A stretch of DNA of 64,000 nucleotides from positions 543,631 through 607,630 of the forward strand of contig CAWGIY010000009.1 of NCBI GenBank assembly GCA_963822845.1. Direction: 5' to 3'. A model generated the notes under the pieces. It did no database searches, was not told the origin of the DNA, and was given only the letters and a program-made list of their open reading frames with translations. Each line of letters opens with the position of its first letter. Within the stretch, counting starts at the first letter, position 1. The translations under genes and the position numbers were made by a program. Positions 1-64,000 of this stretch are shown piece after piece. The DNA comes from an uncultured Chloroflexia bacterium (GTDB lineage: Bacteria; Chloroflexota; Limnocylindria; QHBO01).

Positions 1-23
1 AACGACGAAGCGGCAAGCAACGC

Positions 24-214
24 GTGCGCACCAGCGCACACCTCCGCGAAGCTGGAGACGATTCCCTGCCGAAACGTGCGCGTGTCTGCACACCGCGGGA
101 CATGCCCAGGCGCGCCTCGCAGCTAGGTGCGCCAGAGCGCACAGCCGCGCGCCAATCGATGAGGTAGCGGCGCGCAGATTGATCGGTCAGGTGCGCTCTT
201 GGGTGGACGCGCAC
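24..214. promoter_or_regulatory. Array of inverted repeats GTGCGC-N4-GCGCAC (perfect copies at 24-39 and 127-142; the N12-spaced variant at 191-214 and the imperfect copy at 76-93 are weaker) upstream of the small ORF and ABC-2 exporter. Putative operator sites.
   Basis: Read directly from the sequence: 6-bp arms are exact reverse complements. Lies in the non-coding leader of the 289-546 ORF. Confidence 0.35.
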
Positions 215-288
215 AGTTGGCAGGCAATCCCGCCGGCCCCATCCTGAGTACCAGTACCAGACCAGTACTTTTGGAAACGAGCGAACCG

Positions 289-546
289 ATGTTTTCGGTG
301 GCAGTCAAGGGCTACGGCATCGTCATCTGGGATGGCGACGGCATGTGGCGGACCTTCGGCGCGAACGAGTCGATGAGCGCCACCCTTTCGGCACGCGTCG
401 AGCTCGCGCTCCAGGACCTGGAGCTCGGCCTCCGCAGCGATGATGCCGTCTGCGCGGCACTCCTCGAGATCGCCGGCGCCCACCTCCTCTCGGTCGACTG
501 CAGCCACGGCCCCGACGACTGCTGCGAGGACGACGCGCGCAACTAG
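289..546 (+). CDS. Small hypothetical protein of 85 aa with a Cys-rich C-terminus (…CSHGPDDCCEDDARN).
   Basis: GC3 is very high from ATG 289 to the stop and poor upstream of 289. It sits 85 bp upstream of an ABC-2 exporter. Confidence 0.45.
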   Translation: MFSVAVKGYGIVIWDGDGMWRTFGANESMSATLSARVELALQDLELGLRSDDAVCAALLEIAGAHLLSVDCSHGPDDCCEDDARN

Positions 547-631
547 CCCTCGGTCCCCGCGCCGCACGAGGCGGTGCTACCATCGCGCTCCCGCCCATCT
601 ACTGCCGATCGGCCATGCGCCGTGGGGACCC

Positions 632-1657
632 ATGCCCGATAACCCTGACGACCTCGCCATCCACGCGCGCGCAGTCACGCGCGTCTACAAGGCCAAGCCG
701 GAGCCGGTGACCGCTCTCGGCGGCGTCGATCTCGACGTCGAACCGGGCGAGTTCTTCGGGCTGCTCGGTCCGAACGGCGCCGGCAAGACGACCCTGATCA
801 AGATCCTCACGACGCTGCTGCTGCCGACCAGCGGCACAGCGCGCGTCGCGGGGTTCGACGTCGTCAACGAGACGGCGAAGATCCGACGTGTCATCAACAT
901 GGTGTCCGGCGGCGAGCAGTCGGGCTACGGCCTGCTCACGACTCGCGAGCAGCTGTGGATGTTCAGCCAGTTCTACGGGCTGACCCAGCGTGACGGCTGG
1001 AAGCGCGTCGACGAGCTGATCGAGATCACGGGCCTGCAGGAGCAGCGGGACCAGAAGGTGCGCACGCTCTCGACCGGCCAGCGGCAGAAGCTGAACTTCG
1101 CGCGCGGCCTCCTCAATGACCCGTGGGTCCTCTTCCTCGACGAGCCGACCCTCGGCCTGGACGTCGCCGCCGCCCGCGACCTGCGCGAGCACACGCTCGT
1201 CTGGAAGGCGGAGACGGAGGGCCGCACCGTGCTGCTCACCACCCACTACATGGTCGAGGCGGAGCAGCTGTGCGACCGCATCGCGATCGTCGATCGAGGT
1301 CGGATCCTCGCCCTCGGCACGCCCGAGGAGCTCCGGCGACGGGTGCAGGCCGAGTCGATCTTCCGGATCGAGCTCGACCAGCTCCCCGCGCAGGGCGGGC
1401 TGGCCGCCATCGGCGCGCTGCCGGGGGTGGTGTCGGCGGTCCACGCCGACGTCGACGGCGAGGGTGCCGGCTCCGACCGGGTGGCGGTGAAGGTCGCTCT
1501 GGCCGACGACTCGGCGCTGACCAGCGTGGTCACCGCGGTCGCCGAGCGCGGCTCGCACCTCGTGGGGCTCGAGAAGTCCGAGCCGAGCCTCGAGGACGTC
1601 TTCGTCGAGCTCGTCGGCCGCGGCTTCGGCGACGAGGACGGGAAGAGCGCGTCGTGA
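632..1657 (+). CDS. ABC transporter ATP-binding protein (ABC-2/DrrA-like exporter ATPase with a C-terminal extension).
   Basis: Walker A (GPNGAGKTT), ABC signature (LSTGQRQK) and Walker B (LFLDEPTLGLD). Start chosen at MPDNPDD; the N-terminal extension from 440 has poor coding character. Confidence 0.85.
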   Translation: MPDNPDDLAIHARAVTRVYKAKPEPVTALGGVDLDVEPGEFFGLLGPNGAGKTTLIKILTTLLLPTSGTARVAGFDVVNETAKIRRVINMVSGGEQSGYGLLTTREQLWMFSQFYGLTQRDGWKRVDELIEITGLQEQRDQKVRTLSTGQRQKLNFARGLLNDPWVLFLDEPTLGLDVAAARDLREHTLVWKAETEGRTVLLTTHYMVEAEQLCDRIAIVDRGRILALGTPEELRRRVQAESIFRIELDQLPAQGGLAAIGALPGVVSAVHADVDGEGAGSDRVAVKVALADDSALTSVVTAVAERGSHLVGLEKSEPSLEDVFVELVGRGFGDEDGKSAS

Positions 1658-2538
1658 GCAGCTACCACGCGCTGGCGAAGACACCACGCGAGGCCGCCGA
1701 GTGGTCGACCGGGCGCCTCATCCGGGTCAACCTGCGAGCGATCGTCGGGCGCGCCTATCCGCGGATCATCGGCCTCACCCGTGAGCCGTCGTGGATCTTC
1801 TTCGAGATCCTGCTCCCGTTCCTCGCGGTCAGCGCCTTCGTGTTCGTGTACCGCGCACTGGAGGCGCCGGAGGAATTCATCGGCTTCGTCGTCCTCGGCG
1901 GAGCGATGACCGCTTTCTGGCTGAACGTCGTCTGGATGATGGCCGCCCAGTTCTACTGGGAGAAGGACCAGGGCAACCTGGAGCTCTACTTCTCGGCACC
2001 GATGCACCTGATGAGCATCCTGGCCGGCATGGCCATCGGGGGGCTGGTGATGACGAGCTCCCGGGCGCTGGCCGTCATCGGCATCGGCTCCATCCTCTTC
2101 GGCGTCACCTACGACATCGAGCAGCCATGGCTGTTGGCCGGCGTCTTCTTCCTGACGATGATCCCGCTCTACGGCATGGGGATGCTCTTCGCCTCGCTGT
2201 TCCTCATGTGGGGTCGCGAAGGCTTCCACCTCGCCCAGCTCCTCCAGGAGCCGATCTACTTCCTCGGCGGCGTCAACTTCCCGGTCCGCGCGATCATGCC
2301 GGTCGCGGCGCTCGCCATCGCCGTCCTGCCGCTGGCCGTCGGACTCGACGCCATGCGCCAGCTGGTCTTCCCGAACAGCGATCCCGAGGAGGTGCTGGCG
2401 CCGATGCTGCCGGTCAACGTCGAGATCGTGATCCTCGCGGTCATGGGCGTCGTCTTCCTCGTGGCCGCACGGCTGGCGCTCGGATACCTCGAGCGGCTCG
2501 CACGGCGCGAGGGACGCCTGACGCTGCGATGGCAGTGA
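1654..2538 (+). CDS. ABC-2 family transporter permease (first of two).
   Basis: GTG start overlaps the ATPase stop (GTGA). A polytopic membrane protein typical of ABC-2 permeases. Confidence 0.8.
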   Translation: MSSYHALAKTPREAAEWSTGRLIRVNLRAIVGRAYPRIIGLTREPSWIFFEILLPFLAVSAFVFVYRALEAPEEFIGFVVLGGAMTAFWLNVVWMMAAQFYWEKDQGNLELYFSAPMHLMSILAGMAIGGLVMTSSRALAVIGIGSILFGVTYDIEQPWLLAGVFFLTMIPLYGMGMLFASLFLMWGREGFHLAQLLQEPIYFLGGVNFPVRAIMPVAALAIAVLPLAVGLDAMRQLVFPNSDPEEVLAPMLPVNVEIVILAVMGVVFLVAARLALGYLERLARREGRLTLRWQ

Positions 2539-3401
2539 CCGGTCGCGCCGCGACGGTCCGCGGCCTCACGTTCGCCGACGCGTGGCGCAGCTTCCGCACC
2601 GCCATCGGCCTCGGGTGGGCGGTCGAGTCGAACTGGTCCGACCCGTTCCTCTTCAGCATCTACACGCTGGTGAAGCCGCTCGCCGCCGCGCTCATCCTCG
2701 TGGTGATGTTCCAGGTCATCACCGGCGGCAGCAACCCGGAGTTCCTCCAGTTCCTCATCGTCGGCAGCGCCCTGTGGAACGTCGTCTTCGGCGTCATGGC
2801 CGGCCTGGTGCAGTCGATCCTCGAGGACCGCGAGCGCTACCGGATGATCAAGTACGTCGTCGTCACGCCGCCCTCGCTCTTCCCGTTCCTCCTCGGCCGA
2901 TCGCTGGCCCGCGTCGCCATCTCGTTCGTGGCCGTCATCCTGACGCTGGCGGTCGGCGTCGTCTTCCTGGGCGTCGACCTCCAGCTGAACCTGCTCTACC
3001 TCGTGCCGGCGACCGTGCTCGGCGTCCTGGCCGTCATGGCACTCGGCATCTTCATGGCCGGCTGGTGCCTCCAGCTGCGGCAGGAGGCGTGGTCGTACCC
3101 GGAGGCGATCGCCGGCGCCCTCTACCTCGTCTCCGGCGCGATCTTCCCGATCGACATCCTCCCGGCGTTCATCCAGCCGATCGCGTACATCATGCCGACG
3201 ACGTGGTGGCTCGAGGCGTCGCGGCGCGGCCTGCTCGGCCACGGCACGCCGGGGGTCATCGGTGGCGTGCCGGACGGCCTCGTCATGCTGTTCCTGCTCA
3301 TCTCGACCGCCGTCGTGGTCCCCCTGGCGCTCGCCGCATTCGCCTGGTTCATGCGCCGCGCTCGCCAGGCGGGACTGCTCGACATGGTCACGGGGAGCTG
3401 A
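2529..3401 (+). CDS. ABC-2 family transporter permease (second of two, paralogue).
   Basis: ATG at 2529 overlaps the preceding stop. Six predicted TM segments. Confidence 0.8.
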   Translation: MAVTGRAATVRGLTFADAWRSFRTAIGLGWAVESNWSDPFLFSIYTLVKPLAAALILVVMFQVITGGSNPEFLQFLIVGSALWNVVFGVMAGLVQSILEDRERYRMIKYVVVTPPSLFPFLLGRSLARVAISFVAVILTLAVGVVFLGVDLQLNLLYLVPATVLGVLAVMALGIFMAGWCLQLRQEAWSYPEAIAGALYLVSGAIFPIDILPAFIQPIAYIMPTTWWLEASRRGLLGHGTPGVIGGVPDGLVMLFLLISTAVVVPLALAAFAWFMRRARQAGLLDMVTGS

Positions 3402-3465
3402 CGCGCGGACTCGTCGCAGACGCGGGATCCGGCAGCAACTGCGGGCTCTTCGGTCCACGAATTCT

Positions 3466-3489
3466 CGACGTATATACATATATACGTCG
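3466..3489. repeat. 24-bp AT-rich near-perfect palindrome CGACGTATATACATATATACGTCG, a likely bidirectional terminator or operator between convergent genes.
   Basis: Seen in the sequence. A striking AT island in 70% GC DNA. Paralogous to the element at 5298-5321. Confidence 0.5.
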
Positions 3490-3495
3490 CGCTCG

Positions 3496-4008
3496 TCACC
3501 GAACGAGTTCGTCGTAGTCGTTGACGACGAGCGTGTTGCGGCAGCGCTCGACGCGCTCCGGCACGCAATCCTCCGCAGCATCGTCGGAGAAGTGGCCGAC
3601 GAAGACGAGCTGCTGCCCGCGGAGGTTGGGTCCGGCGGGATCGGCCCGGGACGGGAACGCGTTGCCGAGCGGAGCCGCCAGCCGCAGGCCGTCCCGGAGC
3701 AGCTCCTCCTGCGTGACGTCCTCGGCCGGCTGCGCCGGCATCAGCACGCGCAGCGGGCAGTCGCGCTGGAGCCAGGCGACCTCGGGGTCGGCGCCGCCGG
3801 TGTCGCCGACGCAGTCTCCGTCGAGCTCCGCGTACCAGCCGGCCACGTGCAGCTCGTCGCTGCCCCACTCACCCGTGAGCGCCTCCTCGACGGTCAGCGG
3901 GTCGACCTCCGCCCGCGGCTCGCCAAGCGACCCGACGACGATCAGCACGGCCGTGAATGCACCCAGGGCCACCAGCAGTGCCAGGCCGATGCGCAGCTCG
4001 CGCGTCAC
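3496..4008 (-). CDS. Hypothetical membrane-anchored protein (single N-terminal TM, Cys-containing ectodomain).
   Basis: GTG start overlaps the stop of the upstream UDG-like gene (GTGA). The longer ORF to 4149 overlaps the UDG gene in another frame, so the shorter start is preferred. Confidence 0.5.
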   Translation of the reverse strand: MTRELRIGLALLVALGAFTAVLIVVGSLGEPRAEVDPLTVEEALTGEWGSDELHVAGWYAELDGDCVGDTGGADPEVAWLQRDCPLRVLMPAQPAEDVTQEELLRDGLRLAAPLGNAFPSRADPAGPNLRGQQLVFVGHFSDDAAEDCVPERVERCRNTLVVNDYDELVR

Positions 4009-4673
4009 CTCGCCAGCTCCGACCAACGCTCCATCAGCAGGCCGATCCCCCGCCGCCAGAGCTCGACCCGCGCCGGATCGTTCAGCCAGGTCGACGCTCC
4101 CGACGGGTGCGGCAGGCACAGGACCGATGCACCCGATGCAGCCTCCCACATGAGCTCTCGGCCCACGAGGTCGTCGAGCCGCGCGTCAGGCCCGAACGCG
4201 AACCGATGGGCCGTGCCGCCGACCAGCAGCACGAGCCGCGGAGCGACGAGCCGGACCTCCTCGCGCAGCGTCGGCGCCCAGCGGGCGATCTCGGCCCGCG
4301 ACGGCGGGCGGTCGACCGACGATCCCGGCGCTCGACCGGGATAGCACTTGCCGACCGACGTGGCGTACCAGCGCCCGCGGAAGTCGTCCACGCCGATGCC
4401 GGCCGCGGCCAGCCAGCCGCACAGCCGCTTCCCGGCGTCCCAGGCAAAGGGCACGCCGGTCTCGATCTCGCGCCATCCGGGCGCCTGGCCGATGAGCATC
4501 GCGTCCTCGCTGCCGTCGCCGGAGAGCACGGGGTTCGCGCCGTCTTCGCAGTGCGGCATCGCGTCCTGGAGCGTCCGCAGCTCGGTTCCCGGCGGGGCGC
4601 GCCGCGGCTCCGGGACGAGCCACTCCCCGGTGTGGCGGAGCCGCTTCGGCTCCAGGGTCGCGAGGTCCGTCAC
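4005..4673 (-). CDS. Uracil-DNA glycosylase superfamily protein.
   Basis: Motif A (GQAPG, close to the family GE[AG]PG) and motif B (LPHPSGAS). GTG start overlaps the upstream gene's stop. Confidence 0.7.
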   Translation of the reverse strand: MTDLATLEPKRLRHTGEWLVPEPRRAPPGTELRTLQDAMPHCEDGANPVLSGDGSEDAMLIGQAPGWREIETGVPFAWDAGKRLCGWLAAAGIGVDDFRGRWYATSVGKCYPGRAPGSSVDRPPSRAEIARWAPTLREEVRLVAPRLVLLVGGTAHRFAFGPDARLDDLVGRELMWEAASGASVLCLPHPSGASTWLNDPARVELWRRGIGLLMERWSELAR

Positions 4674-5278
4674 GCGCCGGTGCGAAGGGCCTCGGCGGCC
4701 CGCAGGTCGTCGGCGATCGCGAGGCGCAGCATCCGACGCACGCCGTCGTGGTACGGGCCGGAAGCCTCGATCGCATCGGTCAGGGCATCGCGCGCCGCGT
4801 AGAGGCGGTCGACCGGGTCGCTCGCCACGGCTCCGGGCGCGGCATGCTCGAGGTCGCGGACGAAGGTCACGTCCTGGCGCTCGATCGCGTCGAGCAGCGG
4901 CGCGGCCGTCGAGGGATCCGCGACATCGAGGGCGGCCGCGAGCTCCTCGCGCGCGAGCTCCAGCCAGCGCAGCCAGGTGGCGAACTCCTCGTCGGACGGC
5001 GGCAGGTCGTCGAGTGTGAAGGCCGCGCGCCGCTCCTCGTTCGCCGCCGCGCGCTCGACCTCGTACCAGTTGTCGCCGACGAACGAGGGCACCGGCTCGC
5101 CGTTGGCCTTCAGCCAGGCGGTGAAGCGGCTGACCCGCATCGGCATGGCAGATGCGGCCTCGTCATCGGTCGCGGCAAAGACGGCGCAGCCCGGGAGCTC
5201 GGCAGCGTAGGCGCCGACGAGCCCCTGCCCGTCGACATCGGTCTCGATGAAGATGGCGTGCGGCATCGTGCCGGCCAT
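4670..5278 (-). CDS. Hypothetical protein with an N-terminal HicB/UPF0150-like fold and an unknown C-terminal domain.
   Basis: N-terminal pattern ...ELPGCAVFAATDDEA...WLKANGEPVP resembles HicB-family antitoxin-like domains. First gene of a three-gene cassette. Confidence 0.5.
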   Translation of the reverse strand: MAGTMPHAIFIETDVDGQGLVGAYAAELPGCAVFAATDDEAASAMPMRVSRFTAWLKANGEPVPSFVGDNWYEVERAAANEERRAAFTLDDLPPSDEEFATWLRWLELAREELAAALDVADPSTAAPLLDAIERQDVTFVRDLEHAAPGAVASDPVDRLYAARDALTDAIEASGPYHDGVRRMLRLAIADDLRAAEALRTGA

Positions 5279-5297
5279 CTAGGCTGCCCTCGTGTCT

Positions 5298-5321
5298 CGG
5301 CGTATATACGTATATACGCCG
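5298..5321. repeat. 24-bp perfect AT-rich palindrome CGGCGTATATACGTATATACGCCG. Likely the uvrB terminator and/or operator of the downstream cassette.
   Basis: Exact reverse-complement symmetry. It is 20 bp upstream of the 4670-5278 start and 14 bp downstream of the uvrB stop. Confidence 0.5.
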
Positions 5322-5334
5322 ATGCCTGCGGATG

Positions 5335-7476
5335 TCATGGGCGCCTCCGGCGTGGTGGGCGACGGCGGGAGCCCGCCGCGATGACGTTCGGACGCGTCTG
5401 GACGCTGAACACCTGGTCCGACTCGTTGCCGCGACGGCCGCCGCGGTCGCCGTCCACGGCCGCCGCGGCGTAGACGTCCGCCGGGATCGTGCCGGGGGCA
5501 GCGGCGAGCTCCTCGCGCAGGCGCCGCAGCTGGAGGACCTCGTCGCGCAGCGCGGCCGCGCGCTCGAACTCGAGGTTGCGCGCCGCCTCCTTCATCTGCG
5601 CCTCGAGGCGGCCCATCATCGCGGCGACCTCCTCCGGCTCCTTGCCCTCCAGCTCCAGCTCGGCACGCTGCTCGGCGACGCGGCGCAGGCCCTCGTGGAT
5701 GTCGCGGATCTCCTTCATCACCGTCTCGGGCGTGATGCCCTTCTCGGCGTTGTAGGCAACCTGCTTGGCGCGCCGCCGGTCCGTCTCGTCGATGGCCGCC
5801 CGCATCGAGTCGGTCACCCGGTCGGCGTACATGACGACATGGCCGCCGACGTTGCGCGCCGCCCGACCGATGACCTGGATGAGCGACCCGCCACTCCGCA
5901 GGAAGCCCTCCTTGTCCGCGTCGAGGATCGCGACGAGCGTCACCTCCGGCAGGTCGAGCCCCTCGCGCAGGAGGTTGATGCCGACGAGCACGTCGTAGAC
6001 GCCGAGGCGCAGGTCCCGGAGGATCTCGACGCGCTCGAGGGTGTCCACTTCCGAGTGGAGCCACTGCACCTTGATCCCGAGCTCGGCGAGGTAGTCGGCG
6101 AGGTCCTCGGCCATCTTCTTCGTGAGCGTCGTGACGAGCGCCCGCTCCCCGCGCTCGACGGTGGCCCGGATCTCGGCGATCAGGTCGTCGATCTGGCCGG
6201 CGGTGGGACGCACGGCGATCTGGGGATCGACGACGCCGGTCGGCCGGATGAACTGCTCCGCCACGCGGTCGGCGCGCTCGGTCTCGTACGGGCCTGGCGT
6301 CGCGCTCATGTAGACCACCTGGCTCATGTGGTCCTCGAACTCCTCGAACGTCAGCGGCCGGTTGTCGAGGGCCGATGGCAGGCGGAACCCGAAGTCGACG
6401 AGGATCTCCTTGCGGGTCCGGTCGTTCTTGTACATGCCGTGGACCTGCGGGATCGAGATGTGGCTCTCGTCGACGACGAGGAGGAAGTCGGTCGGGAAGT
6501 AGTCGATGAGCGTCCACGGCCGCTCGCCCTCCTCGCGGCCGGCGAGGTGGCGCGAGTAGTTCTCGATCCCGGAGCAGAAGCCGACCTCGCGCATCATCTC
6601 GAGGTCGAACTGGGTCCGCTGCTTCAGCCGTGCCGCCTCGAGGTCGCGACCCTGGTCGTTGAGCCAGCGGACGCGCACGTCGAGCTCCTCATCGATCTTG
6701 TCGATCGCGACGAGCAGCTTCTCGCGCGGCGTGACGTAGTGCGTGGCCGGGTAGAGGTTGACCTCCTGGCGCTCGGCCAGCACCTCGCCGGTGAGCTCGT
6801 CGATCTCGACGATCCGCTCGACCTCGTCACCGAAGAAGTCGACGCGCACGACGTACTCCCCGTGCGGCGGCTGCACCTCCAGCACGTCGCCGCGGACCCG
6901 GAACTTCGCCCGTCCGAGCGCGGCGTCGTTGCGCTGGTACTGGAGGTCGACGAGGTGGCGCAGGATCCCGTCGCGGCGATAGTGCCCGCCGCGCTTGAGC
7001 TGGACGACGGTCGCCCCGTAGTCGACCGGAGCTCCCAGCCCGTAGATGGCCGATACGGACGCCACGATCACGACGTCTCGACGCTCGAACAGCGCGCGCG
7101 TGGCGTTGTGGCGCAGCCGGTCGATCTCGTCGTTGCGGGACGAGTCCTTCTCGATGTACGTATCGGTCCGCGGGAGGTAGGCCTCCGGCTGGAAGTAGTC
7201 GTAGTAGCTCACGAAGTATTCGACCGCGTTCTCGGGGAAGAACTCCTTGAACTCCTGGTACAGCTGCGCGGCGAGCGTCTTGTTGTGGGCCATGACGAGC
7301 GTCGGCTTCTGCACCGCCTCGATCAGCTTGGCGGCGGTGAACGTCTTGCCGGTGCCGGTCGCGCCCAGCAGGACCTGGTGCTTCAGGCCGCGTCGGATGC
7401 CGTCAGTCAGCTCGGCGATCGCAGTCGGCTGATCGCCGGTCGGCTCGTAGGGGGCGTTGACCTTCAGGTCTGGCAT
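5335..7476 (-). CDS. uvrB: Excinuclease ABC subunit B (UvrB).
   Basis: 713 aa, helicase motifs (GATGTGKT) and the UvrB beta-hairpin region. Conserved over its full length. Confidence 0.97.
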
Positions 7477-7569
7477 GGGGACTCGATTCTAGCCGCCTCC
7501 ATCGGTCCCATCCGGAACCATCCAAGGGCCTATATCGGGAGGCTGCGCGCCGTTCCTACGATCGGCGCA

Positions 7570-8127
7570 ATGCCCATCCTTCGGCGTGCCCGAGCCGCTG
7601 GAGCCTCGGTGGCGGTCGCCTGGCCGCGCCGTTGGCCGGTTCGGCCTGCCGCGAACCAGCGTGGGCAGGCGATGGTCGAGTTCGCCGCTGTCGTGGTGCC
7701 GCTGATGATCATCCTGCTGGGGATCATCCAGTCCGGTTTCCTCTTCTCGGGCTACGTGGGGATCAGCAACGCCGCACGGGAGGGTGCCCGCGCAGGGACG
7801 ATCTACGAGTACGACTCGGCAGAGGGGCAGGGCCAGAACGACCTGCAGCGCTGCCAGGCGATCCTGGCGGCGACGCAGCAGTCCGTCGACGACGCGGTCC
7901 CAGGCGTCTTCACCGGTAGCTGCGCGACCGTGTTCGGTGGCGGTGATCTCGTCATCGCCTACCCGGACTCGGCGACGTGCACGAATTCGGCGCGAACGGG
8001 CTGCCAGGTCAGCGTCACCGTCACGTTCCGCCAGCCGGTCCTCGTCCCGCTCATCGGCGAGTTTTTCTCGACCGACGGGACGAACCGCATCCCGCTGAGC
8101 GCCGACGTGGTGATGGTCATCAATTGA
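7570..8127 (+). CDS. TadE-like Flp-pilus assembly protein.
   Basis: Canonical N-terminal RGQAMVEFAAVVVPLMIILLGIIQ (TadE/TadG-like motif). It is the 3' part of a long antisense-to-uvrB ORF; only this part is coding. Confidence 0.7.
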   Translation: MPILRRARAAGASVAVAWPRRWPVRPAANQRGQAMVEFAAVVVPLMIILLGIIQSGFLFSGYVGISNAAREGARAGTIYEYDSAEGQGQNDLQRCQAILAATQQSVDDAVPGVFTGSCATVFGGGDLVIAYPDSATCTNSARTGCQVSVTVTFRQPVLVPLIGEFFSTDGTNRIPLSADVVMVIN

Positions 8128-10049
8128 TGCGTAACTCGGAAGGCGGACAGGTCCTCATCATCGTGGCGCTCGGCCTCGTCGTCCTGCTCGGTGCCGCGGC
8201 GTTCACGATCGACCTCGGACGGCGCGATGCGGAGGAGCGGCACCTTCAAAACGCGGCGGACGCCGGCGCCCTGGCGGCGTGCAAGGCACTGGTCGACGGG
8301 GCGACCGACTCGAGCGCCCTCGCGACGGCCCGGGCGATCGCCACGACGAACCTGTCCGGCTCCCCCGCCGGCTCGAGCGCCGCGATCGCGACTGCCGGGG
8401 CGGAGGAGTACGTGTCGGGCTTTGCCGGGAATCCGTACCAGATGACGAACGGCGCCGTCATCGCGGATGACTCCGTCTTCGTTGCCATCGATTCGGACAT
8501 CGATACGACGATCGGTCGGGTCCTCGGGCGTGAGACGCTCGGAGCTCTGGGTCGGGCGCGGTGCGCGACCGAGGCCGATCCGGCCCTGCCGTTCATCATC
8601 CGTCGCTACCAGAACCCTCCCGGGCCGGGCGGCGGCTTCATCGACTTCCTCGCCACGGCGGCGACGAGCACGACCGGGGCGGTGGACACGACCGATCCGC
8701 GTGGATACGGCGGCCGGACGCCCGCCAACCTGGCCTTCCCGGGCGTGGAATTCCAGATGTACGGTCCGAGCACACAGGCCACGAACAACTCCTTCCGCGG
8801 CTTCATCGCGCTGGACGTCCGCGACTTCACCGGCGCCGCTTCGCGCCAGTACTACAACGGCGCGACGTCCACGATGAGCTCGAACACGCTCAAGGGGCAT
8901 CACGCCGCCTACATCACGAGCGGCTATCCCGGCCCGGCGATCCCACCGGTGCAGAACCCGCCGACCGGCGCCACGCAGGTCGGGATCATGAACGGGGTCA
9001 GCGCCGCCCACTCCACCGGGCCGTTCGACACGAAACACCAGGTCGGCGACCGCGTGATGTTCGCGGTCTACAACGGCACGGTGATGGCGATCCCGGACTT
9101 CTCGATTCAGCCACCGGTCGAGATCCAGGTCCCGACGACGACGTCGAGCCCGGTCGACGGGCCGACGTTCGAGGTGTCGCGCAACTCGGCGTTCAACAGC
9201 ACGGTCACGTTCACCCTGACCGGCGACGCCGGCGCCGCCGCCACGGGCCATCCGGAGTACAACATCGTCCCCGACCCTGCCGCGAGCACGCCGACGACGG
9301 GCCACATGAGCGGCGCTACCTTCTCACCGGACGCCTTCGTTCCGACGACGAACGGAACGGACGTGGACATCCTTGACCTCTCGACCGACGCCGTGGCCGA
9401 GGGCATCTACACGGTCTGGGTCGAAGGCGAGGCGGGGGCGCCGTACTTCCAGACTCGCCGGCAACCGATCCCGGTGCAGGTTGGTGACGTCGACCGCGAG
9501 TTCAGCCTTGCCGGATCGGTGCTGGACGGGGCGACGGAGACGCTCGGCGGGACGATCACCCTGCCGCTGCGCATCTCGACCGGCAGCGGCCCCAACGGGT
9601 GGGACGACGGCACCGGCACCGCGTCGGTGGTCGATCTCGCCTGGGACACCGATTCGCTGACGGATTGCAGCTTCAACCCGAAGCCCCTCGGTACCGCGAG
9701 CATCGCCTTCAGCCCGGCGAGCGTCACACCGACCACCGGGGTCGGGGCGTCCTCGAGCCTCACGATCCAGGCCGGTAGCCTCTCGTCAGGCTGCTACCTG
9801 CTCCGCCTCCGCGCCCAGGGCGTGAACGCCGACGGCCAGCCGGTCGTGCGGATCGAGCACGTCCAGTTCACCGTCGCCGGGACGACCGGACCGAGCGAGT
9901 ACGTCGACGTCATCGGCTTCGCGGTCTTCCAGATCACCGACATTCGCTCGAATAGCTTCAGCGGGCGGGCCATCACCGGCCTGTACGCGGACCCGAACAA
10001 CCTCGCCCTGCGCGCCGCCCAGCGGCCGCGCCTCATCCCCTGGAACTGA
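8127..10049 (+). CDS. Large TadG/TadE-like domain secreted protein of 640 aa, a putative pilus-associated or adhesin protein.
   Basis: ATG overlaps the TadE stop (TGATG). N-terminal MRNSEGGQVLIIVALGLVVLLGAAAFTIDLG is the Tad-like N-terminal domain. The remainder is Thr/Gly/Ser-rich beta-rich sequence, and no vWA motif was recognised. Confidence 0.7.
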   Translation: MRNSEGGQVLIIVALGLVVLLGAAAFTIDLGRRDAEERHLQNAADAGALAACKALVDGATDSSALATARAIATTNLSGSPAGSSAAIATAGAEEYVSGFAGNPYQMTNGAVIADDSVFVAIDSDIDTTIGRVLGRETLGALGRARCATEADPALPFIIRRYQNPPGPGGGFIDFLATAATSTTGAVDTTDPRGYGGRTPANLAFPGVEFQMYGPSTQATNNSFRGFIALDVRDFTGAASRQYYNGATSTMSSNTLKGHHAAYITSGYPGPAIPPVQNPPTGATQVGIMNGVSAAHSTGPFDTKHQVGDRVMFAVYNGTVMAIPDFSIQPPVEIQVPTTTSSPVDGPTFEVSRNSAFNSTVTFTLTGDAGAAATGHPEYNIVPDPAASTPTTGHMSGATFSPDAFVPTTNGTDVDILDLSTDAVAEGIYTVWVEGEAGAPYFQTRRQPIPVQVGDVDREFSLAGSVLDGATETLGGTITLPLRISTGSGPNGWDDGTGTASVVDLAWDTDSLTDCSFNPKPLGTASIAFSPASVTPTTGVGASSSLTIQAGSLSSGCYLLRLRAQGVNADGQPVVRIEHVQFTVAGTTGPSEYVDVIGFAVFQITDIRSNSFSGRAITGLYADPNNLALRAAQRPRLIPWN

Positions 10050-10064
10050 CGCAAGGAGCCCCGC

Positions 10065-10916
10065 GTGGAACTCGAGTATTCGGACAAGAACAGCCGGCGA
10101 TCGAAGGTCTACATCGCCGTGGGCGTCATCATCGCCCTCGTCGTTGCGGCGACCGTCTTCTTCGCCCTCCAGGCCTCGAGGCTCGCGCCGGCTGCGGACG
10201 TGGAGATGCGGACGGTCGTCGTGGCCGCGGCCGACATCGCAGCACGTATCCCGATCACCGAGGCCGATGTCACCACGCGAGAGCTCCCCGCGGACCCGAC
10301 CAACGCCAACGCCTTCACGAGCGTCGACGAGGCCATCGGCCGGGTCACCGGCATGCCGGTCGCGTCCGGCCAGCTCATCGGCCCGACGGACCTCGCGTCT
10401 ACAGCCGAGGGGATGACGTACTCGATCCTCGCCCCCGGCGAGGCATTCGACCCCGAGGGACCCGACTGGCGGGCGGTGAGCGTGAACGTCCCGGCCTCGA
10501 ACGCGGTCGGCGGCACGCTCGCCAGCGGACAGCTCGTCGACCTCATCGTGACGATGCCACTCAACCCCGAGATCGATGAGGAGGCGTCCGCCGACGAGGA
10601 GCCGCCCGCCGATGAGGATGCCGACGACGAAGGCGCGCTCATGTCGGGCCCGTCGACGAAGGTGACACTGCAGTCGCTGCCGATCCTGTTCCGCGACGGC
10701 GACATCTACATCCTGCGAGCTGACCTCGGGACCGCGGAGAAGATCGCCGAGCTCGTGGCCTCCGGCGGCCACTTCACGTTCGTACTCCGTCCCGAGCAGG
10801 ACGATCGGACGGCCGACACCGAGGGGTCGACGATCGACCAGCTCGTCGAGGAGTACGGGTTCCCGCTCCCGCGCGCGATCGAGGAGGACACCGAGTCGCC
10901 GGCGGCGGGGAACTAG
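10065..10916 (+). CDS. Flp pilus assembly protein CpaB/RcpC-like (SAF domain, N-terminal TM, acidic linker).
   Basis: GTG start 5 nt after the AAGGAG RBS. Domain order TM, SAF-like region, then C-terminal region, as in CpaB. Confidence 0.7.
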   Translation: MELEYSDKNSRRSKVYIAVGVIIALVVAATVFFALQASRLAPAADVEMRTVVVAAADIAARIPITEADVTTRELPADPTNANAFTSVDEAIGRVTGMPVASGQLIGPTDLASTAEGMTYSILAPGEAFDPEGPDWRAVSVNVPASNAVGGTLASGQLVDLIVTMPLNPEIDEEASADEEPPADEDADDEGALMSGPSTKVTLQSLPILFRDGDIYILRADLGTAEKIAELVASGGHFTFVLRPEQDDRTADTEGSTIDQLVEEYGFPLPRAIEEDTESPAAGN

Positions 10917-11485
10917 CGCGCCAAGAGCTTGGCGAGCGCCTCGTCGACCTGGCGCCGCGTCTCTTGCAGGTCCGCGGACCCGTCGATGACGACGTTCGCG
11001 GCGGCGAGCATCGCCTCCTGGGATGACTGGCTGGCGAGGCGCGCCCTCGCCGTCGCCTCGTCCATGCCGCGGGAAGCGGCCAGGCGGGCGATCGCATCGG
11101 CCTCGTCGCAGCGGACGACCCAGATCTCGTCACATCCGTCGGCGAGGGGCGACTCGAGGAGCTTGATGACCTCGACCACGACCGCCTCGACGCCGCCCTG
11201 CGCCAGCTCCGCCAGCCGTGCCCGAATGGCGCCGCGGACCCGAGGATGGAGGATCGCCTCGAGGTCGCGCAGAGCGTTCGGATCACTGAAGACGACCGCC
11301 GCCAGCTCCGCCGCCTCGTAGGTGCCGAAGCGAGCCTGGATCTCGGCGCGCGCGTCGGCATCGTTGTGGCGGATCTCGCGCGCGACGGCGTCGGCGTCGA
11401 CGGTCGCCACTCCGCGATCGCGCAGCATCCCGGCCACGGTGCTCTTCCCGCAGCCGATGTTTCCGGTCAGGCCGATCACCTTCAT
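10913..11485 (-). CDS. coaE: Dephospho-CoA kinase.
   Basis: P-loop GLTGNIGCGKST and CoaE-length protein. Start MKVIGLTG. Only the 3' 573 nt of the 10913-12883 ORF is genuine. Confidence 0.9.
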   Translation of the reverse strand: MKVIGLTGNIGCGKSTVAGMLRDRGVATVDADAVAREIRHNDADARAEIQARFGTYEAAELAAVVFSDPNALRDLEAILHPRVRGAIRARLAELAQGGVEAVVVEVIKLLESPLADGCDEIWVVRCDEADAIARLAASRGMDEATARARLASQSSQEAMLAAANVVIDGSADLQETRRQVDEALAKLLAR

Positions 11486-12396
11486 GGCCCGACCGATGCT
11501 ACCGGCTCGGGCTGGCAGTGAGGGCAGAAGTGGGTGCTCCGCTGGCCGATCACGATGCGGCTGATCGGTCGCCCGCATCGGTAGCAGGGCTGGTCGGTGC
11601 GCCGGTAGACCATCAGCCGCTCCGCATTGTCTCCCGGTTCGCCGTCCGCGCTGACGTAGTCGCTGAAGCTGCTGCCGCGGTTCGCGATCCCCTGGCGCAG
11701 GACTTTCCGGATGGACCGATGCAGCCGGCGGATCTCCGCCTCGTCCAGGCTGTCCGCCGCTCGCAGCGGATGGAGGCGCGCTCGCCACAGCGCCTCGTCG
11801 GCGTAGATGTTGCCGACGCCGGCGATGAACGACTGATCGAGGAGGAGCGACTTCAGCTTCGCGCTGCGCCGGGCAAGCCGCGCCTTCAGCCGTTCCACGC
11901 TGAAGCCGCTGGTCAGCGGCTCGGGACCGTGGCCACTGAAGACCTCGCCGATGCGGTAGGTGCGACCGCCCTCCGCGACGCGCTTCGACCGCGCGCCGCG
12001 CCCGGCGCCGACGCTCTTCAGGCCGCCTCCGGGCCATAGCCCGATGCGCCCGAACTTCCGAATGTCGCGGTAGCGGAGCTCGCGCCCATCGGTCAGCGCG
12101 AAGGCGACGCGGACGTAGGGGTCGGCCGGCGTTCCCTCCGGCACCACGAGCAGCGCGCCGGTCATGCGGAGCGCCACCGTCATCACGCGGCCGTCCTCCA
12201 GGTGGAGCAGGACCGTCTTCGCGCGACGGCTCACACGCCTGATCGTGGCCCCGGCGATCTCCGCGGCGAACCGCTCCGGCGGCTGGGGGTGGCGGATCGT
12301 TCGATCCCAGTGAACGGTCGCGTCGCGGACCGTGGCACCGGCCACGGCGCGATGGAGGTCGCGGGCAACGGTCTCGACTTCGGGCAGCTCCGGCAT
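11482..12396 (-). CDS. mutM: Formamidopyrimidine-DNA glycosylase (Fpg/MutM).
   Basis: N-terminal MPELPEVE, H2TH region and C-terminal zinc finger CYRCG...CPHCQ. Stop overlaps the coaE start (ATGA). Confidence 0.9.
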   Translation of the reverse strand: MPELPEVETVARDLHRAVAGATVRDATVHWDRTIRHPQPPERFAAEIAGATIRRVSRRAKTVLLHLEDGRVMTVALRMTGALLVVPEGTPADPYVRVAFALTDGRELRYRDIRKFGRIGLWPGGGLKSVGAGRGARSKRVAEGGRTYRIGEVFSGHGPEPLTSGFSVERLKARLARRSAKLKSLLLDQSFIAGVGNIYADEALWRARLHPLRAADSLDEAEIRRLHRSIRKVLRQGIANRGSSFSDYVSADGEPGDNAERLMVYRRTDQPCYRCGRPISRIVIGQRSTHFCPHCQPEPVASVGP

Positions 12397-12469
12397 CGCC
12401 CGAAAGTGTGTCCGATTCCGGGCGATCGGGTACATTGCGCGCCACACCACGTCCCGAGCCCGTCCATCG

Positions 12470-15400
12470 ATGTCCTGCCCGAACTGCGGATCGGCGAACG
12501 CCCCCAACCGAAAGTTCTGCTCGCAGTGCGGCGCCCGTCTGGCCCTCACCTGCGCGGCGTGCGGCACGCTCGCCGCCGGCGGCGACCTCTTCTGCGGCGA
12601 GTGCGGCGCGACGCTGGCGGAGGCATCGGCGCCACCCGCCTCGAGCGCCGACGCGCACACCGAGCCCTCGACGCCGATCTCCGAGCGTCGGCTGGTCTCG
12701 GTTCTGTTCGCCGACCTCGTCGGCTTCACGACACTCTCCGAGACCCGTGACGCCGAGGATGTGCGCGAGCTCCTGACGCGCTACTTCGACGTCGCTCGCG
12801 AAATCATCGAGCGATACGGAGGCGTCGTCGAGAAGTTCATCGGTGACGCCGTCATGGCCGCCTTCGGAACGCCGACGGCGCACGAGGACGATGCCGAGCG
12901 CGCTGTACGCGCCGGGCTCGAGCTGGTCCTCGCGGTCCGAGAGCTCGGCACCCAGGCCGACTCGCCTGACCTCCAGCTGCGCGCCGGCGTCACGACCGGC
13001 GAGGCCGCGGTCACGATCGGGGCGACGGGTCAGGGCATGGTCGCCGGCGACATGGTCAACACGGCCTCGCGACTGCAGTCCGCCGCACCGCCGGGCTCAC
13101 TTCTGGTGGACGAGGCGACGAAGCGTGCCGCATCGGTCGCGATCACGTTCGAGCCCGCCGGCGAGAAGGTCCTCAAGGGCAAGGAGCTGCCGGTCAGCGC
13201 CTGGCGCGCGGATCGCGTCGTCGCGATGCGCGGAGGTGCGAACCGAAGCGAGGCCCTCGAACCGCCGTTCGTGGGACGCGACGCCGAGATGCGCATCCTC
13301 AAAGAGCTCCTGCACGCGACCGCGCGCGAGCGGCGGGCACGGCTCGTGTCGTTCGTCGGGGTGGCCGGGATCGGCAAGACCCGCCTCGGCTGGGAGTTCC
13401 ACAAGTACATCGACGGCGTCGTCGAGGACATCTACTGGCACCAGGGGCGGTCCCCGGCCTACGGCGAGGGCATCACGTTCTGGGCCCTCGGCGAGATGGT
13501 CCGGAAGCGCGCCGGCCTCGCCGAGTCGGACGACGCCGCGACGACGCGCGAGCGGATCGCCGCGACCGTCGCGGAATACGTCCCCGACGCGGAAGAACGA
13601 CGCTGGATCGAACCGCGCCTCCTCCAGCTACTCGGCCTCGAGGAAGGACGCGCCGGCGAGCGGGAGGAGCTGTTCGCGGCATGGCGCACGTTCTTCGAGC
13701 GCGTCGCGGACCTGGGCGTGACGATCCTCCTATTCGAGGACCTCCAGTGGGCCGATCCGGGCCTCCTCGACTTCATCGACCACATGCTCGAGTGGAGCCG
13801 CGCGCATCCGATCTTGATCGTGACGCTGGCGCGGCCCGATCTGCTCGAACGCCGCCCGGACTGGGGGGCGGGGCGACGCAACTCCGTCTCGCTATCGCTC
13901 GAGCCGCTCAGCGACGAGGTGATGTCGGAGGGCCTCGACGGGCTCGTCCCCGGCCTGCCGGATGCGGCCGTTCGGCTCATCCTCGAGCGGGCGGACGGCG
14001 TGCCGTTGTACGCCGTCGAGACCGTCCGGATGCTGCTCCACGAAGGTCGCCTGGCGGCGGAGGAAGGGTCGTATCGTCCGGTCGGCGACCTGTCGCACCT
14101 CGATATCCCCGAGTCCCTCCATGCGCTCATTGCCGCTCGCCTCGACAGCCTCGAGCCGGGTGACCGAGCGCTCGTCCAGGAAGCCGCGGTCCTCGGCCTC
14201 AGCTTCACGGTCACCGGCGTCGGGGCGGTGTCGGGCCTTGATCCCGAAACGCTCGAGCCGCGGCTGCGCGACCTCGTTCGGCGCGAGTTCCTCGAGCTCA
14301 ACGTCGACCCACGCTCCCCGGAGCGTGGGCAGTACAGCTTCGTCCATCGGCTCATCCGCGAGGTCGCGTACGGGACGCTTTCTCGCCGCGACCGCCGAAC
14401 GCGGCACCTTGCCGCTGCGCGCTACTTCGAGAGCCTCGGCGACGACGAGATCGCGGGTGTCCTGGCGACGCACTACCTCGACGCCTATCGGGCCAACCCC
14501 GAGGGGGAGGAGGGCGCCGCGGTCGCGACCCAGGCTCGCATCGCGCTGCGTGGCGCCGCCGATCGAGCCGCCGCGCTCCATTCGCACGACCAGGCGCTCG
14601 CGTTCCTTGATCAGGCGCTCGAGGTGTCGCCCGACCCGTCCGATCGCGTCGAGCTGCTGGATCGCGCCGGCGTGGCAGCGCAGGCAGCCGGACGCTACGA
14701 GGCCGCGCAGGCGCACCTGCGCGAGGTGGTCGAGCTCGCACGTGGCATCGGCGACCACGCTGCCGCGGCGCGCGCGTCGGCCAGGATTGGCGAGCTCCTG
14801 CTGCAGGCCGGCATGGTGGATCAGGGCCTGACCGAGGTCCGGGAGGCGCTCGAGATCCTCGGTGACGTCGACTCCGACCCGGCGGTCGTCGAGCTGCAGG
14901 CCAGGCTCGCACAGGTCTACATGCGGGCCGAGGAGAACGAGCTCGGGGTCGAATGGGCGGACCGCGCCCTCGCCGGCGCCGAGCGGCTCGACATGGTGCC
15001 GATCATCGCCGAGGGCATGATCACGAAGGCGACCGCGCTGGGCAGCATGGGCCGGATGCGGGAATCCGAGGCACTGCTTGCCGGCTCGCTGAGCTTTGCC
15101 GATGAGAACGACCTGCCGGCCAGCCAGATGCGCGCGCGCCTGAACCTCAGCAACTCGATGTGGATCACCGACCCCCGGCGCGGTCTCGGGGTTGCGCGCG
15201 CCGGGATCGACATCGCGCGCCGGTTGGGGAACCGGCCCTGGTACGTCCTGCTGACGAACAACGCGATCGCCTGCGCCACCCGCACGGGTGACTGGGACTG
15301 GGCGCTGGAGCGCGAGGCCGAGCTTCGGGCGCTCGATCTCGAGCCGGCGGACCTGCTGAGCCTCACCGACACACCGATCATCCGCGCGTGTCGCGGCGTG

Positions 15401-16006
15401 GACGTCTCGTCCACCATCGCGGAGCTCATCGAGCTCGGTCGCTCGCTCTCGGATCCCTCGCAGCTCGGCGTGCTGAATCTCGTCCAGGGAATGCAGGACC
15501 TCGTCGCCGGGCGCGACGACGAGGCCTTCGCCAAGGGGATCGGCGCGGCTGAGGCGAGCGCGACGGTGGTCGGCCAGGCGACATCGCTCGCCTCCCATGC
15601 GGCGGCGTGGCGCGGCGACCTGGACGGGGCACGCCGCGCGCACTCGATCCTCGAGGAGTCCGGCGTCCATGGGCCGGCGGTCGAGGCGAGCCGCCGCACG
15701 ATGCGGGCGGTCGTCGCGGCGCTCGACGGGCGGGCGGGCGAGGCCGCTGCCGGATTCCGCGACGCCGCGCGCCAGTGGCGTGAGCTCGGCCTGCGCTTCG
15801 ACCTCGCCCTTAGTCACCTCGATCTGCTGGCGACCCTCGGCGGTGCGGGCAATGGCGCGACGGCGGCCGCGGACGAGGCAAGGATGATCCTGTTGGAGCT
15901 CCAGGCCGAGCCATTCCTTCGCCGTCTCGAGGCGCTCGAGCAGCGGCCGCCGCACGCTCCGGCCGAACCGACCACCGCGGCCGAGCCGGCGGCGCAGCGC
16001 TCCTAG
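12470..16006 (+). CDS. Multidomain signalling protein of 1178 aa: double zinc-ribbon, class III adenylate/guanylate cyclase, AAA/STAND NTPase and TPR-like repeats.
   Basis: CPNCGS...CSQCG...CAACG...CGECG ribbon; cyclase motifs (FADLVGFT, FIGDAVMAAFG); Walker A GVAGIGKT; long helical-repeat C-terminus. Start at MSCPNCG; the upstream part of the ORF is not coding. Confidence 0.85.
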   Translation: MSCPNCGSANAPNRKFCSQCGARLALTCAACGTLAAGGDLFCGECGATLAEASAPPASSADAHTEPSTPISERRLVSVLFADLVGFTTLSETRDAEDVRELLTRYFDVAREIIERYGGVVEKFIGDAVMAAFGTPTAHEDDAERAVRAGLELVLAVRELGTQADSPDLQLRAGVTTGEAAVTIGATGQGMVAGDMVNTASRLQSAAPPGSLLVDEATKRAASVAITFEPAGEKVLKGKELPVSAWRADRVVAMRGGANRSEALEPPFVGRDAEMRILKELLHATARERRARLVSFVGVAGIGKTRLGWEFHKYIDGVVEDIYWHQGRSPAYGEGITFWALGEMVRKRAGLAESDDAATTRERIAATVAEYVPDAEERRWIEPRLLQLLGLEEGRAGEREELFAAWRTFFERVADLGVTILLFEDLQWADPGLLDFIDHMLEWSRAHPILIVTLARPDLLERRPDWGAGRRNSVSLSLEPLSDEVMSEGLDGLVPGLPDAAVRLILERADGVPLYAVETVRMLLHEGRLAAEEGSYRPVGDLSHLDIPESLHALIAARLDSLEPGDRALVQEAAVLGLSFTVTGVGAVSGLDPETLEPRLRDLVRREFLELNVDPRSPERGQYSFVHRLIREVAYGTLSRRDRRTRHLAAARYFESLGDDEIAGVLATHYLDAYRANPEGEEGAAVATQARIALRGAADRAAALHSHDQALAFLDQALEVSPDPSDRVELLDRAGVAAQAAGRYEAAQAHLREVVELARGIGDHAAAARASARIGELLLQAGMVDQGLTEVREALEILGDVDSDPAVVELQARLAQVYMRAEENELGVEWADRALAGAERLDMVPIIAEGMITKATALGSMGRMRESEALLAGSLSFADENDLPASQMRARLNLSNSMWITDPRRGLGVARAGIDIARRLGNRPWYVLLTNNAIACATRTGDWDWALEREAELRALDLEPADLLSLTDTPIIRACRGVDVSSTIAELIELGRSLSDPSQLGVLNLVQGMQDLVAGRDDEAFAKGIGAAEASATVVGQATSLASHAAAWRGDLDGARRAHSILEESGVHGPAVEASRRTMRAVVAALDGRAGEAAAGFRDAARQWRELGLRFDLALSHLDLLATLGGAGNGATAAADEARMILLELQAEPFLRRLEALEQRPPHAPAEPTTAAEPAAQRS

Positions 16007-16016
16007 CCGGCCGGCC

Positions 16017-18898
16017 TCACGAGGCGAGCGCCGCGGCGACCTCTTCCTCGGCCTCCTCGCGAGCCACGTCGCCGGCCGACTTCGGCACGCGGCGCCATGC
16101 CCCGTCGGTGCGGAGGTATCGGTCCATCTGCTCCCAGTTCGCCCCCACCTTGAGATCGACCTCGAGCGGCACGTCCAACGGGAGTGCACCCTCCATGATC
16201 TCGACGGCGAGGTCGGCGAGGGCGGGCAGCTCGTCCTCATCGGTCTCGAACACGAGCTCGTCGTGGACCTGGAGGAGCATCTGCGAGCGCAGCCCGCTGT
16301 CGCGCAACGCGGCGTCCAGCCGGACCATGGCGATCTTCATCCCGTCGGCGGCCGTTCCCTGGATCGGCATGTTGATCGCCATGCGCTCGCCGGCGGAGCG
16401 CAGCGCCCCGTTCCGCGCCGTGAGCTCTGGGAGGTAGCGGCGGCGCCCGAGGAGCGTCGTGACGAATCCCTGGTCACGGGCGAGGATCTTCATCTCGGTC
16501 GTGTAGCGCCGAATCCCGGGGTAGGCCTTGTAGTAGTCCTCGATGTAGCCGCGCGCCTCCTCGCGAGGGATGCGCAGCCGGTCCGCGAGGCCGAAGTCCG
16601 ACAGCCCGTATGCGATCCCGTAGTTGATCATCTTCGCCACGCTGCGCTCCTTCGGCCCGACCTGGTCGGCGGCGAGGCCCAGGACACGAGCGGCGGCCGC
16701 GAGGTGGATGTCCGAATGGGCGGCGAAGTCGGTGCGGAGCCCCTCATCGCCCGACACGTGAGCGAGGATGCGCAGCTCCTGCTGCGAGTAGTCGGCGCCC
16801 AGCAGCAGCCGGCCCGACGGCGCGACGAACGCCCGACGGATGCGCCGCCCCAGCGCCGTGCGGATCGGGATGTTCTGGAGGTTCGGATCGGTGCTCGAGA
16901 GGCGCCCGGTCGCGGCGACAGCCTGCTGGTAGGTCGTGTGCAGGCGCGCCTGCGCGTCGACGAGGGTCGGCAGCGCGTCGACGTACGTCGACTTCAGCTT
17001 CGCCACCTGCCGATGCTCGAGGATGAGGTCGATGACCTCGTGCTTGTCGCGGAGCTCCTCCAGGACCGATGCGTCCGTCGAGCGGCTCGTCCGCGTCCGC
17101 TTCGTCGAGGGCAGCTCCAGCTCGTCGAAGAGGACGGTCTCCATCTGGCGCGGTGAGCCGATGTTGAACTCGTGCCCCACGAGCGCGTAGATCCGTGACT
17201 CCAGCCCGGCGAGCGTCGCAGCGAACTCCTCGCGCATCGCCTCGAGCGCGCCCAGGTCGATCTTGATGCCCGCCAGCTCCATCCGCGCCAGGACCGGCAA
17301 CAGCGGCATCTCGACCTCGTCGAAGAGGTTCGCCACGCCTCCCTCCGCCAGCTCCCGCTCGAGCGCCGGCACCATGAAGACCGATGTCATCGCCTCGGCC
17401 GCCGCGCGGCGCGCCATCGCCTGCTCCTCTGCGCCGGTGTCGGGGCTCAGCGGCCGGTCCGGCAGCGTCGCGCCGAAGCGGGTGGCGGCCATGTCGTCGA
17501 TCGTCTGAGAACGCAGCGCCGGGTTGACCATGTAGCCGGCGACGAGCGTGTCGAAGAACCGGCCCTGCAGCTCGATCGTCGCGATCCGTCGCCAGGGTCA
17601 CGACCAGCTGCTTCAGGTCGTGGCCGACGCGCCGCGGCTCGCTCCGGGCGAACCACGCCGGCAGCCGCTCGATCGCGACACTCGACGGGTCGCACGGCAC
17701 GTACCAGCTGCTGGCATCGGCGCCGGCCAGCGCGATCCCGAACAGCCGCCGATCGAGCGGCCGGCCGCTGCCGACGGCCCAGCCGAGACCGACGGCGTCG
17801 CCGTGCGCCTCGAGCCACGCGGACAGGTCCCCCATCTCCTCCTCGGTGCGGACGAAGCGCGGGTCGGCGTGCTCGATCGCGCCGGCCGGGTCGCTCAGCG
17901 GGTCGGGCCGCGCCTGTGGCGCGTCGCCGGTGGCCGCCGGGGCCTTTCCCGCCGAGCAGGTCGAGGCTGAGCTGGAGCCCGCCCTTCGTGTCCTGCTCCG
18001 GCGAGTCGTACCCCGTCGGCGCGATGCTCGACGCCGGCAGCCGGTCGATGAGCGAGCGGAACTCGAGCTCTCGGAGGCGCTGCGCGACGGCGCGGCGGTC
18101 GTATCGGCCGGTGCGGGCCTCCTCGAGGTCCAGGTCGACCGGCAGGTCGGTGACGATGCGGCCGACCTCGCGCGACAGGAACGCCGAGTCGCGGTGCTCG
18201 GCGAGCCGGTCGCGGAGCTTGCCCTTCACCTCGTCGAGGTGCTCGTAGAGGCCGTCGAGCGTGCCGAACTGCTGGAGAAGCGACGAGGCGGTCTTCTCCC
18301 CCACACCCGGCACGCCCGGGATGTTGTCGGAGGTGTCGCCCTTGAGCGCCTTGTAGTCGAGCATCTGGTCGGGACGCAGGCCGTAGCGCTCCATGACGCG
18401 GGCCTCGTCGTAGATGACCGTCGCCGCGACGCCCATGCGAGTCGTGAGCAGCCGCACGTGGTCGTCGACGAGCTGGAGCCCGTCGAGGTCGCCGGAGACG
18501 ATCATCGTGTCGACGCCCGCGGCGGTCGCCCGCTTGGTGAGGGTGCCGATGACGTCATCGGCCTCGTAGCCGGAGAGCTCGCGGATCGGGATGTTCATCA
18601 TCGTCGCGATCTCGCGCACGATCGGGAACTGCGAGCGCAGGTCGTCCGGCATGCTCGGCCGGCCCTTCTTGTACTCGGGGTAGGCGTCGAACCTGAACTG
18701 CGGCTTTCCGATGTCGAAGCTGACCATCGCGTAGTCCGGCTTCACGTCCTGCATCCCGCGCAGGACGATCTGGAGGAAGCCGAAGACGGCGTTCACGAGG
18801 AGGCCGTCCGACAGCGTGAGCGGCGGGAGCGCGAAGTAGCCGCGGTAGACGAGGCTCGGCCCGTCGATGAGCATGAGGAGAGGTCGTCGGTCGGGCAT
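16017..18898 (-). CDS. polA: DNA polymerase I, interrupted by two apparent +1 frameshifts (near 17590 and between 17835 and 17950).
   Basis: 5'-3' exonuclease domain in one frame, 3'-5' exo-like domain in a second frame, polymerase domain (FFDTLVAGYMVNP... to ...QVHDELVFE) in a third. Frames join exactly at conserved motifs. Confidence 0.9.
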
Positions 18899-18954
18899 CG
18901 GTGGGTGAAGTCTAGACCGATGGCGGCCTCCCGGCCGCCGTAGAATCAAGCCCG

Positions 18955-19494
18955 ATGCAGGCCGGTCGGACCCTCGATCCGTACGCGATCCTCGGCGTCG
19001 GCCGCGACGCGACGCCGCTCCAGGTGGCGCGCGCGCATCGGCGGCTCGCGAAGCGCCATCACCCCGACCTCCACGAGGGCGCCGAGGCGGTCACCCATGC
19101 GGCCGAGCAGATGCGTCGCATCAACGAGGCGTGGGCGATCCTCTCCAACCCCATCCGCCGGCGCGACTTCGACCGCTCGTATCCCGCGGCCGGGACCGTC
19201 GACGCCGTTGCGTCCGGCGGGCACTGGGCAGCGTCGCGGACGCCAATCCGCCCGATGCAGCCGGCCTCTACCCGCACCTGGGCTTCATGGCGTGCCACCG
19301 CCGACGACACCCGCGCCGCCCCGCGCACCGTCCGCCAGCCCGGCGAGGTGGTGATCCCCCGCACGCGCCGCCCGCCACGTCCGCAGCCGGCTCCGTCGAC
19401 GTTCCGCGATTCGGGATGGGCCGCGCTGCTGGCCGCGGGCCTGATCGTCCTGCTGCTGGCCGGCGCCGCGGTCGCGGGTCGCCTCGCGCTGTAG
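18955..19494 (+). CDS. J-domain (DnaJ-like) protein with a C-terminal transmembrane anchor.
   Basis: DPYAILGV...HPD J-domain motif and a C-terminal hydrophobic segment. Confidence 0.75.
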   Translation: MQAGRTLDPYAILGVGRDATPLQVARAHRRLAKRHHPDLHEGAEAVTHAAEQMRRINEAWAILSNPIRRRDFDRSYPAAGTVDAVASGGHWAASRTPIRPMQPASTRTWASWRATADDTRAAPRTVRQPGEVVIPRTRRPPRPQPAPSTFRDSGWAALLAAGLIVLLLAGAAVAGRLAL

Positions 19495-19511
19495 CCCGGG
19501 CCTCCCGAGAA

Positions 19512-19693
19512 TCGCCGATATGTCGGCGATTCTTCACCGGAAGCGCCGCTCGCGTGCGGTTTCGCCGATTTGTCGACGGTGGGCGAGCGGGAGGCGCACC
19601 CCGGCGTGCCGCTCGTGCACCGCGATCGCCGATCCAGCGTCAAGACGCAACGCAGACTCGCGATCGCGTGCGATTTCGCCGATCTATCGGCGG
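19512..19693. repeat. Array of four TCGCCGA-N4-TCGGCGA-type sites at about 50-65 bp spacing (19512-19529 perfect dyad; 19562-19579, 19626-19632 and 19676-19693 degenerate).
   Basis: Seen in the sequence, in the 216-bp convergent intergenic region between the J-domain gene and the anti-sigma gene. Confidence 0.4.
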
Positions 19694-19710
19694 TGTTGGC
19701 TCGCGCGGCT

Positions 19711-20397
19711 TCAGCCGGCGCGAGGAGCCATGATCCAGCGAAGTGCCGCGGCGGCGACCATGAGCGCGACGCCGGCGAAGAGGACCATCGGCCAGACCGA
19801 GCGAGTCAATTCCGTCGTGGTCGTCGCCGTGAGCCGATCGCCCTCGGAATCGGTCCTGTCGAGGGTCGCGCCCTGCGCCTCGGATCGAAGCGGCGCCGTC
19901 GCGGGCTCCTCGGCCGCCGCGCCGCTGTCGGCACCACCGGCATCCCCATCGCTCGCGTCGAAGGTATAGCCCTCCCCTTCCGCCGCCCGAAGATCTGTGG
20001 CATCGGGCTCCAGGGCCGTATCGACCTCGAGGCCCGGCGCGGCCTGGCTCGCCATCCCTCCGAGGAGCGGCGCTGTCGTGCCGACGAGGCCGACCATCGC
20101 GAGGGCCGCTCCGGCCGTGAGGACGGGGGCGAAGAATCGGCGCGCCCAACCGCCGACGCCATCGACCCGAGATGGGGACGGCTCGGTGACCGGCGGGACC
20201 AGCTGCAATGGCCGATGCGGGCGCAGGTCCGGGAGCTCCGCCAGCGAAGCGCGGAGCGCGCCGAGCTCGGCGACGGTATCGGTGCAGCGGTGGCAGGAGG
20301 CGACGTGCTCGGACAGCGCGGAGTCGGCGACCGCCTCGGGATCGCCCGAGGCCAGCGCCGAGAGTCGCTCGTCGTGCGGGTGGTTCGGAATCAGCAT
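19711..20397 (-). CDS. Anti-sigma factor (zinc-binding ZAS-type, HxxxCxxC) with a membrane-spanning segment.
   Basis: HVASCHRCTD motif, TM helix, and position immediately downstream of the ECF sigma gene. Confidence 0.75.
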   Translation of the reverse strand: MLIPNHPHDERLSALASGDPEAVADSALSEHVASCHRCTDTVAELGALRASLAELPDLRPHRPLQLVPPVTEPSPSRVDGVGGWARRFFAPVLTAGAALAMVGLVGTTAPLLGGMASQAAPGLEVDTALEPDATDLRAAEGEGYTFDASDGDAGGADSGAAAEEPATAPLRSEAQGATLDRTDSEGDRLTATTTTELTRSVWPMVLFAGVALMVAAAALRWIMAPRAG

Positions 20398-20416
20398 GCC
20401 TTCGGTCCAGACGTGC

Positions 20417-21028
20417 TCATCGGATGAAGAGTTCCCGATGCTCCGCGAGAAGCTCGCGCAGGCGCAGCCGCCCGCGGTGGATGCGTGACTTCACGGTGCC
20501 GAGCGCAGACTGGGTCATCGCCGCGACCTCGTTGTAGTCCATGCCGTAGACGTCGCACAGCACGATCGCGGTTCGCTGATCTTCCGGCAGCCGCGCAAGG
20601 GCCCGCTCGAGGTGCCGATACATCTCGGCCCTCGTCGCCTCGATGTCGGGGTTGACGGCGGCACGGTCCGGCAGCTCGGGTGCGCCCTCCTCGGGGTCCG
20701 GGAGGACCGTCGTCGGCCGCCGCTGCTGGCGGCGCAGGATGTCGTAGCTGGCGTTGGCGGTGATGCGAAGCAGCCACGAGCGGAAGATGCCGCCGCGATA
20801 CGAGCCCATCGCTCTGTACGCGTGAATGAACGCGTCCTGGGTCGCATCGGCCGCCTGGTCGGGGTCGCCGAGGAGCCGCCAGGCGAGGCCGTAGCACGCG
20901 CTCTGGTAGTGCTCCATCAGCTGCGCGAACGCCGTCCGGTCGCCGTCGGCCGCTCGCGCGATCACAGCCGCCTCGTCGGGAAGCGGCTGCGTGCGGGTCC
21001 CAGTGGTCGGCTCCGGGAGGTCGGCCAT
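20417..21028 (-). CDS. ECF (sigma-E type) RNA polymerase sigma-70 factor.
   Basis: Sigma region 2 (QDAFIHAYRA...) and region 4 (DQRTAIVLCDVYGMDYNEVAAMTQSALGTVKSRIHRGR). Confidence 0.9.
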   Translation of the reverse strand: MADLPEPTTGTRTQPLPDEAAVIARAADGDRTAFAQLMEHYQSACYGLAWRLLGDPDQAADATQDAFIHAYRAMGSYRGGIFRSWLLRITANASYDILRRQQRRPTTVLPDPEEGAPELPDRAAVNPDIEATRAEMYRHLERALARLPEDQRTAIVLCDVYGMDYNEVAAMTQSALGTVKSRIHRGRLRLRELLAEHRELFIR

Positions 21029-21055
21029 CGGCTTCCTATAATGACGGCTGCCCTC

Positions 21056-21142
21056 GCCGGGGTGGCGGAACCGGTAGACGCGTCGGTCTCAAACACCGAT
21101 GGGCGCAAGCCCGTGTGGGTTCGAGTCCCACCCCCGGCACCA
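21056..21142 (+). tRNA. tRNA-Leu (anticodon CAA) with a long variable arm and encoded CCA.
   Basis: 7-bp acceptor stem GCCGGGG/CCCCGGC, anticodon stem TCGGT/ACCGA with loop CTCAAAC, T-arm GTGGG-TTCGAGT-CCCAC. Confidence 0.85.
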
Positions 21143-21256
21143 CGCGCATCGACCGTCGTCCTTGACGAATGCTTACCACGCGATCGCGGGCCATCGAGCG
21201 TACGATGACCGTGAGCTGGGAAGGCCCAGCTAGCGCAACGGAGAGGGCACATTCTC

Positions 21257-22003
21257 ATGGGTGACAGCAAGCCAACCATCGTTCTCGTCCACGGAGCCTG
21301 GGCCGATGCCTCGAGCTGGGCGAAGGTCATCGAACGCCTCCAGGCAGAGGGGTTCACGTGCACCGCGCCGCCGAACAACCTGCGTGGGCTGGGCGCGGAC
21401 GCAGCCTACGTGCGAGCCTATCTCGAGACGCTTTCCGGACCGATCGTCCTCGTCGCCCACTCGTACGGCGGAATGGTCGCCACCAACGCCGCGACAGGCC
21501 TCCCGAACGTCAAGGCGCTGGTCTATGTCGATGCCTTCATGCCCGACGAGGGGCAGCCCGCCGTTGCGTTGACCGGCGCGGAATCAGCCCTGGCGAATGC
21601 GGGCACTGATCCGCAGTCGCTCTTCAAGCTGGCCCCATACCCGGGAGCACCGGAGGGCAGCGTCGACACGTACCTACTGCCGGAGACCGTGACGAGCAGC
21701 TTTGCTCAGGACGTGACGTCCGAAGAGCAGGCGCTCATCGCAGCCACGCAGCGACCGGCGGCACTCGCCGGCCTCGGCGAGCCTTCCGGGCCACCGGCCT
21801 GGAAGGAGATCCCGGCCTGGGCCGTGATCGGTACGCAGGACCGGATCATCACGCCCGGCTCTCAGCGCCAGATGGCCGAGCACGCCAATGCGGAGATCAC
21901 CGAGGTGGATGCGTCGCACGTGTCGATGGTCTCGAAGCCCGACGCCATCGTCGACGTCATCCGGACGGCCGCGTCCCGCGTGCGCGAAGCGGTGACCGCC
22001 TAG
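21257..22003 (+). CDS. Alpha/beta-hydrolase (esterase/MES-like).
   Basis: Nucleophile elbow AHSYGG and overall alpha/beta-hydrolase pattern. TTGACG/TACGAT promoter-like hexamers upstream. Confidence 0.75.
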   Translation: MGDSKPTIVLVHGAWADASSWAKVIERLQAEGFTCTAPPNNLRGLGADAAYVRAYLETLSGPIVLVAHSYGGMVATNAATGLPNVKALVYVDAFMPDEGQPAVALTGAESALANAGTDPQSLFKLAPYPGAPEGSVDTYLLPETVTSSFAQDVTSEEQALIAATQRPAALAGLGEPSGPPAWKEIPAWAVIGTQDRIITPGSQRQMAEHANAEITEVDASHVSMVSKPDAIVDVIRTAASRVREAVTA

Positions 22004-22048
22004 TGCGGACGCTCCCCGGGTGAGGCCCGCGCGACCGCCGAACGCGGT

Positions 22049-23110
22049 TTGACCCGCTCGAGCATCGGCCTCGCACTCGCCCTCGTCCTGGCGGGGTGTG
22101 CGGGAGGTCAGGACGAGTCGGGCACCCCCGAGCCTGTCGGTGAGGACTCTGTTCTCTCGGTCCGGGAGGGCACCTTCGCGGTCGAGGCCGTCGTCGAGAC
22201 CGAGCCGGTCCCGCACGACGGCGACGCCGCTGACGACCCGGCAATCTGGGTGGATCCGACCGACCCCGCGCGCAGCCTGATCATCGGCACCGACAAGCAG
22301 GACGGTGGTGGGCTCGGGGTGTACGACCTCGAGGGTCGGGAGCTCGCCTTCCAGGCGGACGGCGCGATGAACAACGTCGACCTCCGCGGCACCGTCGTGG
22401 TCGCCGGCAACGAGGACGACAACACGCTGGCGATCTACCGCCTCGAGCCGGACGGACCTCGGCTCGTGCCGATCACGCGGCGTCCAATCACCCCGGGCAT
22501 CACGATCTACGGCACATGCCTGTACCGGAGTGCCGTCAGCGGGATGCTCTACGCCTTCGTGACCAGCGAGCGTGGCGAGGTCGAGCAATGGGCCCTCACC
22601 GAGAGCGATCAGCGCTACGACGGAGAGCTGGTGCGCAGCTTCGCGTTCGACTCCCAGACGGAGGCGTGCGTCGCCGACGACGCGGCCGCGGTCGTCTACT
22701 TCGGAGAGGAGTCGACCGGCATCTGGCGCGTTGCCGCCGAGCCGGGCGACGATGACGAGGGCACCCTGGTCGACGGTACGGGGGGCGATGGCCACCTCAC
22801 GGCCGACGTCGAGGGATTGGCCATCGCGGGCGACGCCGCCGGCGGCGTCCTCATCGCCTCGAGCCAGGGTGACGACCGCTACGTCGTCTACCGCCTCGAC
22901 GATGGCGGGTACGTCGCCACCTTCACTATCGAGGCGTCGGGAGAAGTAGACGGCGTGAGCGGGACGGACGGGCTGGAGGTCACGACCCAGCCGCTCGGCG
23001 AAGCGTTCGAGAGAGGGCTGCTGGTCGTGCAGGACGGGCGGAACGACGACGACAACCAGAACTTCAAGCTGGTTCCGCTGCGAAGCCTTCTTGCTTCAGC
23101 GGCCGATTGA
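22049..23110 (+). CDS. Beta-propeller phytase (3-phytase) lipoprotein.
   Basis: Lipobox LAGCAG and repeated Asp-rich BPP motifs. TTG start inferred. Confidence 0.65.
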   Translation: MTRSSIGLALALVLAGCAGGQDESGTPEPVGEDSVLSVREGTFAVEAVVETEPVPHDGDAADDPAIWVDPTDPARSLIIGTDKQDGGGLGVYDLEGRELAFQADGAMNNVDLRGTVVVAGNEDDNTLAIYRLEPDGPRLVPITRRPITPGITIYGTCLYRSAVSGMLYAFVTSERGEVEQWALTESDQRYDGELVRSFAFDSQTEACVADDAAAVVYFGEESTGIWRVAAEPGDDDEGTLVDGTGGDGHLTADVEGLAIAGDAAGGVLIASSQGDDRYVVYRLDDGGYVATFTIEASGEVDGVSGTDGLEVTTQPLGEAFERGLLVVQDGRNDDDNQNFKLVPLRSLLASAAD

Positions 23111-23114
23111 TCGG

Positions 23115-23630
23115 TCAGCCGAATGGCGGCGGCTGGTAGAAGTGCTCTCGACGGCTCGCGTGATCGAGATTGACGATGACGACCTCGACGGCCCACTCAT
23201 CGTCGGCAGCGGCTACCGTGCAGTCGGTGAGCGGCAACCACTGCCGGCCGGTGCTGGCCATGTATCGCCGCGGATCGGCACCGATCGGCAGGTGCACGGT
23301 GCCATTCACGCGGTACGGTCCCGCCTCCACTTCGAGAGGATGCAGACGGCGGCTCACGCGCGCCGCCGACGCGGGTCGCGGCGCGGGAGCCACGGCGATG
23401 ACTTCATCGAGGCTGAACTCGAGCCACTCCCCGACGCTCCCGTCGGTTGCCTCCGACCGGACTCTCACGCGGTCCGTCTGGTTGAGGCCGTCGCTGATGC
23501 GGCCTTCCTGCTTCGGAATCCAGCCCTCGACCACCCCATCCACGCGAAACACGGCGATCCGCTCGTGCTCACCACGCGCCGACGGCTCCGCCCCGAGCGC
23601 TTTCCCGCCACTGCGACTCCACCAGCTCAT
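23115..23630 (-). CDS. Hypothetical protein (171 aa).
   Basis: GGAGGGA RBS 9 nt upstream of ATG 23630. The longer annotated start lacks an RBS. Confidence 0.45.
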   Translation of the reverse strand: MSWWSRSGGKALGAEPSARGEHERIAVFRVDGVVEGWIPKQEGRISDGLNQTDRVRVRSEATDGSVGEWLEFSLDEVIAVAPAPRPASAARVSRRLHPLEVEAGPYRVNGTVHLPIGADPRRYMASTGRQWLPLTDCTVAAADDEWAVEVVIVNLDHASRREHFYQPPPFG

Positions 23631-23692
23631 GACCTGATCCCTCCGAGTTCGCAGAGGGTACAACCACTCTTCGCGTGAAACACCGCCGGCGC

Positions 23693-24145
23693 TCAGCGTC
23701 GGATCGGTTGACGGCTGGGCACACCGGGGCCGACCGGCACGAGCGTCCCCATCGCCTGGCTCCACGGCGAGAAGAGCTGCTGGAACGCCTTGTCATCGAT
23801 CAGGCCGTTCACCACCAGCGCTCCGGCCGCGTTGCCGATGGCCTGGCCGACGATGAGCCAGGGCCCATGCGTCTCCGGCAACGCGTGTCGCCACGCCGTC
23901 ACCGCACCGTGCCTGGCTCGCTCGAGTGCGCCGGTGAGACCAGCGAGTGCCGCGGCCTGCTCGGCTTGCAGTGCCGCGCGACGGTCGGCGGCGACGCCAT
24001 GAATCAGCAGGTGACTTGCGCGGGCCCGGTAGAGGTCCGCGGCGTCGTCCAGGGTCATGCTCCCGGCACGCTCGATGAGACGTTCGACGAGCGTGCTGGC
24101 CGGTCCGTACTCCCCCATCCGCACATGGTAGACCAGTGCCCTCAC
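23693..24145 (-). CDS. Hypothetical protein (150 aa).
   Basis: ORF with good codon bias. Overlaps the upstream gene's stop. Confidence 0.45.
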   Translation of the reverse strand: MRALVYHVRMGEYGPASTLVERLIERAGSMTLDDAADLYRARASHLLIHGVAADRRAALQAEQAAALAGLTGALERARHGAVTAWRHALPETHGPWLIVGQAIGNAAGALVVNGLIDDKAFQQLFSPWSQAMGTLVPVGPGVPSRQPIRR

Positions 24146-25467
24146 GGCTCCGTGGCTGCTGCGAGGTCGAGCACGCCGTGGACGTACTGATTGGCCGTCA
24201 CATCCGCGGCGAGGACGACGATCCCGCTCGATGCGTCGACGTTCTGCTTCGTCGAGGTCGGAGTCGTAATCACCGGTCCATCAGTCCAGTGCAGAAACGC
24301 GGTCCCCTCGCCCGGCGGCAACGAGATCTCATCCGCCGAGGTGCGCTTGTAGTAGACCGTCCCCTCTCCGAAGGGAGCCACGGCGAACACGTAGAGCTCC
24401 CGCGCGTCCTCGTTGATCAGGAGGAGCGGCTGGGTGTGGTGATCGCGGAGCACACCGAAGACATGGGTCTCCCACGCGCCGTCGGGCCGGAGCTCGAGGA
24501 GGAGCATCTGCGGATCGGTGCCGAGGCTGGCGTCACGAGTGTCCAGCGAGGTCTTCACCACGATGAAGACGGTGGTTCCCTCGGCGGCTGAGAGGCTCCC
24601 AACCTCCATGTGGTCGTCGGCAGGGAGCCCGCCCTCCAATGGAGTCGACGTGACCGTCCACAGGTCGGCGGCATCGCCATCGGTGTGGCTCGCGAACGAG
24701 ACTCTCGACTCGATCCGGTTGGTCCATGCCACTCCGACTTTGCCGCCGTAGGCGAGGATGACGGACTGCTCGGCGGGGACCGATGGCCCGTCCGTCGGAA
24801 GGACCTCTGGCGTGGACCAGGAGTGGTCATTGGCGAGGGAGTGGCTGATCCAGACCTGGCCCTCGAGGACATAGGCGATCCAGAGGATGCCGGCCGTGTC
24901 CTTCGCGATGGTGAGGCGCTTGACTCCGGTATCGGTGAGCAGCACCGGAAAGTGCCGGTTGAGCCGGTAGAGGCGTGAGTCCGCGTCGTACGAGTAGCGC
25001 ATCAGCCGCGCATGCTCGCTGGCGTTCGGCGACGCACCTCCGGTCGCGACATACAGACGGTCGCCGTCGGACACCACATCAGCCCTCGACTCGACCCGAT
25101 CGTCGACGACCACGCCGGTGTCGACCCACGTTCGCGAGCCTGCGTCGAGCCGGTAGATCCCGGAGACCGTCGTGTCCGGATCGATGAGGATGCCCCACCA
25201 CGAACCGTCGTGGAACCACAGCTTGCTCTGTCCCTCGTCCGCCGTCGGCGGACGGCTCAGTCTCGAGGGAAACGCGAAACCGATGTGGGACTCACTCGCC
25301 GGCGGCGGCGGCGCAAGCGATGGCACGGTGTTTCCCAGGGTGTCGGACCGTTCGCGCGTTCCGTCCGAGCCGCCCTGCCCAAGGTCGAAGCCGAGGCTGA
25401 TCGCCACTCCTGCGGAGACCACGAACAACGCGACGAGGCCAAGGGGAATGGCACGCTTCAGGGGCAC
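24142..25467 (-). CDS. Hypothetical exported/membrane-anchored protein, Trp-rich and beta-propeller-like.
   Basis: N-terminal hydrophobic anchor, 441 aa, GTG start. Confidence 0.5.
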   Translation of the reverse strand: MPLKRAIPLGLVALFVVSAGVAISLGFDLGQGGSDGTRERSDTLGNTVPSLAPPPPASESHIGFAFPSRLSRPPTADEGQSKLWFHDGSWWGILIDPDTTVSGIYRLDAGSRTWVDTGVVVDDRVESRADVVSDGDRLYVATGGASPNASEHARLMRYSYDADSRLYRLNRHFPVLLTDTGVKRLTIAKDTAGILWIAYVLEGQVWISHSLANDHSWSTPEVLPTDGPSVPAEQSVILAYGGKVGVAWTNRIESRVSFASHTDGDAADLWTVTSTPLEGGLPADDHMEVGSLSAAEGTTVFIVVKTSLDTRDASLGTDPQMLLLELRPDGAWETHVFGVLRDHHTQPLLLINEDARELYVFAVAPFGEGTVYYKRTSADEISLPPGEGTAFLHWTDGPVITTPTSTKQNVDASSGIVVLAADVTANQYVHGVLDLAAATEP

Positions 25468-25968
25468 GACGAGAGGATACGACTCAGGAGCCCAACCGTC
25501 GCTAGGTGGCGGCGACCTGCGCGCGGAAGGTCGGCCTCGCTTCGTGGCTGGACATCCACGTGCCGGGCGTCTCGTGCCGGCGTCGCGCCTCGGCCACCGC
25601 CTCGGCGACGCTCACCGATGGTGCGGCCATGACCGCGAGCTGCACGGATCGGCCGTGGGGCTGCGTCGTCGTTCCGTTCATCTCGTGGACCCTCCGTGAC
25701 CAACTCGGTCGGCGGCGCATTCGGCGCACCGTCGTGCAGCAACGGTACGGTCATGCACCGATGGCGCCCATCGGGCGCCCGACGGTATCGGTCCTGCGAG
25801 AAGCGTCCGGGACGGTGCGGGCCGGATGACGTAGCGATCGCTAGACTCTGCGACGGTCGGCCCGTTGCGGGGCCGGCCACCGGCCGTCGGCGTTCTCACC
25901 GCCGGCGGCCACCTAGATGCTAGGCTCACCGCCATCCTGAATCATCCTGGAGCTCCGCTCGCCTTTCC

Positions 25969-26661
25969 ATGACGACCGACGAGACCGTCGATTGCTACAA
26001 CTGCGGCCGATCGAACCCCGAGTGGGCGCAGGTGTGCCGATCGTGTGGCGTCCAGCTGCGGCACGGACAGACCCGCGTCGTCCCGACCGGCCGGTTCCCG
26101 ACCGATACGACCTCGCTCATCTCGATCGCGGCGGTGATCGGGACGATCCTGGGCGCGGTGGTCATCGGTCTCTTCATCTCCGGCCTCAACCCGACCGATC
26201 CAGTTGCCGGCGGGCTTCCGACACCCTCCCCGACCGCCTCGCCGTCGGCTGAGCCATCGGCCGCCGCCCCGACCGACACGCCGGCACCAACTCCGTCCCC
26301 GACGCCCGCCCTGCCCGGCACGATCGCCTTCGGCAGCGCCCTGGACGCGAATCGCGTCGTCAGCGAGCCGGTCAGGACCTTCACGCCGCCGGTCGCTTTC
26401 GCGTACTCCGTCACGATGCCGCAGGCCTTCGGGACGAACACGCTCGAGAACGAGATCGCGAAGCTGGGCGGCGGCGGAGGCGAGAACATCGTGCTGCCCC
26501 GCCAGGGGGTGCCGGTCGACCCGGCATCCAGCTCGTTCGGCTTCGTCATCGGCACCGCCGGCGACTTCCTGAGCGCGTGGGGCCCGGGCAGGTTCGAGTG
26601 GCGCGTCTACCTCGACGGTGCGCTCGTCGCGCAGGGCAGGTTCCGCTACTCGGAGGGCTGA
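25969..26661 (+). CDS. Zinc-ribbon domain membrane protein with a Pro/Ser/Thr-rich linker.
   Basis: CYNCG...CRSCG ribbon, then TM, then PT-rich linker and C-terminal domain. Confidence 0.6.
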   Translation: MTTDETVDCYNCGRSNPEWAQVCRSCGVQLRHGQTRVVPTGRFPTDTTSLISIAAVIGTILGAVVIGLFISGLNPTDPVAGGLPTPSPTASPSAEPSAAAPTDTPAPTPSPTPALPGTIAFGSALDANRVVSEPVRTFTPPVAFAYSVTMPQAFGTNTLENEIAKLGGGGGENIVLPRQGVPVDPASSSFGFVIGTAGDFLSAWGPGRFEWRVYLDGALVAQGRFRYSEG

Positions 26662-26673
26662 CCCGGACGGCCC

Positions 26674-27529
26674 TCAGCCGTCGGAGCCGGCGATGGCGGC
26701 CCAGGCATCGGCGTAGAGACGCGCGTGGATCGGCAGGTAGCCGGGGTAGGCGCGACGGGCATCGGTCACGGTGGCGGCTTCCAGCGTGACGAGGGCCATC
26801 CGGTCGGTCGTTTCGACGAGGAGCTCGCCGTTGGGGTCGAACGCGACGCTCGGGCCGCCGAGCAGCACCCCCTCCTCCGGATGGGGCCGGTTGACGCTCA
26901 GGACGTAGAGACAGCCGGTCAGCGCGTTCGAGCGGAACACCGTCTTCCAGCGCTGATAGCTCCTCTCCTCGCTGGCTCGCGGAACGAGCGACGCCATCGC
27001 GCCCTGGGCTCCCAGCAGGTGCGTGCCCTCCGGCCGGTTGTTGTCCGAGCAGATCTGGACACCGATCGGGACCCCGAAGGCATCGATCCGTTGCGGCGGG
27101 TTCGTGCCGCGGCTCGTAGTGGCTCGTCTCCCAGAAGCCGGGCTCCTCCGGCAGGTGGAGCTTCTCGTACGTGGCCCGGATCTCGCCGGCGGCATCGATG
27201 ACGAGCGCGCGGCTCGTCCTGCGTCCGGTGGTCTCGTCTCGATGGATGATTCCGCCCACCAGACCGATTCCCGCCTCCTTCGCCGCCTCCCGTTGGGCGG
27301 TTGCCCGCGGCCCATCCGTCGGCTCCGCGTCGTCGTCCTGGGCTTCCTTCGTGGCGGGGCGCCACGGGTTGAGCGGGAGCTCGGGCAGGACGGCGAGGTC
27401 GGCGCCGCGCTCGGCCGCCTCGGCGAGGCGCTGGCGGAGGCGCTGGGCGCCATCGGCCTCCCAGAAGACTTCGGACACGAGGGCAACCGTCAGCTTGCCG
27501 TCGGCCCGGGTGGGTGGGGTGGTCGTCAT
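26674..27529 (-). CDS. Carbon-nitrogen hydrolase (nitrilase superfamily) with one apparent +1 frameshift near 27100.
   Basis: N-terminal part in the 27529 frame (…VLPELPLNPW…), catalytic and C-terminal part (…VQICSDNNRPE… to …NRPHPEEGVL…) in the 27486 frame. Confidence 0.7.
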
Positions 27530-27533
27530 CGGT

Positions 27534-27806
27534 TCAGCGTACCCCGCTGACGATCAGACCGATGAAGTACGAGGCATTCCTGGTCACGTCCGCGTAGTCG
27601 CCCGGCTTCAGGCTGCCGGTCTCGTTGTACCGCTCGAGGAATCGTTCGGCGGCCTTGCGGCCATCGCTCTGGCCATTCCCGCTCGACGCCGGCGTGAAGA
27701 ACGGGCAGTCGCGGTACGTGCCCACGGTGAAGCGCTTTCCCGTGACGGTCTCGAGGCTGCGTCCCTCGTTGCGGCGCGCGAGCTCGAGCAGCTCCTCATA
27801 CGTCAT
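27534..27806 (-). CDS. Hypothetical small protein; start uncertain.
   Basis: The distal 90 codons of the 27534-28112 ORF. The annotated start conflicts with the divergent gene at 28054. Confidence 0.3.
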   Translation of the reverse strand: MTYEELLELARRNEGRSLETVTGKRFTVGTYRDCPFFTPASSGNGQSDGRKAAERFLERYNETGSLKPGDYADVTRNASYFIGLIVSGVR

Positions 27807-28053
27807 GGTGTCAGAGCGTACGCCGTCGATAAGCCGGTCGGTAACGCAGGTCCGCAGCACCATCGGTCCATGCTGCGCAGCAACCTGCCTCGCGCGGTGC
27901 GCCACCTCCGGCGCAGGCGGCCGATGGCGACAAGACCGATCTGGCGGCCAGGCATCGGGCATCTCGCGGACACGGCCGATCTCCCGCATCGAGCGTGGCG
28001 TGGCAATCGGAGTCGATCCCGTCTGCGCGTGATCGCACGCCTGAGCCGAAGCG

Positions 28054-28680
28054 TTGGACGCCTCGGTGGACATCACGGTGAGATGGCACGGCGAAGAGCT
28101 CGACCGTCTCATGGATAGCGCTCACGCCGACCTCGTCAAGACCTGCGTCGGCCTGTTCGAAGCCCGCGGATGGTTGACCCTGCGGCTGGAGGTGAGCTTC
28201 AACCACTACGGCGACCGTGGCCGCGTGCGATGTGGTGGCGTTCCATCCTCCGACGCGCAAGCTCGCCATCGTCGAGGTGAAGAGGCGTTGGGGGACGCGC
28301 AGGACGCACTTGGCAGGCTCGACGTGAAGGCACGTCTGGGCGGGGTCCTCGCGGCGTCAGTCGGCTGGGCTGCGCCGACGCGAGTGGTGCCGGTCTTGGT
28401 GATCGGCAACTCGCGCAGCGCGAGGCGGCTGATCGCGAGTCGCGCCGAGCTGTTCCAGCGATTCGATGTTCGCGGCCGGCAGGCAATGGTCATGGCTGCG
28501 CCAGCCCAGGCGCCTCGTCGCCAACTGGCTTGCTGTGGTTCGCGAACGCGCCAGATTCTCACCCGACGGGCGTTACGCGCGTCGCTCGCGTGCGAACGGT
28601 CAGATCGGGCGGCTGATGCTCACCGTGCGGGAATTCGGACGCTTCGCGCGCATTCCAAGCGCGTAACGCCCACCCGATGA
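28054..28680 (+). CDS. Hypothetical protein with a possible PD-(D/E)xK nuclease-like core; contains compensating frame changes at about 28225 and 28285.
   Basis: GC3 analysis shows the true frame switches for about 60 nt, where it reads DVVAFHPPTRKLAIVEVKRR, a typical D...EVK nuclease motif. Confidence 0.3.
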   Translation: MDASVDITVRWHGEELDRLMDSAHADLVKTCVGLFEARGWLTLRLEVSFNHYGDRGRVRCGGVPSSDAQARHRRGEEALGDAQDALGRLDVKARLGGVLAASVGWAAPTRVVPVLVIGNSRSARRLIASRAELFQRFDVRGRQAMVMAAPAQAPRRQLACCGSRTRQILTRRALRASLACERSDRAADAHRAGIRTLRAHSKRVTPTR

Positions 28681-28735
28681 GCATTCGGACGCTTCGCGCG
28701 CTGCCACGGGACAAATGGACCGATGCGGGACGCGG

Positions 28736-29836
28736 CTACTCCCCGAGGAACTCGCGGACGAGATTCTGGAAGTGGTAGACGCCGTTCTCGCGCTTGGCGG
28801 AGAAGCGGCCGGCCTCGTAGGAACGGGAGCGAAGGCCGCGCTGGACCTGCTCGCAGATGACGATGTCCTCGTGCTGGATCTCGTCGGAGAAGGCGATCGT
28901 CTGCTGCATCGATTCCCAGCCGGGGCCGCTGCCGGGCTCCGCGAAGAACCACTCGAAGATCGTCAGCGTGCGGTCCGGCCCCAGCGGCAGGATGACGTTC
29001 GAGGACATGTTGTCCTGGTAGATGTTGAACATCGTGTTCGGGAACAGCCAGTAGTACAGCGCCGAGTCCTCGGCTCCGGGCTGGCGGAGGAAGCGCCGAT
29101 CCACGCCGATCTCCTCCCCCGGCTTCAGCTCGCGGATCGGCGCGTGCTGCTTCGAGTAGTAGCGGAACTCCTCGACGCGATAGGCGTCGTAGTCGAGCTC
29201 CCTGAAGAGCTGCGGGTGCGCGATCGGCAGGTGGTAGCCCTCGAGGTAGTTGTCGACGTAGACCTTCCAGTTGCACTCGACGACGTAGTCGCGACGCTCG
29301 ACCGGACGCATCGACTCGACGTCGTAGCCGGCCGCAGCCACCTCGGAGGGAATCGCGCCCAGCATCTCGGCCAGCGGCGGCGCGGCGTCCGAGAGGCACA
29401 CGAACACGAACGGGCCCCACGTTTCGACGCGGACCGGCATCAACCCGAAGTCGTCCTTCGAGAAGCCCTCGGTGTCCTCCATCTCCGGCGCCGCTCGGAG
29501 GCAGCCGTCCAGGCCGTAGGTCCAGCCGTGATACCGGCACTGGAGCGACTTCCGGTTGCCCTTTGACAGTGCCACCTGCCCGGCGCGGTGCCGGCAGACG
29601 TTGTAGAAGGCGCGCAGCTCGCCCTCGAGGCCGCGCGTGATGACCACCGGCTCGTCGAGCACGGTGACCGGGACGAAGTCGCCGATGCGCTGGAGCTCAT
29701 CGGTCCTGGCGACGAGCTGCCAGGTGCTGCCGAAGACCCGCTCCTTCTCGAGCTCGAGCACGTCGGGGTCGAGGTAGTAGCGCTTGGGGAGCGTGGACGC
29801 GCGGCTGAGCGGCGCCGTCGGCAATGTCGAGGTCAT
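28736..29836 (-). CDS. Rieske (2Fe-2S) non-haem iron oxygenase alpha subunit (GbcA/choline-monooxygenase-like).
   Basis: Rieske motif CRHRAG...CRYHGW and a mononuclear iron catalytic domain. Start at MTSTLPTAP. Confidence 0.8.
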   Translation of the reverse strand: MTSTLPTAPLSRASTLPKRYYLDPDVLELEKERVFGSTWQLVARTDELQRIGDFVPVTVLDEPVVITRGLEGELRAFYNVCRHRAGQVALSKGNRKSLQCRYHGWTYGLDGCLRAAPEMEDTEGFSKDDFGLMPVRVETWGPFVFVCLSDAAPPLAEMLGAIPSEVAAAGYDVESMRPVERRDYVVECNWKVYVDNYLEGYHLPIAHPQLFRELDYDAYRVEEFRYYSKQHAPIRELKPGEEIGVDRRFLRQPGAEDSALYYWLFPNTMFNIYQDNMSSNVILPLGPDRTLTIFEWFFAEPGSGPGWESMQQTIAFSDEIQHEDIVICEQVQRGLRSRSYEAGRFSAKRENGVYHFQNLVREFLGE

Positions 29837-29846
29837 GCGCGGGAGT

Positions 29847-31862
29847 CTATCGCGCCGGCTCCCCCATCCAGCGACCGGAGACCGATACGCCACCCTCGGC
29901 ATCGCGGAGGTATTCCAACCGCGTTCGATCAGGCCCGGACACGTTGAGGCTGAAGGTGCCGGCCTCGTCGTCGATGACCGCGGTCCCGGTGAACGGGAGG
30001 CCATCGGTGAAGGCGCAACCGTCGAGGATGACGTCGTAGCCGACGTCGGTCGGCTCGTAGCCGATCGAGCCGCCGTGGAGGCACCCAAAGGCGAGCGGCT
30101 CGACACCGTCCCAGTTCCAGTAGTCCGGGTTGTAGTTGATCTCGTCGTCGGCGGCGAACATCGCATCCATCGGCGTCACGGCATCCGTCAGACGCGCGGC
30201 CGGGAGGGCCACGAACGGATCGGGACTCATCGGCTCACACACCGTCTCTTGGTCCTCGGGGAGCGTCCCGTCGACCAGGAACGCCGTGACGAGGTCGTCG
30301 GGGCAGGCGTTGCCGCGGCCGAAGATGATGTGGGCGCCACCGGGCTGGGTGATCAGGTAGCCATCGCGGGCGTGCTCCAACAGGCGCTCCGCACCGGCGT
30401 ACGGCGTGGCCGGATCGGGGGTCGATGCCAGCACGATGATCGGGAAGGGCGCATCGTCGAGGTAGTCGGGCCGATCGGCCGTTGGGGCCGACACCGGCCA
30501 CGAGACGCACGGCAGGTCGCCGTAGAAGATGCTGCCCATCCGGATGTCGGCAACGCCCGCCGCATCGCCGGCAGCGAAGTAGGCAGCCTCGCTCGCATCG
30601 GTGTCACCGGAGGTGAACGCGTAGTCCATGCACTCGACGGCGTAGTACATCGCGTCCGAGTAGGTCGGGTCCGGGACCGCGCCGAGCGTCTCGGGATCCT
30701 GGCCGAGCGAGATGTACAGCAGCCGAGCAAGCGGGAGCAGCTCGCCGCGCGATGCGTAGGCGATGGCGCGTTGGAGCAGCATCCGGTCGTCGGTGGAGTA
30801 GAGGTAGCCCGCCGTGGCCGTCTCGAGGTCGCCGAGGCCAAGGGTGCGCTGCTCGAGCTCGCCGGTGGCGGTCACGAAGTCGAAGGTCATCGGTCCGCCG
30901 GCCAGGCGGGAGGCGAGGACGTCCCAGGCGGCGAGCGGATGCTCGCCGAGGACATCGTTCGTGCAGAGGTCGTCATCGGCGCAGGCGTCCATCGTGTGGA
31001 CGAGCGTCTCGTCGAAGGCGGCGACCTGCTCCGCGTAGTAGTCGAAGGGCTCGAGCGTCAGGTCGACCGGCCCGTCGACCATGAGGGCCGCCACCCGATC
31101 GGGATGCGCCGATGCGTACGCCTGCACGAACTGCGATCCGTAGCTCTCCCCGTAGAGGTGCATCCGGTCGGCGCCCAGCCAGCTGCGGAATGCCTCGAGA
31201 TCCTCGACCGCCTGGCTCGTCGCGTAGGCGGAGAGGGTCTCCGGCGCGACGCCGAGCTCGTCGACGCAATCGGCGCTGAAGGCACTCGCGGCGTCGGCGT
31301 AGGCCGCGGCCTCGTCGTCGGACAGCGTCGGCACGGCGGTCGTCGTGTACCAGTCGAGGACCGCCTCCGGGCACTGGAGCGGAGCGGACTGGCCGACGCC
31401 TCGTTGATCCAGGAACACGATGTCATAGCGTTCGGTCATCGCCGAGTCGAAGACCGACGTGTACGAGTCCGCGCTGGCCAGCCCGCTCGTCCCGGGACCA
31501 CCGGTGACGGTGACGAAGGTGCCTCTGGCCTCGCCGCTCGCGCGAAGGAGCCCGAACGTGACCTCGATGGTCGTTCCGGCGCCGGGGGCGAAGTGGTCGA
31601 GGGGCACGCGGAGGGTGACGCAGGTGAAGTCGCTGTCGGGGCAGTCGGACTCGTCGACGAGCTCGTACGCCGGAAGTGGGGCCTGAGACCCCGTCGGGAT
31701 CGCCGTCGCGACACCAGGGGTCGCGGTCGCCTGCGCGCTCGGCTCGCTGGTGCGCGACATCACCCAGACGAGGGCACCGGCTACCGCGAGCACGATCAGC
31801 GCACCAAGCCCAACGAGGAGGATGGAGTCGAAGCGGCTCGTTCGCGGGCTGGTTTGTGCCAT
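29847..31862 (-). CDS. Membrane-anchored alpha/beta-hydrolase peptidase (S33, tripeptidyl-aminopeptidase Tap-like).
   Basis: GESYGS nucleophile motif, N-terminal TM, 671 aa. Confidence 0.75.
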   Translation of the reverse strand: MAQTSPRTSRFDSILLVGLGALIVLAVAGALVWVMSRTSEPSAQATATPGVATAIPTGSQAPLPAYELVDESDCPDSDFTCVTLRVPLDHFAPGAGTTIEVTFGLLRASGEARGTFVTVTGGPGTSGLASADSYTSVFDSAMTERYDIVFLDQRGVGQSAPLQCPEAVLDWYTTTAVPTLSDDEAAAYADAASAFSADCVDELGVAPETLSAYATSQAVEDLEAFRSWLGADRMHLYGESYGSQFVQAYASAHPDRVAALMVDGPVDLTLEPFDYYAEQVAAFDETLVHTMDACADDDLCTNDVLGEHPLAAWDVLASRLAGGPMTFDFVTATGELEQRTLGLGDLETATAGYLYSTDDRMLLQRAIAYASRGELLPLARLLYISLGQDPETLGAVPDPTYSDAMYYAVECMDYAFTSGDTDASEAAYFAAGDAAGVADIRMGSIFYGDLPCVSWPVSAPTADRPDYLDDAPFPIIVLASTPDPATPYAGAERLLEHARDGYLITQPGGAHIIFGRGNACPDDLVTAFLVDGTLPEDQETVCEPMSPDPFVALPAARLTDAVTPMDAMFAADDEINYNPDYWNWDGVEPLAFGCLHGGSIGYEPTDVGYDVILDGCAFTDGLPFTGTAVIDDEAGTFSLNVSGPDRTRLEYLRDAEGGVSVSGRWMGEPAR

Positions 31863-32003
31863 GGCGGGCGGATGCTAGAGCATGGCCATCGCCGCCCGGC
31901 CGCCCGCCTTGCCGGGAGGGCGAGCGAGTGTTACAACACGCCGACCGTGCGAGACTAGAGGGCCGCAGACCAGCGGCGCATTCCGGCTTTGGAGGAGACC
32001 TGA

Positions 32004-32933
32004 GTGACTACATTCCGACGCTTCGCGGTCCTGCCGATCGCGATGCTCGTCCTCGCCGCATGTCAGGGAGGCGACGGCGGCTCCAGCCCCACCGATGGCG
32101 GCGACGGCGGCGCCAGCCCAAGCGCGGGCGGCGAGGGCGGGGAAACCGTGTGCGCCGGCGAGACCGATGGGCACCTCGCGCGAGTCTGCGAGGCTGGCGT
32201 CATCGTCGTCTCGACCGATCCCGCCTACCCACCGCAGTCGTCCCTCAACGCCGAGACCGGCGAGTACGAGGGCTTCGACATCGACGTCGCCAACGAGATC
32301 GGCGCGCGCCTGGGCGTCACGGTCGAGTTCACCGATCCGCCCTTCGATGCCGTCCAGGGCGGCAGCTGGTCGGATCGGTGGGACATGAGCGTCGGCTCGG
32401 TGACCATCACCGAAACGCGACAGGAAGTCCTCGACTTCACGCAGCCGTACTACTTCACTCCTGCCCAGATGGCGACGACGGAGGGAACGGGCATCGAATC
32501 GCTCGAGGACTTCTCCGGCACGACGGTCTGCGCCGCAGAGGGAACGACGTACTTCGACTGGATGGAGGGGACCCTCACGCTCACGGCGGAAGCAGGCGAG
32601 GTCACTGATCCGCCGGCGGACATCACCGCCACGACGCTCCCGACCGACATCAACTGCCCCGAGGCGTGGCAGGCCGGTCGCAGCGAGTTCGAGGGATGGC
32701 TGAGCTCGAGCACGACCGTGCAGGGGGCGATCGACGAGGGCTATCCCGTCGTCGCGGTCGGTGATCCAGTCTTCTTCGAGCCGCTGGCGGTCTGCTTCGA
32801 TGCAGCGGTCGAGGACAACGACTCGCTCGTGGAGGCGGTCGACCAGGTCCTCACCGACATGCACGAGGACGGGACCCTGACCGGGTTCTCCGAGGACTGG
32901 TACGGAGGTCTCGACCTGACGACGCAGGAGTAG
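32004..32933 (+). CDS. Amino-acid ABC transporter substrate-binding lipoprotein (family 3 SBP).
   Basis: Lipobox LAACQG. GGAGGAG RBS followed by GTG start. Confidence 0.8.
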   Translation: MTTFRRFAVLPIAMLVLAACQGGDGGSSPTDGGDGGASPSAGGEGGETVCAGETDGHLARVCEAGVIVVSTDPAYPPQSSLNAETGEYEGFDIDVANEIGARLGVTVEFTDPPFDAVQGGSWSDRWDMSVGSVTITETRQEVLDFTQPYYFTPAQMATTEGTGIESLEDFSGTTVCAAEGTTYFDWMEGTLTLTAEAGEVTDPPADITATTLPTDINCPEAWQAGRSEFEGWLSSSTTVQGAIDEGYPVVAVGDPVFFEPLAVCFDAAVEDNDSLVEAVDQVLTDMHEDGTLTGFSEDWYGGLDLTTQE

Positions 32934-32957
32934 CCTCCCGCCACGCGACGCCTACAC

Positions 32958-32999
32958 GACGGGGATGGCCACAATGGCCTCCCCGTCGTCAACTTTCGC
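32958..32999 (+). terminator. Stem-loop GACGGGGA-TGGCCACAATGGCC-TCCCCGTC followed by a T-containing tract. Putative intrinsic terminator.
   Basis: Perfect 8-bp arms with a nested GGCCA/TGGCC. Located 25 nt after the SBP stop. Confidence 0.4.
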
Positions 33000-33017
33000 A
33001 GCAGAAGGACATTCCGG

Positions 33018-33854
33018 ATGAGCGAGGCAGGCGGAGGGGCACACGCGCACAGCGCGATGCTGGCCGAGCACCCTGCGCCGATCGTCGAGGAGATTGCGTC
33101 CGCGCGACGGGCCGATCGAATGCGCCGGCTGCTCATCTTCGCCGCCGTCTGGATCGTTCTCGTCACCGGTCTGGGCTGGTTCCTGTGGACCGCAGGAAGG
33201 GTCGAATGGGAGTTCATCGTCGGCAGCGGCCCGTACATCCTCGGCGGGATCTGGATCACGATCCTCGTGTCGGTCCTCTCGATCGTGCTCGCCACGGCGT
33301 TGGCGATCGCCGGCGCCCTGGGCCGGCTCAGCAGGAACCCCGTCATCTACGCGATCGCGACGCTGTACGTCTCGATCGTGCGCGGCACGCCGTTGCTCGT
33401 CCAGATCATCTTCGTCTTCTATGCACTGCCCCAGGCGGGCATCGTCCTCGACCCGATTCCGACGGGCGTCGTCGCCCTCGGCTTCAACTACGGCGCGTAC
33501 ATGACGGAGATCTTCCGGGCCGGCATCCAGGCCGTGCCCCGTGGACAGTCGGAGGCCGCCCAGGCGCTGGGCATGCGCGAGGGGCACGCGTTCCGTCGCA
33601 TCGTGCTGCCGCAGGCGGTCCGCATCGTGATCCCGGCGATCGGCAACGAGTTCATCGCGATGATCAAGGACAGCTCGCTCGTCTCGATCATCACCGTCCA
33701 GGAGCTCCTCTGGCGCGCGCAGAACATCGGCAGGGCCGAGTTCCAGACGATCCCGGCCCTGGTCATCGCCGCCCTTGCCTATTGGATGCTGACGATCGTC
33801 TTCAGCCTCTTCCAGGATCGGCTCGAACGGCGCCTCCGCCGGAGTGACCAGTGA
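33018..33854 (+). CDS. Amino-acid ABC transporter permease (HisM/GlnP family).
   Basis: EAA-loop region (...GAYMTEIFRAGIQAVPRGQSEAAQALGM...). Confidence 0.85.
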   Translation: MSEAGGGAHAHSAMLAEHPAPIVEEIASARRADRMRRLLIFAAVWIVLVTGLGWFLWTAGRVEWEFIVGSGPYILGGIWITILVSVLSIVLATALAIAGALGRLSRNPVIYAIATLYVSIVRGTPLLVQIIFVFYALPQAGIVLDPIPTGVVALGFNYGAYMTEIFRAGIQAVPRGQSEAAQALGMREGHAFRRIVLPQAVRIVIPAIGNEFIAMIKDSSLVSIITVQELLWRAQNIGRAEFQTIPALVIAALAYWMLTIVFSLFQDRLERRLRRSDQ

Positions 33855-34720
33855 CCGATTCGCCGCTCGCTGATCGATCGATCCCGGACTTCGGCGCGCG
33901 GCCGGCCTCGGCCACCAGCGGGTACGACAAGGGGTCGATCCTGCCGACGCATGTCGGCGAGCCGATCGTGCGCATCGGTGCGCTCGAGAAGTACTTCGGC
34001 ACGAACCACGTGCTTCGCGGCGTCGACCTGGAAGTGCGCCAGCGCGAGGCGGTGATGGTCATCGGCCGATCCGGCTCGGGCAAGACCACCCTGCTGCGCT
34101 GTATCAACTTCCTCGAGGAGCCGACCGCGGGCTGGGTCGAGGTCGACAAGGTCCGCCTTGAGGCAGACCCGCTCCATGCCCGGAACCGGAAGCACCAGGA
34201 GGAGATCCGCCAGATTCGCCTGCGCGCCGGGATGCTCTTCCAGGACTTCAACCTGTTCCCCCACATGACGGTGCTCGGCAACTGCATCGAGGCTCCGACG
34301 CGGGTGCTCAAGCAGCCGACGGCGGTGGCGGTCCAGCGCGCCGAGTACTACCTCGAGGTGGTCGGCCTCATCGAGAAGCGCGACGAGTACCCGTCCCGCC
34401 TGTCGGGCGGCCAGAAGCAGCGCGTCGCCATCGCCCGTGCGCTGTGCATGGAGCCCAAGGTTCTCCTCTTCGACGAGCCGACGTCGGCACTGGACCCCGA
34501 GCTCATCGGCGAGGTGCTGCACGTCATGGAGGACCTCGCCCACGGCGGCACGACGATGATCGTGGTGACCCACGAGATGCACTTCGCCCAGGAGGCCGCC
34601 GACCGCGTCGTGTTCATGGAGGAGGGCCGGGTCATCGAGCAGGGGCCGCCGGAGCAGGTGCTCAACGACCCGCGCCACGAGGCGACGACGCACTTCCTGC
34701 GCCGCTTCCTCGATCGGTAG
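33851..34720 (+). CDS. Amino-acid ABC transporter ATP-binding protein.
   Basis: GRSGSGKTT, LSGGQKQRVAIARAL and LLFDEPTSALD. ATGA overlap with the permease. Confidence 0.9.
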   Translation: MTDSPLADRSIPDFGARPASATSGYDKGSILPTHVGEPIVRIGALEKYFGTNHVLRGVDLEVRQREAVMVIGRSGSGKTTLLRCINFLEEPTAGWVEVDKVRLEADPLHARNRKHQEEIRQIRLRAGMLFQDFNLFPHMTVLGNCIEAPTRVLKQPTAVAVQRAEYYLEVVGLIEKRDEYPSRLSGGQKQRVAIARALCMEPKVLLFDEPTSALDPELIGEVLHVMEDLAHGGTTMIVVTHEMHFAQEAADRVVFMEEGRVIEQGPPEQVLNDPRHEATTHFLRRFLDR

Positions 34721-34723
34721 GGC

Positions 34724-36448
34724 TTACTCGAGCAGCCGCTCGGCGGTGACCTCGAGGGGACGCTCGGCCCACTCGCGCAGCTCGGCCGGGACGGGCGGGA
34801 CGGCCACCGTCCACGGGTCCATCCGCGCGTCCAGGTGGACGTTGACCTGGAGCGCCGGGTCGAGCTCCGGGAAGTCGGTCCGGATCTGCGAACCGCGGGT
34901 CTCGCGACGCTCGATGGCGCTGAGGAGCGTGGCCTCCGCGGCGACGAGGCCGGCGCGCAGGTCGAGAGCGTGCGCCAGGTCGGCCCACCCCTCCGCACCC
35001 GGCCGCACGTCGACGCTCGCCGCGGCCTCGCGGATGGCGGCCAGCTCGCGCAGGCCGTCGCGCAGCCCTTCCTCGTTCCGGACGACCCCGCACTTCTCCC
35101 ACATGAGGTCGCGCAGCCGTCGCTGAAGCGGCCGGCCGAGCTCCTCGCCGGGGCGCGTCAGCTCATCGAGCTCGTCGAGCGCGGCGCCGATCGCGCTGCG
35201 TGATCGGCTGAAGACCTCGCGCTCGAGGGAGAAGGCGGCCGCCGCCTCACCGGCGTGCCTGCCCGAGATCAGCGCCTCGCCCAGCGAGTTGCCGCCGAGC
35301 CGGTTCGCGCCGTGGAGCCCGCCCACGCACTCCCCCGCGGCGTAGAGGCCGTGGACCTCCGTGGCGTGGGTCTCGGGATCGACGACGATGCCACCCATGC
35401 TGTAGTGGGCGGTCGGCGCGACCTCCATCGGCTCGCGCGAGATGTCGAGCATCTGCCACTCGATGAACTGGCGGTACATCCGCGGCAGCTTCTCGGCGAT
35501 GTACGCCTTTGGGCGATGGCTGATGTCGAGGAAGACGCCGCCATGTGGCCCGCCGCGTCCCTCGGCGATCTCGGTGTAGTTGGCGAGGGACACGCGGTCG
35601 CGCGAGCTCAGCTCGAGCCGATCGGGGTCGTACCGCTCCATGAAGCGCTCGCCGAGGGCGTTCCGGAGAAGGCCACCCTCGCCACGGACGGCCTCGGTCA
35701 CGAGCGTGCCGGCGGCCTCCTCGGGGTGGACCATGCCGGTCGGATGGAACTGGACGAGCTCCATGTCCATGAGGCGGCAACCCGCATCGAGCGCCAGGCG
35801 CAGGCCGTCGCCGTAGTTCTCGTCGCGACGCGACGAGCTGCGTCGCCAGAGGCGGGTGTGGCCGCCGGTCGCCAGGATGACCGCATCGGCCAGGTACACC
35901 GTGCGATCGCCGGTGACGAGGTCGAAGGCCAGGGCGCCGAAGCAGGTGCCATCGGCCACGAGGAGTCGCGAGACGTAGTGGTCCTCGTCGACGCGGATGC
36001 CCAGCTCACGACCCCTGCCCGCGACCGTGCGCTGGATCGCGCGGCCGGTGTAGTCGCCCGCATAGCAGGTTCGTCGCCATCGGTGCGCGCCGAAGAACCG
36101 CTGGTCGAGCTCCCCGTCGGGCGTGCGCGCGAACTCGCAGCCCCAGTCGGCCAGCTCCCGCACGATGGCCGGCGACTCGCGAGCCAGCATCTCGATCATC
36201 CCCGGGTTCCCGAGGAAGTAGCCCTCACGCCACGTGTCGGCGAAGTGCTGCTCCCAGGAGTCCTCGGGGTCCCGCGTTCCGAGCGCCGCATTGATGCCGC
36301 CGGACGCGAGCACGGTATGGGCGTCGAGGTGTGGCCGTTTGCCGAGCATCAGCGCCTCGGCGCCCGACTCGGTGGCGGCGATCGCCGCGCGCCATCCGGC
36401 GGCGCCGGTGCCGATCACCAGGACGTTGGCGGACTCGGTTCGGTGCAT
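34724..36448 (-). CDS. FAD-dependent oxidoreductase of the SdhA/FrdA/NadB (L-aspartate oxidase) flavoprotein family.
   Basis: FAD dinucleotide motif VLVIGTGAAG, HYSMGG active-site region and a C-terminal helical domain. No Fe-S subunit gene is adjacent. Confidence 0.75.
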   Translation of the reverse strand: MHRTESANVLVIGTGAAGWRAAIAATESGAEALMLGKRPHLDAHTVLASGGINAALGTRDPEDSWEQHFADTWREGYFLGNPGMIEMLARESPAIVRELADWGCEFARTPDGELDQRFFGAHRWRRTCYAGDYTGRAIQRTVAGRGRELGIRVDEDHYVSRLLVADGTCFGALAFDLVTGDRTVYLADAVILATGGHTRLWRRSSSRRDENYGDGLRLALDAGCRLMDMELVQFHPTGMVHPEEAAGTLVTEAVRGEGGLLRNALGERFMERYDPDRLELSSRDRVSLANYTEIAEGRGGPHGGVFLDISHRPKAYIAEKLPRMYRQFIEWQMLDISREPMEVAPTAHYSMGGIVVDPETHATEVHGLYAAGECVGGLHGANRLGGNSLGEALISGRHAGEAAAAFSLEREVFSRSRSAIGAALDELDELTRPGEELGRPLQRRLRDLMWEKCGVVRNEEGLRDGLRELAAIREAAASVDVRPGAEGWADLAHALDLRAGLVAAEATLLSAIERRETRGSQIRTDFPELDPALQVNVHLDARMDPWTVAVPPVPAELREWAERPLEVTAERLLE

Positions 36449-36506
36449 GCGCAAAGGCTACGCCGCTGAGCGATCTCTCACACCGGGGAGGTCCGGACCC
36501 GCGGAC

Positions 36507-36983
36507 CTATCGGTCCGACTGCGGTCGAAGCCCGTAGACCTGGGCGCGGGGCAGGCGCGCAGCCTCGTCCCCCGCCCGGACGTGTTCCTTGGCCACCGCC
36601 AGCGCCGTCGGCTTGTCGGCGGGCTTGCCGCCCTCGTGCTCGAGCAGCCACTTCAGGCCGACCTGCGTGAGCGTCGCGCCGCCGGCGGCCCCCGGCTCGA
36701 TGAACGGCACGACGACCATCCGTCGCCGCCCGAGGTCCTCGACCGCGAGCTGCACGCGATACGGATCCACCTGCAGCTCGGCGGCCAGCGGCGTGAGGTC
36801 GACGGTCTGGTTCGGGTAGCGGCGGAGGAGACGCAGGATGGCGGCGTCGAGCTGGACCCCGTCGACGGGCGCCTCGGTGGCCGGCGGCACCGTCGCGGTC
36901 TTGGCGGCGGCCTTGCGGCGCGGGCGAACCGTCGAACCCGGGTCGCCCGGCTGTGCCGGCTTGGCGGCGCGCTTCGTGATCAT
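36507..36983 (-). CDS. Hypothetical protein (158 aa), possibly winged-helix-like.
   Basis: Start at MITKRAAKP. The upstream part of the ORF has poor coding character. Confidence 0.4.
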   Translation of the reverse strand: MITKRAAKPAQPGDPGSTVRPRRKAAAKTATVPPATEAPVDGVQLDAAILRLLRRYPNQTVDLTPLAAELQVDPYRVQLAVEDLGRRRMVVVPFIEPGAAGGATLTQVGLKWLLEHEGGKPADKPTALAVAKEHVRAGDEAARLPRAQVYGLRPQSDR

Positions 36984-37028
36984 CGGCCGAAGGATAGCAA
37001 CCGGTGCGACGCGTAGACTGCCGCGAGC

Positions 37029-37898
37029 GTGACCGAGATCGACCCGTACGTCGTCCTGGGCGTGCCCCGCACCGCGACCCGCAGCGAGATCGCGCGCGCC
37101 TTCCGCGCGCTGGCTCGCCTCTACCACCCCGATGCCGGCGCCCCGGCCTCGAAGCGGATGATCCAGATCAACGAGGCCTGGCACGTCCTCTCGGACGCGA
37201 GCCGCCGAGCGAAGTGGGACCGCGAGCACATCGTCGTCGAGCCAGCGCCGTGGCGCTTGCCGGACCCGGCCGAGCCGCCATCACGGCGGCGAGCGCCGAC
37301 GCCTCCACCGGCGCCGCCGAGACCGATGGAGACGCCGCAGCGCATCGCGGGTGTGGCGATCGGTGTGCTGGCGGTGGTCGCCGTGATCGTCGCGGCACTG
37401 ACCCTGTCGGCCGGACCGCCGGCGGAAGTCAACAGCTTCGACTCCGAAGATGTCAGCTTCACCTATCCGACCGATTGGTCGCTCCACGAGGGCGAGCCCG
37501 GCCAGGACCCCGCGCAGCGCGTGATCGCCCACCTCGTGACGTTTCCCGTCTCCGATGACGAGGTCTGCACGAACTTCGACGACCCATGCCCCTGGACCGG
37601 CGAGGGGATGCCGGCCGCGGGGGCATCGGTCGTGATGTCGGCATGGGAGGGCGGAACGCCGCGCATCTCGGATCCAGAGGACCTCGATGCCGGCGAGATC
37701 GGCGGCGCGCCCGCCGCGTTCCGGATCGAGCGTTCCGGGCGGCGCGAGACCGTCGCGTGGTGGCAGCTCAGCCCGCCGGGCTTCCCGGACCGATGGATCG
37801 AGGTCCGCGCCGACATCGCCGGGCTCCAGACCGAGCGCCAGGACTTCTTCGACGAGATCGTCGAGGTGCTCGAGTCACTGGAGTTCGCGCAGCCCTAG
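37029..37898 (+). CDS. J-domain protein with a TM segment and a C-terminal extracytoplasmic-type domain (paralogue of 18955-19494).
   Basis: DPYVVLGV...HPD motif and a TM helix. Confidence 0.7.
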   Translation: MTEIDPYVVLGVPRTATRSEIARAFRALARLYHPDAGAPASKRMIQINEAWHVLSDASRRAKWDREHIVVEPAPWRLPDPAEPPSRRRAPTPPPAPPRPMETPQRIAGVAIGVLAVVAVIVAALTLSAGPPAEVNSFDSEDVSFTYPTDWSLHEGEPGQDPAQRVIAHLVTFPVSDDEVCTNFDDPCPWTGEGMPAAGASVVMSAWEGGTPRISDPEDLDAGEIGGAPAAFRIERSGRRETVAWWQLSPPGFPDRWIEVRADIAGLQTERQDFFDEIVEVLESLEFAQP

Positions 37899-38179
37899 GC
37901 GATCGTCGCGGCCAGGCGACGAGCGGAAGCTCATCGGCGGCGCCTAGTCCCGATAGATCGAGCGTTCTTCACGTGAACCGCTCCTGCCGAGCCGTTTCCG
38001 CGGTTCAGCGAGGACCCCGCCGCACGAGCTGCGCGGCTGCGCGACGGTCCTGCGCCCCGGCCTTCGATCCAGCGCGGAATCGCCGCGCGACACGGCCGTC
38101 CCGCGAGATTCCCTCGGTGTAGCGCGACGGCCGGAGCGTAAGGTGTCGTTACACAAGGCCGTAACCGAGGCAACCGACC

Positions 38180-38560
38180 GTGACCGGCAACGACACGTTC
38201 TTCGTCCAGCGCATGGGGACCGAACAGGGCCCCTACGGCGTTCCCGAGCTCCTCGCGCAGGTGAAGTCCGGCGATGTCCGCCAGGACACCATGGTCCGTC
38301 TTGCATCGGGCGCGGAGGGCAACTGGTTTCGCGCGGTCGAGATCCCCGGCCTCTATTCCGACAAGGACTGGTTGGTCACCCTGCTGATCTCCTTCTTCGT
38401 CGGCGTCTTCGGGATCGACCGGTTCTATCTCGGCTACACCGGGCTCGGCATCCTCAAGCTCGTCACGCTCGGCGGATGTGGCATCTGGGCGCTCGTCGAC
38501 CTGATCCTCATCGTCATCGGCAACATGACCGATGCGCAGGGGCGCCCGCTGCGCCGATAG
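38180..38560 (+). CDS. TM2 domain membrane protein with an N-terminal DUF4339/GYF-like domain.
   Basis: TM2 signature ...[36 protein letters not shown]... Confidence 0.7.
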
Positions 38561-38561
38561 C

Positions 38562-38945
38562 GTGACGCCGAGCTCGCGCCTGGGCCTCATCGGCCTGGCC
38601 GTTGCGGTTGGCGCGCTTCTGCCCCGCGCCGCCCTCACCCACCTCCCGACGACCTGCCCGATCCGCCGTATCACCGGCTACCCGTGCCCGGCGTGCGGGA
38701 TGGTGCGATCGTGGCACTCGGTCCTGCGGCTCGACCCGGCGCAGGCCGTTCGCGATCACCCGTTCGGACCGATCGCCCTCGCCGGAATCGCCGCCGAAGC
38801 ATGGCGCCCCGGCATCCTCGAGCGCGAGATGGGCCGAGCACGCGGGTTGCCGCCGGTCGTGCAGGTTGGCGCGCTGGGCGCGTGGTTTGCCTGGTGGGCG
38901 TCCCGACTGATCCAGACCCGCCGCGCGAGGTCGCAGCGCCCTTGA
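38562..38945 (+). CDS. DUF2752-family small membrane protein.
   Basis: CPIRRITGYPCPACGMVR motif. GTG start 2 nt after the TM2 gene stop. Confidence 0.6.
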   Translation: MTPSSRLGLIGLAVAVGALLPRAALTHLPTTCPIRRITGYPCPACGMVRSWHSVLRLDPAQAVRDHPFGPIALAGIAAEAWRPGILEREMGRARGLPPVVQVGALGAWFAWWASRLIQTRRARSQRP

Positions 38946-38949
38946 CGCG

Positions 38950-39468
38950 ATGTCGTTTGCGCGCGCGGCCTATTCGAGGTGCATGCACGTGACCCTGTGG
39001 GTGGTGAAGGGCGGGCGTGGCGGCATCCGGGAGGAGCGGTTTCGGGCCCGATCCGTCATCGGCATCGGGTGGGGCGAAGTCGGCGATCTGTCGCAGTACC
39101 CGGATCGTGACGCGCTGCGGGCCGCGTACCGCGGGTCGCATCCGGAACGGCCGGAGGGTCACGTCAACACCCAGGCGGCCCAGCTGTGGGCCTTCGGCCA
39201 TCGGATGCAGATCGGCGACCCGGTGGTCGTGCCGTTCCTGGGACAGCCGGTGATCGCGATCGGTGAGATCACCGGTCCATACCGATGGGCCCCCGATGGC
39301 GACCCGGACATGCCGCACGTCCGCGAGGTGACTTGGCGCGTTACCGATCTGCCGCGCGTCGCCTTCGACCCCGACCTGCGCTTCTCGTTCGGCGGCTCGG
39401 TTACGGTCTGCTCCGTCACTCGCAACCACGCCGAGCCAAGGGTCCGCGCGATGATCGACGACCTTTAG
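38950..39468 (+). CDS. Hypothetical cytoplasmic protein of 172 aa, possibly PUA-like/EVE-type (weak).
   Basis: Good codon bias. Assignment rests on weak pattern resemblance only. Confidence 0.4.
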   Translation: MSFARAAYSRCMHVTLWVVKGGRGGIREERFRARSVIGIGWGEVGDLSQYPDRDALRAAYRGSHPERPEGHVNTQAAQLWAFGHRMQIGDPVVVPFLGQPVIAIGEITGPYRWAPDGDPDMPHVREVTWRVTDLPRVAFDPDLRFSFGGSVTVCSVTRNHAEPRVRAMIDDL

Positions 39469-39479
39469 GGGCGCGCCGA

Positions 39480-42400
39480 CTAGGCGATCCGCTCCTCCGC
39501 ACCCGCCCGCAGCTCGACCGCCACCGGCACGCCGGCCGCCTTCACCAGCGTCTCGCCGAGCCGATCGTCCCAGCGGACGCCCTCGGCCAGGCGCAGCATC
39601 GTGGTCGTGCCGCGCACCGAGAGCGCCACGCGAATCGGTCCGGGCCGATCCCGCACGACGCCCTGGATCGACCGCACGATCTCGTGGAACTGCGACTCCG
39701 GGTAGCGGTCGATGAGCACCGCCACCATCGCGGCCGATCCCGCCGGCGCCGACTGGAGCGGCACCGAGTTCGTCGGCACCGGCGGCTCCTCCGCGGGCTC
39801 CGGCGCGCCGAGGTCCTCCGCCACGGGCACGGCAACTGGCGTGGGCGCAACCACCGGGATCGGCTCGCGGACCGATGCGCGACCGTTGCGCTCCCAGCGC
39901 CCGCGCGGCGCCAGCATTCGGTCGCGTTCCGCGCCGAACGCCTGAACCCCCATCCGCACCGCGTCGTCCCAGGCCCACACCGCCTCGCACAGGATCTGCG
40001 GCGCCTCGTCGCGGCGGTCGAGGCGGCCCGAGACGAGCACGATCGAGTCGTTGGACCAGGCCTGCGCGGTCTGCTCGTACACCTTCGGGAAGACGACGAC
40101 CTCGACGGAGCCGGTGAGGTCCTCGAGGGTCGCGACGAGCATCGTCGAGCCGGCGCGGGTGATGACGCGCCGCGACCCTGCGACGATCCCGCCCAGCGTG
40201 ACCTTCGTCTGATCGGCCTCCTCGGCCAGGTCGGCCACCTGCACGGTCACGTAGTCGGGCAGGTCGGCCTCCATCTCGCGCAGCGGATGGTCCGACAGGT
40301 ACAGACCGATGAGCTCCTTCTCCCAGCGCAGCCGCTCGCGCTTCGGGATCTCCTCGCCACCGCCGAGGAACGAGGTGCCGCCGCTCTCCGCCGGCATCGC
40401 GAAGAGGTCGAAGAGCGTCGACTGCCCCGCCGCCACGTCGCGCTGATGGCGCGACCCGTTCTCGAGCGCAGCGTCCAAGGCTTCCAGCAACGCGCCCGCG
40501 GTCCCCAGCGACGCCATCGCGTTGGCCTTGATCAGCGACTCCAACACCCGACGGTTGAGCACGTGGAGGTCGACCCGCCGGCAGAAGTCGTCGAGCGACA
40601 AGAACGGCCCGGGCTCCGCTCCCCCGTCGCGGATGGCGGCGATCGCGTCGACCGCGCCCTCGCCGACGTTCTTGATCGCAGCCAGGCCGAAGCGGATTGC
40701 CTCGGGCGCGCCAGAGGCATCGGTCTCGACCGCGAAGAGGGCCAGCGACTTCTGCACGTCCGGCGGACGGACCTCGATCCCGAGCCGGCGGCACTCGGCG
40801 ATGACCGCGGCGACCTTCTCGGCGCGCTCGCGGAAGCCGTTGAGGACCGCGGTCATGAACTCGATCGGGTAGTTCGCCTTCAGGTAGGCCGTCTGGTAGG
40901 CGATGAGCCCGTAGCAGGTCGCGTGGGCCTTGTTGAAGCCGTATCGAGCGAAGGGCTCGAACTCGGCGAAGACCTTGTCGACGATGTGCGGCGGGATGCC
41001 CTTCTTCTTCGCGCCGGCCTTGAACTTCGCCTCGTGCTGGCGGAGGACGTCCTCCTTCTTCTTGCGGATCGCGTAGCAGAGGTTGTCCGCCTCGGGGCCG
41101 GTGTAATCGGCCATGGCGATCGCCGCGGTCATGATGTCTTCCTGGTAGACGAAGATCCCGTACGTGTCCTTGAGCGCCGGCTCGAGCGCCGGATGCAGGT
41201 AGGACACCGGCTCCTCGCCGTGCTTGCGGCGAATGTAGGCGGGGATGTTCGCCATCGGTCCGGGGCGGAAGAGGGCGACCATGGCGGCCAGGTCGCGCAC
41301 CTCGGTCGGCTTGAGCTCGCGGACGTATCGGCGCATCCCGGAGCCCTCCAGCTGGAAGACCCCCATCGTGTCGCCGTGGCCGAGCAGCTCGAACGTCTTC
41401 TTGTCGTCGAGCGGCAGCGTGTCGACGTCCAGCCTGACGCCTCGGTGCTTCTCCACCAGGTCGATGGCATCGGCCAGGATCGTCAGGTTGATGAGGCCCA
41501 GGAAGTCGAACTTCAGGAGGCCGAGCGCCTCGCAGGCGTGCATCTCGAACTGGGTCATCGTCGTGCGGCCGTCGGTCGCGCGCTGGAGCGGCATGATCTC
41601 GGTCAGCGGCTCTCGCGAGATCACGATCCCGGCCGCATGCGTGGAGGCGTGCCTGGACACCCCCTCGAGCTGCTTCGCGATGCCGATGAGCTTGTCGACC
41701 CGGTCGTCCCCCGCCATCAGCTCGCGCAGCTGCGGGGAGGTCTCGACGGCGCGGTCGAGCGAGATGTTCAGCTCCAGCGGGACCGCCTTCGCGACGCGAT
41801 CCGCCTCGGCGTAGGTGAGGCCCATGGCGCGGCCGACGTCGCGGATGGCCGCCTTCGCGCCCGAGCGTCCCGAAGGTGATGATCTGCGCCACCCGGTCGT
41901 CGCCGTACTTCTGCGTGACGTACTCGATGACCTCGTCCCGGCGGCTGTCCTGGAAGTCGATGTCGATGTCCGGCATCGTCACCCGGTCGGGGTTGAGGAA
42001 GCGCTCGAAGGGCAGGCCGTACTCGAGCGGGTCGACCGGCGTGATGCCGAGTGAGTAGGTGACGATCGAGCCCGGCGCGCTCCCCCGGCAGGTCGTCATG
42101 ATCCCCCGCTCGCGGGCGAAGCGGATGAAGTCGGCCACGATCAGGAAGTAGCTGCTGTACCCCATCCGATCGATGATTCCCAATTCGTAATCGAGCCGGT
42201 TACGAATCTCATCGGTAAGCGTCTGGTAACGCTCCAGTAATCCGCGATCGCACTCCTTGCGCAGCCAGGACGCATCGGTCTCGCCGGATGGCACCTCGAA
42301 GTGCGGGCAGGCGCAGCCCCTCGAAGTCCAGCGACACGTTGCACTGCTCGGCGATGACGAGCGTGTTGTCGAAGGCCTCGGGCAGCTCGCCGTTGAAGAG

Positions 42401-43168
42401 GCGGCGCATGTCGGCGGCGGGCTTCAGGTAGAACTCGTTGTTCTCGAAGCGCATCCGCCCCGGCGTGTCGAGGTTGGACGCGGTCTGGATGCAGACGAGG
42501 AGGTCGTGCGCCTCGTACTGCTCCGGGTGGGTGTAGTGCGTGTCGTTCGTCGCCAGCAGCGGGATGTTCTGCTTTCGCGCCAGCTCCACCAGCTGCGGGT
42601 GGAGCCGCGCCTGGTCGTCGATCCCGTGCTCCTGGATCTCGATGTAGAAGTTCCCGTCGCCCAGGATGGACCGATAGCTGTCGGCGGCCTCTGCCGCTCC
42701 CTGTTCGTCACCCTGCGCCAGCCGTTTCAGCACCTCCCCGCCGAGGCAGGCTGAGGTACCGATGAGCCCCTGGGAATGCTTCGCCAGCAGCTCCTTGTCG
42801 ATCCGCGGCTTGTAGTAGTAGCCGTCGAGGTGCGCGGCGGTCGTCAGCGCCAGGAGGTTGCGGTAGCCGACGTCGTCCTTCGCCAGCAGGATCATGTGGT
42901 GGTAGTCGGCGTCGGCCTTGCCCTCCTTCTGGGTCATCCCGCGAGGGCTGATGTAGGCCTCGAGCCCGAAGATCGGCTTGATGCCCGCTCTCTTGGCGGC
43001 GGCGGCGAACTCGATCGTGCCGTACATGCTGCCGTGATCGGTCAGCGCCAGGGCCGTCATGCCCTGGTCCGCGACGCGCTGCGTCATCTCGCCGGTGCGG
43101 CTCAGCCCGTCAAGAAGGCTGAATTCCGAGTGGACATGGAGGTGGCAGAACCCCCCGGGTTCAGCCAT
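39480..43168 (-). CDS. dnaE: DNA polymerase III alpha subunit (DnaE), interrupted by two apparent frameshifts (about 42298 in a C homopolymer, and about 41850).
   Basis: PHP domain (HLHVHSEFSLLDG) in one frame, palm/fingers in a second and the remainder in a third. At 42298 the observed ctgcccgcacttc versus the expected ctgccgcacttc restores LDFEGLRLPHFEVPSGETD. Confidence 0.9.
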
Positions 43169-43299
43169 GTTCTCGCGGCCGTCGTGATGATCGGAGCATC
43201 GATGAAGACGTCAGAGAACGCGCGGCTGCCACCGTTCCGAGGATACGGACTGACTCTCGCCATCGAAGGACGAAATTGCGCATCGGGGATCAGTCAGCC

Positions 43300-43545
43300 T
43301 TAGGCGCGCAGATCGATGACGCGCTGAAACTCGACGACCTCGTCTCCCAAGAGCCGATAGCGAATCAGGACGTCCTCCACCGAGTAGTCCACGATCGCCC
43401 CGTCGGAAAGCTCACGCCGTCGATGTCCGGGACTTGGATCCTTCGCGATCTCGTCCTCGGCGAAGTCCAGGGCCAACCGCACTACTCGAGGGAGCTGTTC
43501 CCTTACCGACCGGTACTGCGGCGAGTACACCACCCGCATCGGCAC
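43300..43545 (-). CDS. Type II toxin, RelE/ParE family.
   Basis: 81 aa, RelE/ParE-like pattern (...VDYSVEDVLIRYRLLGDEVVEFQRVIDLR). GGAGGA RBS 7 nt upstream of the GTG start, inside the upstream ORF. Confidence 0.7.
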   Translation of the reverse strand: MPMRVVYSPQYRSVREQLPRVVRLALDFAEDEIAKDPSPGHRRRELSDGAIVDYSVEDVLIRYRLLGDEVVEFQRVIDLRA

Positions 43546-43559
43546 CTGCGCTTCCTCCC

Positions 43560-43759
43560 TCGGTGGTGCGTTCGCCGGTCATCCCGATCTCGAGCATGTA
43601 CTTCTCGAAGGCTTCTGGACTCATTCGGTCAAGCTCGTCCCGGCCTGGCCACGAGCGACGGACGCGATAGCGGCGCCAAGCGGCCCGCGGAGACGTCCAG
43701 AAATCGATGATGAATCGGCCCGCGGTCGTCCCGACCACCGCTCGGAGGAGGGATCTCAT
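43560..43759 (-). CDS. Putative cognate antitoxin; family unresolved and 3' end uncertain.
   Basis: Small ORF immediately upstream of and co-directional with the toxin. Coding signal fades near the toxin RBS and no in-frame stop is found, so an indel is suspected. Confidence 0.35.
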
Positions 43760-43829
43760 GGCCGTCCACTGTCGCCGAGATCCGATGTGGGCAACAAGGT
43801 CTGGCGGGCTGAACTTCTCAACAATCGCG

Positions 43830-43847
43830 ACGAAACGAGTGTTTCGT
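43830..43847. promoter_or_regulatory. Dyad ACGAAAC-GAGT-GTTTCGT in the AT-richer leader of the TA module. Candidate operator.
   Basis: Perfect 7-bp inverted repeat 70-90 nt upstream of the antitoxin start. Confidence 0.35.
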
Positions 43848-43987
43848 GGAAAACCACTACCCAGATCTCCGGTCCACAGATGCGCCTAATGCGACTGTCG
43901 AACATTTGTTCTATTGTGGGCGCAATCGCACCAGGCGTCAATGCGCGCGACCGGAGGTCGTAAGCCTCCTCATCACCGAATGATCGC

Positions 43988-44713
43988 CTAGCCGGCTTCC
44001 AACGCGGCTTCGTGGAGCCGCAGGGGATCCACGATCGTGACCTGACCGCGTCCCAGGCGCAGCATCCCCTCGGTCTGGAACTTGTGCAGGTGGCGCGTGA
44101 CCACTTCGCGGGCCGACCCCACGGCGTCCGCGATCTCGCTATGGCTCATCATGACGGCGAGGGGCTGCTGTGGACCCCGGACGGAGCAGAGGTGCAACAG
44201 CTGGCGTGCCAGCCGCTGGTGGACCGACCCCTGGGCGCGGATGACGATCTCGCCGTACGTCTCGATGAGGCGGACACTCAGCTCGCGAGCAATCGCCATC
44301 GCGAGGTCCGGATGTGCGTGCGCCAGTGTCACGAGCTTGTGCGTGTCGAGCCGCAGGAGATCGCAGTCGGTGATCGCCTGCGCCGATATCGAGCCTGACG
44401 CGAACACGGCCGCGATGCCGATCGATCCGCCGGCCGTCGCATGGCGCAGCGTGACCTGCCGGCCCGATCGGGTGCGCAGGAAGACCCGCGCCATGCCCGA
44501 AAGGACGATCCCCGTCCAATGCGGGTCCATCTCCGAAACGAAGACCTCACCCGCGTCCACGTGCTGAACGACGGCTCGCCGCGTCAGGGCATCGACGACG
44601 CGCGGATCCACGCTCGCCAGGAAGCTCCCCCGTAGCGCACTCCTCGAAGTCACCGCCGACCGCCCGGACGGTGGGCCGGTGGCGGCGGGTCTGGCTGGGG
44701 TTCCCGTGGTCAT
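43988..44713 (-). CDS. Crp/Fnr-family transcriptional regulator (cNMP-binding domain plus C-terminal HTH).
   Basis: cNMP-binding beta-roll region and HTH (…SHSEIADAVGSAREVVTRHLHKF…). Start uncertain: ORF reaches 44860 but GC3 supports about 44713. Confidence 0.7.
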   Translation of the reverse strand: MTTGTPARPAATGPPSGRSAVTSRSALRGSFLASVDPRVVDALTRRAVVQHVDAGEVFVSEMDPHWTGIVLSGMARVFLRTRSGRQVTLRHATAGGSIGIAAVFASGSISAQAITDCDLLRLDTHKLVTLAHAHPDLAMAIARELSVRLIETYGEIVIRAQGSVHQRLARQLLHLCSVRGPQQPLAVMMSHSEIADAVGSAREVVTRHLHKFQTEGMLRLGRGQVTIVDPLRLHEAALEAG

Positions 44714-44952
44714 CCGAGATACGACCGCTGCGGCGAGTGTGCCCGCGGCTCGGGGCAGCCTGCAGCACCGGCTTCCGATCGCGGCCCCCTTCAGAGAATA
44801 CCCAACCCGGCAAGGACGTTGGTGACCGCGGTCACTGCGGACTCGGGCGCGCAGGCGCACAGTGGGGCGAGAGTCCAGATGCCTCAGCGCGACCGTGCGC
44901 CCGCCCCGCCGTCGCCAGGCTCCCCCTGGCGTTCCTGCACAGGAGCTCCCTC

Positions 44953-46178
44953 ATGAGTGCGGTCGCGACCGTCACCGAGATCCGCCCCTTCCACGTCGAC
45001 GTCCCCGACGAGGCGTTGGACGACCTTCGTCGACGCATCGCCGCCACGAAGTGGCCCGAGCAAGGAGACCGTCGCCGACGAGTCGCAGGGCGTCCCGCTC
45101 GCCACGATGCAACAGCTCGCGCACTACTGGGCGACCGACTACGACTGGCGCAAGGTCGAGGCCGAGCTCAAGGCACTGCCGCAGTTCGTCACCGAGATCG
45201 ACGGCCTGGACATCCACTTCATCCACGTTCGTTCGCGGCACGAGGGCGCGCTCCCGCTCATCGTCAATCACGGGTGGCCGGGCTCGATCATCGAGCAGCT
45301 GAAGATCATCGATCGGCTGACCGACCCGGTGGCGCACGGCGCGAGCGTCGAGGACGCGTTCCATGTCGTGATTCCGTCGATGCCGGGCTACGGCTTCTCC
45401 GGAAAGCCGACGAGCACTGGATGGGGCCCGGAGCGCATGGCTTCGGCCTGGGCCGAGCTGATGGAGCGCCTTGGCTACACCCGCTACGTCGCCCAGGGCG
45501 GCGATTGGGGTGCGTTCGTCGTCGACCAGATGGGGTTGCAGGCGCCTCCGGGATTGCTCGCCATCCACACCAACATGCCCGCCACCGTTCCGGCCGACGT
45601 CGACAGGGCTTCCCTGGCCGGCGAGCCACCGCCGGCCGGACTGTCGGCGGAGGAGCGACGAGCCTACGAGCAGCTGATCCGAACGTACAAGCAGGTCGAG
45701 TACGCGAGGATGATGGCCGCACGCCCGCAGACGCTCTACGGGATCGCAGACTCCCCCGTCGGGTTGGCCGCCTGGCTGCTCGACCACAACGATGCCGACG
45801 GCCAGCCGGCCGCGGCAGTCGTCTCCGCCCTGGACCGGACGAACGAGCGATACCGGCGAGCTGACGCGTGACGAGGTCCTCGACAACATCACGCTCTACT
45901 GGCTGACGAACACGGGGGTATCGGCCTCTCGCCTGTACTGGGAGTACAAGGGCGGATTCTTCAACGCCAAGGGCGTCTCGATCCCCGTTGCCGTCACGGT
46001 GTTCCCGGGCGAGCAGTACCAGGCGCCGCGCAGCTGGGCCGAGCGGGCCTATCCAAACCTCATCTACTTCAACGAAGTCGACAAGGGCGGCCACTTCGCC
46101 GCCTGGGAAGAGCCCGAGATCTTCACCGACGAGCTGCGAGCGGCGTTCCGGTCGCTCCGAGAAGGGAATTCCTCATGA
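44953..46178 (+). CDS. Epoxide hydrolase (microsomal EH N-terminal domain plus alpha/beta-hydrolase), interrupted by two +1 frameshifts (about 45060 and about 45860).
   Basis: Colinear with the intact paralogue downstream across three frames: IRPFHVDVPDEALDDLRRRIAATKWP ... HGWPGS ... DNITLYWLT ... GGHFAAWEEPE. Confidence 0.8.
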
Positions 46179-47431
46179 CCACCGCGTTCGAGACCGCCAC
46201 CGAGATCAGGCCGTTCCACCTCGAGATTCCAGACGAACGGATCGACGACTTGCGCCGGCGCATCGCGGCGACGCGCTGGCCCAGCAAGGAGCTCGTCCCG
46301 GACCGATCGCAGGGCGTGCAGCTGGCGACGATGCGCGAGCTCGCCCGCTACTGGGCGACCGAGTACGACTGGCGCACGTGCGAGGCGAGGCTGAACGCGC
46401 TCCCCCAGTTCACGACCGAGATCGACGGGGTCGAGATCCACTTCATCCACGTCAGGTCGCGGCATGAGAACGCGTTGCCGCTGATCATGACGCACGGCTG
46501 GCCCGGCTCTGTCGTCGAGCTGCTCGAGACCGTCGGCCCGCTGACCGACCCGACCGCCCACGGCGGCACTCCCGACGACGCGTTCCACCTGGTGCTGCCG
46601 TCCCTGCCCGGCTACGGCTTCTCGAGCGAGCCGACCGAGCTCGGCTGGGACGCTGCCCGCACCGGACGCGCGTGGGCGGAGCTGATGCACCGCCTCGGCT
46701 ATGACCGCTACGTCGCCCAGGGCGGCGACGTGGGCGCCCTTGTCACGGACCTGATGGGTCGCCAGGCGGTCGAGGGTCTGGTCGGCTACCACCTGAACCT
46801 GCTCACGGCGGTGCTCGCGATCGGCGATCAGTTGCCCAGGGAGTCCGAGCAGGAACGCACAGCGGCCGCGGCGGTCGCGGCATTCAGGCAGGACGGCTTC
46901 GGCTACTTCCTCGAGATGGCCACGCGGCCGCAGACGATCGGCTACGCCCTGCTGGATTCACCCGTTGCGCTGGCGGCCTGGCTGCTCGATCACGACACCG
47001 ACAGCTACTACAAGGTCTCCCGCGCGTTCCTCGACGGCCAGCCCGTGGGCGGCCTCACCCGGGAGAGCATCGTCGACAACATCACCCTGTACTGGCTGAC
47101 CGGCACGGCGATCTCGGCGGCCCGGTCGTACTGGGAGGACGGACGAGCGCTGGCCGCAGCGCTCGCGAGCGGCCAGCCTCCACCGCCGGTCTCGGTGCCG
47201 GTCGGCTTCACCACGTTCCCCGGCGAGATCTGGGCGTCGCCACGGAGCTGGGTCGAGGCGGTCTACCCCGACCTCGCCTACTTCAACGAGGCCGAGAAGG
47301 GCGGCCACTTCGCCGCCTGGGAGGAACCCGAGCTCTTCACCACCGAGGTGCGGGCCGCATTCAGCTCGCTCCGCGGAAGCCTCGAGCCCGTGCCGATGGC
47401 GGAGATGGCCGCTCGCAGCCCAGCGCCGTGA
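46175..47431 (+). CDS. Epoxide hydrolase (intact tandem paralogue).
   Basis: 418 aa with the EH N-terminal domain, HGWPGS and GGHFAAWEEPELF. ATGA overlap with the upstream gene. Confidence 0.85.
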   Translation: MTTAFETATEIRPFHLEIPDERIDDLRRRIAATRWPSKELVPDRSQGVQLATMRELARYWATEYDWRTCEARLNALPQFTTEIDGVEIHFIHVRSRHENALPLIMTHGWPGSVVELLETVGPLTDPTAHGGTPDDAFHLVLPSLPGYGFSSEPTELGWDAARTGRAWAELMHRLGYDRYVAQGGDVGALVTDLMGRQAVEGLVGYHLNLLTAVLAIGDQLPRESEQERTAAAAVAAFRQDGFGYFLEMATRPQTIGYALLDSPVALAAWLLDHDTDSYYKVSRAFLDGQPVGGLTRESIVDNITLYWLTGTAISAARSYWEDGRALAAALASGQPPPPVSVPVGFTTFPGEIWASPRSWVEAVYPDLAYFNEAEKGGHFAAWEEPELFTTEVRAAFSSLRGSLEPVPMAEMAARSPAP

Positions 47432-48442
47432 TCCGTTCGCTGATTCACCGGCAGGCGGCCGACGGTGCAGCCCTGCCCGTCGAGGGTCAACTCCCCGGCT
47501 TCGAGGGTGCCACCGGCTGGCTGAACTCGGAGCCGCTGACGCCGGCAGGGCTGCGAGGTCGCGTCGTCCTCGTCGACTTCTGGACCTACACCTGCATCAA
47601 CTGGCTGCGGACGCTTCCGTACGTCCGCGCCTGGGCCACGAAGTACCGCGACCTGGGCTTGACCGTCATCGGTGTGCACACGCCGGAGTTCGGGTTCGAG
47701 CACGAGCGAGACAACGTCATCGCCGCAGCGCGGGACGAGAACGTCGACTACCCGATCGCGCTCGACAACGACTACGCGGTCTGGCGGGCGTTCGCCAACA
47801 ACTACTGGCCGGCCATCTACATCGCCGATGCGGAGGGGCGACTTCGGTATCACCACTTCGGCGAAGGCGAATACGCCATGACCGAGATGGTCATCCAGCA
47901 GCTGCTCTCGGACGCCGGAGCCGATGGGATCGACGGCGAGCTGGTCCACGTTGAGCCCGACGGCTTCGAGGTCGATGCCGACTGGCAGAACGTCCGGTCT
48001 CCGGAGACGTATCTGGGGTACGGCAGGACCACGGGCTTCGCATCCCCCGATGACCTCCAGGCCGATACGGCGCACGCCTATCCCGAGCCTGCGGGGCTCC
48101 GACTCAACCAATGGGCGCCGACCGGGAATTGGACGATCGCGCGGCACGCCGCGGTGTTGAACGACGCCAACGGGCGCATCACCTTCAGGTTCCACGCCCG
48201 GGACGTGCACCTCGTCATGGGCCCTGCGACGCGCGGGACCTCCGTGCCGCATGCGCGTGACGGTCGATGGGCAGAACCCCGGTGCATCGCACGGGCTGGA
48301 CATCGACGAGTCAGGCGCCGGGACGGTGGCCGACCAGCGCCTCTACCAGCTGATCCGCCAGAACGGTCCGATCTCCGAGCGCGTGGTCGACATCGAGTTC
48401 CTCGAGCCGGGCGTCGAGGCCTACTGCTTCACCTTCGGCTGA
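47428..48442 (+). CDS. Thioredoxin-like/redoxin-domain protein with a DipZ-like C-terminal domain; one +1 frameshift near 48250.
   Basis: N-terminal redoxin region in one frame. The conserved C-terminal ...RVTVDGQNPGASHGLDIDESGAGTVADQRLYQLIRQNGPISERVVDIEFLEPGVEAYCFTFG lies in the next frame. Confidence 0.75.
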
Positions 48443-48460
48443 GGCAGCCGCTCCGCCGGT

Positions 48461-49160
48461 ATGCTGGCGGGCATGTCGGCAGGTGCGACTCTCACGGCCC
48501 GGGCCTTCGTCGGCAGCCTGGCGTCCCTCCGCCCTGCGGATGCCAAGGGTGACGGCCCCTACGCCGGCATCGGGATGGGCCAGGTCTTCAAGCTGGCCAA
48601 AGAATTCCAGGCGATGCCGCCGGCCGAGATCGAGCAGCTGCTCGAGAACGACGATCATCTGGTCCGCGTCGGCGCCGTCAGCATCATGGACTGGCAGGCG
48701 CGAGACAGGAAGACGCCGGCCGAGCGGTCGGCGCGAGCTGTTCGACCTGTACATCCGCCGGCACGACCTGATCGACACCTGGGACCTCGTCGATCGCAGC
48801 GCGATCCACGTCGTGGGTGAGTACCTCGTCGACAAGCCGCGGGACATCCTGCACGAGCTGGCGCGTTCCGAGAGGCCGATGGAGCGGCGAACCGCGATCC
48901 TCAGCACCTATGCCTTCATCCGGCGCAACGAGCTCGACGACACGTATCGGATCGCGGAGACGCTCGCGAACGACCCGGACGAGCTCGTCTGCAAGGCCGT
49001 TGGCTGGATGCTGCGCGAAGCCGGAAAGCGGGACCAGCCCCGGCTCGAATCGTTCCTCGAGGCCCATGCCGCGACGATGCCGCGGGTGATGCTCCGCTAC
49101 TCCGTCGAGAAGCTCGACAAGGCCGACCGCGACCGCTACCTCGCCATGAAGCGGCGCTGA
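48461..49160 (+). CDS. DNA alkylation repair protein (AlkD/AlkC-like HEAT-repeat glycosylase); one +1 frameshift near 48715.
   Basis: N-terminal ...GIGMGQVFKLAKEF... in one frame, and the remainder (...TWDLVDRSAIHVVGEYL...KAVGWMLRE...) in the next. Confidence 0.7.
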
Positions 49161-49207
49161 CCGCGCTGGGCGCCGCGTCCGGCATTGCTCGTGCATCCGA
49201 CCCCGGC

Positions 49208-49696
49208 ATGGCGAGCACTGCCAGGTCGGGGCGGGCCAGCACGGTGGGGCCGACGGTGCTGCTTGGCATCGGCCTTGGTGGATTCTTCGACGGCATCGTG
49301 CTTCACCAGATCCTTCAGTGGCACCACGTGCTGTCGGCTCACGTGCCGGCGGATTCCCTTGCAAACCTGGAGCTGAACACGTGGGCGGACGGGCTCTTCC
49401 ACGGAGCGACGTGGGTCTTCACGTCCCTCGGGCTGGCATTGCTCTGGGGGGCGGTCAGGCGCGGCGCGCCGCTCGGCTGGAATCGGTTGATCGGCGGGCT
49501 GCTGGCAGGGTGGGGCGGATTCAACCTGGTCGAGGGGCTCATCGACCACCACATCCTCCAGCTACACCACGTCCGCCCGGGACCCGACGAACTGCTCTAT
49601 GACCTCGGCTTTCTCATCTGGGGTGCGGTGATGCTCCTCGCCGGGGTCATCCTGCTGGGCAGGGACGGGGCACGCAGTTCGCCGCGCGAGACGTGA
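49208..49696 (+). CDS. DUF2243-family membrane protein.
   Basis: Four TM segments with conserved His-rich motifs (HQILQWHH, HHILQLHH). Confidence 0.6.
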   Translation: MASTARSGRASTVGPTVLLGIGLGGFFDGIVLHQILQWHHVLSAHVPADSLANLELNTWADGLFHGATWVFTSLGLALLWGAVRRGAPLGWNRLIGGLLAGWGGFNLVEGLIDHHILQLHHVRPGPDELLYDLGFLIWGAVMLLAGVILLGRDGARSSPRET

Positions 49697-49760
49697 GGTG
49701 CGCGGGCGCCAGCGCCATGAGGTTGCGTTAGACCTCAGCCGCGGCGTCTGCCAGTCGGGC

Positions 49761-49961
49761 TCAGTCGAAGTCCCAGATCCCGCGGCCGGCCGAGAACTGG
49801 AGCACGAGCCCGCATCGGCGGCAGATCTGGAGGACGAGCTTGTGGCTCGTGATCCCCCATCGGGAGTCCATCCGTCCCTGCTGGCGGTCGAACTCGGTGC
49901 TGCCGCACAGCGGGCACTTCAGGACCGGCTTCGCGGCCTCTTCGGCTTGTTCCCAGGTCAT
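49761..49961 (-). CDS. Small zinc-ribbon protein (66 aa).
   Basis: CPLCGS...CRRCG pair. Compact ORF between flanking genes. Confidence 0.45.
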   Translation of the reverse strand: MTWEQAEEAAKPVLKCPLCGSTEFDRQQGRMDSRWGITSHKLVLQICRRCGLVLQFSAGRGIWDFD

Positions 49962-50013
49962 CGGTGTCTCCCTCTCCTGCTTGAGCGCAGCCTAGCAAGG
50001 CCGATCAATCGGT

Positions 50014-50430
50014 CTACGCGAGGACCGCAGTTGCCTCGATCTCGACCTTGCAGCGCGGATCAGGCAGGCTGCTGATCCCGATGAACGTGACCGCCATGGT
50101 CGGCGGCTCCGAGCCGTAGACCGCGGCCGACGCCTCCGCGAACGCGCCCATCACCTCTGGCCTCAAGTCCACCACGAACACCGTCGTCTTGACCGCATCG
50201 TGGACCGTCGCCCCGGCGGCTTCCAGCCCCAGCACGACGTTGCGCATCGCCCGCTCGAACTGGGACCGGTGGTCCGGGCCGGCGAGCTCGCCGGCGGCGT
50301 CCACCCCCACCTGCCCGGAGACATGCACGAGGCGCGTGCCTTGCGCCACCGTGACCTGGCAGTAGCCGAGCGCGGGCGGCAGGGTCTCGGGGTTCAGGCG
50401 ATCGATGCTTGACGGAACGGGTGCAGTCAT
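50014..50430 (-). CDS. RidA/YjgF/L-PSP family protein.
   Basis: 138 aa, typical length and conserved core for RidA. Confidence 0.75.
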   Translation of the reverse strand: MTAPVPSSIDRLNPETLPPALGYCQVTVAQGTRLVHVSGQVGVDAAGELAGPDHRSQFERAMRNVVLGLEAAGATVHDAVKTTVFVVDLRPEVMGAFAEASAAVYGSEPPTMAVTFIGISSLPDPRCKVEIEATAVLA

Positions 50431-50505
50431 GGTCTCCTCCTACTGGAAAGTGCGAATGTCCAATATTAGGCAGTAGCACTTCCCAATGTCAACCGGAGGC
50501 AATCA
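50431..50505. promoter_or_regulatory. Divergent promoter region with dyad GGAAAGTGC-N22-GCACTTCC. Candidate MerR-type operator.
   Basis: AT-richer 75-bp spacer between the RidA and MerR-family genes. Dyad read from the sequence. Confidence 0.3.
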
Positions 50506-51136
50506 ATGCGGATCTCGGAGCTGGCCCGGCGCAGCGGCGTCCCCGTGGGCACCGTCAAGCACTACCTGCGCGAGGGACTGCTCCCCGCCGGTGAGCGCAT
50601 GTCCGCGACCCAGGCGCAGTACGGCGAAGAGCACGTCGCCCGCATCGGTCTCATCCGTGCCCTATTGGGCACGGGCGGCTTGTCCACGAAGGCCGCCCGC
50701 GCGGTCCTGGCGGCCGTAGACGACCCGACTTCGTCCGCTCACGACATGATCGGTGCGGCGTACAGCGCCATCCAGCCGCCGGCGGCCACGCCGCCCGACC
50801 TCGCCGCGGCGCAGGCGCATCTGCGGCGCTGGGGTTGGCAGGTCCACGACGACTCGCCACCGGTGGCGGTGCTGGCTCAGGCGCTGGCTGCCCTCGAGGC
50901 TGCCGGCTTCGACACTCCGAGACCAGCTGTTGGACCGATACGCCACGGCCGCCCACGAGCTCGGCGAGGGCGACGTGGACATGGTGCCGATGGACTCGCC
51001 GGCCGAGGCGGTCCGCTTCGCCGTCATCGGGACCCTGCTGCTCGAGCCGGTTCTCCTGTCGTTGCGCCGCCTCGCTCAGGAGGACGTCTCGGCTCGTCGC
51101 CAGTCCAACCCCGATGCTCCCCTATTGCCTCGTTAA
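50506..51136 (+). CDS. MerR-family transcriptional regulator; one +1 frameshift near 50920.
   Basis: N-terminal HTH MRISELARRSGVPVGTVKHYLREGLL. C-terminal effector domain continues in the next frame. Confidence 0.7.
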
Positions 51137-51193
51137 CCCATCTGGCCGATGATCGGCTGACTCCCGGTCACGCTTCCCAGAGGTGCTCAGAGC

Positions 51194-51893
51194 ATGAAGA
51201 TCACGGTCGTGGGGGCAAGCGGACTCATCGGTACCAGGGTCGTCGAGCACCTGAAGAGCCAGGGCCACGACGTCGTCGCGTCGTCGCGGTCGTCGGGCGT
51301 GGACGTCCTGACCGGAGACGGCCTGGCCGATGCGCTCGCCGGCGCTGACGCGCTCGTCGACGTGACGAACTCGCCCTCGCTCGAGGGCGGCCCGGCGTTG
51401 GACTTCTTCACGAAGTCGGCCACGAACATCGCGGATGCGGCCAAGGCGCGCCGGCGTCGACCACTACGTCGCGCTGTCGATCGTCGGCGTCGACGGGCTA
51501 CCCGACAGCCCGTACTTCGTCGCCAAGGTCGCGCAGGAGAAGATCATCACCGAGTCCGGCATCCCCTACTCGATCGTGCACGCCACCCAGTTCGCCGAGT
51601 TCGCCGACGCGATCACCGAGTCCATGACCGTCGGAGACGAGGTGCGCGTGCCCGATGCGCTGATCCAGCCGGTCCCCGCCGACGAGGTGGCCGCCGCGGT
51701 CGCGCGCGCGGCCGTCGGCGAGCCGCTCAACGGCATCGTGAACGTCGGTGGGCCGCAGAAGATCACGTTCGAGCAGCTGGCCCGCGACTCCCTGGCGCGG
51801 AAGGGCGACGACACGAAGACCGTCATCGTCGACCCGGAAGCCCGCTACTTCGGGGCGAAGCTGACAACGCGCAGCCTGGTTACGCCCGACTAG
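51194..51893 (+). CDS. NAD(P)H-binding NmrA/SDR-like oxidoreductase; one +1 frameshift near 51450.
   Basis: Rossmann motif VVGASGLIGTRV in one frame; the rest (…VHATQFAEFADAI…) in the next frame. Confidence 0.7.
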
Positions 51894-51896
51894 CGC

Positions 51897-52538
51897 TCAC
51901 GTCACGACGCGGTACTTGAGGTGCGCGACCCCGGGCGCCTCGAGCGCGCGGATCTCCTCGAGCTTCAGACCCGGGCCGACGCCGTCGAAGAGGCGCGCGC
52001 CACCGCCCAGGAGGATCGGGACGACGTGCAGCTCCAGCTCGTCGACCAGGCCGGCGGCCAGGTACTGGTTGATGACATCGGCGCCGCCGCCGATGAAGAC
52101 GTCCTTGTCGCCGGCCGCTTCCCGCGCTTGCGCCAGCGCGGACTCGATGCCATCGGTCACGAAGGTGAAGGTCGTGTCCGAGAGGGTCAGCGGCTCCCGC
52201 TCGTGATGGGTGAGGACGAAGACCGGCTTGTGGAAGGGCGGGTCGTCGCCCCACCAGCCCTGCCACGGATCGTCGCCCCACGGGCCGCGGGTGGCCGGGC
52301 CGAACTTGCCGCGACCCATGATCTCGGCGCCGACGTTTGCGTGCGACTCGCGCACCACGGGGCTGCTGGCGTTCTCCTCGCCGCCCTCCATGCCGGCGGG
52401 CTCGCGCCACGCCTTCAGCGCGACCAACCAGTCGTGCAGCGACTCGCCGCCCTCGCCGAGCGGTTCCTCCTGGCTCTGGTTGGGGCCGGCAACGAAGCCG
52501 TCCAGCGAGGTCGAGATGTGCACCCTTACCTTGCTCAT
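51897..52538 (-). CDS. Dihydrofolate-reductase-like protein (RibD C-terminal domain family).
   Basis: ...HISTSLDGFVAGP...VVPILLGGG... pattern of the RibD_C/DHFR-like fold. Confidence 0.7.
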   Translation of the reverse strand: MSKVRVHISTSLDGFVAGPNQSQEEPLGEGGESLHDWLVALKAWREPAGMEGGEENASSPVVRESHANVGAEIMGRGKFGPATRGPWGDDPWQGWWGDDPPFHKPVFVLTHHEREPLTLSDTTFTFVTDGIESALAQAREAAGDKDVFIGGGADVINQYLAAGLVDELELHVVPILLGGGARLFDGVGPGLKLEEIRALEAPGVAHLKYRVVT

Positions 52539-52599
52539 GTCACTCCAGACAGTCCCTTGGCGGCCAATTCATCGGTCGAGCATCGAAAGGCGGAACCCA

Positions 52600-53028
52600 T
52601 TGGACATCATCGAACGGCACTTCGCGGCCGAGAACGCCCACGACGTCCAGGCGACCCTCGACACCTACACCGATGACATCGTCTGGGACGACGTCACCCA
52701 TCCCGACTCCCCGTTCCGGGGCAAGGAGGAGGTCGCGCGGGTCTACTCCGGCATCATCGATGCCATTCCCGACGTCACGCTGACCTCCGTCCGGCGGTTC
52801 ACCGGCGAGGGCGGGCGCTACGTCGTCGACGAGTCGATCATCACCGGCCACGTCCACGGAGCGTGGGCGGGCATGGCCGGCGGCGGCGCGCCGGTCGAGG
52901 TCCGCATGCTCCACGTGTTCGAGCTCCGGGACGGGCTGATCTGCTACGAGAACGCCTGGTTCGACGCCTCTGCCGTGCAGCGCCAGATCACTCGATTCCA
53001 CGAGACAGGCGGTCCCGGGGCGAGTTGA
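52600..53028 (+). CDS. SnoaL-like/NTF2-like (ketosteroid isomerase fold) protein.
   Basis: TTG start inferred, because the longer ORF overlaps the divergent gene's start. Sequence ...DIIERHFAAENAHDVQATLDTYTDDIVWDD... Confidence 0.55.
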   Translation: MDIIERHFAAENAHDVQATLDTYTDDIVWDDVTHPDSPFRGKEEVARVYSGIIDAIPDVTLTSVRRFTGEGGRYVVDESIITGHVHGAWAGMAGGGAPVEVRMLHVFELRDGLICYENAWFDASAVQRQITRFHETGGPGAS

Positions 53029-53039
53029 CGTATATCGGC

Positions 53040-53062
53040 GACGGATATAGCATGCATCCGTC
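53040..53062. promoter_or_regulatory. Inverted repeat GACGGAT-N9-ATCCGTC with a central ATGCAT and an adjacent TATATC...GATATA AT-rich dyad. Putative PadR autoregulatory operator.
   Basis: Perfect 7-bp arms 22 nt upstream of the padR start codon. Confidence 0.4.
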
Positions 53063-53083
53063 ACGGATACAGTCGGAGGCACG

Positions 53084-53443
53084 GTGAAGAACGGCAAGGA
53101 CGCTCCCCTGACGCCGGCGGTGCTGCACATCCTGCTCGCGCTCTCCACCGAGGAGCGGCACGGGTACGGGATCATGAAGCAGGCCGAACGGGAGTCGCAG
53201 GGCAAGGTGAAGATGGGGCCGGGCACGCTGTACGGCTCGATCGGCCGCATGATCGAGGCGGGGCTGATCCGCGAGAGCGACAAGAAGGTCGACCCCGCGA
53301 TGGACGACGAGCGGCGGATCTACTACACGATCACCGGGCTCGGGCGGAAGGCGCTCGAGGCCGAGCTGGACCGATACCGCGACGTCGTCGCGGTCGCCCA
53401 CGAGAAGCACCTCACGCCGAACGCGTTTGCCGATGGCGTCTGA
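53084..53443 (+). CDS. PadR-family transcriptional regulator.
   Basis: Winged-HTH region ...HILLALSTEERHGYGIMKQ...GTLYGSIGRMIEAGLI... Confidence 0.85.
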   Translation: MKNGKDAPLTPAVLHILLALSTEERHGYGIMKQAERESQGKVKMGPGTLYGSIGRMIEAGLIRESDKKVDPAMDDERRIYYTITGLGRKALEAELDRYRDVVAVAHEKHLTPNAFADGV

Positions 53444-54204
53444 TCGGTCCATTCGCCGATACCGGCGCTGGTATGAACGGCTGCTCCGCCTCTACCCCGG
53501 ATCCTTCCAGGACCGCTACGGCGAACCGATGGCGCAGACCTTCACCGACCTCTGCACGCGAACGGACCGATGCGAACCGGGGCCTCCTCGGCTTCGCCCT
53601 CGGGACGTTCGCCGAGACCTCCGCCGCAATCCTGAGGGAGAACATGACGCAGCTCATGCAGAACAAGAACTACTTCCGCTGGGTCCTCATCACCGCCGCG
53701 GTGCTGGCGCTACCGGCCCTGGCCATGTTGTTCCAGATCGGTGTCCCCGACCCGGGCTCGGGCACCGAGGGCGTGAACTGGGGACCGATGGACTTCGCCA
53801 CCATGGGCGTCCTCATCCTCGGCAGCGGCCTCCTGTTCGAGTACGCCAGCTCGCGGGACGGAAGCGTCGCGCACAAGGCCGCGGTCGGCATCGCCGTCCT
53901 GGCCGGGCTGGGCCTCATCTGGGTCAACCTCGCGGTCGGCATGATGGACGTCGAGAACGGCAACCTGATGTACGTCCTCGTCCTCTTCGTCGGGCTCGTC
54001 GGGGCCGCGATCGGGCGCTTCGAGCCGCGTGAGGCGTCGATCGCGATGTTCGCGACGGCAGGCGCCCAGGCGGTGGTCGTCGTGATCGCGCTCGTCGCGG
54101 GGCTCGGCCCGACGCTGCTGGCGGACGCGTTCTTCATCGCGGCGTGGATCGCATCGGCCGTGCTGTTCCGGCAAGCCAGCGTCGCACCGTCGCCGGCGGG
54201 GTGA
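53433..54204 (+). CDS. Membrane protein co-transcribed with padR; one +1 frameshift near 53570.
   Basis: ATG overlaps the padR stop. Polytopic TM region in the shifted frame. Confidence 0.6.
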
Positions 54205-54230
54205 TCGGCTCCGCCAGCTGACCTCCCTCC

Positions 54231-54362
54231 ATGCACCTCCTGGCGCTCATCGGCGTCGGCCCGAACACCGTTCTCGACCTCGTGTACCACGTCGCGCTCG
54301 TGGCGCTGCTCGTCGTCGGGATCGGCGTCGCGTGGCGGATCGCGCCGGAAGCGGCCGACTGA
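54231..54362 (+). CDS. Small hydrophobic membrane protein (43 aa).
   Basis: GC3 near 95% over 43 codons with a single TM helix. Not present in the ORF track because it is shorter than 60 aa. Confidence 0.45.
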   Translation: MHLLALIGVGPNTVLDLVYHVALVALLVVGIGVAWRIAPEAAD

Positions 54363-54446
54363 TCGACCTCGAGGATCGCCTCGCACGACCACGGAGCGCG
54401 ACGCACGCGGGTAACAGCCGCCGTAAGCCGGTCTATCGGTAGAGAC

Positions 54447-55200
54447 ATGACGCGCGACACGGGCGGAGCACGCCTCTGGACTGGCGCGCCGCGCTCATGC
54501 ATCCTTCCATCGGTCATGACGATGACTCGGGGATCAATCGACGTGGTGCTGACAGCCCGAGGATCGCGCGTTCTCGCCGCGAGGCTCCTGCGCCTCGGTG
54601 CAGCGCTGATCCTGGGACTCTCGTTCTTCTTCACCCAGGTCGCCGATGCGGCGGGAGCCGAGCACCCGCCGGACGTCGCCGGTTCCGCCGGTGCGAACGC
54701 GGGAGGCAATGGACCGCCGCAATCGCCGGGGCCGCCAACCGAACCGCCGGGGCCTCCCGCCGGACGTGGGGCCGCCGGCTGACCCCACCGAACCGCCGGA
54801 GGTGGTTCCGGCGCCGCCGGAGCCTACGCCAGCCGCTCGGACGGAGCCGCCGACCGAGCCCGACCAAGCCGCCGGAGGAGGTTCCCGCGCCGGAGACCCA
54901 CGCGCCCCCTCAGAGGAGCCGCCGACCGAGCCGACCAAGCCGCCGGAGGAGGTTCCGGCGCCGGAGACCACGGCCCCCTCAGAGGAGCCGACGCTGACCG
55001 AGCCGACCAAGCCGCCGGAGGAGCCGGCACCGACTGAGGTGACCGACTCGCCTGAGACGGCGGTCGAGGAGAGTGCAGGATCGAAAGCGAGCTCAGAAGA
55101 GCTCGCCGACAAGACGACGCGCGCCGATGGATCGGCACGGGAAGGTTTCCGGCGTACCCCGTTGCGGCTCAACCCGCAGCCGCCACCGGCTGAGCCTCAA
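54447..55200 (+). CDS. Secreted Pro/Thr/Glu-rich repeat protein (signal peptide, then about 2.5 copies of a 24-aa EPTKPPEEVPAPETTAPSEEPT repeat); reading frame ambiguous and 3' end uncertain.
   Basis: Signal-peptide-like N-terminus. 75-bp tandem DNA repeats at 54866-55060 carry indels between copies that shift the frame. Confidence 0.4.
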
Positions 55201-55357
55201 TCAGGTCAGCCAGCCGATCGCCGCCGCCCACGAGGCCAGGTCGCCAAGCCCCAAGGAGTCAGCGCCCTCGGCAACTCCGGAAGGCGACCGACCGACGAGC
55301 AGTTCCCGCACGCCAGAGGCGCTCGTCGTGGAGCAACCATCGTCGAGCGGTGCGAGG

Positions 55358-55900
55358 ATGACGGTTGGCGGCGATCAGGACTGCACGGGAGTCGTTTCGG
55401 CATCGGCCGCATCGGTCATTGCCCTCGCCACCCCGCGGATTCCGACGACGGTGAGCGTGGCGGTCGAGTTCGGCAAGGCCGGCCAAGGGTGGGCCGGAGC
55501 CATCGTCTTCAACCTCTGGCTCCGGCGTCAGCTCAGGGAGCGGCGCATGAGCCAGAGACAGCTGGCGCACCTCTCGGGAGTGAACCACTCGACCATCTCG
55601 CGCCTGCTTGCCGGGGATCGGATCCCGTCCCTGGAGACGGCCACGAAGCTGGCCCGAGCGCTTCGTGTCCCCAACGAGGACATCGCCGCCGAGCTCGGTT
55701 TTGTGACTGGGCGGCCGGCCATGCCGATGCAGCGAGTGGAAGCGGCGCTGCGCGGCGACGAAGGCCTGGAAGAAGCCGACGTGCGGGAGCTCATGGAGGC
55801 GTACATCGCCCGCCGGCGGCGGCTCAGCCTGAAGAGTGTCGATTCGGCGACGGCGGTCGTCGGCTCACCGCGGGACTCCGGGCCCGATCCGCCGGCCTGA
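55358..55900 (+). CDS. XRE-family helix-turn-helix transcriptional regulator; start uncertain (coding signal begins near 55200).
   Basis: HTH LRERRMSQRQLAHLSGVNHSTISRLLAGDRIPSLETATKLARAL. Confidence 0.55.
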   Translation: MTVGGDQDCTGVVSASAASVIALATPRIPTTVSVAVEFGKAGQGWAGAIVFNLWLRRQLRERRMSQRQLAHLSGVNHSTISRLLAGDRIPSLETATKLARALRVPNEDIAAELGFVTGRPAMPMQRVEAALRGDEGLEEADVRELMEAYIARRRRLSLKSVDSATAVVGSPRDSGPDPPA

Positions 55901-56004
55901 GTCCGACGCGGCGATCGCCCTTCGGCGATGAGATCGTGACCTTGCGCCGGTCCTATCGGCAAGCAATCCGACAACCTTCACCTCCCAAGACAGGAGACCC
56001 GTCA

Positions 56005-56562
56005 GTGGGACAGCTGATCGTTCACGCCACGATGTCCGTCAACGGCGCCTTCGAGGCGCCGACACCCGAAAACTGGCTGGTGATCGACCCGGACAGCGGC
56101 CAGGCCAGCCTCGAGCAGCTCATCCTGGCGGATGCCATGGTGCTGGGGCGCAAGACCTACGAAGGGCTCGCCGCGGTCTGGCCGACGCTCGCCGACGACC
56201 CGGAGATGGGGGCGTTCGCCGAGCGTGTCAACGGCATGCCGAAGTACGTCGGCTCACGCACGCTGAAGGAGCCGCTGACCTGGAACTCCACGCTCCTGGA
56301 GGGCGACCTCGTGGAGCGCGTCCGTGCCCTGAAGACCGAGCACCAGGCGAACCTGATCATCTCGGGCGTCGGCGAGCTGGCGCACACCCTCACCAGCGCC
56401 GGCCTCGTCGACGAGTTCTGGTTCTGGGTGAGTCCGTCCATCTGGCCGGCCGGACCCAGGATCTTCGACGGCGTCGGACCGATCAAGCTGGAGCTGGTCT
56501 CCGCGACGCCGTACCGCTCCGGCGTCGTCTGGCTTCGCTATCGGCCGGCAGACCAGGCGTAG
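56005..56562 (+). CDS. Dihydrofolate-reductase-like protein (RibD C-terminal domain family), second paralogue.
   Basis: CAGGAGA RBS and GTG start. It is the C-terminal 185 codons of a 638-aa chimeric ORF. Confidence 0.7.
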   Translation: MGQLIVHATMSVNGAFEAPTPENWLVIDPDSGQASLEQLILADAMVLGRKTYEGLAAVWPTLADDPEMGAFAERVNGMPKYVGSRTLKEPLTWNSTLLEGDLVERVRALKTEHQANLIISGVGELAHTLTSAGLVDEFWFWVSPSIWPAGPRIFDGVGPIKLELVSATPYRSGVVWLRYRPADQA

Positions 56563-56578
56563 CTCAGGCGTATCGCGC

Positions 56579-57256
56579 ATGAGCGAGCAGGGTTGGCGGG
56601 GGTTCCTCGCCGCGGAGGGCGTCGACGACTGGGTAGTGCTGCACGGCGGGGCGACGGCGGTGTTCCGCGTCGGATCGGTCCAGGAGGCGCTGCGGCTGGC
56701 CGAGGCCGTCGCAGGCATCCCGGGCTTCCAAGGCACCGGGGCGCTGCTGACGATCGCGGATGACCGCGTCACCGTGCGGCTGACCCGCGACTTGTGGCAG
56801 CTCGAGCCACGGCACGTGGAGCTGGCGCGCGCCATCTCGGCGGTGGTGCGGGAACACGGCGCGGTCGCCGACCGCGCATCGGTCCAAGAGGTGCAGGTCG
56901 CGATCTCCGGGAAGCCCGACGCGATCGACGTTGGCTTCTGGCGGGCCGCGCTCGGGTACGCGCCGATGGCCGACGACAACGGCGTCGATCCGCTCGGCCA
57001 CGGGTCGACGGTATGGATGCAGCAGCTCGACGAGGCAAGGCCGCTGCGCCACGCGATGCACGTCGACGTGTCAGTCGCGCGCGAGCAGGTCGAGGCGCGG
57101 GTCGCGGCGGCACTCGCGGCGGGCGGCCGCATCGTCGACGACGGATGGGAGCATAAGACCCTCTCCGATCGCGCCGGCAATCGTGTCTGCATCTGCGCGT
57201 GGCCCGACGGCTTTACGTGGCGGGATGGGATGGCTGGGCGTGCCTCCGACACCTAG
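56579..57256 (+). CDS. VOC (glyoxalase/bleomycin-resistance fold) protein with an N-terminal pterin-4a-carbinolamine-dehydratase-like domain.
   Basis: Two-domain architecture inferred from sequence patterns. Confidence 0.55.
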   Translation: MSEQGWRGFLAAEGVDDWVVLHGGATAVFRVGSVQEALRLAEAVAGIPGFQGTGALLTIADDRVTVRLTRDLWQLEPRHVELARAISAVVREHGAVADRASVQEVQVAISGKPDAIDVGFWRAALGYAPMADDNGVDPLGHGSTVWMQQLDEARPLRHAMHVDVSVAREQVEARVAAALAAGGRIVDDGWEHKTLSDRAGNRVCICAWPDGFTWRDGMAGRASDT

Positions 57257-57281
57257 GGGCAGGTCCGCTGCTGTCACCAGT

Positions 57282-57299
57282 TATATCAGTAGTGATATA
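57282..57299. promoter_or_regulatory. AT-rich dyad TATATCA-GTAG-TGATATA in the promoter region upstream of the cobalamin riboswitch.
   Basis: Perfect 7-bp inverted repeat. Shares the TATATC/GATATA arms with the site at 53031-53050. Confidence 0.35.
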
Positions 57300-57477
57300 T
57301 CCCGCGACACCAACGAAGGCACGGGCCGCCGCTCGTACGACAACTCGATCCAGGAGTGGGGCAACAAGGAGCCTGTTCGAGACGCTTCCGCAGCGCGTCG
57401 ACCTGGAGCAGACCGATCTTCTGCGAGGCCGGCGGCGTCGCCCACGTCTCGTACCGCGTCATTCGATAGCGCGCGGC

Positions 57478-57672
57478 TGGTAGAGTCGGGCCAACAACAC
57501 GACGCGACCCGGTGCAGGGGAAGTCGGTCAAAGGCCGACGCTGACCCGCAGCCGTAGGCCGCCGGGACGAAGGTCCCGCGGCGAGCCGGAATGCCTGGCC
57601 GGGAAGCTTCGCTCCACCCCTCGTCGCGGTTCGCGAGGCGGAGCCGGCATCGATCCCGCGCCTCGCGCAACC
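57478..57672 (+). ncRNA. Cobalamin (B12) riboswitch with a downstream hairpin CGCGAGGCG-N16-CGCCTCGCG (expression platform).
   Basis: Conserved core CAGGGGAAGUCGGUCAAAGGCCGACGCUGACCCGCAGCCGUAGG matches the E. coli btuB leader element AGGGAAUCCAGUGCGAAUCUGGAGCUGACGCGCAGCGGUAAGG. A GGGAAG-containing B12-box-like segment follows. Confidence 0.75.
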
Positions 57673-57722
57673 ATCGATCCTGGCGGCCCGCGGACCCGAC
57701 GGACCGAAAGGAAGACGGCTCG

Positions 57723-58922
57723 ATGTCGGACCTCTCCATCCAGCCCGCATCGCGGATTGTGCGGGCCTGGACCCTCGTCCTCGTGGTCCTCGCGTTCATG
57801 CTCACCGCCGTGGCCGCCCCATCGGTGCGCGCCGGCGGATCCACGACCACCGATCCAGGCGACGCCGCCGGCGGCTGGATCGCCCAGCAGGTCGAGACCG
57901 ATGCGACCCTCGGTGTCGGTTCGCTGGCGGATGCCATCTTCGCCTTCGCCGCGACCGGTGTCGGCCAGGCCGCCGCCGCCGATGCTCTTGCCCGCATCGA
58001 GGCCGGTCTCGAGGCGTTCGTCTCGGACGGGACGAACCTGCGCCCCGGGGCGCTGGGCAAGGCCATCCTTGCGGTCAGCGTCCAGGGTGGCAACGTGAAC
58101 AGCTTCGGCGGGCGCGACCTCGAGGCCGACCTCCGCGGCCTGCTGGTCACGTCGGGGCCGGACACCGGCCGCTTCGGGTCCGCCACCGTCTTCGACCAGA
58201 CGATCGCGGTGCTCGCCCTGGCCCGGACCAGCGGTGGCGTGCCGGCCAGTGCCGGAGACTGGTTGGCCGCCGCGCAATGCCCGAGCGGCGAGTACCAGTG
58301 GGACGGGTCCTGCCCGGCCGGCCCTGGCCTCGAGGATCCGGACACCACCGCGCTGGCGCTCCAGGCGCTGCTGGCTGCCGGCGAGACGGCCGCCGCGGCC
58401 GGATCGACGACCTGGCTCCTGGACCTCCAGGCCAGTGACGGTTCGCTCGCCTCCTTCGGCACCCCGAACACGAACAGCACCGGCGTCGCGGGCCAGGCGC
58501 TGCGTGCCGCCGGCGAGACCGCCGCCGCCGACGCGGCCGCGGCCTTCGTCGTCTCCCTCCAGCTCGGCTGCGACGCCGATCCCGGCACGATCGGCGCGAT
58601 CGCCTGGTCGGTTGCCGATCCGGGCTTCCTCATCTTCTCGACGCCGCAGGCCGTCCTCGCGCTCGGCGCGCCGCCGCTCGACACGCTGAGCGCGGCCGGC
58701 GCATCAACGGACGCGCCGGCGCTCGAGTGCGCGGTCACCGGACCGCCCGCGACGGCAACACCGTCCCCCACGCCGACGGCCTCGCCCGGCGCCGGGGGCG
58801 CGCTGCCCGACACCGCGTCCGGTGCGGGTGACGCGGCGGGACTGCTCGCGACGCTTGCGGGCGGGATGCTCGTCGCTGGCGGTGTCGTGGCCATCCGCCG
58901 GAAGGTCGGAGCCCGGTCGTGA
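57723..58922 (+). CDS. Cell-surface prenyltransferase/squalene-oxidase-repeat (alpha/alpha-toroid) protein with signal peptide and a C-terminal LPDTAS sorting-signal-like motif, TM and RRK tail.
   Basis: Repeated QxxDGS[WL]-type terpenoid-cyclase repeats. AAGGAAG RBS. First gene after the riboswitch. Confidence 0.75.
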   Translation: MSDLSIQPASRIVRAWTLVLVVLAFMLTAVAAPSVRAGGSTTTDPGDAAGGWIAQQVETDATLGVGSLADAIFAFAATGVGQAAAADALARIEAGLEAFVSDGTNLRPGALGKAILAVSVQGGNVNSFGGRDLEADLRGLLVTSGPDTGRFGSATVFDQTIAVLALARTSGGVPASAGDWLAAAQCPSGEYQWDGSCPAGPGLEDPDTTALALQALLAAGETAAAAGSTTWLLDLQASDGSLASFGTPNTNSTGVAGQALRAAGETAAADAAAAFVVSLQLGCDADPGTIGAIAWSVADPGFLIFSTPQAVLALGAPPLDTLSAAGASTDAPALECAVTGPPATATPSPTPTASPGAGGALPDTASGAGDAAGLLATLAGGMLVAGGVVAIRRKVGARS

Positions 58923-59828
58923 CCGATGGCGCCGGCCGAGCCCTGCTCGGCCGGCGAGCCCTCCCCTTCGTCGCGGCCCTCCTGCTCGCGGTCGCGGCGC
59001 TCGGTGCGCCTGCCGAGGCACGGGCATGGACCGCGGGGGCGTGCCCGACGACCACGAGCGGCGTGACGGTCGTCGTCGACTTCGGCGCCCTCGGCGCCGG
59101 GACGGTCGTTCGTTGCGCACCAGGGGACCCGGCCACCGGGTTCGCGGCCCTCGCGGGTGCCGGCTTCTCGATCGAGCAGGTCAGCAACGTGCCGGGCTTC
59201 CTGTGCCGCATCGACGGCCGGCCCGGCGCGAGCCAGGAGACGTGCGTCAACACGCCGCCGGCGTCCGCGTACTGGGTGTACTGGCACGCGCCGCGCGGCG
59301 GAAGCTGGACCTACAGCTCGTCGGGGGCCGCCACCCGCAACCCTTCACCCGGCACCGTCGAGGGCTGGTCGTTCTCCGGCCCCGGCGGCGTGACGCCACC
59401 CGGCGTGCCGCCTCCTCCCCCGCCGGCGGCTCCGAAGCCGACGCCCACGCCACGCCCGCCGGCGCCCGCGCCCACCGCGCCGGACGCACCGGCGCCCACG
59501 AGCCGGCCCGCGGGCGCAACGGCCGCCCCCACGCCGCGGGCGGTCACCCCGGAGCCGACGGCGACTGGGCTCACCGAAGGCGTCAGCGCGCCCGTCGGCC
59601 ACGCCCCTGAGTCGCCCGACGGCCTCAGCCTCCGCGAGCGCGGCGACGTCGGAGCCATCTGCGTCGCCCTCCCCGTCGGATGCCGTGACCGCTGCGGCGA
59701 GTGCCGCGCCGGCTCCTCCGGCCGTCCCGCTCGGCACGGCCGCGGGCGTGGCGATCGCGGTGGCGGTCGGGAGCGCGGCCGCGATCATCGTGCGGCGCCG
59801 TGCGGCGGGCGCGGATGGAGGGCCGTGA
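58919..59828 (+). CDS. DUF4430-domain surface protein with Pro-rich linker and C-terminal TM anchor; one +1 frameshift near 59600.
   Basis: GTGA start overlap with the upstream gene. C-terminal ...GVAIAVAVGSAAAIIVRRRAAG anchor becomes readable only in the shifted frame. Confidence 0.7.
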
Positions 59829-60963
59829 GTTGAGCACGCACGACCTCCGACCGGCCCGCACGCTGCACCCCGGTGCCTGGTGGCTGTGGGCGCTCGGCCT
59901 CGCGATCGTCGCGAGCCACACGACGAACCCGCTGCTGCTCGGCCTGATCATCGGCGTCGCCGCGCTCGTGGTCGCCGCGCGACGCGAGGACGCGCCGTGG
60001 GCGCGCGCGTTCCGCATGTACCTCTACCTCGGCGCAGCGATCGTGGTCATCCGGGTCGGCTTCCGCATCCTGTTCGGGGGCGAGTTCGGCACGAACGTCC
60101 TCTTCTCACTGCCCGAGGCCGCACTGCCCGAGTGGGCGGCCGGCATCCGCATCGGCGGCGAGGTCACGGCCGAGAGCGTCCTCGCGGCCTTCGTCGACGG
60201 CCTGCGGCTGGCGACGATCGTCATCTGCTTCGGCGCCGCGAACAGCCTTGCCAACCCCGGGCGCCTGCTGCGCCTGGCGCCGAATGCCCTGTACGAGGCC
60301 GGCGCCGCGGTCACCGTGGCGATGAGCCTCGCCCCGCAGCTGGCGGAGAGCGTGATCCGCGTCGGCCGGGCCCGCCGCGTCCGCGGCTCGGTCGCGGGAG
60401 GTCGCCGATCGGTGCCCGGCATCCTCCTGCCGGTGCTCCAGGACGCGCTCGACCGATCCCTCTCGCTCGCGGCCTCGATGGATGCCCGGGGCTACGGCCG
60501 ATCCGGCGCCGAGCCGGCCGCCCGTCGCCGAGTGACCGCGGCGCTCCTCATCGTCGGCCTGTTCGGCGTCGCGATCGGCCTCTATGGCGTGCTCGACGCG
60601 ACGGCCGCGATCCCGCTGGCGGCGCCGATCATGGCCGGTGGCGCGGCGTTGCTGGTCGGCGGCATGGTGGCCGCTGGGCGCCGCGTCCAACGCACGCGCT
60701 ACCGCCCCGATCCGTGGGGCCTGTCCGAGTGGCTGGTCACGGCGTGCGGGGCGCTCGCGGTCACCTCGGTCATGCTCGGTGCGACCCTCGATCCGGCCTC
60801 GCTGCACATGTCCCTCGCGCCGATCTCGTGGCCGGGGCTTGCGGTCGTCCCGACCATCGGTGTGCTCGTCGCGGCGACGCCGGCCTGGATCGTGCCGCCG
60901 CCGATTTCGAGGGCGGCCAGACGGACCTCGGCCGCCGGTGCGACCTCGGGAGCTCGACCGTGA
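59815..60963 (+). CDS. Energy-coupling-factor transporter transmembrane component (EcfT/CbiQ family).
   Basis: Polytopic membrane protein with CbiQ-like conserved regions. ATG overlaps the upstream gene end. Confidence 0.8.
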   Translation: MEGRELSTHDLRPARTLHPGAWWLWALGLAIVASHTTNPLLLGLIIGVAALVVAARREDAPWARAFRMYLYLGAAIVVIRVGFRILFGGEFGTNVLFSLPEAALPEWAAGIRIGGEVTAESVLAAFVDGLRLATIVICFGAANSLANPGRLLRLAPNALYEAGAAVTVAMSLAPQLAESVIRVGRARRVRGSVAGGRRSVPGILLPVLQDALDRSLSLAASMDARGYGRSGAEPAARRRVTAALLIVGLFGVAIGLYGVLDATAAIPLAAPIMAGGAALLVGGMVAAGRRVQRTRYRPDPWGLSEWLVTACGALAVTSVMLGATLDPASLHMSLAPISWPGLAVVPTIGVLVAATPAWIVPPPISRAARRTSAAGATSGARP

Positions 60964-62570
60964 TCCAGTTCCACGGCGTCTCGCTGACCTACCCGGAGGC
61001 ATCGGCTCCGACGTTGCGTGACGTGGAGCTGGCCGTCGAGGAGGGCAGCCTCTGCCTCGTGGCCGGGCGCACTGGCGCCGGCAAGACGACCCTGCTGCGG
61101 CTCGTCAACGGCCTCGTCCCCCACTTCAGCGGCGGCCTCCTCACCGGCCGCGTGACCGTCGGCGGCCGCGACACGCGCGACCATCCGCCGCGCGAGCTGG
61201 CCGACGTCGTCGGGTCGGTCGCGCAGGACCCCCTTCACGGGTTCGTGACCGACAGCGTGGAGGAAGAGCTCGCCTACGGCATGGAGCAGCTCGGCGTCGA
61301 CCCCGCCACGATGCGCCGGCGCGTGGAGGAGACGCTCGACCTCCTGGGAATCGCCGACCTGCGCGACCGATCGCTCCGCAGCCTCTCCGGCGGGCAGCAG
61401 CAGCGCGTCGCGATCGGTTCGGTGCTCGCAGCCGGGCCACGCGTCCTCATCCTCGACGAGCCCACCTCGGCGTTGGACCCGCCCGCCGCGGAGGAGGTCC
61501 TCGCCGCCGTCCTGCGACTCGTCCACGACCTGGGGCTCACGGTCCTGCTCGCCGAGCACCGGATGGAGCGCGCCGTCGGCTACGCCGACCGCATCGTCAC
61601 CGTCCATGGCGACGGCACGGTCACCGACGGACCGCCCGCCGCGGAGCTCGAGCGGCTGGAGCTCGTCCCGCCCGTCGTCGAGCTGGGCCGGATGGCGGGG
61701 TGGTCCCCGCTGCCGCTCACCGTTCGCGACGCCCGCGCGAGCGCCGGGTCGCTGCGGACGAGGCTCGCCGAGGTCGCGCCGGCGGATCGTGCTGCGGAGC
61801 CGACGGACACGATCGCCCTTCGTGCCGAGCGGCTGACGGTGACGTACGGGCCGGTCACCGCCGTGCGCGACGTCACGCTCGAGCTGGCGCGCGGGGCGGT
61901 GGCGGTGCTCATGGGCCGCAACGGAGCGGGCAAGTCGTCGCTGCTGTGGGCGTTGCAGGGATCGGGACCGCGACGCTCGGGCAGCGTCCGGGTCGAGGGC
62001 CTCGATCCAACCGTTGGGGGCGCTGCGACCAAGGGACTGGTCGGCCTCGTCCCGCAGACCGCGGCCGACCTGCTCTACCACGACACGGTCGACGCGGAGT
62101 GTCAGCAGTCCGACCGTGACTGGCAGGTCCGTCCGGGGACGACTCGCGACCTGCTGGCGCGGATCGGCAGAGACGTCGACCCGGCAATCCACCCCCGGGA
62201 CCTGTCCGAGGGCCAGAGGCTGGCGCTCGTCCTCGCGATTCAGCTCGCGGGATCGCCGAAGGTCGTCCTGCTCGATGAGCCGACGCGCGGCCTCGACTAC
62301 CCGGCCAAGGCGTCACTGGTCGATGTCCTTCGCGGCCTTGCCGGCGCCGGCCACGCCATCCTCGTCTCGACCCACGATGTCGAGCTGGCCGCGTCGCTCG
62401 CCGATCGCGTCATCGTGATGGCCGGCGGAGAGATCGTCGCCGACGGCACCGCGGTTGAAGTGCTGGCCGCCTCGCCGGCGTTCGCGCCCCAGGTCGCGAA
62501 GATCCTCGGCCCGCCATGGCTCACCGTCGACGGCGTCCGTCGAGCCCTCGCTCTCGGGGGCGCGGCATGA
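60960..62570 (+). CDS. Fused duplicated ECF transporter ATPase (EcfA-EcfA').
   Basis: Two complete ABC cassettes (GRTGAGKTT/LSGGQQQRV/LILDEPTSALD and GRNGAGKSS/LSEGQRL/VLLDEPTRGLD). GTGA start overlap. Confidence 0.9.
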   Translation: MIQFHGVSLTYPEASAPTLRDVELAVEEGSLCLVAGRTGAGKTTLLRLVNGLVPHFSGGLLTGRVTVGGRDTRDHPPRELADVVGSVAQDPLHGFVTDSVEEELAYGMEQLGVDPATMRRRVEETLDLLGIADLRDRSLRSLSGGQQQRVAIGSVLAAGPRVLILDEPTSALDPPAAEEVLAAVLRLVHDLGLTVLLAEHRMERAVGYADRIVTVHGDGTVTDGPPAAELERLELVPPVVELGRMAGWSPLPLTVRDARASAGSLRTRLAEVAPADRAAEPTDTIALRAERLTVTYGPVTAVRDVTLELARGAVAVLMGRNGAGKSSLLWALQGSGPRRSGSVRVEGLDPTVGGAATKGLVGLVPQTAADLLYHDTVDAECQQSDRDWQVRPGTTRDLLARIGRDVDPAIHPRDLSEGQRLALVLAIQLAGSPKVVLLDEPTRGLDYPAKASLVDVLRGLAGAGHAILVSTHDVELAASLADRVIVMAGGEIVADGTAVEVLAASPAFAPQVAKILGPPWLTVDGVRRALALGGAA

Positions 62571-63403
62571 CCGCATTGCCGGCGCGCGCGACGGCCGTGC
62601 CCGTCGCCGCGCGACCGTGGCTCGTCCTGGCCATCGGTTCGGCCGTGGGGGTCATGGCATTCTGCTGGCCCTTGATCGTGTCGCCCGGCCCGGCTGGCGC
62701 GCCGCGGATCGACAGCCCGCTGCTGTTCGTCGCGATACTGCCGATCATCGTCGCGACCCTCGTCATCGAGCTGTCGGCCGGTCGCATGGACGCCAAGGCC
62801 ATCGCCATGCTCGGCGTCCTCGCAGCCCTGGGTGCGGCGCTGCGCCCGCTCGGTGCCGGCACCGCCGGGGTCGAGACGGTGTTCGTCCTGCTCGTCCTCG
62901 GCGGGCGCGCGTTCGGACCGGGGTTCGGCTTCGTGCTGGGCCCGGTCACGCTCTTCGCATCGTCGCTGCTCACCGGTGGCGTCGGGCCGTGGCTGCCGTT
63001 CCAGATGCTCGCCGCCGGCTGGGTCGGCCTCGGCGCCGGCCTCCTCCCGCGGGCACGGGGCAAGCGCGAGGGCCTCCTGCTCGCGGCGTACGGCGCCGCC
63101 GCCGCCTTCGGCTATGGCCTCGCCATGAACCTGTGGTTCTGGCCGTTCGCCGCCGGTCTCGATACGGCGCTCTCGCTCGTCCCGGGTGATCCGATCCTCG
63201 ACAACCTCGGCCGGTTCCTGCTGTTCACCCTCGCGACGTCAATGGGCTGGGACCTCGGCCGCGCGATCACCACGATCGTGCTGCTGGCCGTCCTCGGCCC
63301 GACGGTCCTGGGAGCCCTTCGCCGTGCCGGCCGGCGCGCGGCGTTCGGCGCGTCAGCGCAGTTCGCCACGCGGGACGCCGCGGAAGGGGTCAGCCCTCCG
63401 TAG
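62567..63403 (+). CDS. ECF transporter substrate-specific (S) component.
   Basis: Small six-TM protein. ATGA overlap with the ATPase gene. Confidence 0.7.
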   Translation: MTALPARATAVPVAARPWLVLAIGSAVGVMAFCWPLIVSPGPAGAPRIDSPLLFVAILPIIVATLVIELSAGRMDAKAIAMLGVLAALGAALRPLGAGTAGVETVFVLLVLGGRAFGPGFGFVLGPVTLFASSLLTGGVGPWLPFQMLAAGWVGLGAGLLPRARGKREGLLLAAYGAAAAFGYGLAMNLWFWPFAAGLDTALSLVPGDPILDNLGRFLLFTLATSMGWDLGRAITTIVLLAVLGPTVLGALRRAGRRAAFGASAQFATRDAAEGVSPP

Positions 63404-63428
63404 CGGCTCCTGCCGCTACGATCCGCTC

Positions 63429-64000
63429 GTGAGCCACCTGCCCCCGGATCGGATGATCCCGCTCCTGCCGTGCCGATCCATCGACGATCAGATCGCCTTC
63501 TACGAGTCGATCGGCTTCGAGGTCACCTATCGGCAGAAGGCGCCGAACGTGTATGCATCGGTCCAGCGCGGGCTGATCGAGCTCCATTTCTTCACGATGA
63601 AGGGCTACGAGCCGGCGAATTCGTACAGCACGTGCTACGTGATGGTCAGCGACATCGACGCGCTGTACGCCGACTTCCGGGAAGGCCTGAAGCGCAGCCT
63701 CGGCCGCGTGCCGACCCGCGGCATGCCCCGGATCGGTGCGCTCGGGGACATGTCCTACGGCGTCCGCCAGTTCCTCCTGACCGATCCGGGCGGCAACATC
63801 ATTCGCATCGGTCAGCCATTGGCCGCGACCAGGGGCGGCGCCGCGCATCCGACCTCGCGACTGGCGAAGGCGCTGGACGCGGCGACTCTGCTCATGCACT
63901 CGAAGGTTGACCCCGAGACGACCGCTCGGGTGCTCGACGCCGCGATGGCCGATGACCCGGATGCGCCCGACGTCCTCCTCGCCCAGGCTCGGATCCTGCG
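63429..64000 (+). CDS. VOC/glyoxalase-bleomycin-resistance family protein, 3'-truncated by the window end.
   Basis: High GC3 frame running off the window; absent from the ORF track, which requires a stop. Sequence ...CRSIDDQIAFYESIGFEVTYRQ... Confidence 0.55.
   Translation, partial: MSHLPPDRMIPLLPCRSIDDQIAFYESIGFEVTYRQKAPNVYASVQRGLIELHFFTMKGYEPANSYSTCYVMVSDIDALYADFREGLKRSLGRVPTRGMPRIGALGDMSYGVRQFLLTDPGGNIIRIGQPLAATRGGAAHPTSRLAKALDAATLLMHSKVDPETTARVLDAAMADDPDAPDVLLAQARIL

Follow-up and report, generated by a model that had tools for sequence, protein, structure and literature searches.

Interrupted reading frames in bacterial genomes

The textbook error of Nanopore sequencing is the deletion of a base within a long homopolymer. 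Interrupted frames are also a genuine trait of pseudogene-rich genomes, such as those of Mycobacterium leprae and of recently host-restricted bacteria, in which the lesions are common to different strains, occur alongside stop codons, deletions and a relaxed dN/dS, and leave the essential replication genes untouched. In other cases the shift is decoded by the cell. Programmed or slippage sites are preserved among related genomes and show either a defined slippery motif or a long homopolymer; in the transcriptional slippage of endosymbionts the latter is an A/T tract of roughly 9 nt or longer. Frameshifted gene calls derived from indels in the Nanopore consensus are well documented, and near-finished quality is reached at approximately 40-fold coverage (Sereika et al., 2022, PMC9262707). 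The metagenome-assembled genomes (MAGs) of the Microflora Danica project (MFD) are Nanopore-only, assembled by Flye (--meta --nano-hq) with one round of Medaka and without short-read polishing (Sereika et al., 2025, PMC12313526).

We have analyzed a stretch of 64,000 nucleotides (the window) from a Limnocylindria contig of 706,766 bp, a size typical of a long-read soil metagenome assembly, in which polA, dnaE and nine other genes are broken. The broken frames are genuine in the sequence as given, and their origin is almost certainly an artefact to be corrected. The window resembles the errors described for Nanopore-only assemblies (Sereika et al., 2022; Sereika et al., 2025) in that single-base indels fragment the gene calls, are private to the assembly, hit essential genes at random, are cured by a one-base edit and, within this clade, appear only in long-read-only assemblies. 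It differs from the classic homopolymer deletions in that the coding lesions are without exception insertions and about half lie outside homopolymers, the Nanopore platform being in this case presumed.

Frame changes in the window

In order to locate the lesions we have used a codon-usage Viterbi segmentation, looking for frame switches on the same strand without a stop codon at the switch; the exact sites were then taken from DNA alignments to relatives or from alignments to intact protein homologues. Twelve of the sites were compared with related DNA, and the one in the MerR gene was placed via protein homology only. There are 13 single-base frame changes across 10 genes, two each in polA, dnaE and epoxide hydrolase 1 and one each in the CN-hydrolase, the DipZ-like protein, AlkD, MerR, the NmrA-like protein, the PadR-linked membrane protein and the Pro-rich protein. 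An 11th gene (HTH/PD-(D/E)xK-like) requires approximately 7-9 more. All 13 are 1-nt insertions, the direction that the original prediction had given for most of them. Deletion of one base per site yielded uninterrupted ORFs and single continuous Pfam matches at all 13 sites (the Pro-rich protein itself has zero Pfam matches, before and after repair), and, once repaired, the ORFs of the affected genes showed no premature stops due to substitutions. Before repair, the coordinates of the split Pfam profiles continue from one frame to the other, in agreement with the proposal that the conserved protein resumes in the next frame and that gene predictions here have to be stitched.

The inventory itself had to be revised. 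Thirteen affected genes had been announced and 11 were found; the names "DUF4430 protein" and "Pro-rich protein" refer to a single gene (58919-59828) with one shift and no Pfam DUF4430 match, and the two additional shifts assigned to the PD-(D/E)xK protein became the 7-9 mentioned above once a frameshift-aware alignment was used. The density is one change per 4.9 kb (13 in 64 kb), very close to the one per 5 kb anticipated, and rises to approximately one per 2.4 kb when the HTH/PD-(D/E)xK-like hot spot and five non-coding private indels are included. The distribution is uneven, with zero in the first 17.5 kb (1-17.5 kb) and 10 coding sites between 41.8 and 59.6 kb. About half of the sites lengthen a run of 1-3 identical bases, so that the emphasis placed on homopolymers holds for these, albeit with short runs, and fails for the rest, which are outside homopolymers. 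Runs at the lesion sites measure 1-4 nt and the longest in the whole window is 6.

Several candidates were discarded. Two full-length-looking ORFs, 5332-8127 (plus strand, 931 aa) and 38671-42294 (minus strand, 1207 aa), are out-of-frame artefacts of high G+C according to the GC3 analysis. What looks like a frame switch at 60892 is the normal overlap of the EcfT and EcfA genes, the minus-strand switches at 59313-59791 are mis-assignments in Pro-rich sequence, and the single-nucleotide differences at 29841 and 10063 fall between genes. A CpG-linked insertion motif, judged by eye, was dropped (9 of 17 window sites directly after a CpG, on one strand, versus about 4 of 15 private insertions in the related contigs L001 and L083).

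The replication genes polA and dnaE

16017-18898, minus strand: polA, PolA of 959 aa once repaired, insertions at 17577 (gat[C]gtc) and 17947 (ctt[T]ccc)
39480-43168, minus strand: dnaE, DnaE of 1228 aa once repaired, insertions at 41860-41862 and 42305-42307

The alignment of polA with scaffold L081 (91.5% identical) contains exactly two gaps in 3479 nt, both of them corresponding to extra bases of the window. In the unrepaired gene the Pfam profiles 5_3_exonuc_N and 5_3_exonuc match in one frame and DNA_pol_A in a different one. The repaired ORF is free of internal stops, and its product is 84-95% identical to intact PolA proteins of 951-963 aa, with 98-100% of its length covered. In dnaE the surplus bases are a C in CCC (41860-41862) and a G in GGG (42305-42307). 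The latter is the extra C in a C-run of the original prediction, correct when read on the coding strand but misplaced at 42296-42300. Both are absent from all 10 relatives. An intact DnaE used as tblastn query matched the window in three frames, and the DNA_pol3_alpha match, split into 1-139 and 137-260, became an unbroken 1-260 after repair. The dN/dS of the repaired dnaE is 0.134 against L001 and 0.106 against L002, and that of the repaired polA against relatives is 0.098. Values of approximately 0.10-0.13 indicate strong purifying selection on both genes within this lineage.

Other broken genes

26674-27531, minus strand: CN-hydrolase, insertion at 27109 (gcc[G]cgg)
44953-46178, plus strand: epoxide hydrolase 1, insertions at 45063 (gca[A]gga) and 45843 (cga[A]cga)
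47428-48442, plus strand: DipZ-like thioredoxin-fold protein, insertion at 48250 (ccg[C]atg)
50506-51136, plus strand: MerR-family regulator, insertion at about 50918-50921 (ccg[A]gac)
51194-51893, plus strand: NmrA-like NAD(P)-binding protein, insertion at about 51449 (gcg[C]gcc)
53433-54204, plus strand: membrane protein downstream of padR, insertion at 53552 (cct[C]tgc)
58919-59828, plus strand: secreted Pro-rich protein with a C-terminal membrane anchor, insertion at 59564 (gcg[A]ctg)

The same pattern was repeated in these genes. The base at 27109 is extra with respect to L003, L065 and L082, and the repair fused the CN_hydrolase matches 16-141 and 131-238 into a single one (16-238, 107.5 bits). 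Neither of the extra bases of epoxide hydrolase 1 is found in L001, L002 or L075, and its repaired ORF (406 codons) has a complete EHN match (1-106, previously 1-33 and 26-106). For the DipZ-like protein, L001, L002 and L003 have no extra base at 48250 and Thioredoxin_10 went from 1-89 and 78-142 to 1-142. The base at 51449 in the NmrA-like gene is absent from L001/L084, L002, L065, L075 and L085, the orthologue in L084 is intact (232 aa), and NAD_binding_10 was restored from 1-88 and 87-180 to 1-180. The extra base at 53552 is likewise missing from L084, L085 and L005, and the L084 orthologue of the membrane protein is intact with 256 aa. Around the Pro-rich gene the window and L084 are 98.3% identical over 6.6 kb with only two gaps, one of which is the insertion at 59564; L084 encodes this protein in a single unbroken frame, and L085 gives a net +1 there. 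The MerR site falls outside related DNA (window positions 50057-51091 are absent from L084). The stitched protein of 210 aa is up to 90% identical over 96% of its length to intact homologues of 202-214 aa, and the uncorrected 280-aa read-through of the window is already in a public protein database (P0297).

Comparison with related genomes

The comparison with orthologous loci that the original prediction had proposed as a check gave a clear picture. Eleven of the 12 sites comparable at the DNA level are private to this assembly, i.e., absent from all the relatives (2-10) covering each of them; the 12th, in AlkD at 48728, is shared with L001. Among the relatives without the private lesions are L001/L084 and L083, contigs with 97-98% identity to the window; L001 has a DNA identity of 97.3% and its best protein segment is 100% identical. 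These nearest relatives are contigs of Microflora Danica MAGs, and they carry private 1-nt insertions of their own in genes that are intact in the window. L083 has one in uvrB (intact in the window at 5335-7476, minus strand) and in five other sites, L001 in at least four sites, L082 in many, and the EcfT-EcfA fusion of L085 derives from another.

The five non-coding indels of the window were the following:

36989: window short of 1 nt versus four of four relatives, 5 nt before an ATG
44755: private extra 1 nt
54358, 56565 and 57420: private extra 1 nt at each, seen against L084 only

Exact look-up of eight repaired protein sequences (six genes, with two versions each of MerR and AlkD) retrieved no independent copies from the protein collection. 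A Logan contig from run ERR12035939 encodes a CpaB protein identical to that of the window.

Link with the sequencing technology

A census of dnaE was carried out in 80 Limnocylindria loci, 29 from the Nanopore-only MFD assemblies and 51 from other assemblies, the assembler type of the latter being deduced from contig names. Frame changes were present in 6 of the 29 MFD loci and in none of the 51 others (Fisher p = 0.0016), or in 8 of the 29 if two looser C-terminal cases are counted. The affected loci have 1-3 frame changes each, at a position that is different in every one.

Origin of the frame changes

With high confidence, we attribute the frame changes to indel errors in the consensus of a long-read-only metagenome assembly, nearly always a spurious extra base. 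The window would most likely come from a Nanopore contig processed by Flye and Medaka, and its source would most likely be a soil population of Candidatus Limnocylindria (Chloroflexota) sampled in the Microflora Danica long-read MAG project, or in a similar data set. The real organism would have intact polA, dnaE and other affected genes, and the fragments or read-through junk among the gene calls (e.g., the 280-aa "MerR") appear because there is one surplus base in the consensus. Errors would be denser where the consensus probably rests on fewer or mixed reads, as in strain-variable islands (e.g., 27.8-28.7 kb) and the 41.8-59.6 kb stretch. The preference for sequencing or assembly indels over pseudogenes, already expressed in the original prediction, is backed concordantly by the privacy of the lesions (AlkD apart), by dN/dS and by the dnaE census with its link to Nanopore, the platform of the window itself being presumed. 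What counts against an artefact is that nearly all are insertions, about half outside homopolymers, in runs of only 1-4 bases, together with the AlkD site.

48461-49160, plus strand: AlkD-like DNA alkylation repair protein, insertion at 48728 (cgg[T]cgg)
27870-28610, plus strand: HTH(XRE)/PD-(D/E)xK-like gene, approximately 7-9 frame changes in 740 nt (near 27921, 27934, 27953, 28015, 28044, 28228, 28283, 28489 and 28511)

These two genes are where a mixed origin deserves discussion, with most of the lesions artefactual and a minority genuine: the AlkD insertion would be a real variant common to this species-level lineage, and the HTH/PD-(D/E)xK-like gene (or both genes) a pseudogene in true decay within a strain-variable island. 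L001 also has the extra T at 48728, which is absent from the five other relatives (L002, L003, L005, L065 and L075), and a purely random error would not be expected to recur in the independently assembled L001, which is why this site speaks against an artefact. The L001 gene has three more indels, among them a compensating 1-nt deletion at 48698. However, L001 is a Nanopore contig rich in errors of its own, and it is plausible that context-specific errors recur when sequences are nearly identical; the repair of the window gene extended the DNA_alkylation match from 78-213 to 22-213. As for the second gene, its frame changes (identified by aligning intact homologues from L009, L078 and L066 to the DNA with a frameshift-aware method) are more than 50 times denser than elsewhere, the stretch in which it sits (27811-28736) is not conserved in the closest relatives, and both it and AlkD are dispensable. 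Yet the frame-restored protein is well conserved, gains HTH_31 and HTH_3 matches, and preserves an intact D...E.K core with no in-frame stop, which is more in keeping with consensus errors in an island of low coverage than with prolonged decay. Furthermore, the shifts total a multiple of three in near out-and-back pairs, as in a poorly polished consensus. Altogether, we regard a genuine minority as unlikely.

That all or most of the frameshifts are real, the lineage being in genome decay or the population a non-viable relic with inactivated polA, dnaE and others, is very improbable. The lesions are certainly present in the sequence as given, and the bin of the closest relative contains a second, diverged dnaE (L018) that could in principle relax selection; but L018 is syntenic with the window and thus the orthologue of another organism binned together rather than a back-up paralogue. 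The window shares with pseudogene-rich genomes the many genes interrupted by frameshifts, and departs from them in that the lesions tested by DNA are private in all but one case, even against the nearly identical contigs, dN/dS in dnaE and polA is not relaxed (approximately 0.1), internal stops are lacking, and polA and dnaE have been struck twice each. Besides, such lesions strike different genes in each Nanopore relative and never the other assemblies. We give practically no credence to the idea that the shifts are decoded, with programmed +1 ribosomal frameshifting or transcriptional slippage restoring the frame so that the genes work as written. The conserved protein in the downstream frame, a feature in common with the -1 shift of dnaX, the +1 of prfB and endosymbiont poly(A/T) slippage, is what favors it, and nothing beyond. 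Unlike those systems, the 13 local contexts are all different, with no common slippery motif, the base runs are far shorter than slippage tracts, and no site is conserved in the relatives, which encode all these proteins in one frame. Extremely improbable, finally, would be that the extra bases exist in living Limnocylindria, with frameshifted polA and dnaE rescued by an efficient context-independent frame recovery, or in a hypermutating lineage in mutational meltdown, or, in a weaker form, with only AlkD 48728 and the HTH/PD-(D/E)xK gene as genuine recent inactivations.

Consequences for Limnocylindria genomes

The importance of consensus errors as the origin of these frame changes is practical only: this is an ordinary artefact, and gene calls here need frameshift correction. 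About one sixth of the genes of the window are mis-called as fragments, a fusion or read-through junk (e.g., P0297). For this MAG, naive ORF calls would be wrong, as would counts of pseudogenes, estimates of completeness or a statement that polA/dnaE are missing, and the same applies to a sizeable share of the Nanopore-only Limnocylindria MAGs, in which about a fifth to a quarter have a frameshifted dnaE. Any comparative analysis first requires frameshift-aware annotation or short-read polishing.

Gene calling and interrupted reading frames

The window has a G+C content of about 70%, and therefore long spurious ORFs dominate naive ORF lists. We have used a codon-usage model trained on high-GC3 ORFs, followed by a 7-state Viterbi segmentation, which provided a gene map together with the same-strand frame switches at which no stop codon ends the upstream frame. 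Two long ORFs were rejected as genes, one of 931 aa (5332-8127, plus strand), where the true gene is uvrB on the opposite strand, and one of 1207 aa (38671-42294, minus strand), where the true gene is dnaE.

5335-7476, minus strand: uvrB, unbroken in the window
16017-18898, minus strand: polA, frameshifted
39480-43168, minus strand: dnaE, frameshifted

The original prediction, that single-base frameshifts run through genes including polA and dnaE, was confirmed, as Pfam domains continue across frames and one-base deletions restore the ORFs. The profile coordinates of DNA_pol3_alpha run from 1 to 139 and then from 137 to 260 in the next frame, and CN_hydrolase (16-141, then 131-238), EHN (1-33, then 26-106), Thioredoxin_10 (1-89, then 78-142) and NAD_binding_10 (1-88, then 87-180) cross frames in the same way; for DNA_alkylation a single frame yields 78-213 only. 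The stitched PolA (961 aa) matches uninterrupted PolA proteins of 951-963 aa with up to 95% identity and 98-100% coverage, and the stitched MerR (210 aa) matches intact homologues of 202-214 aa (identity up to 90%, coverage 96%). The uncorrected 280-aa MerR read-through from the window corresponds to a database protein (P0297) on a contig of 706,766 bp.

Location and repair of the lesions

A single scan of species-representative genomes with the C-terminal part of DnaE retrieved 80 related loci, all of them (80/80) from Candidatus Limnocylindria or Chloroflexota MAGs, and additional loci were added through exact-protein look-ups. Sites were placed by DNA alignment, with the exception of MerR, located by protein alignment only because the closest relative lacks window positions 50057-51091.

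17577 and 17947, minus strand: polA, the sole two gaps in 3479 nt against the related scaffold L081
27109: CN-hydrolase, DNA alignment
41860-62 and 42305-07, minus strand: dnaE, each base missing in 10/10 relatives
45063 and 45843: epoxide hydrolase 1, DNA alignment
48250: DipZ-like protein, DNA alignment
48728: AlkD, DNA alignment
~50920: MerR, protein alignment
51449: NmrA-like protein, DNA alignment
53552: PadR-linked membrane protein, DNA alignment
59564: Pro-rich protein, DNA alignment

All 13 coding lesions consist of one extra base in the window. Once a base had been deleted at each site, the ORFs read through without interruption, among them those for PolA (959 aa), DnaE (1228 aa), epoxide hydrolase 1 (406 codons), AlkD (238) and the NmrA-like protein (243), and after repair the Pfam matches became single and continuous, with raised scores. 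Exact look-ups found no independent copy of the repaired proteins. In their local contexts, about half of the insertions extend runs of 1-3 identical bases, the remainder lying outside homopolymers. Coding lesions are absent from 1-17.5 kb and 28.6-41.8 kb, and the region 41.8-59.6 kb contains 10 of them plus four private non-coding insertions. We infer that consensus quality was modulated by local coverage or strain mixture, as candidate causes.

Two genes departed from what had been predicted. The Pro-rich protein and a DUF4430 protein had been taken as two frameshifted genes; the shift holds, in a single gene (58919-59828) whose orthologue in the related locus L084 is unbroken in one frame, and Pfam found no DUF4430 domain in it. 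A possible PD-(D/E)xK protein does exist as an HTH(XRE)/PD-(D/E)xK-like gene (27870-28610, plus strand), far worse affected than the two shifts proposed. When the intact protein homologues of three other MAG loci were aligned to the DNA by a frameshift-aware method, approximately 7-9 frame changes were needed within 740 nt. Many of these form close out-and-back pairs, their sum is a multiple of three, and applying them gave a conserved HTH plus D...E.K protein. The gene sits in a 0.9-kb island (27811-28736) unconserved in the closest relatives, and this hot spot (~9 in 0.74 kb) has a density more than 50 times that found elsewhere in the window. The gene may be a true pseudogene, or its consensus may have been built at low coverage or from mixed strains.

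Strain variation and neighbouring genes

The 1.0-kb segment at 50057-51091, with the MerR gene and a RidA-like gene, has no counterpart in the 97%-identical L084 and is a strain-variable insertion or deletion. At 57250-57470 there is a remnant of a RibD_C-family gene, intact in L084 (186 aa), that has lost ~370 nt (roughly residues 79-150) and carries an extra base at 57420. Upstream of an HTH_3 protein, at 54650-55400, lies a repetitive stretch rich in Pro, Glu and Thr. It departs from L084 through numerous changes in length, often by multiples of three, and resembles a variable repeat region. At 44953-47431, two epoxide hydrolase paralogues (EHN plus alpha/beta hydrolase) lie in tandem, the first with two insertions and the second unbroken. 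An ECF-type uptake system whose binding proteins are anchored at the surface is probably encoded by the cluster at 57723-63400, which comprises genes for a secreted repeat protein with a sortase-like signal (LPDTAS), the anchored Pro-rich protein, EcfT, two ABC ATPases fused into one (EcfA-A') and a protein resembling an ECF S-component.

Among the relatives, the GTDB representative MAG MFD02360.bin.1.60 contains two dnaE loci, L001 (contig_7052) and L018 (contig_842). Since they share 77% protein identity and are syntenic over ~15 kb with the neighbourhood in the window, this bin probably mixes two related Limnocylindria populations.

Origin of the frame breaks

The reading of these indels as sequencing or assembly errors is supported by their privacy, dN/dS, the relatives' own errors, the technology and a dnaE census. 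The relatives with 97-98% identity, L001/L084 and L083, both come from ENA assembly ERZ25039494; wherever they overlap the window, its insertions are missing from them, AlkD 48728 excepted. There, an extra T of the window (GAGCGG[T]CGG; GAGCGGTCGG vs GAGCGGCGG) also occurs in L001, a 97%-identical contig that was assembled independently, and is missing in five other relatives; L001 compensates it by a 1-nt deletion 30 nt upstream, at 48698. The shared T is a real variant or else an error that recurs in this context. The AlkD gene of L001 also has private indels at 48492 and 48900. With the inserted bases removed, dN/dS was 0.134 (against L001) and 0.106 (against the related locus L002) for dnaE, and 0.098 (against L081) for polA.

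The relatives have lesions of their own: private 1-nt insertions in L083 at 6295 (in its split uvrB), 2731, 2987, 3873, 3877 and 4553, in genes unbroken in the window, and in L001 at 45364, 46572, 47528 and 48388; split uvrB and Rieske oxygenase genes in L082; and a 667-aa EcfT-ABC (EcfT-EcfA) fusion in L085 (protein P0156). Insertions predominate in L001, L082 and L083 too. Mis-called proteins from L082, L083 and L085 are already present in public protein collections. These relatives are Microflora Danica (MFD) long-read MAGs, built from Nanopore reads only by Flye (--meta --nano-hq) and one Medaka round, with no short-read polishing, and the authors of the catalogue themselves inspected it for Nanopore-associated errors (PMC12313526). 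Below ~40-fold coverage, indels in the Nanopore consensus lead to frameshifted gene calls (PMC9262707). The proteins of the window map to the 706,766-bp contig (NCBI, ENA), consistent with a long-read assembly, a platform we infer. A contig from run ERR12035939 codes for an identical CpaB. The window differs from the textbook signature of homopolymer deletions in its strong insertion bias (13/13 coding lesions).

For the census, the 80 loci (29 MFD and 51 from other assemblies) were each compared with an intact DnaE by tblastn. Frame changes in dnaE appeared in 6/29 MFD loci, or 8/29 counting two looser C-terminal cases, at positions that differ per locus, and in 0/51 of the others (Fisher p = 0.0016). 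A lethal lesion that turns up, randomly placed, in roughly one in four genomes of one sequencing pipeline and never in those of others is an artefact. The frame breaks are a known kind of assembly artefact and represent no biological system, and the genes of the window need stitching or polishing before use.

Follow-up and report, generated by a model that had tools for sequence, protein, structure and literature searches.

Which molecule is imported by a bacterial operon that opens with a cobalamin riboswitch, continues with two secreted proteins resembling the two halves of human transcobalamin (TC), and ends with the genes of an ECF transporter? The question is raised by a locus near the end of a 64,000-nt stretch of DNA from an uncultured Chloroflexia bacterium (GCA_963822845.1, CAWGIY010000009.1:543631-607630), which we refer to as the window. 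The following features were assigned, with positions counted from the first nucleotide of the window:

57493..57617 (+): cobalamin riboswitch aptamer (RF00174; cmscan)
57618..57722 (+): leader / expression platform (sequence and MFE fold)
57723..58922 (+): G1, secreted alpha/alpha-toroid protein, 399 aa
58919..59828 (+): G2, secreted transcobalamin-beta-domain-like (SLBB) protein
59815..60963 (+): EcfT (CbiQ-like) transmembrane coupling component, 382 aa (Pfam CbiQ, Ala-Arg-x motifs, synteny)
60960..62570 (+): fused EcfA-EcfA' double ATPase, 536 aa (ABC_tran twice, TIGR04521/TIGR04520)
62567..63403 (+): ECF S component (substrate-specific membrane subunit), 278 aa (Pfam ECF_trnsprt PF12822)

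A cobalamin riboswitch heads a five-gene operon

Scanning with cmscan placed the RF00174 aptamer on the plus strand with a score of 37.0 bits (E = 9.1e-6), above the curated gathering score of 31.5 bits, and the alignment spans the full model (1-189). The aptamer is compact, with 17 nt in place of the 62-nt P6 extension of the model, and ends 105 nt before the start of G1 on the same strand. A riboswitch had originally been predicted at 57478-57672, a range that corresponds to the aptamer and part of the leader. The leader contains a ribosome-binding site (AAAGGAAG) at 57707-57714 and, according to the MFE fold, a long GC-rich hairpin 3' of the aptamer. Neither a terminator-like site nor a T-run terminator was found between 57618 and 57722, and since the leader lacks such a site, control probably works by masking the ribosome-binding site or by Rho-dependent termination. 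In either case the riboswitch would switch the operon off once intracellular B12 suffices.

The five genes downstream are tightly packed. As read from the sequence, G1 and G2 overlap by 4 nt (GTGA), the EcfT and EcfA-A' genes likewise share a GTGA, the start of the S component overlaps the ATPase stop in an ATGA, and G2 and EcfT overlap by 14 nt. The coordinates and the junctions together bear out the five co-directional genes with overlapping starts and stops that had been described behind the riboswitch, and with RF00174 above its threshold this initial observation is confirmed.

The association with the riboswitch extends to related loci: RF00174 was found in 18/20 homologous loci scanned, from Chloroflexota and Actinomycetota, nearly always immediately 5' of the G1 or G2 homolog. 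Cobalamin riboswitches also govern cobalt transporters and B12-independent isozymes (PMC3766115); this element therefore points to a B12-related role, and not to B12 as the cargo.

A complete ECF transporter

The three distal genes together supply all parts of an ECF transporter, with EcfT, two EcfA-type ATPase domains and an S component in the same operon. EcfT matches Pfam CbiQ at E = 1.1e-4 (22.3 bits, slightly below the gathering score, 25), carries two Ala-Arg-x coupling motifs (GRARR at residue 186 and DARG at 224), and its gene is kept in synteny among related loci. The fused ATPase matches Pfam ABC_tran twice (E = 9e-48) and contains two Walker A and two Walker B motifs as well as the signatures LSGGQ and LSEGQ; against the ECF ATPase models TIGR04521 and TIGR04520 it scores 259 and 257 bits, below equivalog cutoffs that were set for single-domain proteins. 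The S component matches Pfam ECF_trnsprt (PF12822) with 34.2 bits (gathering score 30.7) and is highly conserved, with a mean column identity of 63% across 23 loci. These matches and motifs agree with the initial assignment of the three genes as EcfT, a fused double EcfA and an S component.

Such a gene set could also belong to a cobalt (or nickel) importer of the CbiMNQO type that is under B12 control and feeds de novo cobalamin synthesis, with the surface proteins being accessory or unrelated. Cobalt transporters are commonly under cobalamin riboswitches (PMC3766115), the Pfam family matched by the T component is named "CbiQ, cobalt transport protein", and cbiO models are among the matches of the ATPase. 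However, CbiQ and CbiO are generic names for EcfT and EcfA, CbiM and CbiN are absent, and the S component belongs to a vitamin-type family (PF12822). Two large surface proteins that resemble corrinoid binders, and that are conserved, co-translated and even fused, would moreover be needless for a metal-ion transporter, and we regard this explanation as very improbable.

The S component shows no detectable sequence likeness to the B12-specific S component CbrT. Searches of all PDB chains at E<=10, which we take to include the deposited ECF-CbrT crystal structure, retrieved no S component, CbrT included, either with the single sequence or with a profile of 23 sequences. S components are notoriously divergent, and this missing likeness therefore leaves the same substrate possible. 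ECF-CbrT of Lactobacillus delbrueckii is a proven importer of B12 and cobinamide (Santos et al. 2018, PMC5997447). It has in common with the present locus the make-up of an ATP-driven ECF vitamin importer (S component plus EcfT, EcfA and EcfA') and a B12-related genomic context, but its ECF module is a shared one and it lacks capture proteins outside the cell (PMC5997447), whereas here the T component and the fused A-A' are dedicated.

G1 has the fold of the transcobalamin alpha domain

G1 consists of a signal peptide, an alpha6/alpha6 barrel, a Pro/Thr linker, and an LPDTA motif followed by a hydrophobic segment and a basic tail, in line with its prediction as a wall-anchored alpha/alpha-toroid protein. 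Profile searches for prenyltransferase-type repeats gave a mixed answer: G1 alone matches Pfam SQHop_cyclase_C weakly (E = 0.04), while a profile of the G1 family matches the squalene-hopene cyclase repeats (1gsz) with E = 1.5e-20, and SQHop_cyclase_C is matched by 16/32 family members. The nearest NCBIfam model, the SCO2321 family, remained below its cutoff, and none of the 32 family members, G1 included, matches PF01122 (Eukaryotic cobalamin-binding protein) at E<=1. In structural comparisons the barrel is superposable on the alpha domains of TC, intrinsic factor and haptocorrin; its nearest structures, however, are class II terpene cyclases and not transcobalamin, and the fold by itself is therefore unspecific.

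This raises the alternative that G1 is an enzyme of the alpha/alpha-toroid superfamily which processes terpenoids or glycans outside the cell and lies next to a transporter without being functionally coupled to it. Its best matches in both sequence and structure are indeed squalene-hopene and other class II terpene cyclases, and many glycoside hydrolases have the same fold. The catalytic DxDD motif of class II terpene cyclases, however, is absent from G1. The aligned segment reads DPDTT, with at least 90% conservation of D205, D207 and T209; in the relatives the residue after DxD is T, S, G or A, and the third Asp is never kept in the family, fused relatives included. G1 is furthermore one secreted domain and not a beta-gamma didomain. 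Its gene shares 4 nt with G2, the two stay linked in most loci, and several proteins contain both as a fusion. An enzymatic role of this kind thus seems extremely unlikely, and the prenyltransferase/squalene-oxidase-type repeats, as far as sequence comparison can tell, reflect shared fold ancestry and not shared enzyme activity.

G2 resembles the transcobalamin beta domain

G2 is composed of a signal peptide, a beta-grasp domain of ~110 aa, a Pro-rich linker and a C-terminal membrane anchor. Like G1 it combines a signal peptide with conserved cysteines, of which four lie in the beta-grasp domain and likely form two disulfides. The top five structural matches of the G2 model comprise the beta domains of transcobalamin, haptocorrin and intrinsic factor and a bacterial protein that we attribute to the DUF4430 type. 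At the sequence level the DUF4430 family model (PF14478), InterPro's "Transcobalamin-like, C-terminal domain", does not match G2 at E<=0.1 and matches 0/34 members of the G2 family even at E<=10; G2 homologs carry PF28005 instead. The link to DUF4430, as judged from the model, is one of fold only.

The G2 model also contains a beta-hairpin (85-87/95-98) directly after a helix (74-80), an arrangement by which Burroughs et al. recognise the transcobalamin-like SLBB clade (PMC1796856). With this hairpin and with transcobalamin-type proteins as its closest structures, G2 as modelled falls into that clade. Haptocorrin (4kkj) is among the best structural matches of both the G1 and the G2 models. Both folds of the transcobalamin halves, G1 being superposable on the alpha domains and G2 having the beta domains among its best matches, occur in one operon, as had been foreseen; the interpretation built on them is supported in its structural elements, with the DUF4430 label failing as a profile match.

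In the window, G2 is not a single open frame: the start at 58919 is not in frame with the end at 59828. Near 59564 a locus of 98% identity (L001) has one base fewer, and removing one base at this place gives a 302-aa G2 with a C-terminal anchor (PLGT, a hydrophobic segment and RRR). A 1-nt insertion thus throws the membrane anchor that had been predicted for G2 out of frame, and a genuine frameshift would mean that this copy may be impaired. Intact relatives possess both the signal peptide and the C-terminal anchor.

The pair is linked, fused and duplicated among relatives

The cluster is conserved in Chloroflexota and Actinomycetota. A G1 homolog is present in 67/78 loci, and the T, AA' and S genes follow the G2 homolog in 59/67 loci, counting only those with sufficient downstream room. 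Toroid and SLBB beta-grasp also exist as single-chain fusions in both orders, with the toroid first in P0341 and the SLBB domain first in P0266, P0271 and P0244; the last of these shows a sub-threshold match to PF01122 (E = 1.8e-4, 21 bits, gathering score 25). Relatives carry various surface-tethering signals (LPxTA, LAxTG, SLH or CWB2), and several genomes encode two or three divergent G1-G2 pairs.

A candidate corrinoid capture and import system

Taken together, we conclude that the locus probably encodes a dedicated (group I) ECF importer for corrinoids, that is, vitamin B12, other cobamides or cobinamide. The G1 toroid, attached to the wall or membrane through its LPxTA-type sorting signal, would capture the vitamin outside the cell, a task shared by the G2 beta-grasp on its long Pro-rich stalk with a membrane anchor. 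In TC, one B12 molecule is held sandwiched between the toroid and the beta-grasp domain (PMC1796856), and by analogy G1 and G2 would form a heterodimer that binds the corrinoid jointly. The surface proteins would then pass the corrinoid to the membrane S component, which the EcfT/EcfA-A' module would topple at the expense of ATP. That the pair acts as such a two-chain "bacterial transcobalamin", clamping a corrinoid and handing it to the S component, is an analogy that we put forward tentatively, as plausible.

The cargo of this importer might be a B12 building block or a cobamide subclass (for example cobinamide, a lower-ligand base or a pseudo-B12 remodelling substrate) and not complete cobalamin. 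Many actinomycetes that carry the cluster are B12 producers, haptocorrin, one of the best matches of both models, is a cobinamide binder, and the divergent G1-G2 pairs suggest different specificities. Burroughs et al. left open "B12 or its precursors" (PMC1796856), and ECF-CbrT also carries cobinamide (PMC5997447). A free lower-ligand base, however, is too small to need a toroid and beta-grasp sandwich. We hold this narrower reading to be rather unlikely; it would refine the proposal of a corrinoid importer and not contradict it.

A closer rival in architecture comes from Lactobacillus sakei, whose lsa1836-1840 locus likewise has five parts, namely an S component, a fused EcfA-A', EcfT, and beta-like and alpha-like secreted proteins (Verplaetse et al., bioRxiv 10.1101/864751). 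In the authors' proposal the secreted pair delivers the substrate to the S component, and the reported substrate, from genetics and docking, is heme (bioRxiv 10.1101/864751). Because the same five parts were reported for heme uptake, G1, G2 and the S component studied here might capture heme or another tetrapyrrole instead of corrinoids. Deletion of lsa1836-1840 changed intracellular heme readouts (bioRxiv 10.1101/864751), and heme ECF transporters are known, such as LhaSTA (PMC7299338). But heme binding by Lsa1839/1840 comes from docking only (bioRxiv 10.1101/864751), and hemin is not accepted by ECF-CbrT (PMC5997447). A heme importer would have no reason for a cobalamin riboswitch, present in 18/20 loci here and not described for L. 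sakei. The best structural matches of G2 are corrinoid binders, apart from the bacterial protein presumed to be of the DUF4430 type. Heme as the cargo is therefore improbable. The likeness between the two loci is one of architecture, and the gene orders differ: the L. sakei numbering gives the transporter as lsa1836-1838, followed by the beta-like (1839) and alpha-like (1840) proteins, while here the alpha-like and beta-like genes precede T, AA' and S.

Relation to bacterial and mammalian carriers

The concept of such a system is not new. Burroughs, Balaji, Iyer & Aravind (2007) described bacterial transcobalamin-like SLBB homologs with CbiO/CbiQ neighbours as predicted scavengers of B12 or its precursors (PMC1796856), and the present locus is a divergent example of that predicted kind. 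Shared features are a secreted or wall-anchored beta-grasp with a hairpin insert, an alpha/alpha-toroid partner or fusion in either order, paralogous copies within operons, and neighbouring genes for a CbiO-like ATPase and a CbiQ-like membrane protein (PMC1796856). The two-protein capture device of the original prediction from sequence alone is supported in its structural elements; the idea is older than was thought there (PMC1796856; bioRxiv 10.1101/864751). The earlier clade was found in low-GC Gram-positives, planctomycetes and some euryarchaea (PMC1796856), whereas here we deal with Chloroflexota and many actinomycetotal relatives, with a beta-grasp family that escapes the DUF4430 HMM and has two likely disulfides. 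Riboswitch control, near-universal in the present set, does not appear as a word in that paper (PMC1796856).

The mammalian carriers transcobalamin, intrinsic factor and haptocorrin differ from the bacterial pair in being one chain, where here there are two genes, although fused bacterial relatives exist. Sequence identity between them is only 14-18%, and G1 and G2 are without matches to PF01122 and PF14478, respectively. The bacterial proteins are surface-tethered and would feed an ABC-type importer, whereas the mammalian ones feed an endocytosis receptor.

If the proposed function is correct, the locus would represent a binding-protein-assisted ECF importer in a class that is otherwise defined by the lack of an extracytoplasmic binding protein, and a wall-to-membrane relay for corrinoids comparable to the Isd heme relay. 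The family, large and previously unrecognised, comprises ~3,500 sequence clusters at 50% identity and is widespread in Chloroflexota and in antibiotic-producing Actinomycetota. It could be a deep branch of the lineage that yielded the animal B12 carriers, and the principal means by which these soil phyla obtain B12.

A cobalamin riboswitch heads a five-gene ECF transporter operon

Only two RNA families scored above threshold in an Rfam scan of the whole window, and one of them was the cobalamin riboswitch (RF00174), which scored 37.0 bits over the complete model, above its gathering score of 31.5 bits (E 9.1e-6). Five genes follow it on the same strand. Reading the junctions from the sequence showed that all neighbors overlap, by GTGA between G1 and G2 and again between EcfT and the ATPase, by ATGA between the ATPase and the S component, and by 14 nt between G2 and EcfT. 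The riboswitch and the overlapping, co-directional genes of the original prediction therefore form a real layout and not a chance pattern.

Features of the operon
57493-57617 (+), cobalamin riboswitch (RF00174)
57723-58922 (+), G1, alpha/alpha-toroid surface protein
58919-59828 (+), G2, beta-grasp surface protein
59815-60963 (+), EcfT, transmembrane coupling component
60960-62570 (+), EcfA-A', fused double ATPase
62567-63403 (+), S, substrate-specific component

The aptamer is compact (125 nt), with 17 nt in place of the 62-nt peripheral (P6) extension of the model, and a ribosome-binding site, AAAGGAAG, lies 8 nt ahead of the G1 ATG. A long GC-rich hairpin dominates the MFE fold of the leader, which has a z-score of only -2.1. 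Since a consensus scan between the aptamer and the G1 start codon found no intrinsic terminator (and no sigma-70 promoter), the expression platform is probably translational or Rho-dependent. Unusually short aptamers are typical of the operon family, examples being those of Salinispora vitiensis (L013, 4495-4574 and 5316-5388) and of locus L031 (5145-5217), and some relatives match model positions 45-169 only. These short aptamers recall the compact cobalamin riboswitch classes that prefer methyl- or aquo-cobalamin.

The first two genes encode exported proteins with transcobalamin-like folds

An AlphaFold model of G1, built on an alignment of 32 homologs (mean pLDDT 85, core >95), begins with a signal helix, continues with the twelve helices of a barrel and a disordered Pro/Thr linker, and ends in a hydrophobic helix. 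The alpha/alpha-toroid originally proposed for the first gene is thus recovered as a twelve-helix barrel, for which Foldseek placed human transcobalamin at rank 4. The G1 family profile also matched squalene-hopene cyclase repeats (E 1.5e-20). An enzymatic role for G1 is nevertheless argued against by its secretion signal, by the fusion of its relatives to beta-grasp domains and by the loss of the DxDD motif of the cyclases: the aligned segment of G1 reads DPDTT, the third Asp is replaced by T, S, G or A in relatives, and D205, D207 and T209 are each at least 90% conserved.

G1 is a single secreted domain ending in LPDTA, a hydrophobic segment and a basic tail. Close relatives carry LPNTA or LPPTD at this place, actinobacterial ones LAxTG or LPATG, and others have SLH domains instead. 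LPxTG, LPxTA and LAxTG are sortase recognition motifs, and the motif at the end of G1 therefore makes its attachment to the wall likely.

The G2 model matched the beta domain of human transcobalamin (9.6), haptocorrin (9.4), intrinsic factor (9.0) and bovine transcobalamin (8.9), with the generic beta-grasp protein RnfH following at 6.2. In the model a helix (74-80) is directly followed by a beta-hairpin (85-87, 95-98); such a hairpin insert is the hallmark of the transcobalamin-like SLBB clade and a main contact with B12 (Burroughs et al., PMC1796856). Four Cys are conserved in the family (C66, C96 and C109 invariant, C42 in at least 90%), as is a TPPAxAYWxYW motif, and G2 homologs carry PF28005. 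The original prediction had named G2 a DUF4430 protein; we dropped this assignment, since the PF14478 HMM found no match in G2 or in the 34 family members searched, even at E<=10, and kept the likeness to the transcobalamin beta domain at the level of the fold. A PDB search with the G2 profile returned low-complexity linker matches only.

Among NCBIfam models, G1 was nearest to 'SCO2321' and G2 to 'SCO2322', both below cutoff, and a literature search on SCO2321-SCO2325 found nothing relevant. Several public G2 homologs from Streptomyces and Micromonospora (P0067, P0083, P0110 and others) bear the name 'flagellar hook-length control protein FliK', a label that is probably mistaken and prompted by the Pro-rich linker.

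The remaining genes encode a complete ECF module

EcfT, the double EcfA ATPase and the S component were all identified through Pfam and NCBIfam searches and diagnostic motifs, in agreement with the initial reading of these three genes. EcfT matched Pfam CbiQ with 22.3 bits, slightly below the gathering score, and has two Ala-Arg-x motifs (residues 186 and 224), which in EcfT proteins mark the coupling helices. In the ATPase two ABC domains are fused, both carrying the Walker A, Walker B and signature motifs, and the two ECF ATPase families rank first among its NCBIfam matches. The S component is highly conserved across loci and exceeds the PF12822 gathering score. Neither S alone nor a 23-sequence profile matched CbrT or any other solved S component in the PDB, so that S could not be linked to CbrT and its substrate is not readable from sequence.

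The operon is conserved in Chloroflexota and Actinomycetota

With one genome taken per species, a pattern scan found at least 591 G2 relatives, and 78 loci were kept. These come from Chloroflexota (Limnocylindrales, Chloroflexia and Thermomicrobiales) and from many Actinomycetota, including Micromonospora, Salinispora, Streptomyces, Embleya, Kribbella, Dactylosporangium and Acidimicrobiia. According to tblastn with the five window proteins, EcfT, EcfA-A' and S lie downstream of the G2 homolog in 59 of the 67 loci that extend far enough. Of the 78 loci, 67 have a G1 homolog, which lies directly upstream of G2 in 50; in Streptomyces-type loci it comes after the S component. Among 20 loci scanned with Rfam, RF00174 occurred in 18, in nearly all cases just 5' of a G1 or G2 homolog. 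The leader aptamer, the pair of exported proteins with the transcobalamin folds and the complete, dedicated ECF module are conserved together.

Some loci contain more than one set of surface proteins. In Dactylosporangium roseum (L034, 3580-11338) two tandem G1-G2 pairs, each with its own RF00174 match ahead, precede one EcfT-EcfA-A'-S module, and this two-pair layout recurs in most Micromonospora loci. The Salinispora vitiensis locus (L013, 4495-11445) has two RF00174 matches, one before a solitary extra G2 and the other before the G1-G2 pair adjoining the transporter. The metagenome-assembled genome that holds L001, a close relative of the window operon, also has a second riboswitch and G1-G2-T-AA'-S operon (L010, ~5464-11262) that is 60-66% identical, which suggests two systems differing in specificity.

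A profile search of 1.84 billion cluster representatives yielded 3,506 G2-family clusters (E<=1e-3), the best 150 of which all belong to the close family. Among the matches listed are clean single-chain fusions of a G1-like toroid with a beta-grasp, in both orders, some with two beta-grasps, a second toroid, CWB2 wall-binding repeats or Ig-like domains. Pfam's 'Eukaryotic cobalamin-binding protein' (PF01122) reached one of them, P0244, below threshold (E 1.8e-4). The gene fusions and the tight linkage argue that the toroid and beta-grasp modules act as a single unit. A further candidate fusion, P0226 (675 aa), was rejected, as it has out-of-frame-looking stretches and is most likely a gene call through frameshifts.

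Domain order in single-chain fusions
P0341: toroid, then SLBB
P0266, P0271, P0244, P0367: SLBB, then toroid
P0241: SLBB, toroid, SLBB
P0328: toroid, SLBB, SLBB, CWB2 cell-wall-binding repeats

The operon probably serves corrinoid capture and import

We consider it probable that the operon captures and imports a corrinoid. When B12 is scarce, the riboswitch would permit expression of the operon; G1 on the wall and G2 on its long Pro-rich membrane stalk would then catch the corrinoid, probably jointly, and deliver it to the S component, with import powered by EcfT and EcfA-A'. Transcobalamin sandwiches one B12 between its toroid and its beta-grasp (PMC1796856), and both B12 and cobinamide can be imported by ECF transporters (ECF-CbrT, PMC5997447). 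A specific two-chain sandwich with hand-over to S has, in our judgement, slightly less than an even chance. Import of cobinamide or of one particular cobamide counts towards our estimate for corrinoid import; this variant on its own we regard as unlikely.

The only experimental study of this architecture, on lsa1836-1840 of L. sakei, points to heme instead (bioRxiv 10.1101/864751), but heme binding by the two surface proteins was there a matter of docking only, and it would be hard to explain why 18/20 loci should have a cobalamin riboswitch ahead of a heme importer. This near-universal riboswitch control is the strongest available argument for a corrinoid over heme, and we hold heme import to be quite improbable. 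Cobalt import is more improbable still: B12 riboswitches do control cobalt transporters (PMC3766115), but the operon has no CbiM or CbiN and its S component is of the vitamin type.

Relation to known systems

To our knowledge, B12 acquisition by monoderm soil bacteria is poorly known. Only a few B12 importers are proven (BtuCDF, ECF-CbrT and BacA), and BtuM is a predicted one. The bacterial systems described computationally in 2007 resemble the present one in having transcobalamin-like SLBB proteins, either secreted or with Gram-positive anchors, alpha/alpha toroids fused to or alongside them, and operons with CbiO- and CbiQ-like genes (PMC1796856). Their predicted role was the scavenging of B12 or its precursors, and animal transcobalamin was proposed to derive from bacterial SLBB proteins (PMC1796856). 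The identical five-part ECF architecture has likewise been spelled out for L. sakei lsa1836-1840 (bioRxiv 10.1101/864751). The literature searched contained no experiment proving that a bacterial member binds B12. What our analysis adds is a branch in Chloroflexota and Actinomycetota that is large, divergent and high in GC and escapes the DUF4430 model, its near-universal riboswitch control (18 of the 20 loci scanned) and the fused relatives inside it.

The family is very common in these two phyla, yet its members are annotated as 'hypothetical' or wrongly as FliK, and the riboswitch ties it to B12 in almost every locus examined. Corrinoid binding by the surface proteins, if shown, would for the first time prove biochemically the 2007 prediction of bacterial forerunners of transcobalamin, reveal an ECF transporter able to use extracellular capture proteins, and help settle heme versus B12 for the related L. 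sakei system.

Reading frames and genomic neighborhood

The start (58919) and stop (59828) of G2 are in different frames. The 98% identical locus L001 (from the metagenome-assembled genome 'uncultured Chloroflexia bacterium MFD02360.bin.1.60') is without one base near window position ~59564, within G2. Looked up by exact sequence, neither G1 nor the S component had an entry, and the origin of the window was inferred from L001. Deleting one base near 59564 gives a 302-aa G2 whose C-terminus, ...PAVPLGTAAGVAIAVAVGSAAAIIVRRRAAG, matches the anchor seen in intact relatives such as P0001. The extra base leaves this membrane anchor out of frame and the globular domain intact either way; it may be an indel of the assembly or else a real mutation that inactivates G2 or removes its anchor. 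Elsewhere in the window, DnaE (DNA polymerase III alpha) is apparently split over 39480-41978 (-) and 42209-43210 (-), one ORF holding the PHP domain and the other the NTPase, finger, HHH and OB domains. This split may reflect further indel errors in the assembly, in which case the G2 frameshift is more likely an artefact.

An opposite-strand ORF of 668 aa (57281-59287, -) spans the riboswitch, G1 and the start of G2. Third-position GC on the + strand is 0.84-0.93 throughout the main part of G1 and reaches 0.92 within the first 500 nt of G2, values that real genes should show. The minus-strand ORF looks like a shadow ORF of the kind common in high-GC DNA rather than a gene. The neighbors of the operon in the window (glyoxalase-like, RibD_C, HTH and PadR regulators, DNA repair/replication proteins) provide no B12 context. 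The window also contains a tRNA gene unrelated to the operon (21056-21139, +; 84 nt, 59 bits), with a long variable arm.

Follow-up and report, generated by a model that had tools for sequence, protein, structure and literature searches.

A predicted class II cobalamin riboswitch upstream of a putative corrinoid-uptake operon in an uncultured Chloroflexia bacterium

By sequence and covariation, positions 57493-57644 of the forward strand of the window (the whole 64-kb stretch of DNA analyzed here) are a cobalamin-sensing riboswitch, with cobalamin as its predicted ligand. The riboswitch is an ordinary one, one more member of a very widespread family. We consider it probable that the locus as a whole combines a class II riboswitch, a -10 promoter element, a five-gene uptake operon and translational OFF control. 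The features described in the original prediction, which placed the element at 57478-57672, are present near those positions; however, that span is too short, because the functional unit begins with the -10 element (57478) and reaches into the start-codon region, to about 57729.

The original prediction called for a cmsearch with the Rfam family RF00174 (Cobalamin, clan CL00101). This produced a match at 57493-57617 (+) with 37.0 bits, above the gathering score of 31.5, and with E-values of 9.1e-6 for both strands of the 64-kb window and 7.8e-8 for the local region. The margin over the gathering score is only 5.5 bits, as expected because the element is a truncated variant. A custom covariance model scored the window aptamer at 142 bits. 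No second cobalamin riboswitch was found by RF00174 on either strand of the 64-kb window, and none was found with the custom model. The core quoted in the prediction, GGUGCAGGGGAAGUCGGUCAAAGGCCGACGCUGACCCGCAGCCGUAGG, is present at 57511-57558, and the B12 box, located in J6/3 and the 3' strand of P3, is present as GAGCCGGAAUGCCUGGCC at 57583-57600 (+), where it aligns to gAGCCAGGAGACCuGCC of the model; it is nearly invariant among relatives. At the Rfam threshold, a Cobalamin element lies directly upstream of the orthologous gene 1 in 19 of the 20 nearest loci, and with the custom model 73 of 80 related loci from Chloroflexota and Actinomycetota have the element ahead of this gene.

Structural support came from an alignment of 129 sequences, in which 94.1% of cells were paired, a proportion that fell to 80.3% in shuffles and to 32-52% in slid controls; 20 of 30 base pairs showed double changes. 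P3, P4, P5 and P6 were paired in 97-100% of cases across these sequences, and P4 and P6 also contain double changes; the four-way junction P3-P4-P5-P6 is present, with covariation. RNAalifold independently recovered P4, P6 and the inner stem of the P13 hairpin. The same program paired P3 with the invariant CCC of L5, which we set aside as an artefact of energy-based prediction. Thus, the identification as a cobalamin riboswitch holds, given the Rfam score, the conservation upstream of orthologues and the helices with compensatory changes. That the match instead arose by chance, or is a decayed relic without regulatory function, is extremely improbable. The Rfam score is modestly above threshold, and the downstream gene 2 appears to be frameshifted, but orthologues in two phyla are preceded by the element, which shows compensatory changes among them, and the sequence of the element is near-identical in two related loci (L008 and L081) despite 11-14% protein divergence.

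The aptamer (57493-57617, +), defined by RF00174, the custom model and covariation, has a short class II architecture. On the forward strand, P1 (57508-13/57598-603) leads through J1/3 (GCA, 57514-16) to P3 (57517-19/57594-96), P4 (57523-27/57535-39), P5 (57542-43/57549-50, with ACC at 57544-46 in its loop L5) and P6 (57552-54/57587-89), which continues into a hairpin at 57558-57582. A GGGAAG that had been described as an element following the core does occur at 57602-57607, but it is not a separate element: the 3' strand of P1 is GCCGGG (57598-57603), and GGGAAG overlaps its end and extends 4 nt past it. The class was assigned with the criteria of PMC7367189. The P2 region, which in class I contains a loop-stem-loop, spans 2 nt here versus 23 nt in the Rfam model, and the P6 extension, which in class I comprises P7-P11, shrinks from 62 model positions to a 17-nt hairpin tip. 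The tip forms a simple 10-bp hairpin, GCCGC-C-GGGAC GAAG GUCCC GCGGC. This short form, without a P2 module and with a simple P6 stem-loop, is found in all 20 aligned relatives. Because the P2 arm is absent and the P6 extension is short, the architecture as read from the sequence is that of class II and not of the btuB-type class I.

The label "btuB-type" in the original prediction is thus refuted on architecture, and an AdoCbl-specific class I riboswitch is very unlikely, even though the core (GGGAA...GCUGACCCGCA...GUAG and the B12 box) aligns with the general cobalamin consensus and btuB likewise controls translation via an L5-L13 kissing loop. Escherichia coli btuB, a B12 uptake gene under translation control by a class I, AdoCbl-binding riboswitch with a kissing loop, shares the conserved core and B12 box with the window element, and the two resemble each other in the kissing loop, in the control of translation that we infer here and in the kind of gene controlled. 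In contrast, btuB has a P2 arm and forms its adenosyl pocket with a long P7-P11 extension; the window element lacks both the arm and the extension. The AdoCbl label is likewise unsupported. Members of class II span AdoCbl-selective to MeCbl-selective, and selectivity inside the class is not reliably predictable from sequence (PMC6158498); hence, the preferred B12 form cannot be read from the sequence. AdoCbl may nevertheless be the ligand, since class IIb members also bind it (PMC7367189).

Within class II, J1/3 of subclass IIa forms a bulged T-loop and the preferred ligand is MeCbl or HyCbl, whereas IIb favors AdoCbl and combines a short P6 hairpin with a short J1/3 that is either mismatched or paired (PMC7367189). 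The 3x1-nt J1/3 and the P6 hairpin of the window element are closer to the IIb description than to that of IIa: its J1/3 places 3 nt (GCA) opposite 1 nt, in contrast to the 5-nt T-loop bulge of the env8 type, and its 10-bp P6 hairpin is better suited to IIb. Both the Cbl-IIa riboswitch env8 (PDB 4FRN/4FRG) and the Cbl-IIb riboswitch of Enterococcus faecalis eut have the same P3-P6 four-way junction, B12 box and L5-L13 kissing loop as the window element and, like it, have only a simple P6 hairpin and no P2 loop-stem-loop.

The aptamer runs into the P13 hairpin (57611..57644, +), which is built from the stems GCUCC 57611-15/GGAGC 57640-44 and CCUCG 57619-23/CGAGG 57634-38. The GGU of its loop L13 (57628-30) pairs with the ACC of L5, forming the kissing loop that is common to all cobalamin riboswitch classes (PMC7367189). 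P13 folds in all 20 leaders examined, and its inner stem shows compensatory changes. The first pair of the kissing loop covaries (A-U 55, G-C 19, U-A 11, G-U 7), while the second and third pairs are C-G in about 100 sequences each.

We infer that the riboswitch acts as an OFF switch on translation initiation. Directly 3' of P13, the anti-start segment CCGGCAUCGA (57644..57653, +) is complementary to UCGAUGUCGG in the start-codon region (57720-57729, +). The Shine-Dalgarno sequence AAAGGAAG (57707-14) and the gene 1 ATG (57723-25) form a unit with conserved spacing (57707..57725, +), and the short-platform leaders keep GAAAGGAA(G/C) and, equally spaced from it, a start codon. Two further forward-strand segments lie in between: a second copy of CAUCGAUCC with its flank (57672..57684), which was recognized as direct repeat D3 and by fold prediction, and an anti-L13 segment, CGCGGACCCGACGG (57689..57702), which is complementary to L13 and the P13 5' strand (57621-57635). 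When P13 was enforced in the window, 57645-53 paired with 57720-28 and the probability that the AUG is unpaired was 0.00; across the window and L008, this value was 0.00-0.06 with P13 enforced versus 0.28-0.88 in unconstrained folds. The duplex between the anti-start segment and the start region was calculated at -17.4 kcal/mol, compared to about -7.4 for shuffles, and 11 of 12 short-platform leaders, including one with a GUG start (L005), retain the complementarity although their sequences have changed. In minimum-energy folds, which represent the ligand-free state, the anti-L13 segment closes a long hairpin at 57621-57702. A base-by-base reading by eye showed that GGUUCGCG/CGCGGACC of the window correspond to GGUCUGCG/CGCAGGAC in L083, with seven of eight pairs kept; in L008, also read by eye, the anti-L13 pairing is altered on the L13 side only, giving a U-G wobble. 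The second CAUCGAUCC copy is predicted to pair with the anti-start segment in the ligand-free fold, or with the Shine-Dalgarno region when P13 is enforced.

In the mechanism that we propose, a bound corrinoid would cause the kissing loop to lock P13, which would free the anti-start segment to pair with the start-codon region. The second CAUCGAUCC copy would then mask part of the Shine-Dalgarno sequence, so that ribosomes would not initiate on gene 1, and the downstream genes, being translationally coupled through GTGA and ATGA overlaps, would follow gene 1. In the ligand-free state, 57689-57702 would pair with L13 and the 5' strand of P13, and 57673-57684 with the anti-start segment; these pairings would build the single long hairpin, in which the AUG stays accessible. 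In biological terms, a cell with sufficient B12 would probably stop taking up corrinoids. Comparable translational OFF control, exerted via a kissing loop and P13, is known from class I and IIb switches of Mycobacterium tuberculosis (PMC11260477).

Several results restrict this model. When bound and free folds were compared in 20 leaders, a clear picture emerged only for the window and L008, and the more distant leaders gave noisy or contradictory ones; contrary to the model, the difference in AUG exposure was absent or reversed in L002, L007, L003 and L005. Because the folds of distant leaders are noisy, the platform model is limited to the close group of the window. In a cross-locus duplex matrix the anti-start pairing had limited specificity, because all of the start regions share CGAUG. 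The predicted energy of the ligand-free hairpin lies 10 kcal/mol below that of the P13 state; thus, switching needs co-transcriptional (kinetic) control or a large stabilization by ligand and kissing loop.

Control by early transcription end, whether intrinsic or Rho-dependent and with the 9-bp hairpin or another leader hairpin as terminator or anti-terminator, is unlikely, but deserves weight. The 9-bp inverted repeat that had been proposed as a terminator or sequestering hairpin, CGCGAGGCG/CGCCTCGCG, exists exactly as described (arms 57632-57640 and 57659-57667, +, 100% complementary, 18 nt between). As an alternative pairing that shares bases with L13 and the P13 3' strand, it would exclude P13, so that it could be a switch arm. 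Some actinobacterial riboswitches are under Rho-dependent control, and in the long-platform relatives (L004, L006, L009-L017) a very stable hairpin precedes a U-rich tail, e.g. ...GGGUGGGCGAUUUCCUUGG in L015. However, the terminator scan found no terminator-like site in 56800-58000, and the sequence 3' of the 9-bp hairpin, CAACCAUCGAUCC, is without a U run. Nor does the repeat appear in the minimum-energy fold; enforcing it gave -71.5 versus -80.6 kcal/mol, a cost of about 9 kcal/mol, and neither L083 nor any of the more distant relatives has its 3' arm. The window platform also lacks the long hairpin of the long-platform group. The proposed role of the repeat therefore does not stand, and the repeat itself is probably incidental. 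The U-tailed hairpins of the long-platform leaders mean that the expression platform is not uniform among relatives.

Translational OFF control, which remains our preferred reading for the window, differs in its geometry from that of env8, where the ribosome-binding site lies inside P13; here, the start codon is some 80 nt downstream and seems to be reached via the separate anti-start helix. A parallel is found in the M. tuberculosis ppe2 and metE switches (PMC11260477), which likewise belong to high-GC bacteria, have an L13 hairpin that pairs with L5 and are translational OFF switches with an anti-TIR/anti-anti-TIR logic that the window element would share, although the regulated genes differ from those of the window operon. 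The ppe2 switch has been proposed as a class IIb variant, and its L13 hairpin masks the ribosome-binding site of an upstream open reading frame (uORF) needed for downstream expression (PMC11260477). By this precedent, GGAG in the P13 3' strand of the window could be the ribosome-binding site of a uORF to which gene 1 is coupled; P13 does end in a conserved GGAGCC, and some long-platform relatives have an AUG or GUG 9-13 nt past the GGAG (read by eye). We regard such an arrangement as highly improbable and rejected it for the window, where no AUG, GUG or UUG occurs from 57645 to the gene 1 start (57645-57722) and gene 1 is served by a strong Shine-Dalgarno sequence of its own. Among relatives the candidate uORFs are inconsistent, varying in frame, length and stop position. 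Moreover, ppe2 requires a translated uORF with an AUGA overlap, of which none is evident in the window.

A candidate promoter was located by comparison of leaders, after a simple scan for a consensus sigma-70 pair had found none in 56800-58000. An extended -10-like element, TGGTAGAGT (57478..57486, +), lies about 7 nt upstream of the aptamer at a position conserved in orthologous leaders: 24 of 26 have a TAnnnT hexamer, mostly after TGn, 35-42 nt upstream of the GGGAAG core. The predicted transcription start is at about 57492-57495. An AT-rich dyad at 57282-57299 had earlier been taken as the promoter. The dyad is present, as the palindrome TTATATCAGTAGTGATATAT at 57281-57300, and is unique in the window; however, the close relative L008 lacks the roughly 175 nt that contain it, and gene spacing implies that L082 lacks them too, which together with the conserved -10 element argues against a promoter role. 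A metagenome scan for TATATCANNNNTGATATA, the dyad sequence, matched at least 120 unrelated contigs, gut and marine ones included; these matches are uninformative because the pattern is too short and AT-rich.

The riboswitch precedes five genes on the forward strand that form an operon for two predicted surface proteins and an energy-coupling factor (ECF) transporter. Gene 1 (57723..58922, 399 amino acids) is SCO2321-like, with likeness to the transcobalamin alpha domain, as judged from NCBIfam SCO2321_fam (E 4.6e-17, below the family cut-off), AlphaFold and Foldseek. It has an N-terminal hydrophobic helix that reads as a signal peptide or anchor, an alpha/alpha-barrel and a C-terminal membrane helix. 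Its AlphaFold model (pLDDT 87) matches prenyltransferase beta subunits, terpene cyclases and rat, bovine and human transcobalamin (E ~5e-4, TM ~0.5); the barrel matches transcobalamin about as well as prenyltransferases. The N-termini of homologues align from the start at 57723. A further in-frame ATG, at 57591, lies within the aptamer, and at least one database homologue is called too long for this reason.

Gene 2 (58919..59833, 304 amino acids as read) is similar to the transcobalamin beta domain (SCO2322, PF28005). The SCO2322 name comes from precomputed annotations of its homologues, which carry PF28005:SCO2322; our own Pfam scans of genes 1 and 2, with a profile set that did not include PF28005, gave no matches. 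The protein has an N-terminal hydrophobic segment, a cysteine-containing domain of about 110 amino acids and a proline-rich linker, and the expected C-terminal membrane anchor is found in the +1 frame ending at 59828, an apparent frameshift. The model of the domain has a pLDDT of about 90, and its top 13 PDB matches are all transcobalamin or intrinsic factor, albeit with weak E-values (0.04-0.2); among these, the match to 5no0 has a probability of 0.99, a TM of 0.65 and an rmsd of 3.4 A. A fusion of the gene 1 and gene 2 proteins exists (P0106). The two modeled folds are compatible with the corrinoid sandwich formed by an alpha6/alpha6 barrel and a DUF4430-like beta domain.

The remaining genes encode the S component, the T component and two ATPase domains together, as in ECF-type ABC importers. 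Gene 3 (59815..60963) is an EcfT/CbiQ-like T component, with a Pfam CbiQ score of 22.3 bits, below the cut-off of 25, and PDB matches to the EcfT structures 5d3m and 6fnp (E 7e-4). Gene 4 (60960..62570), whose start overlaps the gene 3 stop (GTGA), is a fused double ABC ATPase (EcfA-A') with two ABC_tran domains (E 9e-48). Gene 5 (62567..63403) is the S component (PF12822 ECF_trnsprt, 34.6 bits against a cut-off of 30.7); its start is placed by the ATGA overlap with the gene 4 stop, with an alternative in-frame ATG at 62516. A phmmer search with this S component against the PDB found nothing meaningful among solved structures.

Context points to a corrinoid as the transporter substrate. Two systems can be listed as close to the window operon, namely lsa1836-1840 of Lactobacillus sakei (bioRxiv 10.1101/864751) and ECF-CbrT of L. 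delbrueckii (PMC5997447). The L. sakei type is similar in combining ECF S, A-A' and T components with two separate exported proteins that are transcobalamin beta- and alpha-like, and has been proposed to take up heme (bioRxiv 10.1101/864751); for the window operon, we argue for a corrinoid instead because it lies under a cobalamin riboswitch. Unlike those of L. sakei, the window surface proteins are of the SCO2321/SCO2322 type of Actinomycetota and Chloroflexota, and in homologues of this type both are membrane-anchored rather than secreted. The S component has no detectable sequence similarity to solved S components, including CbrT. A literature search on SCO2321-2325 returned nothing relevant.

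A wider interpretation, to which we give slightly less than even credence, is that the locus represents a widespread, uncharacterized corrinoid-capture system of Chloroflexota and Actinomycetota, with a membrane-anchored, split transcobalamin-like pair on the cell surface, an ECF S component unrelated in sequence to CbrT and a IIb-like riboswitch with a relay helix. An SCO2321-type alpha barrel and an SCO2322-type beta domain, sometimes fused, would pass B12 to a dedicated ECF transporter, and the IIb-like variant would reach a distant start codon by the relay helix rather than through a ribosome-binding site in P13. If this is true, the system would be the bacterial equivalent of the transcobalamin and intrinsic-factor carriers of animals, to which it might also be related by descent.

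The RNA itself adds little new knowledge, but it corrects the start annotation of gene 1 and, as a compact RNA of about 150 nt (aptamer and P13) with a clearly covarying kissing loop, is suited to tests of class II selectivity. For the "hypothetical" SCO2321/SCO2322-type and ECF operon, which is conserved across two phyla, it suggests a probable role in corrinoid uptake. Should the surface proteins bind B12 as a split transcobalamin, the finding would bear on the competition for corrinoids involving soil Chloroflexota and actinomycetes.

When the whole window was searched with the Rfam models, two families exceeded their gathering scores, a tRNA and RF00174 (Cobalamin), the latter at 57493-57617 (+) with 37.0 bits against a gathering score of 31.5 (E 9.1e-6). 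A local scan with permissive settings gave the RF00174 match again and no other credible match. Because the match tops the gathering score, the original prediction of a cobalamin riboswitch, for which a score below that threshold and no conserved P1-P6 architecture had been named as the refuting outcome, is borne out; direct reading of the region also locates its conserved core string at 57511-57558 and its GGGAAG at 57602-57607. The element is a genuine cobalamin riboswitch and adds another example to an already known kind. The tRNA gene, at 21056-21139 (+) with 59 bits, has a long variable arm and the anticodon CAA and is tRNA-Leu by alignment.

In the aptamer, P1 pairs CCCGGU (57508-13) with GCCGGG (57598-603), J1/3 is GCA (57514-16), and P3 pairs GGG (57517-19) with CCU (57594-96). 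P4 (57523-27 with 57535-39) and P5 (57542-43 with 57549-50) follow, the latter closing an L5 of ACCCG with its ACC at 57544-46. P6 pairs CCG (57552-54) with CGG (57587-89) and is capped by a hairpin at 57558-57582; the B12 box spans 57583-57600. The hairpin downstream of the aptamer, named P13 by convention, has two stems, GCUCC (57611-15) with GGAGC (57640-44) and CCUCG (57619-23) with CGAGG (57634-38), and it folds in all 20 leaders examined. Its loop, L13, carries GGU (57628-30), complementary to the ACC of L5. Among 129 sequences, the first of these three pairs is A-U in 55, G-C in 19, U-A in 11, and G-U in 7, and the second and third are C-G in approximately 100 each. A kissing loop has been described for all classes of cobalamin riboswitch (PMC7367189), and the L5-L13 pairing is that kissing loop.

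The gene downstream of the element (gene 1, 57723-58922) has many homologues, and an alignment of 28 of them was used to obtain 80 reference-genome loci (numbered with L; Chloroflexota, L002-L017; Actinomycetota, L018 onwards). The closest, at 99% identity, is from a Chloroflexia/Limnocylindria-type metagenome-assembled genome. In 19 of the first 20 loci, Rfam detects RF00174 immediately 5' of the homologue and in the same orientation. A custom covariance model, built from a 20-locus alignment of the aptamer and following hairpin, gave 130 matches in a search of all 81 sources, only one of them in the window (142 bits). Of the 80 loci, 73 have the element on the + strand, no more than 700 nt 5' of the protein match, and two of the other seven are truncated by contig ends. 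Across 129 distinct sequences, standard pairs occupy 94.1% of structure cells, compared with 80.3% in shuffles and 32-52% in slid controls, and 20 of 30 pairs change on both sides, in an alignment that is biased towards the model structure to which it was fitted. A smaller alignment made without the covariance model gave the same picture, and RNAalifold independently recovered P4, both parts of P6, and the inner P13 stem.

Many actinomycete loci have a second riboswitch of the same type on the opposite strand, 100-300 nt away, as at L031 (6446-6600 (-) and 6731-6889 (+)) and similarly at L024, L026, L032-L034, L040, L041, L065, L068, L069, and L078; one intergenic region therefore holds two divergent B12-controlled leaders. 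In Dactylosporangium and Micromonospora, extra full-length copies lie on the same strand a few hundred nucleotides past the 3' end of the gene 1 homologue (L023 8605-8759, L029 8542-8694, L044 8659-8812, and L071 8638-8792, all (+)), suggesting that the operon contains, or is followed by, a second B12 checkpoint.

The element had been labelled btuB-type and AdoCbl-responsive; btuB is a member of class I. In the Rfam alignment, the interval between P1 and P3 has 2 nt in place of 23 model positions, and the P6 extension 17 nt in place of 62. Class I is defined by its P2 loop-stem-loop together with the P7-P11 extension, class II by the lack of a P2 arm and only a simple stem-loop on P6 (PMC7367189). 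Because the P2 arm is absent and P6 is short, the window RNA and all its relatives are, as judged from sequence, class II in architecture, and the description of IIb fits the short J1/3 and P6 hairpin better than that of IIa. With the P2 region and P6 extension thus reduced, the btuB-type label is unsupported, as is the AdoCbl label, since class II members cover the full range from AdoCbl-selective to MeCbl-selective (PMC6158498).

To imitate the ligand-bound state, the expression platform, between P13 and the gene 1 start, was folded with P13 imposed. Here 57645-57653 is predicted to pair with 57720-57728, leaving the AUG an unpaired probability of 0.00. In the unconstrained fold, L13 and the P13 5' strand (57621-35) pair with 57689-57702, and 57643-54 with 57673-84, together making one long hairpin; the AUG is mostly unpaired, with a probability that, according to the 3' end chosen, is 0.88 or 0.28. 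Of 12 short-platform leaders, 11 keep complementarity between the segment just 3' of P13 and the start region, with both partners changing: CCGGCAUCGA and UCGAUGUCGG in the window, CCGGGAUCG and CGAU-G-CCCGG in L002, GACAUCGG and CCGAUGUC in L003, and ACGGUCC and GGACCGU in L005, which has a GUG start. These duplexes are worth -10 to -17 kcal/mol, versus -7 to -9 for shuffles. Because the AUG is occluded when P13 is enforced and the complementarity to the start region is kept, we favour a translational OFF switch that most probably represses a putative corrinoid-uptake operon when B12 is plentiful. Bound B12 would lock P13 and let 57645-57653 pair with the start region, blocking the AUG; without ligand, the long hairpin through 57689-57702 and 57673-84 would leave it mostly free. 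The predicted stability of the ligand-free hairpin exceeds that of the P13 state by 10 kcal/mol, which implies kinetic control, and fold predictions for more distant leaders are inconsistent.

A transcription terminator could instead form the platform, as it appears to in relatives with longer platforms, where a strong hairpin and U-rich tail are terminator-like; the window platform differs from theirs, and a terminator scan found no intrinsic terminator in its leader. In those relatives (L004, L006, L009-L017), P13 and the start are ~117-121 nt apart and the tail (...CUCGCCCACGCGUCGGCCGACGGGUGGGCGAUUUCCUUGG; e.g., L015 ~240-300) follows a hairpin that is conserved and very stable; GACCUCG just 5' of this hairpin is complementary to the P13 loop region CGAGGUC, so that their leaders look like terminator/anti-terminator platforms. 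The 9-bp hairpin originally proposed as sequestor or terminator in the window is present as an exact inverted repeat (57632-57640/57659-57667), but that role did not hold up. It overlaps L13 and the P13 3' strand, making it and P13 mutually exclusive. Since it is absent from the minimum-energy structure, costs ~9 kcal/mol to force, and lacks its 3' arm in L083 and every more distant leader, it is unlikely to be functional.

A simple sigma-70 scan found no promoter. In 24 of 26 orthologous leaders, a TAnnnT hexamer, usually preceded by TGn, lies 35-42 nt upstream of the GGGAAG core; the window copy, TGGTAGAGT at 57478-57486, predicts a transcription start at ~57493, coinciding with the start of the Rfam match. 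The AT-rich dyad previously taken for a promoter does exist, once in the window, at 57281-57300. It lies in a ~175-nt stretch (57257-57440) that separates a glyoxalase-like gene from the riboswitch promoter. The close relative L008 lacks this stretch, its glyoxalase-like gene ending ~60 nt before the riboswitch; gene spacing implies that L082 lacks it too. The dyad is therefore no conserved part of the riboswitch unit, and the promoter assignment falls. Over the final 60 nt leading up to the aptamer, the window and L008 have almost the same sequence. The palindrome sits inside a longer imperfect inverted repeat (57266-88/57293-315) and is unusual for a ~70% GC genome; the stretch could be what is left of a small insertion. 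Immediately 5' of the promoter, 57441-57469 translates to HVSYRVIR and a stop, resembling the C-terminus (...LTSEYRVV, stop) of a 151-aa DUF6812 gene found ahead of the riboswitch in L002, L003, and L085-L088, and looks like a fossil 3' end of that gene, retained beside the promoter.

An in-frame ATG at 57591, within the B12 box, opens a 443-aa ORF running into gene 1, and the homologous protein P0006 (L084 1501-2811) is called at 436 aa from a start that falls 3' of the aptamer core but 5' of the true start; gene callers may thus stretch gene 1 over part of its own leader. Gene 2 is seemingly frameshifted at 59550-59833. Its homologues end in a Pro-rich linker and membrane anchor (...PLGTxxGxxLxxxxxxxxxRRR); the window anchor (AVPLGTAAGVAIAVAVGSAAAIIVRRRAAGADGGP, then a stop) is in the +1 frame, ending at 59828, and an Arg/Gly-rich tail closes the frame as read. 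The same oddity is seen in P0122, a 91% identical homologue on a contig matching that of L008. An assembly indel is possible, because L008 and the near-identical L001 bear MFD isolate names.

The five genes of the operon overlap or abut. Gene 1 is SCO2321-like; its confident model (pLDDT 87) shows an alpha/alpha barrel flanked by a hydrophobic helix at the N-terminus and a membrane helix at the C-terminus, with prenyltransferases, terpene cyclases, and transcobalamins as its structural neighbours in the PDB. Gene 2 (58919-59833) is a member of the SCO2322 family (PF28005); when its folded domain was compared with the PDB, the best 13 matches were without exception transcobalamin or intrinsic factor beta domains. 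A natural gene 1-gene 2 fusion protein, P0106, exists. Genes 3 to 5 encode an EcfT-like T component, a fused double ATPase, and an ECF S component. In Lactobacillus sakei, too, an ECF module is combined with distinct exported proteins that are transcobalamin alpha- and beta-like, a system for which heme import was proposed (bioRxiv 10.1101/864751); here, the operon's position under a cobalamin riboswitch points, from context, to a corrinoid as the probable substrate. The split transcobalamin-like surface pair under riboswitch control is the most interesting thread to emerge from this locus.
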